DNA of 63,093 nt, counting the filler, from Lenisia limosa (Eukaryota > Protista > Breviatea): the NCBI GenBank assembly GCA_001655205.1. It is 23 parts of 23 records of this genome, joined end to end, with 100 filler letters (N's around TTAATTAATTAA, not from the genome) between each part and the next. Parts side by side here need not be neighbours in the genome. Positions count along the whole stretch, not along the records: positions 13,403 to 16,677 come from LPNZ01009931.1; positions 16,778 to 18,702 come from LPNZ01010829.1; positions 18,803 to 22,710 come from LPNZ01001619.1; positions 22,811 to 24,121 come from LPNZ01009358.1; positions 24,222 to 27,923 come from LPNZ01007295.1; positions 28,024 to 29,587 come from LPNZ01000165.1; positions 29,688 to 32,803 come from LPNZ01006885.1; positions 32,904 to 35,084 come from LPNZ01002733.1; 15 more parts are not named here. One strand, 5' to 3'. This document shows positions 1 through 63,093 of this stretch, piece after piece. A program made the translations under genes and the position numbers. The stretch's first letter is position 1, and each line of letters starts with the position of its first letter. Below the pieces are notes generated by a model. It was not told the DNA's origin, did no database searches, and saw nothing but the letters and a program-made list of their open reading frames with translations.

Positions 1-2
1 CA

Positions 3-53
3 GCCTTCCTCTCAGCCCTCACAATTGACCTCTTTGGCCGCCGGACGTTCATG
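3..53 (+). CDS. Possible exon of an MFS/sugar-transporter-like gene (fragment)
   Basis: Reads AFLSALTIDLFGRRTF, resembling the MFS D-x-x-G-R-R loop motif, and is followed by a GTGATC donor-like site. Only one short exon. Confidence 0.3.
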
Positions 54-565
54 TGATCTTCGGTTCCGTTCTACCTGTTTCTATTTACTGTTTTCCGTTT
101 CTTTAAATTCTATGATTGTTGGTTGTTGAATGTATATTAAAATCTGATGTTATTATTTTGTTGTAAATTTCAATCCCAAATTGTCTCAAATAGAGTGATG
201 AAATTTTGTGTTGTCCTGGTATCGGTTTTGTCTTGTCGTGTAGGGAGGTGTAGCTTGTTGAGAATTATTCTGGAGATGTACAAAAAAGTCATAATACAAA
301 AATTCAACGTTCTGCCTCTCATCTGTGACGTCATGACGGCATTCATTTATTATCTTCAATTTTTTTAATTTTGTAAACTTGGGCTGAAATACAGAACAGT
401 AGACCTGCGCAACAAGCTGAGAGTGAAGGACGAGGGACCTTGATAAAAAAGTAGGAGGTGAATTCGATGATTAGCGAAACACAAAGGCCCTTCTGGGCAA
501 CCCTACCTTCCATTATTGCTATTTTCTATTTACTAGATTAATTGCAGCAGAAGTTACCTCCGAAA

Positions 566-3500
566 ATGCTTCGATTCTTGACGATCTTTCTCACGATTCT
601 ATCCTTCGGCTTTTGTGTGTCCTTGTAGGCTGGGATCATTCAGCTACCAATAACGTTGTTTTGGTACTTCTTAAGATATTCTCCAGAATAAACCGGAGCC
701 GATATATTATTTGTTTGTGTAGAACGCGATGAATTATAAAGCGGGGCAATAAGTAATCCATATTTCGCGCAATTTCATTTACATAAATTCACACTGATGA
801 GTAATTACTGTATTTTCTCTGGATTTAGTTTTCTGTCCAAACTCCCACTTAGGACAACTTGCCTTTCAGAACATTCGGGGGTTGTTCTTTCTGCTTTGTT
901 ATTTTTAATTCACTTATTTATTTACGAACTGATTAATGCATTGAGATATAATAAAGAGTTTTAGTGAATTTTTATATTATTATTTTAGTTAACATAGCTT
1001 TGTATTATTTTTCTTTCGATTTTATCTTTGCCTACATTGAGAGATCAGGATTAATATCGTATGCTGCTCCCAAGATTGTTTCAGTTTTATATTTTCTTAC
1101 AATAAATTGGATCTTCACTTTTGGTTCCCAAAAAGAGACGGAATTATCTATAAATAACAAACTTTTGTATGTCTTTGTGAACTGAAAGTGAAGCTCCATT
1201 GGATATCATATAATACTTCCGAAAGAAAATCCACTCAAATATATGGAATATAGTACATGGCTTTTCATGTTTTTTTGGATGCATTTTTTGGAGGTCGGTA
1301 TAACTGTCTCAAATAATAATGCCTCAGGGCCACGAATGGTGACACACTGGTGAACAAGGAGCCCACTAATCCTGACGCTGCTACCCCCCTTTCGTACTTC
1401 CAGGAGCTCAATGCTACGGTTGGTAAGTTATAGGTAGGGCTTCACTTCGGTTCGAAAAATACTGGTAAAATATGGATAGTTTTGGAGGATTTATCGAGAA
1501 ATTCAGTCTTTTTGAACCGATGTGAAGCCCTAGTTATATGGTTTCATTTTATTTCGATATAGATATTTGTTGTTTCGAAATAATTTATTATGCTGGGGAG
1601 GCACGCAGAAAACTGTGTGCACAAAGCTGTGAGGCAAATGATTACTATAATAATTCAATATCTCTTATAGCGTGATGGTGCGGACGGCTTCGTTATAACA
1701 TTGTTTTTTATTTTTCATTGCTGTATTATATGGCTTCATTTCGTTTCGAAATAAGACCGAATTTCTTGAAACATATCTTTATGTTACCGGGCTTTTTCGG
1801 ACCGGAGTGAAGCCTTAGACAGGCACTTGGCCGCAGGGGGTTGCAAACGTTGTCCCTTTAGGTCGAAAAATACCAAGGAAATATTCCGCTAACCTTGTTT
1901 TATTTCTCATCTCTATAATATATCCATCCCCGCTGATCCCCCAGGTTTCCGACCTTGTCAAACGAGGAGGTGGAGGCGATGTTTGTTGGGAAAGTATCAT
2001 ATGAATTGACATTTTCAATCTGTGTTAAAGGTAGAAAGTGGAAATAAGACGCCGTATCCACTTGTTTATGCCCACTCCGTATTCCATTGTAAGGGTACTC
2101 CCTTCATATGTTATTTGGTTTTCTTTTTGGAAAGAATGCAGCACACAACGACAGAATACCAAGTGATGGTATAACCTTTCCTATTTCTAAAGTTCTTTTA
2201 CTTCTATCTTCTTCATTCTTACAAAAGTCTTTAACCTACAACTTCAAGCACGTATATCCTTTTCATTGACTAACAACTTTTATTATATGCCTATCCTCTT
2301 GTTTATGCCCTCTTCCACCTGTTTCACGCCCTAGTGTCGAAATGACCAGTACCCGAGTGCCCCTGAAACCTGCACGGTAAGATTGAGATTTTTTTTTTTT
2401 TTGAACAAGAGAAATAATGGTCATTGGAAATTTCGGGAAATTAATGGAGTTGTATTTTGAATTGGTAACTAGGGCTTCATTTCGGTTCGAAAAATACCGG
2501 TAAAATATCGATAGTTTTCGAGGATTTATCGAGTAATTCAGTCTTTTTTCGAACCGAAGTGAAGCCCTATTGGTAACTCATATACAAGCTGATCTAAGAA
2601 TGCGGTGATATTTGTTATTTTAGAGTAAGTAACTAAAATAATAAAAAGTTATAAAAGTAGTAGATTTATGAAAGAAAAAAGGACAATTATTACAACAACA
2701 AACGTTTTTTTTTAAAAAAAAAATACCCGTTATTAGACAAGCTCAGTACTGGCTATTAGTAGGACTTCCCTACGGTCCCAAAATAGACTGGGTTTCTCAA
2801 TAAATCCTCGATAAATATCGATATTTTGACGGCCTTTTTCTTAGACCCTATCAAAGTGGATTTCTGCTGTTTACCACCTCACTATTTACAGAGCTGCTCA
2901 ACCCTCAATCGCATGCCTGGAGATGGCAACTTCTGCGGTGTTTGTGTCGAAGGTGGGAAGTGAGAGAACAATACCCGAAAAAGACTAAGGAATCGGGTGG
3001 GATTCACTTCGAAAAAGACCGAATTTCTCGATATTATACTTTCGATATTTGTTCGATCTTTTTCGACTGCGATGTGTGTGTCGAAGGTGGGAGTGGGGGA
3101 TTGTCTAAAAACCATCAGATTCTCTATGAACCTAGTTTCAATAGAGACTTTACTGCAAAACAAAATATATCATTTGTCTATTAATCATATCATAATGATA
3201 TATTATATAATTATAATATAATATCAGATGATATCCAATAATGGGGTGTTGTTTTCTTGGGAAAACAGCTGCCGTTACAAAAATCGATCTCAATGGGTAA
3301 TTTTATTTTTGGATTTCTACCTCATATATAATGTTTAACTTTAATATATGATATGATATGATAAATACATAGGTAGGTGTTTTTCAGTTTTTCAACTCTA
3401 CCATAGTGTATTATCGTATATATAGTACATACGATATACTATTATACTACATATTATATATATTAGGATAAAAATTATATTCTTTTACATAAGACTTGAA

Positions 3501-4944
3501 TTGCTTTTCTCATTTGCTCGTATCTCTTTAAAATCGTGCTGATTGAATGTTTGCTATAAGCTGTATGCTGTGGAGGCACGCAGAAAGCTGTGTGCACAGA
3601 GTTGTAAGGCAAATGATTGGGTGAATTNNNNNNNNNNNNNNNNNNNNNNNNNNNNNNNNNNNNNNNNNNNNNNNNNNNNNNNNNNNNNNNNNNNNNNNNN
3701 NNNNNNNNNNNTATCCAAAACTTGGTATTTCTCATGTTCGCAGATTTTTGTTTCATATAATTTCCAAGTTTACTCCTCAGGATTCTTCCATAATGCTACC
3801 GGGCTCAGCTACGACACGACCCCATGTACCCGTATGCGTTGGTGTTTTCTTGGCATAATATGAGGATAAGTTTCAGACAGACTGTTTTTTTTTATTCATA
3901 AAGTTAATTTTTCACTTTGTTCCGGGCTAAGGAGTTTGATGTATCTAGGGTTTCCTCACAACCGAAAAGACTGAAATCCTCGATAGATCCACGGGAAATG
4001 CCACTCTTTTTTCTGTCTTTTTTGGGAACATCGGAAATCCCTAGATATATCCTACTCCTTTTTCTCTTTCTTATTTCTACTTGTATTAGGACTCCACTTC
4101 GATTCGAAAAAAGACTGAAATTCTCAATTAATCCTCGAAAACTATCGATATTTTACCGAGTTTTTTTGAGCCGAAATGAAGCCCTAATTAGTACAACAAA
4201 AAGAGATATATAGGTTGGGTTTTTCACGTCTCTGTACAATTTATTGAATTGTGTTTGTCCTAATTGTCACCCTTCAGCATGCTCAGTAGCTCTACAGACT
4301 AACATCCTGCGAGAATGCACCCGGCTGCGTGATGTTGGCTATTTCAGTGGGGGGGGGGGACTAGACTGAAAAATTCTTGATAACCGTTGTGAAGCATGAG
4401 TGGGGATAGTTGGGGTTTTATTCTTCTCAAAGAGATATTTTAGTTCTACATCTTCGGATATTTTAGTTATTACAATGGGTTTTTGACTGCGTTAAATGTC
4501 CCTATTTTAACGACCAAATATTTATGAGCTACCTTAGGTTTTCCTTCCTAATTCTGTTCTGCAGATATCAAGACGGAGAAAGCTGTTTTAAAACAAGTGA
4601 ACAAAATAAAGACCTGGTGCAATTAATTGAATACTAGTTTCAAAATTTGAAGTGATACGTATTCTCATGGGAACGCCATTTCTGACACATCCTTCAAATA
4701 TTAATTGTACGGAGTAAATACCAGGGCTCCATGCAATTAATTTTTTTGAGGAAATTAATTGACAAAATTAGAAATTAAAGTGTCTACATGTCCCATTTCA
4801 AATATGATGAATTTAGCTGACGTCTGGAATTCCGGATACGGCTATGGCACTCGCTTTGCAACTTTTTACAAGTCCGATATTACGGAGTGTTCGAAAGCCT
4901 GTATCATCGAGGGCTTTAACCGTGACATTGATCTGAGCACGTTG
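566..4944 (+). CDS. Multi-exon secreted or surface Cys-rich protein with TNFR-like cysteine spacing (3' end not identified)
   Basis: Exons 566-624 (MLRFLTIFLTILSFGFCVSL, signal-peptide-like), 1328-1422, 2335-2376 (CRNDQYPSAPETCT), 2892-2952 (SCSTLNRMPGDGNFCGVCVEG), 3781-3831 (FFHNATGLSYDTTPCTP), 4278-4346 (CSVALQTNILRECTRLRDVGYF) and 4817-4944. GT-AG phases are consistent except across 1422-2335, where small exons at about 1820-2170 are inferred. Confidence 0.6.
1435..1532. mobile_element. MITE family A (hAT-like, YAGGG termini), copy with 8-bp TSD
   Basis: TAGGGCTTCACTTCGGTTCGAAAAA...TTTTTGAACCGATGTGAAGCCCTA, flanked by GTTATAGG / GTTATATG (7/8 match). Confidence 0.85.
1591..1735 (+). repeat. 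Intronic repeat family D (about 150-200 bp; core AGCGTGATGGTGTGGACGGCTTCGGCCAGATACAACCTTG-T-rich-CTCATTGCTA)
   Basis: Homologous segments on + at about 1591, 3560, 5030, 16015, 16617, 23053, 25128, 40428, 44535, 57605 and 60565, and on - at about 11375, 41495, 41972, 53420 and 55125. Confidence 0.85.
2470..2569. mobile_element. MITE family A (hAT-like), copy with perfect 8-bp TSD
   Basis: About 24-bp TIRs, TAGGGCTTCATTTCGGTTCGAAAAA / TTTTTCGAACCGAAGTGAAGCCCTA, with TTGGTAAC on both sides (2462-2469 and 2570-2577). Confidence 0.92.
3946..4043. mobile_element. MITE family A, diverged copy
   Basis: TAGGGTTTCC...GGAAATCCCTA flanked by GATGTATC / GATATATC. A further copy follows at about 4087-4186. 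Confidence 0.75.
4617..4716. mobile_element. MITE family F (Stowaway/mariner-like TIR CTCCGTGCAATTAATT), deleted copy
   Basis: Homologous in reverse orientation to 36044-36169 and ends ...GTACGGAGTA. A second partial copy lies at about 4728-4790. Confidence 0.65.
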
Positions 4945-5335
4945 GTAACCAGTTTCTATTACGGATGTGAGTGGTGGCATCTTGTGAAGTCGATTTCCTT
5001 CTCTTAATCAGGTAAAAGCTATAATGGGCATTATAATCCAATATCTCTTATTAGCGTGATGGCGTGAACCGCTTCGTATCGTAGTATGTAATATAAGATT
5101 CTGAATTTGATCCAATGTTGTACCTGGGAACAATAATCATTTGTAATGATATTTTGTTGGCTTTTTGAAAATAAATTGGAGAAATCTATTGTTAGATATA
5201 TTTGACTTTCTGCCATTTCGGATTTTCACAAAAAAGAAAATATTTATGAATTCTACATGTCACAGTAAAACGCTAACGTTTCCTACTCAATCCTCTGTGT
5301 GTTTCTCAAATTTCTCAGAGGATTCTGGGATTTTT

Positions 5336-5435
5336 NNNNNNNNNNNNNNNNNNNNNNNNNNNNNNNNNNNNNNNNNNNNTTAATTAATTAANNNNNNNNN
5401 NNNNNNNNNNNNNNNNNNNNNNNNNNNNNNNNNNN
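5336..5435. other. Artificial contig-joining linker (44 N + TTAATTAATTAA + 44 N), first of 22 copies
   Basis: Identical 100-bp linkers start at 5336, 8385, 13303, 16678, 18703, 22711, 24122, 27924, 29588, 32804, 35085, 39648, 40927, 42550, 43795, 45797, 48046, 50416, 51705, 56667, 57893 and 60949. TTAATTAATTAA places stop codons in all six frames, and genes break at these points. Confidence 0.97.
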
Positions 5436-6026
5436 CCTTGTATAGGCCATTGCTAGTGTTTTTTGAAAAAACGCTTCGACAGATACATAGAGAAAATGGA
5501 CCTCCAATGTTCCTAACTTTTTTTTTCAATTTGGAGCAAATGTCATAAATCCGTGAATTTGGTCTCCAGGGGTCCCCCTTTTGCCTTTTTAGTGTTAAGA
5601 AACAAAAAATTGTACCCCTCGGAGTAATTGGTTTCGGGTTCCCATTTGCTTTGGCTATGTAATGGTGAATTTTGAGGAAAAAATGCTAAAAATAGCACTG
5701 TCTACAGGGGTAAACTTTCCCGGATAGTTGCCATTTATTCCTTGAATGTGGCCTTTTATAACGGTTTTTGCTTGTTTTTGACCGTTTTTGGACCGTAAAT
5801 AGAGAGCTTAGGGACTTAATTTGGTTTTGACCCGATAATATGTTAAATTGGGGTTTCATTATTTGATTAAGATTGAGATTACTTTCAAAAACAGAAGGGA
5901 AATAGGGTTTCTGGGTGGTTTATGGTGATTTTTTATGCAAAACTCAAGCTGTCCGGGAGTTTTGATGTCCGGGAATTTTGAATGATGTCCGGAGCTTTGA
6001 CTATACATATATATATAGGTTGGTGG

Positions 6027-6829
6027 TTAAAACCGCGAACATGATTAAAACCGCGAACAAGCTAAAAATCGACATAAATCGCTTCAATAACACCCTTTTT
6101 AGTGTGAAATTCGGCAGTTTTGAGTACTAGACTATCATAACACCAAAACAAAGAAATTATTAGCAAAAAGAAGAAAAAAAAGAGGAGATAGCAAAATCGA
6201 AAAAAAAAGATCTTTTTGATCAGAATCGACCCGGCCGGGGTCACCCAGTTTCCTTTACGCGAAAATATTCCCTCTTTCAGAATAATAGCAATTTGAGCCT
6301 ATTAAAGTGCCCCACTATAGAAACGCAGATTTTTAAGGAGAATTCGAATCTGACGTCCATTTTTGGAGAAAATGTAGTGGTTTTGAGGTATTTAAGTCAA
6401 CTTTTGTAACGGTTTTTTCAAGAATTTTCCTTGTTCAGTCTAAACAGACGTCTGATTAAAGTATATACCGCGTCAATAACCCATTTACCGTTCTGGAACG
6501 GCACANNNNNNNNNNNNNNNNNNNNNNNNNNNNNNNNNNNNNNNNNNNNNNNNNNNNNNNNNNNNNNNNNNNNNNNNNNNNNNNNNNNNNNNNNNNNNNN
6601 NNNNNNNNNNNNNNNNNNGGCATGAATAATTGAAGTACTATGAAGGTGGTATTTTGCATGTATGTTGATACCCCTGCCTATTCTTCTGAATAAAACCCTG
6701 TATAAAGGAGTGTTTCGGGCGATAATTTGAAAAAAATGCGAAGAGGCGTAAATAAGGAGCGTATTGACTCAAAATTTGAAAGAAAAGCCTCCTTTTTGTT
6801 CGCGGTTTTAATCATGTTCGCGGTTTTAA
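6027..6829. mobile_element. Non-autonomous DNA transposon of about 800 bp with 34-bp inverted repeats
   Basis: TTAAAACCGCGAACATGATTAAAACCGCGAACAA (6027-6060) is exactly reverse-complemented at 6796-6829. Both sit in (TA)n context, and no transposase ORF is visible. Confidence 0.8.
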
Positions 6830-6956
6830 CAATATATATGATATACTACTATATATCGATATCGCATCCTATATGAATATAAATATACGTAGTATATCAT
6901 ATATCCAAATGTGAGCTTGCACTGGCACCATGACAGGAGCACCTTAAAAAATAATC

Positions 6957-7340
6957 TCAAAACAATACAGTAATACCACAATACCCCCTCCCAACCTTAA
7001 TTTCAATCTGTTCTAGCCTTGAGATCTTGCGAGTTATTTTTTTTTTTTGAATGACCAATTGTGAAATTTCATTATTTGTATTTTCGATTTCATCATTCAT
7101 TCTTTCAAGATTCTTTTCCGCAAGAACGATATCATTTCCTCCAGTTTCCATAATTTGATTCTGAATGGATATTATAATACTATCAATTTCAATTACAGTC
7201 TGATTTAACAGAGCAAGTTTCTCGTTATACTGGAACACAACCTGTTTTAAGCAATTTGACTCGTGGTTTAGCTGTTGGTCAAGTGAAGAAACAGATTCAT
7301 TTTTGAGTTCTTTTAATAATTGAGCGAGCTGATTTTCCAA
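6957..7340 (-). CDS. Hypothetical intronless coiled-coil ORF
   Basis: 127-aa open frame rich in E/N/Q/K/L/I with heptad-like character. It is AT-rich unlike the host exons and has no recognisable homologue. Confidence 0.3.
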   Translation of the reverse strand: MENQLAQLLKELKNESVSSLDQQLNHESNCLKQVVFQYNEKLALLNQTVIEIDSIIISIQNQIMETGGNDIVLAEKNLERMNDEIENTNNEISQLVIQKKKITRKISRLEQIEIKVGRGYCGITVLF

Positions 7341-8761
7341 GTTCGATTGCTTTAATCAAAGGGAAAAATCTCAAAAAAAAAACTTCTCATTTGAAATGGT
7401 AGAATTGATTTTTTTTATTTCGGAACACAACTTTGATTGTTCGCCAATATATGTTTTTTTTTTTTGAAGAGATATNNNNNNNNNNNNNNNNNNNNNNCCC
7501 TACATCAGATAAAAATATATCAAAAAAACAAAAAAAAAAAATCAATGCGGTTAGTATACTATAAATTGAGAAGGTGAAAGCCTGCATAAGGTGGTTCAAT
7601 CGTTGTTTGGGCAAATAAAGTGGAACTGTGAGTGCAGTTTTAAAAATGACCTTTGGGGGATAAAGTGTAGATTTTCATATGAAATTGCTCACATGAAAAT
7701 TATTTAAATGGTTAAAAATGGCCTGGAATGTGCCTCACCGAGGCTATATGAGGTCAAAATTGCAAAAAAAAAAACGCGTTCAAAATGGGAATAACCTCGG
7801 GAGACAGGAAAATGGACATCAAATTATTTTCGCCGACCGAGGCTGTTTTAAACGGAAAACAAGCCTAAGAAATTATCCCTAATGTTGTTTTTCAATACTG
7901 CATACATGGCTTCAAATTTTTTTCCAAAAAAAAACTGCGACTGGATCATCTGAAAGCGATTATCAGAAGCTCAAGACCAAGAATATGGCGCATCAATATA
8001 CCCATCTTGTGTCATCAAGGATTCTACGAAGAATGAGAGACTATTCCAAGTTCAGTTCAATAAAAATTAAGTGAAATCCATTATACAGAAAACCTATAAC
8101 CCATTGTCGGCACCCTTTCCTCCTGCAGTATTTTCTATACATCTAAAAAACAGACAATCGCTCCTATCAACAGGAATGCCTTCAACTAGGGGTTGCCCTT
8201 GTGTGAATAATATATTCGCTTAAACACGATGAGAGTAGGTTTTGCCAACACCAGAGAAAAATCACGGAATGGAAAGTGAGAGAGGTGGAGAGGTATACTA
8301 CGCTGGTACTAGTGTCTTGTAAAGTAAACAAAAATTCAAGATCCACAAAAGATTTTATCATATGATATAATATATATATATATANNNNNNNNNNNNNNNN
8401 NNNNNNNNNNNNNNNNNNNNNNNNNNNNTTAATTAATTAANNNNNNNNNNNNNNNNNNNNNNNNNNNNNNNNNNNNNNNNNNNNATGTCACGATTTTTCT
8501 GGGTTACTTGAGGTAAATATACACGATTTAATAGGTATAAACAACATATTCTAAACCGGAAGCAGTTGAAATTGATGCAATATGAGTACCAACGCAATAG
8601 CCTCTTTAATATGATATCATGTGGTACCTATACAAAGGGGGTCACCCGAGCCGATCCGATTTTTCAGATCTTTTCCAGATCTTTGGGATTGTATGTTGTA
8701 TGTTTGACGGGAAGTTTCAGCCCCTTGTTGGTACTTGGTTGTAAGAGGTTGTAATTACACA

Positions 8762-10356
<1,595 letters not shown>

Positions 10357-11579
10357 GTTTTGTTGATTCATCAAAAAATAGAAACTTCACCATGTAACCT
10401 GGAAAGTGAGGGGGGGGGGGGATACATAGAGCAACACAACGACATTNNNNNNNNNNNNNNNNNNNNNNNNNNNNNNNNNNNNNNNNNNNNNNNNNNNNNN
10501 NNNNNNNNNNNNNNNNNNNNNNNNGTTTCACGCTACCATAGACATTACCATAACTTGAGGGGTAAGCTATCTCGTTTCATCTCAACCATTTGGAGACAAA
10601 ACCGAAAGAATCCCTTGAGGTGTTGAAGGAGTTGAAGGAATGCAGTGCAGGAACTAAAGGAACCGTGAGATCAAATCATAATATTGAGGTGATAAGACCC
10701 GCCTGACAGTGATGGGGAGAAAGGAACGGATCATGTACTGCTTCAGGAAGAGACTCGAGAGAGGGCTGCTTTCTTGGTATCTGACATAATGAGACCCAGT
10801 AATATGAATTTTTTGGGGGTTCACATCAGCTTACTGTTTTTGGGGTGATAAATATTGCCTTCAATATTCGCCACACCACATCCGAGCCTAATGCCCAAAG
10901 ACAAACCCGAAGAACCTAAAGAATGAGGATTGTCTATCAAGGACTCGCTGTTTTAGATATAACAATTGAAAAAATGTAAAATATCCATTACCCCTTTCCA
11001 ACCCAAAACAATTTAGGACTCCTCTCAGGACTTGTTTGAAACAATCGAAGGATCATCGTAACACTTCTTGTACCTTGACATAAGTAACAATACAACAAAT
11101 TCAACTTTATATTCATCACAATGATTTAGTCGCCCCTACCTAGCTTTGAGAGAACAGATATAGCGGCGATGCTCAATGCAACAATTCCAGTGATTAACTT
11201 CGTATGTACCACGGTCTGGGGTGTAAATGTAGTATCATATTATTAAACTACACAATACTAAATTAGGGCGATTAATTTATCAAATATTAAATAAAAATAG
11301 GTGAAATAAACGAATAGTATTTAAATATTGAAATGTAAACAGCCCCCTTTTATTTCCTTCTATTGACCGAAGCTGTCCAAATCACATAGACAAAAATGTG
11401 ACAACATTGATTACAATTTGCCCTTCACTTCGGTCTGAAAAAGACCGATAAACTATCGTTAGTTTTCGAGGATTTATTGAGAAATTCAATATTTTTTTCG
11501 AACTGAAGTGAAGCCCTAATTCATCTGTCTTCAGTATTAATACAAAAAAAAGAGTTCAGCTATTTCAATACATTACCTC

Positions 11580-12234
11580 TTCCGTTTGCCTGAGTAGTTG
11601 AGACTCAACATCTTGAAGAATATCAGCGAGATCACACACCACTTGTTCCTGGATGGAAATCAGCAAATCAACAATGCACTCCCAACCTGGATCGAAGCCG
11701 TCTGGGCAAGATGAAATATGGATTTATTTGACTCATTGACGTTTTCCTCAAGATGTGATATGTCGTTCTTCAAAAATCGCATGTTCTTCTGCTGCGTAAG
11801 TGCCAAAAGCGTGTAATGACAATGCAAAAGCTCTGAAAGACTGGCTTATGGATTCTTCACTGGATTTGTACACACCTTTATTGCGGTAGTTTGTGCAAGG
11901 TGCATTGCCGCAGTGACCAATGCAAGTTCCCTACGCGGGGTGTCCTTGAAATCAAAGGAAAACTGCCCCTGTTATTCAAAAATACTGTCTGGGTCTGCAC
12001 AAAGGTATCATCAAAATCCGCAAACTGAATCATCAAGATTACGTCGTAAAGCCAGGCTACCTTGACTGTTGGGTGGAGGGGTGCCTGAATAAATGAAACA
12101 AACGAAAGGTGACGAGCGAGATTATCATTTTTCAGCAAGCCAATCTTGGCAATCCCACTCATCAAATCAAATAAACATGCCGTCATACGTGGTGGCGAGG
12201 GGGTATCTCCTAATCCTTCCATTCCAACAGGCAT
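11580..12234 (-). CDS. Multi-exon hypothetical protein
   Basis: Phase-0 exon chain ELALVTAAMHLAQTTAIK / QKNMRFLKNDISHLEEN / TASIQ / EQVVCDLADILQDVESQLLRQTEE with short GT-AG introns. Both ends are uncertain. Confidence 0.4.
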
Positions 12235-12620
12235 TGCTAAACTATCGCTATCCCTTTTGGCCTGTGTCTGTGTTTTTGAGGGTGTTTGCGTAATTGTGTC
12301 AGCGGGGCAGGGGGATATGCTATATTTTCATATTAAACTCAACTCATATTGACCTATCCGTATAACCCTTCCTATTATTGTAGTATTATTGTTATTGATA
12401 AAATTCCCTGCCACCAACCTGCCACAACCAAAACACACACCAAAATTGTCATAGTAACTAATGCAACTAATGTGATCATAAACGTTGTTAAAAAAAATTG
12501 GAAATGTTTTTTAGTTTTTTGTTGCTTTTGTTGGTGTGGTGTAAAATAAAGTAATAAATAATAAGATTAGCGCTGTAAGGGAGTGTGTGTATTGGTTAAT
12601 AAAGGGGAAGTAGTATCAGA

Positions 12621-13302
12621 ATGGCATCTCCATTTGTGAAGCTTGTAAAGAAGGACTTTGGGGTCACTAAGGTTGATGAATCAAGAGAAACCAAGAAGTG
12701 GAGACAATTCAAGCATGCAGACGTTACAGAACTTCCTGGAGCCGTTAATCATGTTACCTTTAAGCCTGTTACCCCCTTCGACTTTGCTATCACCTCAGGA
12801 ACCAGAGTAAGAACTTTTTAGAGGGAAAGCGACTTACGACCTTTTAGATTCAGATCTTCAATGGTGATACTGGCAAACAACGTAAGGCAGTGACCAGATT
12901 CCAGCACACCGTCTATTGGGCTGACTTCAGAGAGTAAGAAGGAAGGAAAGGCTTCCTAGGTCTCACGCTGACAGTTTTTTGGCCGTTAGTCTGTCCTCGT
13001 GACCATATTCCCTTTCATGTCCTTCTGTTTTCAATATTATTTTTTTTTTTTCAAAGACGATCAGCCTCACAATGTAGTGATGGGAAGCTGCTGTGTGGCG
13101 CTGACGGCAGCGGAGTCGTGCAACTCTTCGACCTGTCAAGCAGAAACATCCTCAGAACATTCAAGGCTCACTCTGGGTTTGCGCTCGTGCATAAAGAAAA
13201 CTTCTTACGCAATGAACTTTGATTTGACCTTTCCAGGGCCGCCCGCTTCTGTGGCTTCATTAACCGCAACACTATTGCATCTGCTGGTGATGACGGTCTT
13301 AT
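12621..13302 (+). CDS. UTP15: U3 snoRNP WD40 protein UTP15, 5' part (cut by linker)
   Basis: Exons 12621-12806, 12848-12933, 13078-13176 and 13237-13302 give ...GAVNHVTFKPVTPFDFAITSGTRIQIF...TRFQHTVYWADFRDDGKLLCGADGSGVVQLFDLSSRNILRTFKAH...IASAGDDG, collinear with recalled UTP15. Confidence 0.88.
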
Positions 13303-14232
13303 NNNNNNNNNNNNNNNNNNNNNNNNNNNNNNNNNNNNNNNNNNNNTTAATTAATTAANNNNNNNNNNNNNNNNNNNNNNNNNNNNNNNNNNNNNNNNNN
13401 NNCTTCCTTACGGTCCGAAAAAGACTGGTAGAACATCGATATTTATCGAGGATTTATCGAGCAATTAAGTCTTTTTTTGGACCGTCGGGAAGCCCTAATT
13501 AGAGGAGAGGGTATAATGGGGTAGAGCTATTAAAGAGAAATCCCATCCATAGATCTTCTTTTTTTTAACAAGAAAAATAATATAGATACATTAGAAATCT
13601 AGGGAAACAAATAAATACATAGGGATACCGGATACCATAAACAGATTATCATGCCTCCACGCCCACGCTCCTCGAGACTCTATGGGGGGGATCTAGTATA
13701 AAAGGTGTTACTTTAATATGCACAATTCCTCCAACCTCCTATCCCCCCTAACCTTGTATCAGATTTGAACTGTCCTTTTACTCATATTGTTCACCCCAGA
13801 TTACAATGATCTTTTTAGGCCCTTGAACAAGCCGTCTACTCGTCAATGTGAGGCCACCCGTACCTATTTGATACTTTGCGTTATCTCAGGGTTTTTCTCT
13901 CTTTTTTGTGTTATCACAGGGTTTTGTTTCCAAATTAAAAACAGAATTTACCCCACACACACACAGCATAAACTCCGGGATGCGGTGCTGCAGAAGCCAC
14001 TGGCCTTTGTTTTGTTTGTTTTCAGCCATTTGATTTTGAGCTTTTTTTTTTGTTTCAGGAATTGTCCTATTTTACCCCCCCCCNNNNNNNNNNNNNNNNN
14101 NNNNNNNNNNNNNNNNNNNNNNNNNNNNNNNNNNNNNNNNNNNNNNNNNNNNNNNNNNNNNNNNNNNNNNNNNNNNNNNNNNNNNNNNNNNNNNNNNNNN
14201 NNNNNNNNNNNNNNNNNNNNNNNNNNNNCCAG

Positions 14233-16296
14233 AGTGGCTTTCGAGGAATTAGAAACGCCGAAGCCGCACAAGCTGAATACCCGAAAATTCGGTCCTCCCA
14301 CTCCTCTTGACCACCAAGACGTCTTTGTTGACTTGCGTGACTGTTCTGGTGGGGGGAGGGGGGTTAGACATACATGTAGGAATTCACTTCAGTTCAACAG
14401 AAGACCGAATTTCTCGATAATCGTCGAAAACTATCGATATTTTACTGGTCTTATTTCAAACCGAAATCCCTTGACCACCAAGATTTTAATTGACTTCCGG
14501 AATTGCTCTTGTTGATTTGGGTAGAAATGAACTTTTCTTTCACCCCCACATACACACACACACAGAGAGAGAGAGAGAGACAGACACACACACACCCACA
14601 AATTCATGACATTTTAGACCTTTTAACAGTAGATGCACCCCTCACACACAGCTACCCTTTACAAAGGATACACTTCACTATGTTTTGTAATTTATCACAT
14701 TTTAGACCCCTTAACGTCTGCCGGCCGACCAGTCTTTGACACCATACCCTTTGTCAGAAATACCGTGGTAGGTTTCATGCAGTACTGTTTTATGCTTTAC
14801 AATACTTTGTTTCATTCAACACTGTGGTACTGTTTTCTGCCTGATACAGTACTTTGTTACGTTTTATGCCATGCTCTGTTAGATTTCATATCACTTTGTC
14901 GGTAACACTGTATTTGAAAAATATCATCACTGCGTGGAAAATGATAGTTCACACGTGTGCGCACACAATACCACTTTTTTTATTTGTGTTTGTGTACAGA
15001 GACCATGGTAAGTCTTGACCAACAAAATAAGATAAAATCAGTCACAAAACTTATTACGGCCATTGTATAGTAAAATTTTTTTGAAGAAATTTAATGGCAA
15101 AATTTGAAATGAAAGTAATGCTCCAGTCGCTGCTTTGTCAAACCGCATCACAGCCTTTCTGTATGGGGGTTAAGAGGGAATAAAAAATGAGCCTCATTTT
15201 TTATTCTCTTTAAAGACTGAATTCTTGATAAGCCCTAAATCCTCGATAAATTCTTGAGAAATCCTCAATAAATCCTCGATAAATCCTCAATAATCCCTCC
15301 ATAAACCCTCGACTGTATGTATTATTACTGCTACTATTTACCTCTTTTCATGCATTTCACTCCACCTAGTGTTAGAAACGGACAGTTGCCACGTCGAAGC
15401 TGCCCTTCTGCTTTCGGCAATATTGGTTGGTTTTATCCCCCCCCCCGGTACACTGGAGTGATGTGGTGTTACAGAAGCGACTGGCCTGAACTTTGTTTTG
15501 TTTTGTTGNNNNNNNNNNNNNNNNNNNNNNNNNNNNNNNNNNNNNNNNNNNNNNNNNNNNNNNNNNNNNNNNNNNNNNNNNNNNNNNNNNNNNNNNNNNN
15601 NNNNNNNNNNNNNNNNNNNNNNNNNNNNNNNNNGATTTTTGGCTTTTTTTTATTTCATAAATTTGTTTGTTTTTTTTTGGCTTTATCATCGAGATTTTCT
15701 TCATTTTACCCCCCCCCCCAGACATTCAACTCGGCAGCTGCACAAGGACGTCAAATGAACGACATTTTCATGATCGTTGTGTACCTCCTGCACAGTGGGT
15801 TTGTGATTGTTTTAAGGTTGTGGTGTAAATGGTTTACCTCTTTTTTTGTTTTTTTGCGCAGAGGATTTATGGGTTTATGTATGAGTGTATAAAGTTTGGA
15901 TATTTGTTTACCTCTTGAAAAGTGGTCTTTTCTAGACGTGATGCTGCTGCTATTAAACTATTTTTATTCAGGTTTTTTTGAATCAGCTTTATAAAAACAT
16001 ATGACGCATCATCCATTACCTCTTATAAGCGTGATGGTATGGATGGCTCCGGCCAGATACAACCTTATTTTTATTTCTCATCTCTACATATTCTTATTAG
16101 AGCTTCTCTTTCTGTTCCAATAATAGATTATATTGTCAATATTTCACATAGTATGATATATTTTGGAACCGAAAGAAGCCCATTTTCTTATCGACCACCG
16201 ACTGACCTTCAAGACGCCACTACCCCCCAGGAGTGCGCCGCCGCCGTTTCGGCCTATTCCTTTGTCTCGAACGGGCTTGCTAACGACATCACTCAG
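14233..16296 (+). CDS. Multi-exon hypothetical, probably alpha-helical protein (fragment)
   Basis: Six phase-consistent exons: VAFEELETPKPHKLNTRKFGPP..., VFDTIPFVRNTV, SLLCQTASQPF, LETDSCHVEAALLLSAIL, TFNSAAAQGRQMNDIFMIVVYLLH and ATTPQECAAAVSAYSFVSNGLANDITQ. Confidence 0.6.
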
Positions 16297-16845
16297 GTGA
16301 GTGGGGGTCTTGGAGTTACCCTTTGTGCTTCTCTCCGATACTCTGATACGAAAATATCGAATTATTTAGAGGTTTCATCAAGATATTTAGTATATCTTCT
16401 ACCTTCTACCCGAGTGAAACCTTAGTTACCTTGTCTTATTGTCGTGTTGGTCGCTAAAGATTCGCTTTCGGAACGAAAGACTGAATCGTGGATAATATCT
16501 GTGTTTTATATGTCTTTTGGAACCGAAATTTAAGCCCTAACATCCTCGAGAACTATCGATATTTACCGGTATTGTACCTCTCTTTTTGGCAAATACTACT
16601 TTATGACATAATTACTAGAGAGTTATAAGGCAAATGATTGGGTGAATTAATATTATACTATAATCCAATATCTCTTANNNNNNNNNNNNNNNNNNNNNNN
16701 NNNNNNNNNNNNNNNNNNNNNTTAATTAATTAANNNNNNNNNNNNNNNNNNNNNNNNNNNNNNNNNNNNNNNNNNNNTATGATTCTAGTTTCAATAGAGA
16801 CTTTACTGCAACACGATAGTTTCATTCCTCACACCCCCCCCCCAG

Positions 16846-18198
16846 GAACTTTATTACTGCGGCTTCCTTTTCGCCAAATGGCGAAGTAGCGGTGTGCGGC
16901 ACACTTCAGGGCAAGTGCAGCATTTATGACACTGATGTGGGGCGGTGCAAGGATATTATAGGGAGGAGTGAGATACTTCGGTTCGAAAAATACCGGAAAA
17001 ATATTGATAATTTCGAAGATTTATCGACAGATTCAGTCTTTTTTTGAACTGAAGTGAAGCCCTAGTGATCGAAAGTTCCCTCTTTTTTCTACGAGAGTAT
17101 AGAAATAGTCGGTCTTTCACAGGACCTAAGGGAAGCCTTATGATATCATATTATCAAGGGACACGAAATTTTGTGTTTTGCCACGAGTGAGTACTATATC
17201 ATTAGATGACATGCTGGGGGTGAGTGTAATCTACATAGTATAGGGGGTATTATGTGGGTCCGATTAAGTAATAATCTGTCTAGGGTCTTCGTTTTAAGCA
17301 CTCTATTGACGTGAGATCAGCTCGGGGAAAGAATAAGGTATGTTTATATCTCTCTTCACTTATTGTACGATTGTATGGACTAAGAAGTATATATGGTTTT
17401 TGAAAAAATATACGATTTGATATGAAAAGGGTATTGTTTTTATTTATTGTAGGCTATTTACAGTTAAATTGACAAGAAAGAATGAAAATTATCAAAAAAA
17501 AAGGGGGGAATTGAATTAATGANNNNNNNNNNNNNNNNNNNNNNNNNNNNNNNNNNNNNNNNNNNNNNNNNNNNNNNNNNNNNNNNNNNNNNNNNNNNNN
17601 NNNNNNNNNNNNNNNNNNNNNNNNNNNNNNNNNNNNNNNNNNNNNNNNNTAGCGTTGTTTTCCTCCTCTATTTCACACCACACCATGCATCACCATTCAG
17701 ATTGGCCAAAAGGTGACCGGAGTGGAGGTATCTCCGAACAGCAAGACGGTCCTGGTATCCTCTAATGACTCGCGAATTAGACTTTATTCCCTTGAAAACT
17801 ACCAGCAGGTCGGCTGGTCAAACACACAGCTCCCATTCTTTGGCTTTGTTCTCTCATATATTTTACAATTTTAAATTCATCGAAATTTCCTTTGTTTTAC
17901 TCTCTCTCCCCCCCCCCCAGATTCAGAAATTTAAGGGTCATGTCAACCGAGAAAGCCAAATTCGTGCCATGTTCTCGTTTGAGGGTGCTATTGGGACTCT
18001 ATGCTTCCTCATGAATTTCATTAATTTATAAATTTAAGTATCATGTCTGATAAATAGCGATGTTGTCTTTTTGCAAGTAAAATGAGTCGCTTTTGTCTCT
18101 CGGCTGAAGTATCGCCTCACCCTCCGCAGGGATGATGGCAAATACGTCATATCCGGGTCAGAAAACCAGCAAACGTTTATTTGGAGTGTAGAGAACAA
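16846..18198 (+). CDS. WDR44: WDR44/Rab11BP-like WD40 protein, C-terminal repeats
   Basis: Exons give FITAASFSPNGEVAVCGTLQGKCSIYDT, KVTGVEVSPNSKTVLVSSNDSRIRLYSL, KFKGHVNRESQIRAMFS and DGKYVISGSENQQTFIWS, matching the recalled WDR44 motifs SNDSRIRLYD and N-x-x-SQI-x-A-x-FS. Confidence 0.85.
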
Positions 18199-19513
18199 GT
18201 AGGGAGGNNNNNNNNNNNNNNNNNNNNNNNNNNNNNNNNNNNNNNNNNNNNNNNNNNNNNNNNNNNNNNNNNNNNNNNNNNNNNNNNNNNNNTCGTTTTG
18301 GAACCGCAATTTACTGGAGCAGGTATGGTCAGACAGGTTCGCGATTTATGCCGAAAAGCATGTCATCCCAACGATCCGACCACAACACGTCTTTTGAGTG
18401 TTTTAAAGGTTGGTTGTATTATATACCAGACGTCATAAACANNNNNNNNNNNNNNNNNAATTCTCGATAAATTCGCGATAAATATCGATATTATTTTGAT
18501 TATCTTTTTCGACCGTAGGGAAGCTAATTATAACATTTATCACTCACCCCACAGCCAACCAGTCATCAGTCACATGCGCACGGTTTGCACCAAAAGGCAC
18601 TTGTGAGGTATGTCAATAAAACGGGTTTTGCCTTGAACACCAATTCAAGATTCCTTATTTTGACACTCTTAGCACAATCCTTTTGCCAGCCAGGTACTTC
18701 AANNNNNNNNNNNNNNNNNNNNNNNNNNNNNNNNNNNNNNNNNNNNTTAATTAATTAANNNNNNNNNNNNNNNNNNNNNNNNNNNNNNNNNNNNNNNNNN
18801 NNCCCCCCCCCCCCCCTAAAAGGCCTATCTTTAGTGATCTTATGGTAGTTTTCCTAGATTTCTAATACTATAATTATTTCTCGTGTTCAAAAAAAGTGAT
18901 CTACTCCCTTAGCTGTCCAACCCCCCCACCCTCAGAGACTGGATGCGGGTGAACTCCCGGCCAATCCGCCGCTTTCTGGCTCGGAGAAGGTCCTGGCATT
19001 GTCAGCACATACGCCTAATAAATATCGATGTGATAAATCGTGGTAACTGTTGGTAAATTCGATTAAAATGGATATTTTTTTTATCAATTTCGACAGTGAG
19101 CAAGAATTGCTAATGCCAGGTCTTCTCTTAGATGACAGTTATTCGATAAATGACAAGATTATTCCATGCGATATATAAAGGGACTAACGGTGGAGACTGG
19201 TAAAATATCAATAGTTTTCGGGGATTCATCTTAGAATGTAGTCCTTTTTTGGACCAAAGTGAACCAGGACAAATCAAACAACAATTGATATCTAAGACAT
19301 CTTGGTAAATCTGTCATCGCTATCATCTTCTGATATTTCATTTATATATCTGTCCCAAAATATCTCCACAAAACCGTTTCCCGTCCATAAGATATCTGTT
19401 GGTGCATAAAAGATAGTTGTAAGTTAACTAGCAAAAAGGAAAAGGAATACAAGATATACCCAAAGACTTATGTCAAACCAACACTCAACCGCCAGAGGCA
19501 CAACTCCGTGTAA

Positions 19514-19927
19514 TCAGCAAACCTTTTGACGTTGACGTTTGTACTTAATCGCAAGACCAAAGCCGATGGCTGAAAGGCCGGCAACGGCAATGGTCAGCAT
19601 TGGCAGCCACGAGAAGGATGATGACGGGGCCGGTGGTGGCGGTGGTGGAGCAACAGGGATCCCTTGGAGCTGAGCATAACGTGAGGTTAGCGTTCGACAG
19701 AAAGACCTCCATATGATGCGTGAGTACTCTCTAGGGTTGGTTTTGAAGTCATGAAGAAAGACTGACAGGGCCGAGATCAAGCTGTTGTAGTGAGCGACGA
19801 CGAGATTGATGTTGTCCTCCGTTGACCGGTCGCTTTGGACGTAATAAGCGGCAAAGGAGTGAGCTCGATCGCGGTAGACCCGCATGGAGGTGAGGAAGGC
19901 GCCATGTTGCCAGTTATCAGACATCAT
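19514..19927 (-). CDS. Intronless hypothetical tail-anchored membrane protein
   Basis: 137-aa GC-balanced ORF with a Pro-rich linker, a C-terminal hydrophobic segment (LPMLTIAVAGLSAIGFGLAI) and a basic tail (KYKRQRQK). Confidence 0.65.
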   Translation of the reverse strand: MMSDNWQHGAFLTSMRVYRDRAHSFAAYYVQSDRSTEDNINLVVAHYNSLISALSVFLHDFKTNPREYSRIIWRSFCRTLTSRYAQLQGIPVAPPPPPPAPSSSFSWLPMLTIAVAGLSAIGFGLAIKYKRQRQKVC

Positions 19928-21009
19928 GCTTGTTTGTTTGGCTTTTTCTTCATTCTTCTTCTAGTAGGAGGTTGAATAGAGGTTCATTCAACAAAGTGGG
20001 CTATTCATTGGGCTAAGGCTATTTTCGCTATATCAAGGCGAAACCGGGAACCGGCAGCTGCCGGCAGAAACTTAACAGCACAAACGCGCCCTTGTCCTAC
20101 ACACGCGTGGCGCGCAGCATTAGTCTCAACAACCCAGACCATAATCAAACAGTCCCAGCTTGCAGTCGGCAGCTTTGGCCGTGTCTTCTTTCTTCACCTC
20201 TTCTCTGCCTGTCTGTTGTGGTGGAAAGAGTGTGAGGGGATGTGGCTGGTTTTTTTTTGCCATAACCTAGCCACAACAGTCTAGCCATGGGTTTAAGTAC
20301 CACCAACCACTAGACCCAACAAAGGCTCCAAAAAAACGTGCAAAAAACTCCAAAAAATCCAAAAACAAGAAAAAGGAAAAGCGGGAAGGGGAAAGCGAAG
20401 CGTAAGCATTAATCTGCCGCCGAGGAATGCCCTCTCCCGCCTTGCCTCCGCCTTGCCACCTCTTCTGGCTTCTTCTTCTCTCCTCTCCCCCTTTATTATC
20501 AATCACATAATTTAGAGTAGGTGGTAGAGGCGTTAGAGACAGTCCCCTTGTAGTTTTGTGGTGAAGTGTCATCAATCACCAGATTATCGCGGCAATACTT
20601 TACAGTCTAAAACAACGGAGCATTTAGTGATATGGTGGCAGTAATCAAGTTGCTGTTGGTGGTAGCCACCCTGTCGTCATCTCTATTTGTCTCCTCAGCA
20701 GATAATGAGTTCAAATGTCGTGATTGTTGGGTGGGGACTGTAATTATTCTGAAAATACTTGGTGCATGGTTTACTCTGAATTCTTGATAAAACGATAAAA
20801 CCTTGATTTCATGATCTTTTGGAAGCAAAAGTGAGTCTCAACATTGTTTCGCATTTTACTCAGTAATTTCCCCGTAACTCACACGCTGCCACTGAGATGT
20901 ATTTGTATTGTCCTCGCAGTGATGATAAAAAAGACAATAAAGTCGTTTATCAAATAAACAACAAAATTACAACTACTGAAACTAAGGCAGAAAATACAAG
21001 CTGAACCAC

Positions 21010-21323
21010 CAAAGTGAACGCTATTAAGGACATTGCTACAGAAAATTTCTTCGGTGTAAGAACAATGAAGATCCGCTTCTTCGCAGAGTTCTACATCTTC
21101 AGGACACTTGAATTGGCATTCAATTTTCTTGTCTTCGTCAGACCAGTCACACTTTTTCTTCTCTTCAGCTCGCATATAATTCCATGCAGCCAAGGTGTAG
21201 TCTTTTAACGAAAATCCATCCTTGAATAATGAGAATCATAAAATGAACAAACCTCGTTCGTGGTGCATCCCATTCTAATTGACATAACATCACAGAAGTT
21301 CTCCTCATCTTTCAGTGGGATTA
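21010..21323 (-). CDS. Cys-rich hypothetical protein (two exons identified)
   Basis: Exons 21253-21323 (IPLKDEENFCDVMSIRMGCTTNE) and 21010-21220 (DGFSLKDYTLAAWNYMRAEEKKKCDWS...ECQFKCPEDVELCEEADLHCSYTEEIFCSN) join in phase 0. Confidence 0.45.
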
Positions 21324-22180
21324 CTAAAAAGTGAAAATATACACCTTTTTTTAATGTGTCTCTAGAATCACTATATTATAGAATATATAGTTGAATAGTG
21401 ACAATGAAAGAATGTAAGTAGAAGTTATATCAGATGATTCAACAAGACAAGGGTATGTATGGAGTGGAGTTGCAAGTTGGGTGGGGTTGGCAAGAGGGGG
21501 GGGGGNNNNNNNNNNNNNNNNNNNNNNNNNNNNNNNNNNNNNNNNNNNNNNNNNNNNNNNNNNNNNNNNNNNNNNNNNNNNNNNNNNNNNNGACAGAAGC
21601 GGTCCACTCACTTACGCAAGTTAAGCCATATGGCATATTAATTATAGACATGCTCTTTATTGAATTTTTGAATATAAACGGGAAACGGGCCAACATGTTA
21701 CGTTGTCGTAGCGTAAAAATGGAGGGGAGCTTATGCATATTATTTCCACAGGTCCATCCACACTATTACTATTATCTGTTTTTATTTAATCAACAAAAAA
21801 AATATATCTCTTTATTTATAGCAGCAACAGAGAGAGCTCTTTTCTCTTTTCATCTATTCATACTTAAATGTTTAACTATTGATTTTTTCCCCCACTCTTT
21901 TTTTTTCAAGGTGAGTGTGTGCTGGTGTAGTTAATCCATGGATAATCTATTGGGAATCTAAAGAATCTATTGGATCTCTTTAAAACAATATCTATTGAAT
22001 ATCTGAATATCCGTGAAAATTGAGATTACACATGTATACTATGTAATTTCTATCCTTCACAATGCCCAAGGAAAAGTAGAAGCTTGGAATATAGACTAAA
22101 GTAGAAACCAGAAGAACAAATTGGAATAACAGGAAACAACGATACACACCACCATCAACCACAACATGTCGAAAAGAGCA

Positions 22181-22615
22181 CTAGAGCATAGCAGTAGACA
22201 AGTTGGCAACTTGGCTGTACGACTGCTGTTGGTACTTCTTGACAATCGCCTTGAATGAGCTACCTCGCATCTTCTTCAGCAAGTCAATCTGGGAGGGAGG
22301 GGGGAGGGGGTGAAACGAAGGAAATTTCGATGAAGAATATTGGTGTAAGTAAAGGTAAAATCAGAAAACTTAAAATTAAATTCCTATTTAATCATGACAG
22401 GACTATTTCGGACTTTAATCATGACAGGACTATTTCGGACTTAATCATGACAGGACTATTTCGGACTTTAATCATGACAGGACTATTTCGGACTTTAATC
22501 ATGACAGGACTATTTCGGACTTTAGAGTATAATATGTACGCTAACTCACCATAATAAGGGAACAAGGCTTAATATCCTCCTCAGTGCATCGAGAGTAGTG
22601 TGTCAGAGTTGAGTT
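22181..22615 (-). CDS. A/B-type cyclin, last two exons (Cyclin_C domain)
   Basis: Exon 22550-22615 (NSTLTHYSRCTEEDIKPCSLIM) and exon 22181-22288 (IDLLKKMRGSSFKAIVKKYQQQSYSQVANL...TAG) match the cyclin C-terminal pattern TL-x-HY-x4-EEDL-x-PC...KAV-x-KKY. Confidence 0.75.
22387..22520. repeat. 27-bp minisatellite, 5 copies (TTTAATCATGACAGGACTATTTCGGAC)
   Basis: Head-to-tail units without spacers inside the cyclin intron. One unit lacks a T. Confidence 0.95.
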
Positions 22616-22810
22616 CTGGGAATTAGAGGAATGCTAAGGTGTTTGAGGCAATAGTAGTAAGTGGAAGAGAGAGACAAGAGAGCAGTAAGCGAACGAGGGT
22701 GGGGTTAACANNNNNNNNNNNNNNNNNNNNNNNNNNNNNNNNNNNNNNNNNNNNTTAATTAATTAANNNNNNNNNNNNNNNNNNNNNNNNNNNNNNNNNN
22801 NNNNNNNNNN

Positions 22811-24062
22811 ACGGAGAGAGACGCGCGAAGGGCCCTCAAGTTTTCCAATCAACACATTGGGAAGCGCTACATTGTGGTGTGGCTGTCGACCGTTGAGGAC
22901 ATGATGAAGGCTGAATACGAGACGTCGAGTCGGACCCATCGCTGCCAACAGATTTCGCCAGAACTTCTTGCTGACGTAGGCAATTCTCTCTTCCCGTAGT
23001 TGCCCATGCAGAAGCGACTGGCCTGGACTTTGTTCGTTTTGTTGTTATCAAAGGGCAAATGATTGGGTGAATTACTATAATCCAATATCGCTTCTAAGCG
23101 TGAGTGTGTGTGGACGGCTTTGGCCAGATACAACCTTTTTTTAATATTATTTCTCATTGCTATACATAATCGGACTCTGTAGCTTGAGGCCGAGTGCCTG
23201 TCCAGTGAGAAGAACTTCACACAACTCTGTCACCTCGTCCGCGACTTTCCCTCCAAACTCCCTCTGCACATCAAGAACTGTCTGTTCCAAACCATTACAA
23301 AGGTACTGAAAGGGGCTGGAGTTCAGAAATGTTCTCGTTCTACTCCCCCACCCCCCNNNNNNNNNNTGGCCATTTTTGTTTCATAATTTATCCATTTACA
23401 CAAAGTTGATTTTGGGCTTTAGTTTCATAAATTTTCCAATTTTATTCCCCCCAGGTATGCAAGCAAGTCCTGCAGGAAAGCGACGTCCTCCCACCATTCG
23501 CCCTCCCGGTCGCCATCCGCTGCCTCAACCAGGCCCTTTCCCGGGACGCGTTTGCTGAGAGGCAGCAATCCATCGTTGGGGGGGGGGGGGTAATCGNNNN
23601 NNNNNNNNNNNNNNNNNNNNNNNNNNNNNNNNNNNNNNNNNNNNNNNNNNNNNNNNNNNNNNNNNNNNNNNNNNNNNNNNNNNNNNNNNNNNNNNNNNNN
23701 NNNNNNNTATCGGGAAATTCAATCTTTTTTGGGACCGTAGGGAAGCCCTAATTATTTCATATCATATGTAATGTTGTGTTGGGATTCAGACTCGCAATAT
23801 TCAGATGCCTTATTCCAGAGTATACATACCAAAAAAAAACACAAGCAGCCTTATTACCTTTCCAGAGTATACATAAAAAATAAAATAAAAACACAAGCAC
23901 ACCTTCGAACAGCATTTTTATCCCTTTTCGTTCGCAGGTCTGTCCTCACTTCTTTCAGATGCAGAATATCCTGAGGGACTTGAAGGCGATTAGCCGTGAC
24001 CCTTCACTGGCCTCGCAGATCCCCCAGGCCAGTCACCCACAACGCATCTACAACAATATGAA
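22811..24062 (+). CDS. hnRNP F/H/ESRP-like quasi-RRM protein (fragment)
   Basis: Exon 22811-22975 (TERDARRALKFSNQHIGKRYIVVWLSTVEDM) matches the qRRM C-terminal motif A-L-K-x3-HIG-x-RYIEV. Three further phase-0 exons follow (23183-23302, 23455-23574, 23959-24062). Confidence 0.65.
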
Positions 24063-24221
24063 GTGGGAGGCTCTTTTATTATTATTTTAGTTTGGTACCA
24101 ATATTATGAAGTGTGAGTGTGNNNNNNNNNNNNNNNNNNNNNNNNNNNNNNNNNNNNNNNNNNNNTTAATTAATTAANNNNNNNNNNNNNNNNNNNNNNN
24201 NNNNNNNNNNNNNNNNNNNNN

Positions 24222-27200
24222 GAGGCGGTACAAGAGGTTCGCCTGAGAGAGGCCCAGCCAAGCAAAGTGAGTTGGCTGAGTGTTGCATTTAGGGTTTCAC
24301 TTCAGAAACTCGGGAAAATTTCGATAGTTCAAGGATTTATCGAGACATTCAGTCTTTTTTCGAACCGAAGTGATTCTAGTTGCATTCCTACCAATAACAA
24401 CAATTGTCTTTTCTTTCAAGAGAAATCTTTTTCCGTCCATTGCCATAACTCCCTGCCAGCCTCTGACGATGTGCTGTTCCAGTCGCGCCTTGCATGGGCC
24501 ATGGGCACTGCTACTAAGACTGCCAGCAGCGCAGCCAAGAAACCTGCTACCCCCTCTTCTTCAGGATTTGGAACTGCTTCTTCTTCAGGATTTGGAACGA
24601 CTTCTTCTTCTTCAGGATTTGGCCAGGCCTCTTCTGCAAAGGTATGGAGATGTACTGTACAACAATTGATATTTTCTGATATCAGCCTCCTTTGCAACAA
24701 GATTACGATATCATACATATATATCATATCTCATAATAGATATCTTATTATTTGATATGAAATATGAAGCGGGTTACAGCTCAGCTTTGCTATTGTTTTG
24801 GATTTGACCGTTTCAGCCGCCAACGTTCTCACGTTCTACTGTGAAGAGCACAACTTCGACGCCTTGTCTTGCAACCCCGACAAAGGCCACAAACCAGTCC
24901 TTTAGTACCTCCTCTGCCATGTTCAGTAGTACAAGCTGGTGGGGGGAGGGGGGCTATTCAGCGTTTGTATCAAATGCACAGCTTCATTTCGGTTCGAAAA
25001 AAGACTGAATTTCTTGATAAATCCTCGAAAATTATCGATTTTTTACCGGCCTTTTTCGAACCGAAGTGAAGACCTACAGTATTCCACCAACCATTGAAAT
25101 GTCGAAGATACCCTTGAACTCATGCTATAGGAACGGCTTCGGCCAGATACAACCTTGTTTTTTATTTCTCATTGCTATTATAGGAACGACCCTCTTGAGA
25201 AAGGTGCAAAAAAGGACCCCTGTAGGAGAACAAATCATATTTCTCTCATGTTTTTTGAAATAAAATGGAGTAATCACCTGAGACACAATATTCTTCACTC
25301 TATTCACTCGCTTAGTTGCCACTCCTACTCAGCCCAAAACCAGTGCTGCAAAGGTGACACCCCGTGTCACCCCGGCCAAGGTCACCCCGGCTCCAAAACG
25401 GCAAGCTTCTCGAGTCCCTTCACAGCCCAAACCAGCATCCCAAGCAACACCTACCCCCAAGCCCAAACCAGCTGCAACGTCAACACCAAAACCGACCACT
25501 CCCGCCCAATGTTTGCCATGCAATTGTTTTTATGAGCTCTAATGATTTCGGGGGGGGGGGGNNNNNNNNNNNNNNNNNNNNNNNNNNNNNNNNNNNNNNN
25601 NNNNNNNNNNNNNNNNNNNNNNNNNNNNNNNNNNNNNNNNNNNNNNNNNNNNNNNNNNNNNNNNNNNNNNGTTACCAGCCAATACTGAGGTTCATGATGG
25701 CGCCTGAGGAGAAGAAGAAGCCCATGATCTTGGACCTTCTGTCAGCGTTCCCGTCGAATGTGGTGGTGTTCGTCCGCAACAACAATCGCCTTAAGAACGT
25801 CCACACCTTCTTGAAGTCCAAGAGCATCTCGTCCGCTGCAATGAGTCCCCTTCAAGATGAACCGTTGAAGTTGGGGGGGGGGGGGGGGNNNNNNNNNNNN
25901 NNNNNNNNNNNNNNNNNNNNNNNNNNNNNNNNNNNNNNNNNNNNNNNNNNNNNNNNNNNNNNNNNNNNNNNNNNNNNNNNNNNNNNNNNNNNNNNNNNNN
26001 NNNNNNNNNNNNNNNNNNNNNNNNNNNNNNNNNNNNNNNNNNNNNNNNNNNNNNTTCTTCTTTGTTTTTAATAAATTGTCATTATTCCCCGCAGCACGCA
26101 GGCAGTAGAAAGCTTCAAAACTGGATTAGCGGGTGTCCTAATTTGTACCCACTCTTTGCTTTACAACATCGCCGACCCTGTGCGGGTTGTTGTGTTCCTG
26201 GATGTCCCTGTGTCCAATATATTGCTTCAAAACGGCGTCAACACTGCCAAGGTAAGGCAAGCTTCCACAATGGTTCGGCAATAGAGGCAATATGATGGGT
26301 TTTTTTTGTTGTTTAAAAACCAGCAATGGTGATGTTGGAGTGATGGGATGCGGTGCTGTAGAAGCGACTTGCCTGGGCTTTGTNNNNNNNNNNNNNNNNN
26401 NNNNNNNNNNNNNNNNNNNNNNNNNNNNNNNNNNNNNNNNNNNNNNNNNNNNNNNNNNNNNNNNNNNNNNNNNNNNNNNNNNNNNNNNNNNNNNNNNNNN
26501 NNNNNNNNNCAAGCCCCAAGGTACACGGGAATGTGGTCTACTGACGATTATTCTCATCGTTGAGTTTAGGGGTGATATTTGTCAAGGATGATTATTCGTC
26601 TTTTTGGGGCAAAATGAAGCATTGATTCTTTGGAAAACAATATTGCTCATCTCTGACCATTCCTGTAGAAACGTTCCAATCCCTCCGAGGCAGCGGTTCT
26701 AAGCCCTCAACCACCGCTTCCGCTAGCAGTGTTCTTAAGTCGTCTGCTAAGCCTACTCCCAAGCCTTCCCGTATTACCCCTCCAACCCCTAACCCCACAC
26801 CTGCTACTAAAGTAAAACCCTCTCCTGCAGCCAAGCCAGCCACCTCGAAACACAGGATTACTGCCCATCAGGCGCCGCCAAAAAAGACCAAAACCCGGTC
26901 GAGGGCCAAGTCTGGGCCTCTTACGGTTGGAGTGCTTGTCGATATACTTAAGCCATATAAAAGAATTCTTCCATATATTGAAAGAAGTCATTTTAACGAA
27001 TTCCCACTTTCACATAAACGACGCTATATTAACCATATCAACGAATTACATATTGACAAGCCATATAAACCATAAACCATATCAACGAATCACGAATTCC
27101 TCCATATACTGAAGCCATATCAACGAATTTCGTTTTGACTATTCGTTTCCTTTCGAATTCTGACTTAATTTGTTTTCGGTATCCCGATGTATTCATTTGT

Positions 27201-27737
27201 TTCCCAAGTTTCTCAGGTATATTATTTCTCTTGTTCTAAAAAACTTACTTCCTCAGTATCCGCACACCCAGCACAGAAGAGAGCACCAAATGCAACATCA
27301 CGTGGGGGGGGGGCGGTAAGGGTTTTTTTGAATAATGAAAAGCTGTCAATAAAAATACACTTTACATATGATATCCAATTCACTAGCATTATCTGTTCAA
27401 TTTCCTCACACCCCAGTATATGCACCAACAGTATCAAGAGGTTGGTTTGGAGCACTAGATATGGGTTGGTTTGGAGCACCGGATATGGGTTTTCTACGGA
27501 CTTTTCAAATGAGCTGGCTGCTGGTTTCTTTTACGTTCATTCACTCTTGTTTTTGTTGAGAGATTAACCCCACTTCAGCCATACCAGCCTAACACCAGTC
27601 AGTACCCTCAACAGCAATACGCCTCACAGTACCAACAACCCCAGCGACTGGTACAACAAGTCCAACCCGCCTACCAGAGTCAGGCCTTCCAACAGGCTGC
27701 TCAATACAATAACCAGTCTAACCAGTCTAACTACCAG
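24222..27737 (+). CDS. Low-complexity multi-domain protein: SGFG repeats, P/T/K-rich linkers, degenerate DEAD-box helicase C-terminal domain, Q/Y/N-rich tail
   Basis: Exons give SSSGFGTASSSGFGTTSSSSGFG; VTPAKVTPAPK...; KKKPMILDLLSAFPSNVVVFVRNNNRLKNVHTFLKSKSISSAAM; TQAVESFKTGLAGVLICTHSLLYNIADPVRVVVFLDVP; and PYQPNTSQYPQQQYASQYQQPQ...NNQSNQSNYQ. Confidence 0.65.
26945..27130. repeat. Degenerate intronic minisatellite with core CCATATCAACGAAT
   Basis: Several imperfect copies of AGCCATATCAACGAATT in one intron. Confidence 0.6.
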
Positions 27738-28245
27738 GTATGCGTTTGCTCAGTGCCATTTTTAAATGTTACGTTTTGCCGTTATAGTCAAATTGAACAA
27801 ATCTCTTTCTACACACACAGACACCTCTTCTTACTCACTGTTGAACTGCTTTTTACCTTGTCTTTGTAAAGCTCCTCCCTCACTTTTACTATATCTTTGT
27901 AAGCTCATCCATCACACTATAGTNNNNNNNNNNNNNNNNNNNNNNNNNNNNNNNNNNNNNNNNNNNNTTAATTAATTAANNNNNNNNNNNNNNNNNNNNN
28001 NNNNNNNNNNNNNNNNNNNNNNNCTGGGGGGGGGGGGTACCAAGAAGTTGTTTGCATTTGAACGGGGTGGTAAATTTGTAGAAATGAAAAATTTTAAAGA
28101 AGAAACCGGCCATCAAGGCAAGAGTTTGTTATTATTTCAATCTCCTGCCTTAATCCCAGTCTATTATATAGGTGATTTTTATTACTGTTATATAACATTA
28201 CATTGCTTTATTCCTCGAATAAAATAAAACAAGAGGGTCACCAAC

Positions 28246-29376
28246 CGCGTAGTCCATCTCCAAGATTGCAATGTAGTCTCTGAAGAGGTCCTCACGTTCC
28301 CTGTCATTCTGCGGCGTCAGCGCCTTTTCCAAAAGAGGAAGCTTCCTTTTATGGAAGCAAAAAATAAGGAAATAAAATGTTGCTGGTTCTTAAAGACATG
28401 TTACTTGCTGAAAAAAGGGGGTGAGAACACAACGACAGCAGCTGAATTTTGGTAACTTTGTTTTTTTTTTGAAAAAAAACCCCAATGATACAATTAACTG
28501 CGAATATCAGTAATTCAATACCAAATAAACAAACCTTTCAAGGTTAATTGAAATTTTTATTAATGGTGTACGTAATATGTGTGTGTTGTATCCAAGATTC
28601 CACTACTAGATTTCGTATCCACAGTACGAACCTTGATTGCCATGTACCGCGGGTCGTCGTGATGCAGTAGCTCTAGTTTGTGGTAGGTCCAATCCTAAGG
28701 AGGGGGGGGGGTGAGAAAACTTGCATTGGGAAATTAATAATACCAAAGTATTATATGTATTTGGGGAACAAAACATATCATTGATTCTCGAATTATTTGA
28801 GACACACACCAGGGCTTTCTCAGCACCTCAACAATACATACTATGTACAAATAAATGGTAATAAAGATTCTTACCCAAAAAAAAGAGCTTCAATCCTCCT
28901 ACCATATGGACACCGATTTCAATGAGCATTTTCCTGAACGTTTCCCTCAAATTTTTGGCAATCAATCGCTCAGTCTGGAGGGTGACCAAGCTATCGTCTC
29001 GGTTGACAGAATAAGCACATATTGATATGATATTCTTTGCCAATAAGCTATGACTAAAGCAGTTTTGTAAGATTCAAGGTAACAAGGTGAATTGACAAAA
29101 AGAATAATTCAATATTGAACTTTACCAAGTAAGAAACAAGAGTAGACTCGGTTTTGTTATCAACAAGGAATGCCCACTTCTCTCTCCTCCTTCTTGACAA
29201 GATCCAACAGGTCATGAAACGCAGCCTTCCTCTCTCCGATGCTCAAAAGAGCTCGGTACCTGTGGTATCAAATGTGATTGAAGCACGCATCAAGAAATAG
29301 TATCACCTCCTTCCTTACCTTGGATCATTCACGATGTTAGGTACAACTTGCTGCCAGGTGGAGGAGCTCGTAATCT
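28246..29376 (-). CDS. PRP40: PRP40 U1 snRNP-associated splicing factor, FF-domain region
   Basis: Exons give ITSSSTWQQVVPNIVNDPR / YRALLSIGERKAAFHDLL (FF1-like), NLRETFRKMLIEIGV, HDDPRYMAIK and DREREDLFRDYI. TCERG1-type FF proteins are the alternative assignment. Confidence 0.75.
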
Positions 29377-29749
29377 CTACATCGCGTTATGGAAATGTTT
29401 CTAAATAGAGTATTATGCTTATCTCAGCAGAAATGAAAGAGTTTGACACCTTATAAGGCGATAAATAGAAGTAGAGGGAGAGGGGGTAAAAGGAAATCTC
29501 GATGGAGCGCCTTGGCGAAACAGTATTAATCAATCGAATAATCTAAAATTCTCAAGCAAGTATTTATTTACACATCATTCCCAAGTANNNNNNNNNNNNN
29601 NNNNNNNNNNNNNNNNNNNNNNNNNNNNNNNTTAATTAATTAANNNNNNNNNNNNNNNNNNNNNNNNNNNNNNNNNNNNNNNNNNNNGGGGGTGTAAAAT
29701 GAATGAAATGTCGAAGAAGAATATAGGGCAAAATAACCACACAACAACC

Positions 29750-32699
29750 GCCCACCCTGAGTTGACCTGGAGAACGCCTTGGTAACAGCGCTCATTCGGT
29801 TCATGATCCGGCCAAATGCGGGCGGAACTGCTGGAGGCGGCATGGGGGGAGCCGGAGGTAGGTCTCTTCCGAGTGCCTGGGATATAAGGGGTGGGGGGGG
29901 GGGNNNNNNNNNNNNNNNNNNNNNNNNNNNNNNNNNNNNNNNNNNNNNNNNNNNNNNNNNNNNNNNNNNNNNNNNNNNNNNNNNNNNNNNNNNNNNNNNN
30001 NNNNNNNNNNNNNNNNNNNNNNNNNNNNNNNNNNNNNNNNNNNNNNNNNNNNNNNNNNNNNNNNNNNNNNTCCCTCCCAGGAACCTTTATAATTTTCAAT
30101 GTGACCGCATCACTAGGGTCTCCGGACTTCTAAAATCGTCAATATTGGGAGTAATATAGATTGCTTGGGAACTCTAATACCAAAAACTCATTGCTCATTA
30201 ATACCCCACCTTCATGCTCAATTGTGCCAAAGCAGTGCTCAAAGCAGAGGCGTGCGGAACCCTTGTATCCGACATATTGGCGGNNNNNNNNNNNNNNNNN
30301 NNNNNNNNNNNNNNNNNNNNNNNNNNNNNNNNNNNNNNNNNNNNNNNACGATTGTGTGGCCTGGGCGGAGGTGAGGGAAAATGACAAGGATCGTTTGCTA
30401 GAATTGCCAGGACGTGTGAGGATTATTTTCAAAAGTTTCTGTTGAAACTAGGATATCAACCACTTCTCTAGATTTTTACATTCTATCATATGTACTATGT
30501 ATAGTACATGTATCATAATAACACTCCCCGAAAACCTACCAATATTCCTAATCATCCCCACCATAATTTGAAAAAAGGAATCCCCAGGTATTTTTTTTTT
30601 TCTCTCAGATGTTCAATATAACAGCATTTGTAAACATTTTGACCAAAACCTACCAATATTCCTGATTAAGCCCCCCATTGCAGTCTTCCAAATGCCCTCG
30701 GTAGCGCCGTAGCACGAGTGCGGCATTCTTGAGCTCAGAGACTGAGCAAACTGCATGTACGTCGAGATCACACTGTCGCTCTAAAGGGGTGAACACAGTT
30801 CAGTTCAGTTCAGTTCATAATAATTTCAGTTCATAATAATTTCAGTTCATAATAATTTCAGTTCATAATAATAAGTTCAATTCAATACTGTTTATTTGTT
30901 TAAATTATAAGTTCAGTTCAGTCTATTTCACTTTATAACAGCAAGTTCAGCTTATCATCATTGTCTCAATTCATTTCATAATAATTATAATTATAAGTTC
31001 AGTTCAGTTCATGATATTAGTTCAGCCCCTCGCACCATATGAGACTGTTGGTGGACCGGGAAGAGTTTGGTAATTTCGGAGTCGGAAATGCTTGGTGGTG
31101 GTGCAAGATTTGGCGATGACGCGAAAGATGACACGTGTGAGGCCATGCCCATGCCGCCGGGCCGAAGGGAACTTCTACATATGGTAAGTGGAAGCTTCTC
31201 AATATGGTAAGTGCAACTTGCCTTTATTATGAAATTGGCCCGCTGTGGATTTGGTGCATTTTTTGTCCCCTCTCCCTCAACAACTGAGAATATTCTCAGC
31301 TCTTCAAACAAATCAATAGTAACGTGACACTCCTCAATATTTCTGTCATTTTCTGTTGGTGTTTTCTTTGTGAGTCAACCGCTGGATCTCTATGATCCAC
31401 GTTTCAAAAGAGGCATCTTTCAATACTAACTCCTCTCAACATCCCTCCCTCCTACCCCTGCATTTGTCGCGATTGGGTGAGGGCCGGGCGTAGGTGGGCA
31501 TTCAGTAGGCCGGAAATAATGGCGTTCTGGGGGGAGGTTAATTTCCCAAGTAAGTTTGCTTGGATTGTGCAAAGGACGTGTAAAATGCAAAGGTATGACT
31601 GTTGCCCCCCCACCTCTCTAACATGTACCACTCTACCCGAGCAAATGAAGTCTGTTACGCTCGTGACTGCGTGTTGGTTAGTCAATTAGGGGGGAAATGA
31701 TGGGACGTTGCATTGTGTTTCATAAGAGAATATTAATATATCTTCACTGACTGCGATAAGTCCTGACACGATAAATAAAGAAAAGCTCCATATCCGTTTC
31801 AGGAGGAATCAAGGTCAGTGTAAATGTATGCGGGATCTAAGAAAGAAGATGTATGCTGTGAATATAAAAATGTCTTACCCCACTGATAGTGTTGACTGGC
31901 AGAGCATGATCTGCAGAAGAGCTGTCAATGAGCAATCTGAAAAATAAATACATAACCGCTTAAAACCTCAAATATTACCAATTTTGCCCAAAGAAAAGAC
32001 GCATACTCCCCCAACTTTAAATGTTAAAATATTCCAGTTCTTTCTTCGATTCACTCAAAAAAACGAAGGTTTTCTCCCATTTCCCCCACCAAAAACCTAA
32101 AATATTGCCTATTATCTCTAAACCTCCCCAACTTCAAGTGTTGAATTGCCAGCACGAAGGCCTGATCAGAGAACTGAACTGTACACCCAAGGCCGCCGGC
32201 AGCAGAGGGACCATCACTCTCTCGGACCTCTGCAATGCTCGCCATTCTGGGGGGATTATATTGGGGTATTCTGGTATGTTGAGAATACATAAAAAACTGT
32301 GACAAGTTCAAATATTTTGGCCATTCTCTCTCTCTCTGTATGTGTGGGTAAACTAAATACAAAATATCAATAAATCCTGGGGGGCCCACCTCCGAACTTC
32401 AGTAGCCGCGTTCATTACGCCCATCACCACGCAAATGGCATAAACGCCTGCCATCAAAATGGGCGGCCTTCTGGAGAGGGGAGTGAAAATGAGAAATTAT
32501 GAAAAATCAACTCTGGGTGAATACATCCGATAAAGAGGGCTTTTGTTTGTTTTCCACCCCCCCCCGTTTTTTTTTGTTCTTTTTTCTTTTTTCTTTTTTC
32601 TTCTCCCACCTTGAAGAAGTAAAGAAGGGTTCCTCAAGGTTGTCGAGGTGGCGCAGGATCCAGCCTTTCAGTCCGACTTCTCTCCCGACCCATGCACTG
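29750..32699 (-). CDS. Multi-exon hypothetical protein (fragment)
   Basis: Phase-consistent exons AWVGREVGLKGWILRHLDNLEEPFFTSSR / RPPILMAGVYAICVVMGVMNAATEVR / RMASIAEVRES..., NAIISGLLNAHLRP, ANMSDTRVPHASALSTALAQLSMK / ALGRDLPPAPPMPPP. No family recognised. Confidence 0.5.
30796..30880. repeat. Intronic tandem repeat, (CAGTT)n plus 16-bp unit TTCAGTTCATAATAAT
   Basis: About 4 copies of the 16-mer preceded by CAGTT pentamers. The pentamer recurs at about 30910 and 30996. Confidence 0.85.
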
Positions 32700-33015
32700 G
32701 GTATGGTGATGACAGAAAAGTGACAGAAAAGTGAAAAAAAAAAAAACAAAAAAAACAAAACAGCACTAATTTTTGAAAAGAGCAAAAGTAAGAGACAAGT
32801 GCCNNNNNNNNNNNNNNNNNNNNNNNNNNNNNNNNNNNNNNNNNNNNTTAATTAATTAANNNNNNNNNNNNNNNNNNNNNNNNNNNNNNNNNNNNNNNNN
32901 NNNTTTCTGCAGAAGCAGCTGGCTTGGGCGTTGTTTTGTTGTTTACACGATGGTTTTGTTTCACAATGATTCAAAAGCTTCCAATTTGCAATTATCGCAC
33001 CCCCCACCCCCATAG

Positions 33016-33500
33016 GCTCAGACAACCTGCAAAAAAGAAGGAAGCAGCCTACCCCTCTCAACGTCGCCGCTACCAACCCACTAAGACCGAAGAGCGGGCT
33101 GAGAAGGAGCTGGTGGGGGGGGGGGTAAAACGAAGGAAATTTAAATGGAGAAAATGGCGTTGAGGTACTAATCACGAATGAACTTGTGTGCATGAGTGTG
33201 TGTACAGTTGGGAGTATTTCACTTTCCAATAACAATTTACCAAGACAAGCTGAATGTGACAATATATGTAGTTCACCTGATAATTATCCTAGAACAAGCG
33301 TACGGCTGCTGAACAACGGTTTTTGAACGAGTCTCAAGTCCGCGAGTCGGATACTGCGAGGAAGCTGGAGAATTTGAAGAGATGGCAAGCTTTTGAGGTT
33401 TAGGGGTTTTTCATGATGTTTTCGCGTTTATTGAAGGTTTCTCATCATCATCATCATTATCATTATCATCATCATCATCATTATCATTATCATCATCATT

Positions 33501-33541
<41 letters not shown>

Positions 33542-34960
33542 TATCATCATCATCATCATCATCATTATCATTATCATCATCATTATCATTATCATCACCA
33601 TCACCACCACCTTCACCATCCCGTCACCACCACCATCATCTGCAATAAAATCACAATTCAGAGCACGCCAAGCTTGACTGAGTCCCAAGCAGTCTTTTCG
33701 GTCGGGGGTTTATTGTGTTGACAATTCGATGGTGATAAGTTCCATTTCACTTGAATACTCTTCAATATTATTCTCTTCGTGCAGCTAGCACTCCCACTTC
33801 TTGACCCCCCCCCCCCTTCCAGGAGCCCAAAAAACCAGATATGGAAGCGGAGGAGAGTTGTCCGGCTGAGGATTTGGCGGTGGCGCTGAATGAGGAACTC
33901 ACGCCAAATGCTAAAAAGTGGGTAGTGTAAAAATACATACATTTCATAAGTTGATTTCAGGCTTTTTTTTTGTTACAAACATTTTTCACCCCCTCCCTCC
34001 CCCAGGCCGCACGGATTCCTGCCAATAGATTTGTTTGACGATCCGGAGTGGGACCTCAGCTTCCCCCCTCTGGACGCAATCAAAATGGCCCATGTGAGAA
34101 GGGGAGATACTGGGGAGGGGGAGGCAAAATTGCATATTTGACTGTTTCTTTTTGGCGGACATACATGTACATATTTCTCATGGTATACTCCTCCCCTTTT
34201 CTCTTTTGTTATAATTACCTATGAAATACTATCGTGCTACATATTTTACAAAAGATGAAATGGTGTATTGATGTGCTGAAGCGACTAGCGAAGGCTTTGT
34301 TTGTTTTGTTACCCTTATACCTCCATCACGTGTCAGGCCACTGGTGCTCTTGGCGCTCGTGCGAAGTCACGATATCTTGCTCTGGATGGCACTGTTGAGT
34401 GGGAGCCTTGCATCGTCCTCGAATATATCCCCGAAAAAGCCTGGTATCGCGTCCAGTGGGTGAAGAAGAACATCACAAAATGCGTGTCAAGGTGGGAGGG
34501 GGGGGGGTGAGAAACAGATTTGTTCTTTTTTTTGCACATATGTTAGAGTTTGTAAATAATTTGATACTGTGGTGGCTCTAAGTTGATTAATATATCACTA
34601 CATATCGTCTGTCATATATTTTGGTAGAATGTCACATAAATAACCTATTAATACCCATTTACCCTATTACATTTCATTTATTGTATTCTCTACTCATTTC
34701 ACTTATGATTATCACTGACTGAACCTTTTGTGTACCATTCATTCTATCGATATTATCTGACCATTTGTATAAATTATATACTAGTGATATATTACTATCA
34801 CATATACCTAAACTGAATATTAATCATCAATTGGAATATCACACTGAGTCCATCTCACTATTACAGGCTGAATTTGGTGTTTGAGGGTGAAGATCCAGCA
34901 CATCACTTTGAGAGAACTAAGAAAGTCGAACAGCTCAGAGAGGAGGCTGAGGCTTGGCTG
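33016..34960 (+). CDS. Axonemal inner-arm dynein heavy chain (DNAH1/6-type), N-terminal region
   Basis: Exons 34006-34093 (GFLPIDLFDDPEWD), 34337-34491 (AKSRYL...WEPCIVLEY...YRVQWVKKNITKCVSR) and 34867-34960 (LNLVFEGEDPAHHFERTKKVEQLREEAEAWL) follow the recalled monomeric dynein N-terminal signature. Confidence 0.8.
33441..33640. repeat. (CAT/TAT)n trinucleotide microsatellite in a dynein intron
   Basis: About 55 CAT/TAT/CAC triplets between the donor at about 33400 and the acceptor at about 33661. Confidence 0.95.
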
Positions 34961-35307
34961 GTAGGGGGTGTAATATGAATGGTGGTGGTAAATCAGTCTT
35001 CTCACACATCCTTTCCACATTTCCCATCCCCCAGCGCTATTTTAACTTCGCATCCCCCAGCGCTATTTTAACTTCGCATCCCCCNNNNNNNNNNNNNNNN
35101 NNNNNNNNNNNNNNNNNNNNNNNNNNNNTTAATTAATTAANNNNNNNNNNNNNNNNNNNNNNNNNNNNNNNNNNNNNNNNNNNNAAAAAAAGGACAACTT
35201 TTTGAGGACAGGGAGGACTAAAATGGAAAATAGTATGAAACAAAAAAAATCCCAAAATCAACTCTGTTGGCTAGCAATTTACTATCAGCGGAACTGTTCT
35301 TGCCAAC

Positions 35308-38300
35308 CCGAAGATATTGCTGACTTAGGAGACAAAAGGGGAGACGTTGCAGTGGTAAGCATTAGGTGGTTCACGTACGAGTTATGACCGTCTTTGGCCC
35401 AAAGCAATTGTCCTAGGGGGNNNNNNNNNNNNNNNNNNNNNNNNNNNNNNNNNNNNNNNNNNNNNNNNNNNNNNNNNNNNNNNNNNNNNNNNNNNNNNNN
35501 NNNNNNNNNNNNNNNNNNNNNNNNNNNNNNNNNNNNNNNNNNNNNNNNNNNNNNNNGGTGTCATTTCAGACATTTCTCCCCTCCTTGTACAAAATTATAT
35601 AATCGAGGGTTTATGGAGATAGAAAATTGGAGGATTTATAGATGATTTATTTGGATTGAGTCATTTATTGAAACATAGTGAATCTCAAACTCCAAATTTT
35701 GAAATTAATTTTCCATGTTTTCATCTTACCCCCATCCCCCACCAGTGTTTTCGTTGTAGCATCGTACCCGCCCGTCTTTACATGCGACAATCTGGGGGGT
35801 GGTAAAACGAAAGAAATTTCGATGAAAAATATTGGCGTAAAGGAACTAAACACGAAGNNNNNNNNNNNNNNNNNNNNNNNNNNNNNNNNNNNNNNNNNNN
35901 NNNNNNNNNNNNNNNNNNNNNNNNNNNNNNNNNNNNNNNNNNNNNNNNNNNNNNNNNNNNNNNGAATCAACTCTGGTGGTGAGGCATTTGGGACAGGTAA
36001 TAGGATTAAAAGCAACTAACAAATGGCTAATATCTAATTGCGACTCCGTGCACTTAATTTTTTGAAGAAATTAATTGAAAAAGTGTGAAATTAAAGTGTC
36101 CACAATGGAGTTCCCATGACAATAGATCTCACTTCAAATGTTGCAATATTTTCAATTAATTGCACGGAGGCGTTGGTGGATGGGGGCAGGTTTAATTGAG
36201 GGGTGGTGGAGGAAAAGAGCAACATAATGCTGATTAGCAATTATAGATGGGGTGCGATTTTATGGCTCTAAATATCGAAAGATTTGAGAGAAAAAAAAAA
36301 TAATTTGAGTAATCTTTAATATTCAAAGAAGGAACACTTAATAATATTAAAGAGCCCCGTCATACGACCAAAATAATGGAGGAATAGCCCCGTCATACGA
36401 CTTTCTCTTCAGTTTGAATCACAGCGCGAATGGTGGTAGCGGACGGTGATGTGACTCGCGTGTCGTAGATCATGACCGCCTTGGTGGGGTAAATAATGAA
36501 TGTTTATGAAACAAACAAATCCAAAATCAACACAGTCTGCGAGATTAATTGGTGTGGAATAAATGATATATTTAGAATTTTAGATAAAAAAAAACAAAAT
36601 AACACATATTTCCTGTTTATTTGGAACAAAAAATAATCTCAATGTTACCTATTTCGGAAACAGATTAATTTTTTTAACAAAACAGAACACCGAACCTTCC
36701 GTGATGATAAGCAATACTTTCGGGCAGTTCCGTCTCGCGACCCACTGAAAAGATGCGTATCATTGATATACTGTGCGATTAGGAGAGGGAAAATAAAATG
36801 GACAAATTAGTGAAAACAAAGCCCACAATCGGACGGGTGAACATTCAATGTTGGCGGAGGGAGGGGGGGAATAAGGAAATGTTAAAAAAAAACACTTGAG
36901 TCTCTAATTATGATATGTATGTATATGATGTAAAAAGCCCGACAAAGAGCCCCAAATACCAGGGAGTTGATCTGATCGGAATGCTTATAGAGAATCCAGG
37001 GCTCTCGGAAGCAGTCGAAAGAGAACACGTAGATATTACCGGATGCCGAGCCAAGGAAGACAGCCTAAATATCATGGTTATTGCTTCCCTGCGATCCCAA
37101 AATGAACCCCCCTCTTATTTCCCTCACCACCTTGCCATTTATATCCACAGCGGCGGCTGTAATGCCGCTCTCGCCACTCCAACGATGAACCGCCAACTGC
37201 CCGTCACGTTCATAATCATCAAGGCGGTGCGGAATGTCTGGGTGCTCAATCTCAGCCCGGCCTGGCTTGGTCTCTTTAATCATCATCGTCACAACACAGC
37301 CATTTGACATTCCCACGGCGATCAAAAGATCGTTTTCTGAAACAGCAACAGCTGCTATGTGGACCGGGGTGCCCTCTGCCAAACGGTACCGTCGGTTAGA
37401 ATCCGCATCAAATGTGCAGACCTGGGAGGAATGAAATTGGAAATTTATGAAAAAAAAAACCAAATCAATTCTGTTGGCTGACAACACACAAAGGTTGAGA
37501 ACTACAAAATAAACAAAGCCCAGGTCAGTCGCTTCTGCAGCACCTCATCCCAGCACTCTTAATCTATCTATTATAATGCCTGTGGAGAGTAATATTTTTC
37601 TACTACATGGGGTGGGGATGAAATGCATGTATATCTATTACGCTACCTGAGGAGTAAAATACAGTATGGTAGGAAATGAAAATATAATTTATTCCTCAAA
37701 TATCAGAAATGAGCAACACCCTTACGATGAGTTGCTGATCTGCGGTTCCACTCAATATGATTTCTTCACAGGCCCTAAAAAGGAAATTAAGGAAGCTGTG
37801 GACGGAAAGGTACCGATAATAGATTGAAAATACCACACGCAGAGTTCACAAGCATGGTTAGATTAGGGCTGTACACCGGGTTGAAAAAGAACGTAAAATA
37901 CCGATATATGTCAAAGATTATTGATATATTCAGGGGTTCACTTCGATTCGAAAAAAATGAATGTTTCGACAAATCCTCAAAATTTTTTGATATTTTACCA
38001 GTCTTTTCGAACCGAAGTGAAGCCTTATGATACTCAGTCTTTATAAGTCTTTGTTAGAACCGAAATGAAGCCATGAGTATGCTATTCCAAAAGTGTCATT
38101 CAAGACCTTTATGGGATTGTTGTGGAAAGAATCTTAACAGGTCAGATCACGGCTTCACCAAATCCCTACCAAGATGCGGGGGCCTTGGTAACACAAACGT
38201 AGTTAATTGGCTCATTGGACTCACAGACTAGTAATGGATCGTTCTTGAGTGTGAGAAATATAGGTACCCATATCAGATTTATTGATTTATATCCCTTAAT

Positions 38301-38931
38301 TAGACTTCTGACGGTCTTTTTTTCTGACCTTCAGCTGTACAGCAGTTTTAACATCATTCTACTTGCCCTGTTAGAAGCCTCTCTGATGATATTGTCTGGA
38401 TTTAATTGCATTTCTCCTTTTCTCCTTTTTTAATTTTATTTGCTGTTGACAATGTATATAAGCATATTTTATATATAGCAATGAGAAATCAAAAATAATT
38501 TTAGTATCTGGTCGCCCTTCCAATCACAACATCAACACCACCAACCGCATTGTCCCAGACAAGCACTTTGCCATCTGCCCCGCATGAAACAAAGCCGTTT
38601 CGACTCGGCATAGGGGCAAGGTTCTTGACCTAAATCGTTCATTTTTGGTTGGGAGAAATGAAGCTCTCTCAAAACTGCCACTATAAATCCTAAACCAAAG
38701 ACCAGACGTATTTATTTCTAGATTTTAACAAGAATCTAATTGCTCGTTACCCCAGATGTGATATAATATGTGTATCTCACTATGATATCATTACTGCTCT
38801 CAAAATCAAAACTCAAACGTAAACACGGCCCGGACCTGTCCTGAGTGTTCCTCCAGGCTTCGGACGCACATTCCGTTCTGAAGGTCCCAGACGCGAATTG
38901 TGGCGTCACGTGAACACGAAATGACGTGATT
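35308..38931 (-). CDS. Multi-exon WD40-repeat protein (at least 10 exons)
   Basis: HVISCSRDATIRVWDLQNGMCVRSLEEHSGQ / VKNLAPMPSRNGFVSCGADGKVLVWD; IILSGTADQQLI; AVFLGSASGNIYVF...HSDQINSL; SGSRDGTARKY; IVACKDGRVRCYN / GQLLWAKDGHNSYVNHL. Confidence 0.85.
36044..36169. mobile_element. MITE family F, complete copy (126 bp)
   Basis: TIR CTCCGTGCACTTAATT ... AATTAATTGCACGGAG. Fragments also at about 40488 and 44066. Confidence 0.75.
37422..37558 (-). repeat. Intron 3'-end cassette, module I, near full-length, ending at the splice acceptor
   Basis: Sense strand reads G(T/C)GATGGGATGCGGTGCTGCAGAAGCGACTGGCCTGGGCTTTG...CAACAGAGTTGATTT(T)GG...TTTCATAAATTTCCAATTT...CCTCCCAG, then the exon VCTFDAD. Confidence 0.85.
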
Positions 38932-39526
38932 CTCGTTTTCTGGGCTCTGGAGGGGTGTTAAACTTTATGCAGCAGAAAATCATTGAGAAATACATAAGGG
39001 TTGAAAAAAACAAACAAACAATAAATTCTAGCTCATCACAATATTATCATATCGTAGACGTAAAAAAAAAATCAAGAGAAAATAATAGAGCTTGTACCGG
39101 TGTTGAAATGTACTTGTTGTATTATATATCATATTTGGTCGTTATAATTCCAAAGATTGGTTTATGATGTGTAGTTCAAAACAATTACGCGAGAACTATC
39201 TTATTAAAATGTATACTGAACCGATATGTCATTTGGTTCTGTTTTGGACTACTTGCATGCAATATTAATCTCAATAAGAAAATTAAACCTGTATTACAAT
39301 CCACGTTCTTATCATATCATATTTTTGACGGTTGTTTTTTTTACCATAAAGATCAATAATAAAACAAACCTGAATTGCCATCCAAACTGTATCGGAGTGC
39401 CCATACCATTGCGAGCCTTTCTAAACAGTTAAAAGGTTAGATGAAAAATGTACCGTCCTCGACAGTGTTTGAAGAAGGACATAAAATACAAAATATTAAT
39501 TTTGGGTCATTTCTACTGACACTGTA

Positions 39527-39604
39527 AACTGACTGGGATAAGTCTTGACCGAGTTACTCTGGATTTCATTCGTGAAAATCGGTCAATCCTTATCCCGGTC
39601 ACTG
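39527..39604. mobile_element. MITE family B (Tc1/mariner-pogo-like, CAGTG termini)
   Basis: Diverged TIR GACTGGGATAAGTCTTGACCG ... CGGTCAATCCTTATCCCGGTCACTG followed by TA. Confidence 0.75.
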
Positions 39605-40023
39605 TACATACATGTATGTGCCTATTATATATGTACTAAAAATATGTNNNNNNNNNNNNNNNNNNNNNNNNNNNNNNNNNNNNNNNNNNNNTTAATTAAT
39701 TAANNNNNNNNNNNNNNNNNNNNNNNNNNNNNNNNNNNNNNNNNNNNTGTGAAAATCCTTGGGCAACAGATGTCAACGAAATTTCCGTTATTGTTGCCAA
39801 TGTCTCCCCAGGTACTGGGTATTTAATATATTTATTCGCAATATGGTTAATATCCTTATGACGTTTTAAATATAAAATCACCTTTATTGTTGCCAATGTC
39901 TCCCCAGGTACTGGGAATATAATTTATTTAATCGTAATACTGCTTTAATGTATTTTTCAATAAAGTTTTGATAAGAATGAAATCTCAGTTATTATGTCCA
40001 ATGTCTCCATCTTTTTACAAGGA

Positions 40024-40729
40024 CTTTACATTGGCAGAACCGAAGACGTTCGAACTGGTTGTCTCTCCACCATTCACTATCAAAACCCCCCATTACGGAT
40101 CTCTCCTTGCTGGAGGCGGAGCGGTTACTGTCGCAATTGGGCTCGAGCAGAACTTTTCGAAGGTACGTATAGGGGATGCTGTTGTCTGTGGTGTTTTCTT
40201 TGAGTACTGTTGAAGTGCTGGTTCTTGGTTTCAATAGAAACTTTAATGCAAAGTTTTATTTACAGTGACCGAGATAAGTCTTGACCGATTTGCTATGTGG
40301 TTTCCCAAGGCAAATCGGACAAGACTTATCCCGGATACTGTATACAAATATAAACGTGTGTGTGTATTGTTTTTGAAAAGATAGTATTATTCCTGTTCCT
40401 CGCGTTATTTTGACTTTATTGTTTTTCTATAAGCGTGATTGTGTTGATGGCTTCGACCAGATTCAACAGTCAATATTTACTTTTTCAGTTAATTGCACGG
40501 ACCCTTTTTCTTTAAAAAAAAGAAAAAAAAAATAAAAAAATTGGGGAGATGTTGTGAATGAGTTCAGGATTGTATTTAGCCCCACATCGTCCTTGTTCCT
40601 TACCTTCAATAGTCCTTCAAACACCTGGTGTCACAAAGGGCCAAGTTCGTTCGGCCGTTAGTAGGAGAAGAGGAGGACGCTGTGCTCTCAAGAACGTTTA
40701 ACGGCTTCACTAGTGGAAGTTTGGAAATG
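40024..40729 (+). CDS. Hypothetical protein (two exons)
   Basis: DFTLAEPKTFELVVSPPFTIKTPHYGSLLAGGGAVTVAIGLEQNFSK ends at GTACGT; AKFVRPLVGEEEDAVLSRTFNGFTSGSLEML ends at GTGGGA. Confidence 0.4.
40263..40340. mobile_element. MITE family B with TA on both sides
   Basis: TA-CAGTGACCGAGATAAGTCTTGACCG...CGGACAAGACTTATCCCGGATACTG-TA. Confidence 0.88.
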
Positions 40730-41026
40730 CTTGTGGGAGGGGGAGGGTGAACCTTTAATGGGATAGGAAAACAGAGAGGCAAATGTTAATGAAACTCAAA
40801 CCGTGTATTCTTTGTTGATTTTTCCTTAATACTCCCACACCCTTTATAATAATAAAAGGAGGGAGAGATTTTGTTTTTGTTTTTGTTTCATAACTTTTCC
40901 AATTTTACCGATGGGATGCGGTGCTGNNNNNNNNNNNNNNNNNNNNNNNNNNNNNNNNNNNNNNNNNNNNTTAATTAATTAANNNNNNNNNNNNNNNNNN
41001 NNNNNNNNNNNNNNNNNNNNNNNNNN

Positions 41027-41232
41027 ATAAAAATGAAACAAACAAACCCAAAATCAACTCTGTTGGCTGACAACACACGGGGGTTGATAGCAGCAAAACA
41101 AACAAAGCCCAGGCCAGTCGCCTACAGCACCGCATCCCATCACTGGTAAAACAAAGGCAATATCTATGTAGAGTATTGGCGTAAAGGTACTAATCACGAA
41201 AGGAATAATCTGAAACTCCAAACAAACAAAGC
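41027..41232 (-). repeat. Intron 3'-end cassette, joined module II + module I (longest unit seen)
   Basis: Sense strand reads TTTCAGATTATTC..TTCGTGATTAGTACCTTTACGCCAATA...TTTGTTTTACC-AGTGATGGGATGCGGTGCTG...CAACAGAGTTGATTTTGGG. Confidence 0.8.
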
Positions 41233-41565
41233 ATGGGCAGGGGATGTGAATGGGAAGATAATTAGTGCATGAAGAAACTTTTTTGAATAACGAGCTGAAC
41301 AAACTAGACTCTAATACGCTATTTTATATGGTGAGTAGAGCTTCACTTCAAAAAAGCCTGCTAAAATATATAGTTTTCGACGATTTATCGAGAAATTTAG
41401 TCTATTTTCGAACCAAAGCGAAGCCCTACTTATAACGATCTATTATACGTAATAATAATGAGATAGGAAATAGAACATGATTGTATCTGACTGAAGCAGT
41501 CCACTCTCACGCTTATAAGCGATATTGAAAACAGAATAATATTAAATGGCACTGATTATTATAAG

Positions 41566-41654
41566 TAGGGCTTCCCTACGGTCCTAAAAAAGACTGATTT
41601 TCTCGATAAATCCTCGATAAACATCGATATTCTACTGGTCTTATGGAAGCCCAA
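41566..41654. mobile_element. MITE family A, subfamily A2 (TAGGGCTTCCCTACGGTCC terminus)
   Basis: Flanked by ATTATAAG / ATTATACG. Other A2 copies lie at about 2760, 13403, 23710, 41905, 49752 and 53913. Confidence 0.75.
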
Positions 41655-41680
41655 ATTATACGTAAACACTAACAACTAAC

Positions 41681-42277
41681 CTGAGCAGCAACAGGAGCAG
41701 CTTGAGCAGGGGCAGGAGCGGGACTAGCCTTCTTCGGCTTCTCATTTCCCCATCCGCCCATGTCCCAACTTCCCTTGGCCGGGGCGGGAGCTGGCTCTAA
41801 GGGGGTAAGTGTTTTATTTTGTATTTTAAAGAAACAATGTTAGATGTATCAAGGAAGATGCAAATAACACATATTCCGAACAGGGAGAGGTGAAGCGTCA
41901 ACTAGAGCTTCCCTACGGTTCGAAAAAACAAAGATATGGTATTTATTGGGTTTGTCAAAAGCATACATAAGAGATGAGCAATAAAGCAAGGTTGTATCTG
42001 ACCGAAGCCGTCCATATGCGAAATAAAAAAAAACAAACAAGCAAACAAACGAACAAGCAAGCAAGCAAACAAGCAAGCAAAACAAGCAAGCAAGCAAACA
42101 AGCAAGCAACCAAGCAAGCAACCAAGCAAACGAACAAGCAAGCAAACAAAAAAGGACCGCATAAGATAGTCCCCACCGGGCTCGGAACCAGCAGGAATAG
42201 CACCAGGTTCTCCCTCGAATCCGGCTTCCTCGACTGTTTCGTAGGGGTAATATTCGTCATCTTCCGAAGAAGAGCTA
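41681..42277 (-). CDS. Low-complexity acidic and Pro/Ala-rich protein (two exons)
   Basis: SSSEDDEYYPYETVEEAGFEGEPGAIPAGSEP joins in phase 1 to EPAPAPAKGSWDMGGWGNEKPKKASPAPAPAQAAPVAAQ. Confidence 0.5.
42032..42148. repeat. (CAAG/CAAA)n tetranucleotide microsatellite
   Basis: About 28 imperfect CAAG/CAAA units in an intron. Confidence 0.9.
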
Positions 42278-42344
42278 AGGGTTGTTAGGAGCATAAATAG
42301 AAGATTAATAATACCATACTATCTGCATAATCATTATCGATATA

Positions 42345-42422
42345 CAGTGACCGGGATAAGTCTTGACCGATTTGCTATGTGATTTCCCAAGGAAAACCGG
42401 TCAAGACTTATCCCGGTCACTG
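42345..42422. mobile_element. MITE family B with perfect 25-bp TIR
   Basis: CAGTGACCGGGATAAGTCTTGACCG ... CGGTCAAGACTTATCCCGGTCACTG around a 28-bp spacer. Other copies at 48699-48774, 60713-60785 and partial 54461-54484. Confidence 0.92.
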
Positions 42423-42913
42423 TGTACATATATAATCATATACCATATGAGATGAAAAAGCTACATAGCTATATGCCAATATACTTAAGTATATGCTACC
42501 GACACTAAACCCGATTTTACCCGATTTTTTATAAATTCCCATTTTCCGTNNNNNNNNNNNNNNNNNNNNNNNNNNNNNNNNNNNNNNNNNNNNTTAATTA
42601 ATTAANNNNNNNNNNNNNNNNNNNNNNNNNNNNNNNNNNNNNNNNNNNNCTTCTGAAGCACCGCATCCCATCACTGGTAAAACTTACTAGAACAAAACAA
42701 ACCCAAAAAAGCTCTCGAGGGGGGGGGATGACGCAAAACCCCCAATGTGCTTAGATGTGACGCATATGAGATGATAAAAACTAAGCACAGGGGTTGAGCT
42801 AGGGCTTCACTTCGGTCCAAAATAAGACCGAATTTCTCGTTAAGCATTCAAAAAATATCGATATTTTATCAGTCTTTTTCGAACTACTCAGCACCCCCCC
42901 CCCTTATCCACAC

Positions 42914-43627
42914 CTCTTTGTTAATGGAGTCGCCGATTTTATCGAAGCAAATTGCAGCGGGTTCGTAGCTGCCCTTTTCCATAAACTGCTTTGCCTTCTG
43001 CTCAATCTGACGAGGTAAGAGAAAAAAATGCAAAATTTAAGCAATTTGGAACCTAAAATATCCGAGAAATGAAGCCCCCTCAATAACCATCAACACTCCC
43101 CAAGACAAACCTCTTCCCTAGACGAGTTCGAGAAGAACTTCTCAGCCACAACTTTTCCGTCATCTTGGGTCATTGTGGCAGCCACGTTGTTCTGGGCAAA
43201 CCAGTCGAAAGCAGGCCGTCTCTTCTCAACACTGAAATCCGTGAATTTATAATACTGATATCCGTAAATTGATAATACTGAAATGCGTGAATTAATAACA
43301 CTGAAATCCCCCCCCCCACTTTGAGTCATAGATCCAGAGGGATGTTCGAGCACGTGTCACTGCAACGTACAGGGCCTTAAGCTATATAGTTAGTGAGGCT
43401 TTGAGCTTTGCAGTTAGGAGTGGCTTTAATTGAGGATTTAAAGGGGAAGGAGTTGGCTTTGTGATAGAATTATACATACCCCACACGCAAACGTATAAAC
43501 CACTAACAACCTAATAATATACCTCAAATAATCCCCCCACCTCGGGCAGTAGAATGTTGTTCGTGACGGAGTTGAAATCCGGCCGCGTTGTTTCGTCATC
43601 TTCAACCTCCACCATACTGTTTCCAAA
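42914..43627 (-). CDS. TRANK1: TRANK1-like UvrD-family helicase/TPR protein (fragment)
   Basis: Exons give NILLPE / LKALYVAVTRARTSLWIYDS (SF1 helicase motif VI), KRRPAFDWF...SSREE and AKQFMEKGSYEPAAICFDKIGD, the order recalled for TRANK1/LBA1. Confidence 0.75.
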
Positions 43628-46305
43628 CTAGGGGGAGTGAGGCCTCATAATATGAAACAAACAAAAAGAAATAAAATCCACTATGTCGGTTTACACAAAC
43701 AGATTAAACCCTTGTCCTCTTTCTTCCTCATTTACCCTACTTTTCCTCTTTCTCAGCTCTCGTTCACCTTTTGGTCTCACAACTCCATCCTTATNNNNNN
43801 NNNNNNNNNNNNNNNNNNNNNNNNNNNNNNNNNNNNNNTTAATTAATTAANNNNNNNNNNNNNNNNNNNNNNNNNNNNNNNNNNNNNNNNNNNNGCTCGC
43901 GTTTTTGGGTGGTCACCTATATAAATTACATCTAATATTATCAGATACTATAATAATATTCTAGTGTATTTACAATATGGAGCATGCCAATGAGGGGCGT
44001 GTAATAAGATATAGACCATTGTGTATCTTGTTTTTTTTATTGGGGGGGGGGGGCGACAGACGAAGTCCGTGCAATTAAATACAATCAGATTTAACAACCT
44101 TTGAGCTTTTCTGCATCTTCACCTTTGTAATTACTTCGCTCAATCTACAATATTGATTAAGTTCCTATTTTCCCATTACCTCAGGAGGACAGAATTGAAC
44201 TACTAATGCACTTATTCATTTCAGCCACCCTGCCATAAAAGAGTTGAAACCTTCCCCCACTATTGCGGTTTCAAAATCTCATGCGGTTTGGGGATAGCTG
44301 TATAAAATATGAATTTCAATCATAATATCAGACAATCATTATGACGCTGCTTTTTTCTCAAGATTGTATTTAACTTTTTAAAAACACTGAACATAATTGC
44401 TGATAACAGTAAGTCAAGTATCCGCAACCTTTTTATTTGATTTTCTTCCTTGTTATTTCTTTGAGGACTCTATTTATTCTCTGGAAGAAACTCTCCTTCT
44501 ATGTTCCACCCAGCCTTTTTTTTATCTTTCACTAAATATCTCTTATACGCGTGATGGTATGGACGGCTTCGGCCAGATACAACTTTATTTTTTTATTTCT
44601 TATTGCTAAATATGCAAGTAAGGCAACCTCTACGAGGGTAAACCACTCATTGTTCTTCAAAACGGTGTAAACTTGGAACCAAACATCAGTAAATATCACG
44701 CTTCATCATCTGACCAGATAAGTGAGCATAGATATCCTCTTCACACTCAGACACTCGCTATTACAAATCAATTGTAGTAAAATGACAATGACATACAGCC
44801 TCCAACCAACTTCGACGCCTGAAATGTTTTTTTTTTTGCCAAAAAACGTGTCAGATTTCAACATATAAAAACTCTATGTTATTGGTCATATCAGATTAAT
44901 GGGAAGGTAAGTCTTTCGGTAATTGATGCAAAATAACTGAATAATCTAACCCGAACCTTTTCAGTGTTGTATTTTGTGTAAATCAGAATATTAGCTTCAG
45001 ACGAGAGGACTTGGTTTCATGAAACCTCTTGTATCTTTAGCCATTGTTTGCAAGAACTCAAAAAAAACAACATTAGTCATGAAAACTTAAACGATTGGGT
45101 TGAAAAGTTGTTTTTCATGGTGTGCTTGATCCGGGTCGGTTAAGCAGAATGCGCTATCACAATGATAATGAATCATAATGACCTACCTGCCATCAGTTGG
45201 GAGCTTGAATCATTTTGGCGTTGTAATTTTGAAGGATATTATATTCATCTTTGGTTGTTTTTTGTCCAACAAGAAACACTGGATCAACAACAGATAAGTT
45301 AGTTTTAGATAGGAAATCAATAAAAATCTACGAAATGGTGGCCAAAGTGATGTGCGATGATACAGTACCAGACGATTTTCAATATATAACTTTGGGAACC
45401 ACCTTTTCTGAAACAGCCACCGTGGTTGCATCACAGTTGTAGAACAGATGTGCATGGACATTTTATTCTTCAATCAGCTTTGAAACGGCTGCAAGATGTT
45501 GCATAAACCTTGATTCAGATAAAGCAAGATTCCTTGCTTAATCAAGAGCGTTGGGTTTCTAAACCAATTAAAATCACATTTCACATACCACAGACTTCAA
45601 AATAGGAAACCTTTTTATCATCCTTGATACATACCTTTAGGAAGAAATGTTGGCTTACAGATAACGTCACCAGGTCGAGCTTGGAGCTTGAAACTTAAGG
45701 GGGAACAACTTGAGGTATTGGGCTTTTGATTACCAATTTGTCCGAGGGTTTATTTTTTTTTAGTTAAACTAAGAGAAAAAAAAAGGAGATAAGGCGNNNN
45801 NNNNNNNNNNNNNNNNNNNNNNNNNNNNNNNNNNNNNNNNTTAATTAATTAANNNNNNNNNNNNNNNNNNNNNNNNNNNNNNNNNNNNNNNNNNNNCCAA
45901 ATCACTATATATTTTACTCGGGCTTGTTTGTTTTTTTGCTTTTGTACTGGCTTTTGTCTAGTTTTAGCGTTGGTTGTTCGTGTTTGTTATTGCTTGTTTT
46001 TTGTTTTTTGTTTGGAGTTTCAGATTATTCGGTTCGTGGGTAGTACCTTCACGCCGATATTCTTCATTGAAATTTCCTTCGTTTTACCCCCCCCCNNNNN
46101 NNNNNNNNNNNNNNNNNNNNNNNNNNNNNNNNNNNNNNNNNNNNNNNNNNNNNNNNNNNNNNNNNNNNNNNNNNNNNNNNNNNNNNNNNNNNNNNNNNNN
46201 NNNNNNNNNNNNNNNNNNNNNNNNNNNNNNNNNNNNNNNNNNNNNNNNNNNNNNNNNNNNNNNNNNNNNNNNNNNNNNNNNNNNNNNNNNNNNNNNNNNN
46301 NNNNN

Positions 46306-47959
46306 CACATGGTGGTTAGAACTGTTTTCCTATGAACAGGTTTGGAGACACACAATTTATGAAAACAAATCATACCCGGAAGTGGATAATGCCTGAACAT
46401 TTTACCCCACACACACACACACAGAAACACATAATTAGATACATACCATCATACATAACATATTACACACACTCACTACTCACATACAACACACAGACAC
46501 ACAGAAATATATTTATTACACAAAAAATGTATATACATGTCATATAATACATACACACACCATATTTACTATTCAGTTTGTGACTGAGCTGAGAAAGCAG
46601 TACGATGAGTATGTGGCAAATAGCCGCGTGGAGCAGCAGAGCTTTCAGGTTGGGGGAGGGGGGCCTTGGGGGTCAAAGCCTGTAAACAATCCACAAGGCG
46701 GCCTAGTCAAAACGGTTGGAAAAAGACTGACAGTTGGGGCTATACGAATGATATATTAAAGTGTGATATTAATAGTGTGATTATAGAGTTGTCAGGGGGG
46801 GGGGTAAAATTGGAGAAATTTAAGATAACCCAAAAACAACTGGGGTAATAGTTGGGAGTTATAGAGTTTTACGGTGGAGAGGGGAGGGGAGGGTCAAAAG
46901 AGTGTTATCTCAGGGTTGTGTTGCTCTCTCTTTGGTCTGTTTATTCAATAACATTATTTTACTCCCCCTATGTTGCACAATATAATCCTTACTCCCCCTC
47001 TAGGCCCAGCATATCGCAGAGTATAACAGACTCAGCAGCGAGTTCGAAAACCATCGTATTATGCAGGTATGGGGGGGGGGGGATTATAATGATTTGCACG
47101 GGTAAATCTTGTAACATTTTAGTACGAAGACAAGAGACAGATGCTTCGAGAGCAGCAAGGGCTACTTTTCGCTATGCAGGTTTGTGCATCATCATTATCA
47201 TTATTTTCATCATCATCATCACCATCATCATCATCAACAACAACAACAACCATATCATTTTCTAGGCACAATTTGACGAGTATCGGGCCACAGCCGAGTA
47301 TTTGTTCAACTCAGAAGCTGCAAAAGTTTGCAAGGGGGGGGGGGGGGGNNNNNNNNNNNNNNNNNNNNNNNNNNNNNNNNNNNNNNNNNNNNNNNNNNNN
47401 NNNNNNNNNNNNNNNNNNNNNNNNNNNNNNNNNNNNNNNNNNNNNNNNNNATAATATATGCTTCTTTTTTTGTCCTTTGACTGAGCCAGGTTTTGGAACT
47501 ATAACCTGCTTTAACATCCCTCCCCAGCTTGAGGAGAAATTAAATACCCAAATGCAGCGTTACGACCGAGAAATCCGCCTGATTATCCAGGCCAAAGACG
47601 CGGTGAGGGGTCTGGTCTTTGTTTTGTTGGTGTTGTCAGGCAGCAGAGATTTTCCAATTTTACTCTCTCTCTCTCTCTCTCTTCTCTTCTCTCTCTCCTC
47701 TCTCTCTCTCTCTGCTTTGTTTTGTNNNNNNNNNNNNNNNNNNNNNNNNNNNNNNNNNNNNNNNNNNNNNNNNNNNNNNNNNNNNNNNNNNNNNNNNNNN
47801 NNNNNNNNNNNNNNNNNNNNNNNNNNNNNNNNNNNNNNNNNNNNNNNNNNNNNNNNNNNNNNNNNNNNNNNNNNNNNNNNNNNNNNNNNNNNNGACGCCA
47901 AAATCATGTCCCTGGTGGAAGGGTCCGATCTTCAGACTTTGCTACATGGCCATGACCAG
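46306..47959 (+). CDS. Coiled-coil hypothetical protein, 7 short exons all joined in phase 0
   Basis: WWLELFSYEQ / FVTELRKQYDEYVANSRVEQQSFQ / AQHIAEYNRLSSEFENHRIMQ / YEDKRQMLREQQGLLFAMQ / AQFDEYRATAEYLFNSEAAK / LEEKLNTQMQRYDREIRLIIQAKDA / DAKIMSLVEGSDLQTLL. Confidence 0.75.
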
Positions 47960-49082
47960 GTATGCGGGGAGGGGGATCATCGATGCTTTCTCAACATGCG
48001 GCCCTCTCTTTTATTGAGGTTTTATCCACTGTTAATGTGTGTGTTNNNNNNNNNNNNNNNNNNNNNNNNNNNNNNNNNNNNNNNNNNNNTTAATTAATTA
48101 ANNNNNNNNNNNNNNNNNNNNNNNNNNNNNNNNNNNNNNNNNNNNTATATAGACCTGAGGGTTATACATATCATATATAGACCTGAGGGTTATACATATC
48201 ATATAGACCTCAAACACACACACTGTTAATGTGAACCCCCTCCCCTCACTTGGCGATTGAACTCGTCAAAGGCAAATAAGGAGGGAGAACCCACGAGAAC
48301 CATCACCTCACTGTTTGGTTAGAGATTTGGTCGGATATAAGAGCCGAATACAAAAGCAGGATAAATGTACAAGATAAGCAAACACATTGGTGAATATCCA
48401 ATAGAGATGGGTGTGACATATTCGCTGCAGTAACCTTTCCTCCCCCAAGAAAAAGCTAAAAAATATGCGAACCCCCCCCCCACTCTTCTTGGTAAATCAC
48501 TGTTTTGGAGAGGGTCAAACGCTGAAGTCCCATTTGGTAGCCGCCAGAAATCTGAACGTGATAATTTTCAACTTGTAAGCCCAAATGTTTGCTTATATCG
48601 AACAACTAACATATCATATATAAAACACCAAAATATGTTCCGATTGAACAAAGAACACATAACAAGCCCAATATTGTGGAAATAAGTGCACTTCCGTACA
48701 GTGACTGGGATAGGACTTGACCAATTTTCCTTAAGAAATCGTATCAAATCGGTCAGGACTTATCTCTGTCACTGAATATCGTATAATATATAAAATTAAC
48801 GAATTACCTAATGTATTGGGACCATCTATAATAAAACCTATGATATGACATATGATAAAACTAACATATACTACTTGAACAAAGTACAGACGCAATATCA
48901 TGCATAGAATGTCACAAAGAGGCAACTATAACAATTCGTTCTCATAGTAGTCGTGAAAAAGGGGTCATTTCAATAACCTACTTGGAGAAATCGGACTGAG
49001 AGGCCCATTTCAACGCCATCTTTAGTATAGCCAAAAACTTTTCCCTCAGACTGGGGCAACTGATTCTATGCATGTCAGAAAA

Positions 49083-49089
49083 TATGATA

Positions 49090-49151
<62 letters not shown>

Positions 49152-49275
49152 ATAATGGTGATAATGGTGATAATGGTGATAATGGTGATAGTGGTGATCA
49201 TGGTGATCATGGTGATAATGGTGAAGATGAGAATGATGAGGATGATGAATATGATGATGTGATGATGATGATGAA
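49083..49275. repeat. (GAT)n microsatellite grading into the 9-mer GGTGATAAT
   Basis: About 20 pure GAT units followed by about 8 GGTGAT(A/C)AT units. Confidence 0.95.
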
Positions 49276-50515
49276 GATGTGGGATTGCAGCAACCCTCCC
49301 CACTTTGGTAATAACGTCAGAAAATGCGGCGCGGAAATGGTACTTCGTAGGAGAGCCATCATACTATGGTATAATCGAAAAAAGGAGTGTCAGGCCAACC
49401 TTCCATACCATGAAGAGAGATATTGGATTATATAATTTACAACATAACACTAATTGGTGCTTTCCCAACATACATAATAGAGATACTCTGATTCTGCGTG
49501 GTAGACTCCTGAAGTACCCTGCAAGGATGAGAGACTGAAATTACCCCAAACTGATACAATGCCCCTAAGCTGACGAATCCATCTGCGCTGGTGTGGAAAT
49601 ACCGCNNNNNNNNNNNNNNNNNNNNNNNNNNNNNNNNNNNNNNNNNNNNNNNNNNNNNNNNNNNNNNNNNNNNNNNNNNNNNNNNNNNNNNNNNNNNNNN
49701 NNNNNNNNNNNNNNNNNNNNNNNNNNNNNNNNNNNNGCGAAGTGTTATTGCCAGGGCTTCCCTACGGTCCGAAAAAGACCGATAAAATATCGATATTTAT
49801 TGAAGATTTATCGAGAAATTTAGTCTTTTTTTGGGACCAGAGGGAATCCCTAGACCTACATATATCTTATCGATTGAGTGATTTGAATATCATGACAATC
49901 CTTCATCTTCTACCCCCACAGTTCCTCATCATTCGCTGGGAAGGTGTTCAAGACGTATTTCTTCACTCCAAGAGATATATCTGTAAAGGTTAAGAGAATA
50001 TCAAGACTTTCCAATCCAAAATTAGTGACTAGTGTGAGTTGAGTTGAGCGTTAAAGAGAAAATCAGCCATGGGTAAGAAGAGAAAATGAGTTAGTGTATA
50101 TATCTGTGAACTGAGCCAAAGGTTGTGTAAGCTCATTAAAACTATCAGGCTGAACCGTCTTGCGATGTATTGCTCTTATTTGAAACGCTGACTCAAAGTT
50201 ATTCTCTAAAGAGAAGAAGAGAAGCAATGTCGAAATGCTACAAAAGTAGCAATTGAAAGGATAACAGCATACAGCTAAGACCCCCACAAAGCCAAAAAAA
50301 ACGTTCCCAAAAACCACCAACCAAGTCCATTATCCGTGTTCATTGAAAGCGAAACCTCAGTTCCCTCGTCGCAGTAATGGGTAGGTGCCATGACCGTCCA
50401 ATTGATCACCTCATCNNNNNNNNNNNNNNNNNNNNNNNNNNNNNNNNNNNNNNNNNNNNTTAATTAATTAANNNNNNNNNNNNNNNNNNNNNNNNNNNNN
50501 NNNNNNNNNNNNNNN

Positions 50516-51608
50516 CTTTTGATGACATTGGAACACCACAACCAGCCCGATTGGCTTACCACTTTCCTCGAGTACAGTAACGCAGTTTTCATTATGCTGT
50601 TCGTTATCGAGGCTACTTTGAAGATCTGGGTAGGACCGCCGGCATTTTTTTTGGACATTATTAATATTCTATATGAAGATACGAGGAGAGGCGTGAGGGG
50701 AGTCATTGATGGTGATGAGTGATTTACTTAGGGGGGGGGGCTATATTTCAAGATACCATGACATCGTGCTTTATTTCGTGTGTTGACAGACAACAGAGTT
50801 GATTTTGGGCTTTTTTTTTTTGTTTCATAAATTTTCTTATTTCACCCCACCCACACTAGTTCTCCAGTTACATTCCACTGATAATTTCCTAGGCGCTTCA
50901 CCTGTCGTACTTTAAGGACAAAATGAACGTTTTCGATTTCAGGTAAATGAGGGGGGAATTTCAATTGAGTTAAACGGGAGTGGGGTGGAGAGGAGGAAGG
51001 ATTTGATGCATATTGACGTGGACTGGAGCGAACAGATGATTCGATACACACAGTGTGAAGAAGTGGCTTCAGCCATAACGATGATGAATTGGGCTCAGGT
51101 AATTTGGTTTAACCTGGCTCGAAACAGGCTTCTTGTCAAAGGTTGCATACTATCTAAAGTTTTGCCAAATGGGGGTAGGGGTGATTACTTTACCACAGTG
51201 CTTCACTTCGGTTCGAAAAAAGACTGAATTTCTCGATAAATCCTCGAAAACTATCGATATTTTACCAGTCTTTTTGTTCCTTTGCCCTTCAACCTTGGAG
51301 GGTAAAATAATGGGGTCGTTAGTGACACTTCTAAGCACAAACAAGTTACGTATTTCTCTGTATTTTAGTGAAAACTGAGAGTTTCAAAAGTGTCATTGAT
51401 GAGTTAACAAAAATATTGCCAACTCCCCACTCTGACCACGCCAGCTTTCTGATCATCTTGATCATTCAATTTCTGTTCCCACTTTATTCCACCCTCACCA
51501 CGCTAGCATTCTCGTCTTGTCGCTCATTGAATTGGCCATACCGGGTGAAAGCGTGGCGTTTTCGGCCTTCAGAGGACTGCGTCTTCTCCGTCTCTTGCGC
51601 CTTGCCAG
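50516..51608 (+). CDS. Four-domain voltage-gated Ca2+/Na+ channel alpha subunit, S1-S4 fragment
   Basis: Exons 50516-50629 (TLEHHNQPDWLTTFLEYSNAVFIMLFVIEATLKIW), 50893-50942 (ALHLSYFKDKMNVFDF) and 51507-51608 (ILVLSLIEL...FSAFRGLRLLRLLRLAR, the S4 arginine repeat) are phase-consistent. Confidence 0.88.
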
Positions 51609-51804
51609 GTGGGGGAGGGGGATTAGACTTGGTGAAAATAATAATAATAAAAATAAAAAATAAAAAAGCCAAGTGGGGGATTAGCTTTGCAAGGGGGGGG
51701 GGGGNNNNNNNNNNNNNNNNNNNNNNNNNNNNNNNNNNNNNNNNNNNNTTAATTAATTAANNNNNNNNNNNNNNNNNNNNNNNNNNNNNNNNNNNNNNNN
51801 NNNN

Positions 51805-54800
51805 CCCCCATACAGAGGGTTCAGGGGGGACAATAGGGGACATTTTGGGGTTGTACTCCATGACGGTGAGACTGTCGTTGAGAACACAGGCGTCAATACC
51901 TCGCGACTTCCTAAAAAGGAAAGTTAAAATGGGGTGACTTCCAAAAAAGGCAAGTTATCCGGGTTATTTGAAAAAGTTAGCCCCCCCCCCCCNNNNNNNN
52001 NNNNNNNNNNNNNNNNNNNNNNNNNNNNNNNNNNNNNNNNNNNNNNNNNNNNNNNNNNNNNNNNNNNNNNNNNNNNNNNNNNNNNNNNNNNNNNNNNNNN
52101 NNNNNNNNNNNNNNNNNNNNNNNNNNNNNNNNNNNNNNNNNNNNNNNNNNNNNNNNNNNNNNNNNNNNNNNNNNNNNNNAAATCCTTGATAAATCCTCGA
52201 TAAATCCTCGTTAAATTTAGATAATGAGATATATCTTTAATAAATCCGTAAAGTATCGATATGTTTCCTATCTTTATCGAACCGAAGTGAAGCCCACATC
52301 CCCCACTGTTCTTCATTTGCGACGGCAAGGATGAGAGTGCGGTGGAAGGAGTGAGTGGGCCTCTTAGTGGTACTGTTCACTACAATGTTGGATTTATCTT
52401 GATAAAGAGAGAGGGGTGTGTGTATAATATCAATGTTAGAGTGTTTATATCTTGATAAAGAAGGGGGGGGGGGAGATTTGTGAAACAAAAAAAAAGGCCC
52501 AAATCAACTCTATTGGCTGACAGTATACAAGGGTTTATTAAAACAAAACAAACAAAGCCCAGTCCCTCCCCCCCAAACATTCAGAAGAGTCACCAACGAG
52601 AGACACCATGATGAGCTAAAAAGTCAATTGGAAGAAAATATGTATGGTTATATTATTGGACGTAAGATGATGGTGTTTTTGTTAGAGGTATGATGATGAT
52701 GTTGTTGTTACCCCCCCCTCCCCCACCGAAAGAGGCATGCAAGACAGCGGGAAGGCATCACACGACAAAGTGTCCATGTTCACGCGGCCGCGCAACCGGT
52801 TTTTGAACAGTTTTCTGATCTCCTCGGGGCCCACAGCCAGCGTGTCTACTTTTCGGTCTGGGGGGGGGGGGGNNNNNNNNNNNNNNNNNNNNNNNNNNNN
52901 NNNNNNNNNNNNNNNNNNNNNNNNNNNNNNNNNNNNNNNNNNNNNNNNNNNNNNNNCACCCATACTGAAGCTCAGTTTGGCGTTCGCGGTGTGATTGCGG
53001 GACATTGTGCTTCCCCTAAACAGTCACGTTTTATTGGTAGACTAGTTGAGTGGCTTGACACAAAATCTATGAAAAAACCAAAACAAGTGAGCATCCAAAT
53101 CTAAGAAGAGACGAGTAATCTAAATCTGAGACGAGAAATCTAAATCCAAGAAGAGTAACAATATTTGGTATTGCTTATGAAGCAAGAGATTGCTTTCTCA
53201 TCAAATGCCCAGATCAAGACCCTTTCAGCCCCTGAATTTCACTTGACACCACCACCACACTTAGATACGAAATTTGACCCTCTCCCCCTCCATACCACTT
53301 GAAGTCGTAACTTGAGACGGTGGAGTGACTGGCACAGGAGCTCTGAGTGAAATATCCCGTGATGTTCTGATTGCCTTCAATGTCCTTGAAGTATCTACAC
53401 AGTGTGAGCAATGATTAGGGCAGTATCTGACCGAAGCCGTCCACATCACCATGATTATAAGGGATATTGGATTATTGCAACTGCAACACAACCACAATTG
53501 CAAGGGACTTTGATTTTCCAGCCTACTTAGCTACGAAGTTGGGTACGAAAGTGGACAGAACTTCCGTTCCGAAGTAAAACGGCTGGGTATCAGGGACAGC
53601 GTGATTAGCCTGGGAGGGTAAAATTGGATAATTTAAAAACAAAATAAAAATAATAAAAAATATCAGCATCAACTCTGTTGTCAATGATATCAGCATTAAC
53701 ATCACCACCACATCATCATCATCAGCAGCATCATCATCATCATCAACAACATCAAAATATCATCATCAACAACATCAAAATATCGTCATCGTCACCCCCT
53801 TCCCACCGAAATATCATCATCACCGAAGTCGAAGGTAATAACAGGGGCCAATTCGATTCCATCAAGAAGCTTCAGTTTCGGGAAGATCTCAACAATTTCC
53901 CTAAAGTGTAACCAGGGCTTCCCTGTGATCCAAAAAGACCGTTTAAATATCGATATTTATCGAGGATTTATCGAAATATCGGTCTTTTTTTGGGACCACC
54001 TAAGTATAACAAGCTCTCTCAACAATTTCCAAATAGAAGTCATTTCAACAATTTGATTAAAGAATGAAAGCTTCGAGAATTTCAACTTCATGTACATATC
54101 AGAGTGTGTCTATCTGTTTGCTTCAATTACTGAATTTCGATGAAGATCAATTTGGTTCAAATTGAGAAGGTGAATTACCCCATCCTCCTCCACCCATTTT
54201 TCACAACCTACCCCCAAACTCACACACACCCCAGCATTATTATCATTATTCCTCACACACACTACCATACGCTCACCCACAAAAAAATAAAAATAATAAA
54301 ATAAAATAATAAAAATAAAAAACTCCTACCATATGCTAACACCACCTCCCCCCCACAAAAAAAAAACAAACAAAAAAAAAAACNNNNNNNNNNNNNNNNN
54401 NNNNNNNNNNNNNNNNNNNNNNNNNNNNNNNNNNNNNNNNNNNNNNNNNNNNNNNNNNNNGTCAAGACTTATCTCGGTCACTGTATGCCAATACCCCCCC
54501 TCCCAAACCTGGAATAGTCGGTCTGTGCTACGTTGTTTACACAAGGGTTGTTGCGGATGATAAGCTCGTTTAAGTTTCCAAGGTACTGCAAGGACTGGAG
54601 GGGAAAAGAGTGAAGAAGCATGGTAATTTGTTAATGGTATCCCTATGTATCTATTTGTTTCCCAAGATTTCTAACTTTTATTTCTCTTGTTAAAAAACAA
54701 AAGAGTGAAGATTGAAAATTTATGAAACAAAAAAGCCTAAAATCCGCTCTGGCTTGCAACAAAAGAGGGGTGAAAACTAAAAAACCAACAAAGCCCAGGT

Positions 54801-56297
54801 CGCTTCTGCAGCACCACATCCCATCACTCCAGCGTAGAAAAAAATGGAAACAACGAAACAAAAAAACAAATTGACACAAACCAGAGGAAAAAGGGTGGTG
54901 AAAACAAAAGAGTTGAGTGATAGTAAAAGTCCTCAAAGGGTCGGTCTTTTTGATCCGATACTGACATTTGATAAACCCCGGGTACCTTGAAGGTGGAAAG
55001 GGACGAAATGTCGTTGTCTTCAAAAGACTAAAACCATAAGCAGAAGAATATTTGCGACTTTTTGTTTATTTGTTATTGTTTGTGCCTGTTTAATATTCTT
55101 ATTTATTCGTCAATGATATGAGGTAAAAAAAAGGGGCATCTGGCCGAAGCCGTCCACACACTCATGCTGAAGAGATATTGAATTGTAGTACCTGGCCAAA
55201 GCCGTCAACATCATCACGCTTATTTGAAATATTGGAATTGTAAAATATTAATTCACCCAATCTTTGCCTTACAACTCTGTGCAATAACAAAGTGCAAAAT
55301 TCATTAATAGAAGACCCACGAGATTTTTGACGGTCTGAGAGAGTTCAATTCCCTCGTTGAAGAAGGCAAGACGCGGGATTCGGTTGTTGCCAAAGGATAT
55401 AGTCTCCACCTTTGGACTGTCATATATTTCAATTTCTTATTCATAAATATATTGTATATCATATTGTATATTATACTAAACGTATGCCCATTACTGAACC
55501 TTTTTCCAAATGACTTTTATTTTTTAACTACAGACGCTGCGACCCTCTTTTTAGATGGGCCCAATACCCCTCCCCCCCTACGCCCGGCGCGGCCTTGTTA
55601 ATGACGGCGATAACGCCGGCACCGAAGCGCTCCCTCGAAAAGTCCACATCCACTCCATGCATCATCTGGCGTTGACGGTTAGACAGATGATATATGATAT
55701 ATGTACTCCATGCATCATCTGGCGTTGGCTTTTAGACAGATGGTAAATGATAGTTGTACCCCCCCATGTATCTGAGCAGCATAACAACTAGGGCTTCACT
55801 TCGGTTCGAAAAAAGACTGAATTTCTTGATAAATCTTGAAAAACTATCATACTGGTCTTTTTTGAACCGAAGATACCGCAAAGGGGCAGCATATCATCAT
55901 ACCCTCCAATATTCTTTAAATTAGGTAACAGAGGCAAAATAGCATTCCTCTGATAGGGCTTCAGAACGATCCCATAAAAGGCCGAATCTTCTGATAAATC
56001 CTCGCTATCGATATTTCGACGGCCTTTTTCGGACCGCACGGAAGCACTACCGGTAAGACAAAAGAAAGAGTCAAAACCTACGGCTTCACTTTGGTTCGAA
56101 AAAAGACCCGTAAATTATCGATAGTTTTCGAGGATTCATTGAGAAATTCAGTCTTTTTTTTCGAACCGAAGTGAAGCCCTATCAAAACATCGTCTAACAG
56201 GATACCCCCTTCACCAGCTGATCTCGCATGTTGTTGAGATTGAGGAATTTGCTGGCAGAGTCGTAGTTTTCCCTGACGAAAGCCTTGAGAAGCTCGG
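51805..56297 (-). CDS. NXF1: Nuclear mRNA export factor NXF1/TAP/Mex67 (LRR and NTF2-like domains)
   Basis: About 11 phase-consistent exons: LLKAFVRENYDSASKFLNL / GVDVDFSR...APG / VETISFGNNRI...TVKNL / SFEDNDISSL / LNELIIRNNPC / EIFPKLKLLDGIELAPVITFD / FYFGTEVLSTFVPNFVAK / YF...SRN / LIMVSLVG / SFHRTLILAVA / ACVLNDSLTV, collinear with recalled NXF1. Confidence 0.9.
56079..56181. mobile_element. MITE family A copy in an NXF1 intron
   Basis: TIRs with flanks TCAAAACC / TCAAAACA. Two more copies at about 55789-55870 and 55954-56045 lie in the same intron. Confidence 0.85.
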
Positions 56298-56570
56298 CTG
56301 CAACGTCATTCAAAATCCGAATAAAAATACAAGGTGCTTGTAATTTTAACAAGGGTAAATATGGCGAACTTGGAATTAAGTATACTACATCCAACCAACC
56401 CTGCACCCTAGATTATCAAAAACACCACCACTCTAGTACTTGGTTTTCTCTTGTGTATCGGATTGGATTGATACCTTTGGCTCAGTAACAATACAATCCC
56501 ATCAGGTATTTTTTTATCGTTTGCAACCCCATCATACACTTGGACCCCCGATCCCCCCTTTTTGCAAATA

Positions 56571-56648
56571 CACTGGCCACGATAAGTCCTGACACGGTTG
56601 ACTAAAGAAACAGCTCAATATCCGTGTCGGGACTTATCGCAGATAGTG
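56571..56648. mobile_element. MITE family C (TA-CACTG...GATAAGTCCTGACACG TIR)
   Basis: GATAAGTCCTGACACGG ... CCGTGTCGGGACTTATC with TA flanks. Related copies at about 31745-31805, 59030-59100 and 62755-62800. Confidence 0.8.
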
Positions 56649-56766
56649 TACATATATCATAGTTTANNNNNNNNNNNNNNNNNNNNNNNNNNNNNNNNNN
56701 NNNNNNNNNNTTAATTAATTAANNNNNNNNNNNNNNNNNNNNNNNNNNNNNNNNNNNNNNNNNNNN

Positions 56767-57724
56767 AGAAGGCGCGTCCCCAATGGAGGTGCAGGAACTG
56801 AAGAAGGAGCTGGAGGAAACAAAGGTATGGATGGAGGGCTGGAAGGGTTGTATGAGCAAAGTAAATTGGGGGCTCAGAAACTAACTTTATTTTTGTATTT
56901 ATAGAACCTGAGTGCTACAGGGTGGAATTGCTCTTTTGAGAGTTTTTTTTTTTTTGAGTCTGAGTTATAATTGGCAGAACAAATACCAAAATTCACCAAA
57001 AAATGGGGTTCCAAAGTAAGTTTTTATTTATTTGGTGGTAGTTTCAGATTATTCGGTTCGTAATTAGTTCTCCAGTATTCTAAATCGAAATTTCCTTCGT
57101 TAAACCCTGTGTTGTTAGCCAACAGAGTGGATTTTGGGCTTTTTTTTCCTCATAAATATTCCACCCACTCCTCCCCAGGCCGCCTTAGCCGACACGCAGG
57201 CCAAACTCAGTCGACGACCGGATGCGGGTGATGCTGATGGTGACAATAAACTACTTGCTGCTTTGGAGGAGTTTGAGTCTAAGGTGGGAATACTGGCAAC
57301 AGAGTTAATTTTGGGTCTTTTGTTACATAAATTATCTGTTTTACCCCACGATGCTGTGCTGCAGAAGCGACTGCCTGGGCTTTGTTTGTTTTGTTGTAAT
57401 CAACCCTCGTTGATTTTGGGCTTTTTTTGTTTTGGAAATTGTCCAATTTACCCCCCCCCCCCAGACAGCCAGCCTGGAAGCCAGCAATCTTGCTTTGGAA
57501 GAGGAAAAAGACCGTTTGGAGAACCAACTTGCCCTCAGCTCCAAGTCCAGTGTCATGTCCGATGAGGCTCAGAAGCAAATCGAAGTGGGTATTGGGATCC
57601 TTCAGCCAGATACCATAAGAGTGGACTGCTCGGCCAGGTACAACCTTGTTTTTATACATGCATATTTCTAATACTGTCAGGAACTGGAAGCTGAGCTTTC
57701 CAAGCTTCGCCAACAACAATTCAG
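56767..57724 (+). CDS. Coiled-coil hypothetical protein (four exons)
   Basis: EVQELKKELEETK / AALADTQAKLSRR...LEEFESK / TASLEASNLALEEEKDRLENQL...QIE / ELEAELSKLRQQQF, with phase-0 joins. Confidence 0.7.
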
Positions 57725-58306
57725 GTTGTGGTGGTCATTTGATTGTTTCTACAATTTATGTTTGCGTTTAATGGTTAATGCGCGATTTATACCACATTTA
57801 ACGTGATTTTCTCATCTTATATTATGCATCCAAGCCATTTCAGTTTGATTTACACAACTTTTAAAGACAATTACGCTACTTTGCGTTAATTGNNNNNNNN
57901 NNNNNNNNNNNNNNNNNNNNNNNNNNNNNNNNNNNNTTAATTAATTAANNNNNNNNNNNNNNNNNNNNNNNNNNNNNNNNNNNNNNNNNNNNTCTTAATG
58001 GAATAAGATTTTATCTTTTATCCTGTTGAGTACGCGTGTTCTTTTTTGTTTTATAACACACTAATAGATAACTATCGATATTATTTCTTTGTTCGACCAG
58101 AGGGAAGACCCCCCCCCCCTTAATGAATCAATGATAATGTCGTTATTATGTTCTACAAATATTTTGCTTTGTCAAATGTTTTGAGTTTGTTTTTTACATA
58201 CTTTCTCAATAGAGTTAATCACCCACCCACTTCAATAAAGGTGAAATCTGCACCGCAACCACCTCACCATGAAAAAAGGTGATAATCCGTATTTATGACC
58301 CATTAG

Positions 58307-60873
58307 GCCACTCGGGAAACGTCGTATGCAGCACATGGAATGCGCAGTACCAGAAGCTCACGACTGCGGACGATAACGGCCTGATCATTGTGTGGATGTT
58401 GTTTAAAGGTGGGCATGATGATGTAGCGAATTGTTTCATCCCAGAAACAAGAAATTGATATCTGCTCATTCTTCAGAAATGTGGTACGAAGAAATGCTGA
58501 ACAACCGTAAACAAAGTCGAGTAGGAGATATGAGCTGGAACTCCAGTGGAACACGAATTGCTATTGCCTTCCAAGATGGTGAGTGAAAATGACCCCCNNN
58601 NNNNNNNNNNNNNNNNNNNNNNNNNNNNNNNNNNNNNNNNNNNNNNNNNNNNNNNNNNNNNNNNNNNNNNNNNNNNNNNNNNNNNNNNNNNNNNNNNNNN
58701 NNNNNNNNNNNNNNNNNCCCATTAGAGTTGATTTCGGTTTGTTTTTCTCTCATAGAAGACATTACCCTCCCCCCTTCTGCTCCTTAAACTGAAAAGAAAA
58801 AGGTGTCTAACAACCTCCCCAGGAGCAGTTATTGTTGGCTCGGTGGATGGCAACCGTAAATGGGCAAGCACAATTGGAACGTCGTTATCCCATGTTGTTT
58901 GGTCCCCTGACGGCCGTTATTTGGTGTTCGCGTCCGGAGAGGGCAAACTGCTTCTTCATGACGCTTCAGGCACGCAGATTGTGGGGGGCGCATGGGGCTC
59001 AGATTGTGTATGGGTGGGGTGCTCAATATCCGTGATAAGTCATGACACGATTGACTAAAGATAAAGCTCAATATCCGTGTCAGGATTTTGTGATCAGTGT
59101 AGACTCGCAGATGTCTCATTTCTCACATCGTAGGGTGTTCTTGCGAATTTCTGTTATGAAGAAGGGCAACCAACATTCCCAGTGGCCTCTATGGACTGGT
59201 GGGCCCCCAGGTTTATTTTGTTTATGATGGATAAACGGTGNNNNNNNNNNNNNNNNNNNNNNNNNNNNNNNNNNNNNNNNNNNNNNNNNNNNNNNNNNNN
59301 NNNNNNNNNNNNNNNNNNNNNNNNNNNNNNNNNNNNNNNNNNNNNNNNNNNNNNNNNNNNNNNNNNNTTATCCAATTTTACCCCTTCCCCCCAGGTACGA
59401 CGGAAGTGAGGGCTATGTAGAGGCTCACTGCCCCTGCTTTGCCATTGCCTTCAAGGACGGACGGATCCAAATCATGCGTTTTGAGATGGACGAGAGTAGG
59501 GCGGGCAAATGGAATGCTCCCACATTATTTGAGATTCATGGTATATTCACCATTTGTTCCTGGGTTTATTTGTGATTCTTGGTATATTTAGCATTTGTTC
59601 CTGGGTTTATTTGTGATTCTTGGTATATTTACCGTTTCCTTCTTTGTCACTTCTAACACGTTAGACCCCGTTCTTATTGACACCGGGCTGAACATTGTCA
59701 AGTCCTGCTGGAATGTTAAGGGTTTGTGGGGGGGGGGGGGGNNNNNNNNNNNNNNNNNNNNNNNNNNNNNNNNNNNNNNNNNNNNNNNNNNNNNNNNNNN
59801 NNNNNNNNNNNNNNNNNNNNNNNNNNNNNNNNNNNNNNNNNNNNNNNNNNNNNNNCACGAACTTAGAAGCCCAAACAATATCCAACCACAAACATAGCAA
59901 TATGAATATTGTGAAAAGATGTTTTAATATTGCTACTTTGGCGCTCTCATATGGGACTCATTTTGATATGATCTTGGTTGTAAATCGACCCTTACCCTCG
60001 GTTATTATGGGCATTATTTATGTGTATTCCTTATTAGCTCATATTTCTCATTACGGTGTTTGTTCAAGCCATCAGAAATGGGAAAAGTGTGAAAGATAAA
60101 TATCCCTATTTTCTATGAACTCATAATGTACTTCAAAAAATTGTTATTCCCCCCTCCCCCCCCCAATTNNNNNNNNNNNNNNNNNNNNNNNNNNNNNNNN
60201 NNNNNNNNNNNNNNNNNNNNNNNNNNNNNNNNNNNNNNNNNNNNNNNNNNNNNNNNNNNNNNNNNNNNNNNNNNNNNNNNNNNNNNNNNNNNNNNNNNNN
60301 NNCAGAGGGGGAATTCGGTTCGAAAACAGAATCCTCGAAACCGGTCTTTTTGGGACCAAAGTGAAGCCCTTGTTATATCTTCGGGTCTATACTGTCCATC
60401 AAGACCGTCAAATACCGATGTGTTTCGCGAATAACCAAGAAATTCAGTTCATTATATGACCATGTTGGAGTCTTAATTATGTGACCATGGTGGAGCCGTA
60501 ATTATGTGACCATGGTGGAGCCGTAATTATGGGACCATGCTGGAGCCGTTGTACAATCAATATATCTAAAAAGCGTGATGGTGTGGATGGCTTTGGCCAG
60601 ATAAAACGTTGTTTTTTTTATTTCTCATTGCTAAAAAATACTATATTATATAATATGAAAGGTGGAAGATGGGGAAATGAAGAGGGTGGTAAGTCTTGAC
60701 CACTATCTACTACAGTGACTGGGATAAGTCCTGAGCGATTTGATGTTTTCCCAGGAAAATCTGCCAAGACTTATCCCGGTCACTGTATATTCCCTTCAAG
60801 CCCTCAGCTTTTCACTTTTTCAGGCGAAGAGAAAACCATCCATCAAGTACAGTTCTACACCCCTTTCGGCCAT
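58307..60873 (+). CDS. WDR35: WDR35/IFT121 intraflagellar transport complex A subunit, N-terminal part
   Basis: Exons 58307-58408 ([32 protein letters not shown]), 58477-58578, 58823-58980 ([14 protein letters not shown]), 59134-59198, 59395-59495 ([20 protein letters not shown]), 59665-59721 (PVLIDTG) and 60824-60873 (VQFYTPFG) match recalled WDR35. Confidence 0.95.
60455..60546. repeat. 25-bp tandem repeat, about 4 copies (AATTATGTGACCATGGTGGAGCCGT)
   Basis: Located in a WDR35 intron. A separate 41-bp unit occurs twice at about 59541-59630. Confidence 0.85.
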
Positions 60874-61189
60874 GTGAGTGGTTTGTAGCTAATATATCGG
60901 GGTGAGTGGTTGCATTGGAGTACCCCCCTCCCCCTTATGTTGTCCCATNNNNNNNNNNNNNNNNNNNNNNNNNNNNNNNNNNNNNNNNNNNNTTAATTAA
61001 TTAANNNNNNNNNNNNNNNNNNNNNNNNNNNNNNNNNNNNNNNNNNNNGAGTGATGGGATGCAGTGCTGCAGAAGCGAAGGGCCTGGCTTTGTTTGTTTT
61101 GTGTTTTCATGCTTTTTTGTGTAATAAATTTTCCAATTTTACCGCCTTCCCCCCAAGTACACTAAATTACTAAATCCTCACCCTCGTAG

Positions 61190-61853
61190 CCGCCTTCCAG
61201 CTTGATGGACACTGCAGCGCTAAGATCAGTCAGGTCACTTTCAACACTGAAACCGCGTATGTAGGGGTATCTGTTTATGTTATATAATTGGTGATAGGTT
61301 GGGAGACATGTATTATGATGATGGGGGGACTAAAGGATGTATCATTTGAGATGATGGGGGAGGAGGTAATTGTATTAAAATATGATTAGGGCTTCACTTC
61401 GGTTCGAAAAATTCCGATTAATTATCAATAAATTTCGAAGATTTTTCGAGAAATTCAGTCTTAAATCAAGGTGTCAAATGGGAAGTTGTCTCGTATATCC
61501 GAAGCACGCTATTCTACTGCGCGTCATATTGAATGTGAATCACGCCACTTATTTTTAACTCCTTCCTCAAAATCGACTTAAGAGTCATTTTCAATACAAA
61601 AGAGAATAATATACATAAATCACTCCAAGGAACGCACTTCGTAATTGAACTTCTATCCGAGACAACTTCCCTTTGAAACCTGCTTTAAATGAGATATGGG
61701 TGAAATTTAGGAGTGGGGTTAACAGAATCTTGGACTTTCACTCCAACCTCCAATATTCATCATTGACATTTCCTTCGTTTTACTCCCCCCCTCCAGCGCC
61801 ATGGTTGACAGTAACTCCGTTTTCAGCGCTTCCAGTGTCAGAATTATGCCTTG
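61190..61853 (+). CDS. Hypothetical protein (two exons)
   Basis: 61190-61256 (AFQLDGHCSAKISQVTFNTETA) joins in phase 2 to 61798-61853 (AMVDSNSVFSASSVRIMP). Confidence 0.45.
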
Positions 61854-63093
61854 GTGAGTCTTGGAATGGGTATTTTGGATTTCGGAATCAGAAATTCGGA
61901 AGGATTGTTTATCCGAGGGTTTATCGGGGATTTATTGGGAATTGTCGGGAATTTAAATGAAGGTTTCGCTGGGTAATCGAGGGTTTATATTTAGAATTAA
62001 AAACCCATTGTTTGATCAAGTGCACTTATCAAGATTGTACAGGTGTCTCGAGAAAATTAATGGATTTAGGAGTGCCAAATGCAGTTCGAAGGGAAGTGGA
62101 CAGTGCACTGTTGAATACTAGAGAGCTTTGTTGATGACTGTTTTATTGTCTATTTCGGTCTTGAATACACTGTGTTATTACCCACCCTTTTCGAGATTTC
62201 CATCTGCTTTGGATAATGTTTCTATGTCGGGCACAACACCGTATTGTAGTCATACATGTTTTATTTAAAATGTCTGGCCATGTTAGGCAATTATGGGAAA
62301 TTGATTGATAACGGAACCCAAAGACATAACCGTTCTGGAGGGCATGGACTCGAATTTATTGAGGAAGTTATATTTGTGCACTTTAATTTCAATGTCAAAT
62401 TATGATTTCAAGCACAATCATCAAACAACTTATTTAACCACCAAAACTTTCAAATTTGCAAAAATGAACAGTAGACCATTTGAAAAAAACAAAACAAGAA
62501 CGCTCTCAAAGACGCCTATAAAATGCATTGAAACAAACGCCTCTCTTAGATGCCCCTTTAGGCTTTTCGGTGGTAGTGGTAGAGCTAGTCCTTTCTTGGC
62601 TTCTTGTTCGGGGGTGTTTCCTTCGTTTCCCTAAAGCATAAGTGGATTTTCGAATTATTTTTGATATTGCTAGTAGTAGGTAGTATTGGCAGAGATTGGG
62701 GATTTTGGGGATTTTATCTAATTTAATATGAATAGCAATACTTTCATTGTACACGCGATATGTGCTGACAGAATTTATTAAATATCCGTTTCAGGACTCG
62801 CGGAATATCCCCCAGAAATATAGAATAATAATAAAAAAAAAGTTCAAATCCAATGAGATGGATTTCGGGGTGTGAACCAACATTAAATATGTCTACTCTG
62901 CCTTTCAATATCGATAATATCCAAACAATAAAAAAAATATGACTACACTGCTCCAAAACTCGAATAATACTTATTTAAAAAGTAGTTGAATAAAAAAAAA
63001 ATTGCACACAACCCACTCGGCTTCATCATTAATATCTTCTACCATCAAAACTCCACGGTAGGCCTTACGTACTCCTAATGGGAAGTGAAAATT

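Follow-up and report, generated by a model that had tools for sequence, protein, structure and literature searches.

How do introns of unrelated genes come to share the same 3′ end? The question is raised by a stretch of 63,093 nucleotides of the breviate Lenisia limosa (the whole stretch is called here the window), in which spacers separate 23 short scaffolds. Animals and fungi count the breviates among their close outgroups. A preliminary description had recognized two homologous modules that recur about 25 times across the scaffolds, and modules I and II are indeed real repeats: over the window nhmmer found module I 18 times and module II 10 times, with E-values reaching 1e-31, and no match in the reversed window used as a decoy. 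The median pairwise identity is 77% for module I and 81% for module II, and module pieces are present on 19 of the 23 scaffolds. Chance could be invoked, as could a convergence of intron ends in base composition or faulty assembly at gaps in homopolymers: beside many copies there are C and G runs at which the assembly is broken, and the tails are as rich in T as acceptor regions generally are. Such an origin is hardly credible and largely refuted. The E-values and the empty decoy speak against it, as does the fact that only one of 107 acceptor windows matches the modules in antisense, and the cassette copies are 63–98% identical, each with private changes, unlike collapsed repeats.

Host strands were called on 20 of the 23 scaffolds, via Pfam for scaffold 19 and otherwise with our own gene finder, whose background is symmetric between the strands and which has no feature for the modules. 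Most acceptors are those of this gene model, whose second pass learned from the final 14 nt of predicted acceptors, among them those with a cassette. The control was a cassette-free Cwc24/RNF113-like gene (8762–10224, + strand), whose five modelled introns were reproduced exactly by the transcriptome protein P0069; a L. limosa transcriptome protein also matched one window exon at 100%. The gene finder agreed on all 13 acceptors named in the preliminary description (with 61796 instead of 61797), and for 11 of them a significant module match lies in the last 75 nt; of the other two, 59394 has only a 14-nt tail, and for 33015 the sole module piece is a head lying 72 nt upstream. About one in seven modelled acceptors carries a cassette. 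The gene names first proposed fared unevenly. WDR35 (IFT121) was confirmed, the cyclin gave a single weak Pfam match (E 0.075), the dynein found no support, and the exons of the gene that we take, by resemblance, to be NXF1-like had no Pfam match and, in PDB searches with two of them, gave no match and no information. The scaffold 5 gene codes for a WD40 protein, presumably similar to WDR44; a homolog search with its WD40 exon found none and PDB gave generic WD40 matches only, while a 97-aa exon of scaffold 12 retrieved its own genomic ORF and three weak unrelated matches. A generic WD40 profile independently chose the intron 17809–17920 and did not settle the junctions at 36480 and 35792. Homology supports acceptor use at 59394 and 17920 only.

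Where do the copies lie within their introns? Positions were taken from an unbiased tail scan (34 tails), and a list of 32 tails made by eye, which was biased towards acceptors and gave 15 of 22 resolvable tails there, was dropped. Among the 26 measurable sense tails, 15 (58%) have their end no more than 25 nt from a modelled acceptor, against a chance expectation of 8–14% (p 3e-7). The claim that copies end at acceptors stands for these; the other 11 end elsewhere, and four of these open a chain that reaches the acceptor with its second unit. Strong copies were also found within 35 nt of an acceptor more often than MITEs of the window (8/18 vs 2/35, p 0.0014).

Several copies located by nhmmer and supported by the gene model illustrate the pattern. 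A near full-length module I (37422–37557, − strand; E 1e-31, z 15) ends 10 nt before the modelled acceptor 37422, and module II precedes acceptor 35792 (35792–35856, −), its 3′ part acceptor 22289 (22289–22349, −) and its tail acceptor 61796 (61748–61796, +). The 5′ half of module I at 34270–34336 (+) is the sole case of a module-derived AG, the internal GTCAG of the module being the modelled acceptor 34336. With the tail scan we located module-I tails before the modelled acceptors 36480 (36480–36537, −), 32471 (32471–32517, −; absent from the earlier list), 3780 (3745–3780, +; beyond the span first described, and also in the gene model) and, as a weak match, 43628 (43628–43689, −), two tails in tandem before 23454 (23373–23454, +), and one that makes up most of the 88-nt modelled intron 33918–34005 (33949–34005, +). 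A tail with an expanded T-rich middle precedes the modelled acceptor 53610 (53610–53680, −).

Modules also form chains in several orders (I-I, II-I, I-II and I-III). Two were detected by nhmmer, gene model and tail scan alike: module II plus the 3′ half of module I, followed by a C-run and the modelled acceptor 57178 (57038–57178, +), and a 3′ part of module I followed by another module I, beginning 9 nt past the modelled donor 57284 and ending at the modelled acceptor 57464 (57293–57464, +). At 15456–15721 (+; nhmmer and tail scan) a C10 run, a module-I head, an N gap, a module-I tail, a module-II tail and a C-run lead to the modelled acceptor 15721, and at 17840–17920 (+; nhmmer) a I-like tail and a II tail reach acceptor 17920 of the WD40 gene. 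Other copies stop short. Three were found by both nhmmer and the tail scan: a full-length module I that lies some 110 nt before its modelled acceptor and has no AG at its end (54706–54828, −), a module-I 3′ half (50776–50844, +) and a module I with an internal deletion (61050–61141, +), the last two 48 nt before the modelled acceptors 50892 and 61189. By nhmmer, one module I extends from 10 nt past the modelled donor 52578 to about 90 nt before the acceptor (52472–52568, −), and a module-I 5′ part joined to a third repeat family, III, which the preliminary description had overlooked, ends 20 nt before the modelled acceptor 23182 (23007–23162, +). A module I (13976–14083, +) and a full module II (46015–46095, +), again nhmmer matches, finish with a C-run, beyond which an N gap hides the acceptor.

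What, then, does the cassette contribute to splicing? The module alignments end at a branch-point-like TTTTAC, the A of which lies at −9 to −23 from the acceptor. The acceptor motif of this genome consists of YNAC (A near −9 to −12), a C-rich run and YAG, and YNAC was present at −17 to −4 in 41 of 56 cassette-free introns vs 12 of 47 further upstream. Of the 35 readable sense C-runs of at least six, 25 have no cassette and 10 do. As the homology ends at TTTTAC, and the C-run and AG are part of the general acceptor motif, it is likely the branch region that the cassette provides; an AG of cassette origin is not demonstrable, and from the sequence one cannot tell whether C-run and AG come from the host or from the cassette. 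The proposal that a mobile element donates a polypyrimidine tract plus AG is therefore only half supported, since the shared part goes no further than the branch-point-like motif, and what follows it, C-run and AG, is ordinary here. A candidate explanation by self-complementary intron ends, G-rich at 5′ and C-rich at 3′, was dropped because within an intron the two are not correlated (rho −0.12, n = 66).

The orientation is the second regularity, and here the first description was right: the nhmmer copies are host-sense in 18 of 18 cases for module I and 9 of 10 for module II (27/28 together), and the tail scan gave 32 sense tails, one antisense and one uncalled. One antisense copy, around 33126, is a module II whose C11 run is the G-run of the modelled donor 33113 (33113–33178, −; nhmmer, gene model); the other, around 46795, is a mid-intron module-I tail that adjoins a run of 10 G (46793–46850, −). 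Both thus also abut G-runs of 10–11, and for the mid-intron copy splice selection does not account for its run. Such one-sidedness might be expected if the modules were relics of site-indifferent, non-autonomous transposons (SINE- or Helitron-like) from which selection has purged antisense copies and those sense copies that make a competing branch point or acceptor. The introns are rich in ordinary repeats (36 copies of MITE A and nine of MITE B), and family III is host-sense in 16 of 16 copies without a significant acceptor bias (p 0.17), as orientation selection predicts; the strand bias is consequently not peculiar to modules I and II. In the part of a large introner study that deals with the matter, secondary insertion of transposable elements is given as a common explanation of similarity between introns (10.1101/2022.06.06.494994). 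We nevertheless consider this origin unlikely. As 46% of intron-interior positions have no AG in reach, many neutral mid-intron copies would be expected, and a simple selection filter predicts 16–26% of surviving copies at acceptors instead of the 15/26 observed (p 6e-4). The lack of nhmmer copies of I and II on scaffolds 2 and 16, which have no convincing gene model, is a weak argument in the same direction, since MITE A is likewise missing from both.

The modules were also compared with known classes of element. They have neither the terminal inverted repeats (TIRs) nor the strong hairpin of a MITE: five long copies gave no TIR signal, and folding of five copies of modules I and II gave z values from +1.8 to −1.9 and no stable structure (none was seen for family III either; MITE A folds with z −10.2). 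Target site duplications (TSDs) have no fixed length, the junctions overlapping by 0–5 nt. A tRNA-, 7SL- or 5S-derived head, as in SINEs, was not found in I or II; ARAGORN detected no tRNA on the modules, and of nine Rfam matches in the window at E ≤ 1 none falls on them. Helitrons and Helentrons have a 5′ TC, a 3′ hairpin followed by CTRR, an A|T or T-rich target and a Rep-helicase partner. The suggested search for longer copies coding for a transposase or reverse transcriptase gave none among the 113, 23 and 87 window ORFs scanned. Exact module-I patterns had no match in metagenome contigs or in viral contigs, and profiles of modules I and II, family III and both MITEs had none in 80 fetched loci.

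A different origin, that of old introners, would have each cassette intron created by the insertion itself, with its 5′ part later decayed or replaced. Introners are defined in the relevant passages of the literature by similarity near both intron boundaries, and they create new intron positions, often with TIRs or TSDs (10.1101/2022.06.06.494994; PMC12130899; PMC11282704). As far as those passages describe them, the introners of Micromonas (IEs) and fungi (ILEs) resemble our cassettes in being intronic repeats of unrelated genes that lie in a splicing-compatible orientation and reach a splice boundary. In several introns (donors 57284, 52578, 35307, 29755, 15426 and 22976) the cassette starts 9–31 nt past the donor and takes up the greater part of the intron, and cassette introns have slightly more ambiguous junctions (2.1 vs 1.4 nt, p 0.04, one gapped intron left out), both in keeping with an introner past. 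However, cassettes share the 3′ end only and nest within one another; similarity over the first 30 nt is 10.6 for cassette introns vs 11.4 for the others, while over the 3′ parts it is 20.2 vs 10.8. They show no TIR signal in the long copies and no fixed TSD length, and no modelled donor coincides with an intact module-I head.

The N-terminal exons of WDR35 (58306–60876, +) allow intron positions to be compared. The intron 59199–59394 contains, past an N gap, a 14-nt module-I tail followed by a C-run and acceptor 59394 (59368–59394, +); this tail has at most two mismatches to seven other module-I tails (0.07 matches expected by chance at one mismatch and 0.97 at two). The intron 58579–58822 contains a weak module-I remnant that is not at an AG (58724–58754, +; 7.2 bits in the tail scan, best decoy 5.9). 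The first is at W213 phase 2, a position common to the eukaryote locus L035, and the second at G138 phase 1, common to the eukaryote loci L040 and L055; all five placeable WDR35 introns, these two included, are common to at least one of the 45 other loci aligned. The argument for ancestral positions comes from one gene, with a 14-nt tail and one sharing locus at W213 and a weak remnant at G138. Neither similarity at both ends nor lineage-specific positions (in WDR35) were thus found, which weakens the old introner option of the preliminary description, and we regard it as quite improbable.

The joints between modules suggest yet another template. Most module-I heads lie directly 3′ of a tail-like stretch or C-run (by eye), and two independent copies share the tail-head junction TTTTACC-A-GTGATGG: a II-I chain with the direct join TTTTACC-AGTGATGG before the scaffold end (41027–41222, −; nhmmer), and a I-like tail joined to a I head with a junction identical to that at 41144 (42650–42700, −; nhmmer). 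A module-I tail is also joined to a I head at a scaffold end where the host strand is uncalled (40880–40926, +; tail scan). As to the CTRR end of Helitrons, two junctions read in antisense end in CTGG before T (by eye); other heads differ. An A precedes the GT in every intact module-I head. It could be imagined that the template was the RNA of an intron after its excision, as a circle or lariat; module I would be a whole former intron and the tail-head junction a circle junction copied by rolling reverse transcription, from which the strict sense orientation would follow naturally. Circles whose 3′ end, trimmed or adenylated, is attached to the 5′ splice site do exist, according to the relevant part of the work on intron-lariat spliceosomes (PMC10996645). 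Against this, the sequence preceding the other heads differs, the GT of the module-I head scores at the 9th percentile of modelled donors and is equalled by 12% of 771 internal intron GTs, the GT of module II is not donor-like, and the five folded copies have no stable structure. Stwintrons are introns nested within splice elements of other introns; as with the circles, the likeness stops at splicing, for there is no sign of module I being spliced as a unit. This origin appears very doubtful to us.

Our preferred reading, to which we give an even chance, is the acceptor-anchored, templated copying of modules into introns that already existed. The acceptors share YNAC and the C-rich run, as seen above. 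A break or nick at this motif might pair with a template ending in the same motif, either RNA, read by a reverse transcriptase of the host, or DNA, used after a template switch; we lean towards RNA because family III is also all-sense. A variable length would then be copied upstream, leaving a sense copy just before the C-run and displacing or replacing the old intron end. Repetition of such events would give the chains observed, and the new copy may then act as branch region. No new intron is required, and the loss of harmful copies through selection probably makes the pattern sharper. Run homology alone predicts equal numbers of copies at donor G-runs, yet cassettes occur at 10/35 sense C-runs vs 2/33 G-runs, so that extra homology or selection is needed. 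The polarity among strong matches is modest and counts against templated, 3′-anchored copying: the 5′ end is present in 9/16 copies of module I and 5/9 of module II and the 3′ end in 10/14 and 8/8 (4/18 and 12/16 for family III). That a mobile or templated cassette ends at intron 3′ ends is supported by the sense bias and the acceptor enrichment together, and the homogenization of intron ends by conversion, also suggested at the outset, comes close to the copying that we prefer.

Parallels for such copying are partial. Alus show almost no preference for either orientation when they insert (55:45) and, through antisense exonization, open new alternative exons, in the portion of the source that treats them (PMC2330237). 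There, as here, an oriented repeat contributes a pyrimidine tract and 3′ splice signals, but the cassettes are nearly all in one orientation and precede existing, constitutive-looking exons. SIRE elements insert in pyrimidine tracts in the orientation of transcription and can provide a trans-splicing acceptor. The SIRE of Trypanosoma cruzi is a non-autonomous derivative of VIPER (PMC6681497) and, in the part of the record concerned, acts in intergenic regions and trans-splicing with a known autonomous partner, whereas our cassettes lie in cis-introns and no partner was found in the window. For elements that target microsatellites or homopolymers by tail-to-target pairing in target-primed reverse transcription (TPRT), the tails known from the section cited are poly(A) or short tandem repeats (PMC3812793). 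A 3′ end on a simple-sequence target would similarly give 3′-anchored copies of variable length, although the cassettes have no demonstrated Pol III head, TSD or LINE partner. In the literature searched we found no precedent for a C-run or branch point as insertion target and no description of an acceptor-end repeat pattern, and none of the papers on Lenisia and introns dealt with intron repeats by title or abstract. The largest introner surveys, judged by the methods passages that bear on this, would miss such a pattern because similarity at both ends is required.

A more speculative and rather doubtful extension is that module I is a circularized excised intron, copied by reverse transcription into the 3′ ends of ancient introns elsewhere as a selfish RNA homing to the branch-point and C-run, in which case about one in seven branch regions would derive from two or three master introns. 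If the pattern holds genome-wide, repeats aiming at the acceptor, or surviving only there, overwrite the splice signals of conserved introns. If true, this would be a turnover and homogenization of branch-point regions distinct from intron gain, that is, a replacement of intron ends.

Profiles seeded with copies from the window itself, with the reversed window as decoy, identified module I (ca. 135 nt) in 18 copies and module II (ca. 75 nt) in 10, and no match to either in the reversed sequence. The preliminary description of two modules recurring on many scaffolds was therefore right, pieces of I or II being present on 19 of the 23 scaffolds (1.1–5.3 kb each, joined by fixed spacers, with frequent N gaps where C or G runs occur). 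The median pairwise identity, 77% for module I and 81% for module II, indicates an old family. The folding test revealed no fold in the modules, no Rfam family or tRNA matched them, and no reverse transcriptase or transposase was found among the window ORFs scanned. The same profile run yielded family III (18 matches) and two palindromic MITEs, A with 36 copies and B with 9, the MITEs serving as controls. The 3′ polarity was clear in II and III and modest in I.

Family III is non-palindromic (100–200 nt), and 4 of 12 copies end 10–36 nt before a modelled acceptor; its matches include 1630–1723, 16007–16086, 23052–23162 (adjoining module I), 44526–44608, 53405–53480, 55115–55271 and 60553–60633. 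MITE A is a palindrome of ca. 99 nt with TA at both ends and a fold z of −10, mostly intronic (2470–2569, 1435–1532, 56079–56181 and ca. 33 others), which yields spurious MIR319 scores in Rfam. MITE B (42344–42423, 40262–40341, 60712–60786, 39528–39605 and 48698–48774 among its copies) is an 80-nt palindrome with ends CAGTG...CACTG, presumably Tc1/mariner-like.

Splice sites were modelled with a gene finder written for the window, whose background was symmetric between strands and which took no account of the modules; strand was called on 20 scaffolds, among them scaffold 19, for which it was set from Pfam. As controls, it recovered exactly five introns of P0069, a transcriptome protein matching the Cwc24-like gene (8762–10224, + strand), and agreed with the WDR35 acceptors from spliced alignment, one WDR35 donor being misplaced. 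A 45-aa exon of the Cwc24-like gene is 100% identical to a EukProt transcriptome protein labelled Lenisia limosa, a breviate, and the species is assigned from this single match. Modelled acceptors fell at all 13 positions proposed earlier; the two cassette acceptors with outside support are 59394 (WDR35 homologues) and 17920 (generic WD40 profile). P0069 reads into the modelled 36-nt intron 10225–10260 and stops, so this isoform retains it. The region 8762–13302, with the Cwc24-like gene and a WD40 gene that we take to be UTP15-like, has short introns (36–144 nt) free of I, II and III, and most other scaffolds differ. On scaffolds 5436–8384 and 43895–45796 no gene model was convincing and neither I, II nor the MITEs matched; the second of these scaffolds carries one family III copy. 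Weak Pfam matches (E 3e-4 to 6e-3) marked fragments of a UvrD-like helicase (43093–43627, − strand; presumably TRANK1-like), an ion channel (50516–51608, +) and an AB-hydrolase lipase (48250–50415, −).

The near-universal host-sense orientation was confirmed (module I 18/18, II 9/10), and family III gave 16/16. In gene models with two exons hand-corrected, 8 of the 18 strong sense I/II copies with measurable distance ended 35 nt or less before the next acceptor, vs. 2 of 35 MITEs (p = 0.0014); family III showed no significant shift (3/12, p = 0.17). An unbiased scan with tail profiles lacking the C-run and AG, its cut-off above the best decoy score, gave 34 matches (32 sense, one antisense, one uncalled). 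Measured to the end of the profile, 15 of 26 measurable tails lay within 25 nt of an acceptor, four were the first unit of a chain reaching one and seven were neither. The main rival, a pure selection filter in which copies survive at acceptors, is somewhat unlikely: a rough model, premised on mid-intron copies without AG being harmless, predicted 16–26% of copies at acceptors vs. 58% observed. Among 107 testable modelled acceptors, 16 matched a module at z ≥ 4 (two borderline), and one in antisense. Both antisense copies adjoin runs of 10–11 G, in one case at a donor and in the other mid-intron. Since G-runs are as frequent as C-runs and far less used (2/33 vs. 10/35, p = 0.024), a run alone is not the target.

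Module alignments end at TTTTAC or TTTCAC, and the sequence 3′ of this point varies in length and composition and resembles any acceptor in the window. Cassette-free introns have YNAC at −17 to −4 in 41 of 56 cases (A peak at −9), vs. 12 of 47 further upstream; from its position, the cassette likely ends at the putative branch point. Neither the C-run nor the AG can be ascribed to the cassette, because homology stops before them, ordinary acceptors look alike and most readable sense C-runs (25 of 35) lack a cassette. Thus, of the proposal that the cassette donates the 3′ splice site, the ending near modelled acceptors stands and the donation of C-run and AG is unsupported, the sole exception being 34336, where an internal module AG serves as modelled acceptor. 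Splice signals are unusual throughout 66 gap-free modelled introns: donors are G-rich (50% G at +3 to +12) without a fixed GTAAGT, and acceptors are rich in C, YNAC being most frequent at −9, with a short distance from the presumed branch point to the AG.

Introners, as outlined by Gozashti et al. (10.1101/2022.06.06.494994), show similarity near both boundaries, one-sided cases being dropped as secondary insertions. Cassette introns, whose 5′ ends are unrelated to one another, fall outside this definition. No TIR was found in the module copies tested and no fixed TSD in cassette introns; junction overlap was slightly higher in cassette introns than in others, 2.1 vs. 1.4 nt (p = 0.04 with one donor fixed and one gapped intron dropped, 0.22 before). 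In one gene, WDR35 (58306–60876, +), aligned with 45 of 80 fetched eukaryotic loci (the other 35 being mostly weak distant WD40 matches), all five placeable introns, named by residue and phase, occupied shared positions: G104.1 (L026, L029, L031), G138.1 (58579–58822; L040, L055), S192.0 (L027, L028, L029, L039), W213.2 (59199–59394; L035) and N247.1 (L028). G138.1 contains a weak module-I remnant. A module-I tail, of which 14 nt are visible, closes W213.2, an intron whose position, shared with L035, could also reflect parallel gain. Creation of the cassette introns by insertion of old introners, an option raised previously, gains from several introns that are almost all cassette, starting 9–31 nt after the donor; we consider it improbable against the unrelated 5′ ends, the lack of TIR and fixed TSD in these searches and the shared positions of both cassette-bearing WDR35 introns.

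Another repeat that lends splice signals is the SIRE of T. cruzi. Antisense Alus, as presented in PMC2330237, likewise contribute them, and introners are reviewed in PMC11282704 and also treated in PMC12130899. A literature search, with subscription papers and survey supplements largely outside its coverage, turned up no earlier description of repeats that cluster at the 3′ ends of conserved cis-introns.

Profile matches also form chains: II-I (41232–41027, 57038–57178), I-I (57293–57464, 40880–40926, 23373–23454), I-II (15633–15721, 17840–17920) and I-III (23007–23162, joined at 23051). Most intact module-I heads are preceded by a tail-like stretch or C-run, as expected from repeat strikes on the same target or copying of a tandem master. 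These introns abound in short tandem duplications; those at 35021–35084 and 55652–55759 repeat an acceptor-like end or intron-exon boundary, and many more (11–53 nt) sit in introns.

The simplest joint account, held with moderate confidence, is that a template is copied into existing introns, with the YNAC-C-run-YAG motif that they share as the anchor of each new copy; it is preferred because strand, position, end point and the chains all follow from it. Anchoring of this kind has an established model in the tail-to-target pairing of target-primed reverse transcription, as described in PMC3812793. DNA template switching would leave the same traces in sequence. Intron-RNA circles as template are quite improbable, and an artefact is hardly credible. 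On a base of 58 kb and modelled splice sites, the pattern of cassettes at intron ends is real and testable.
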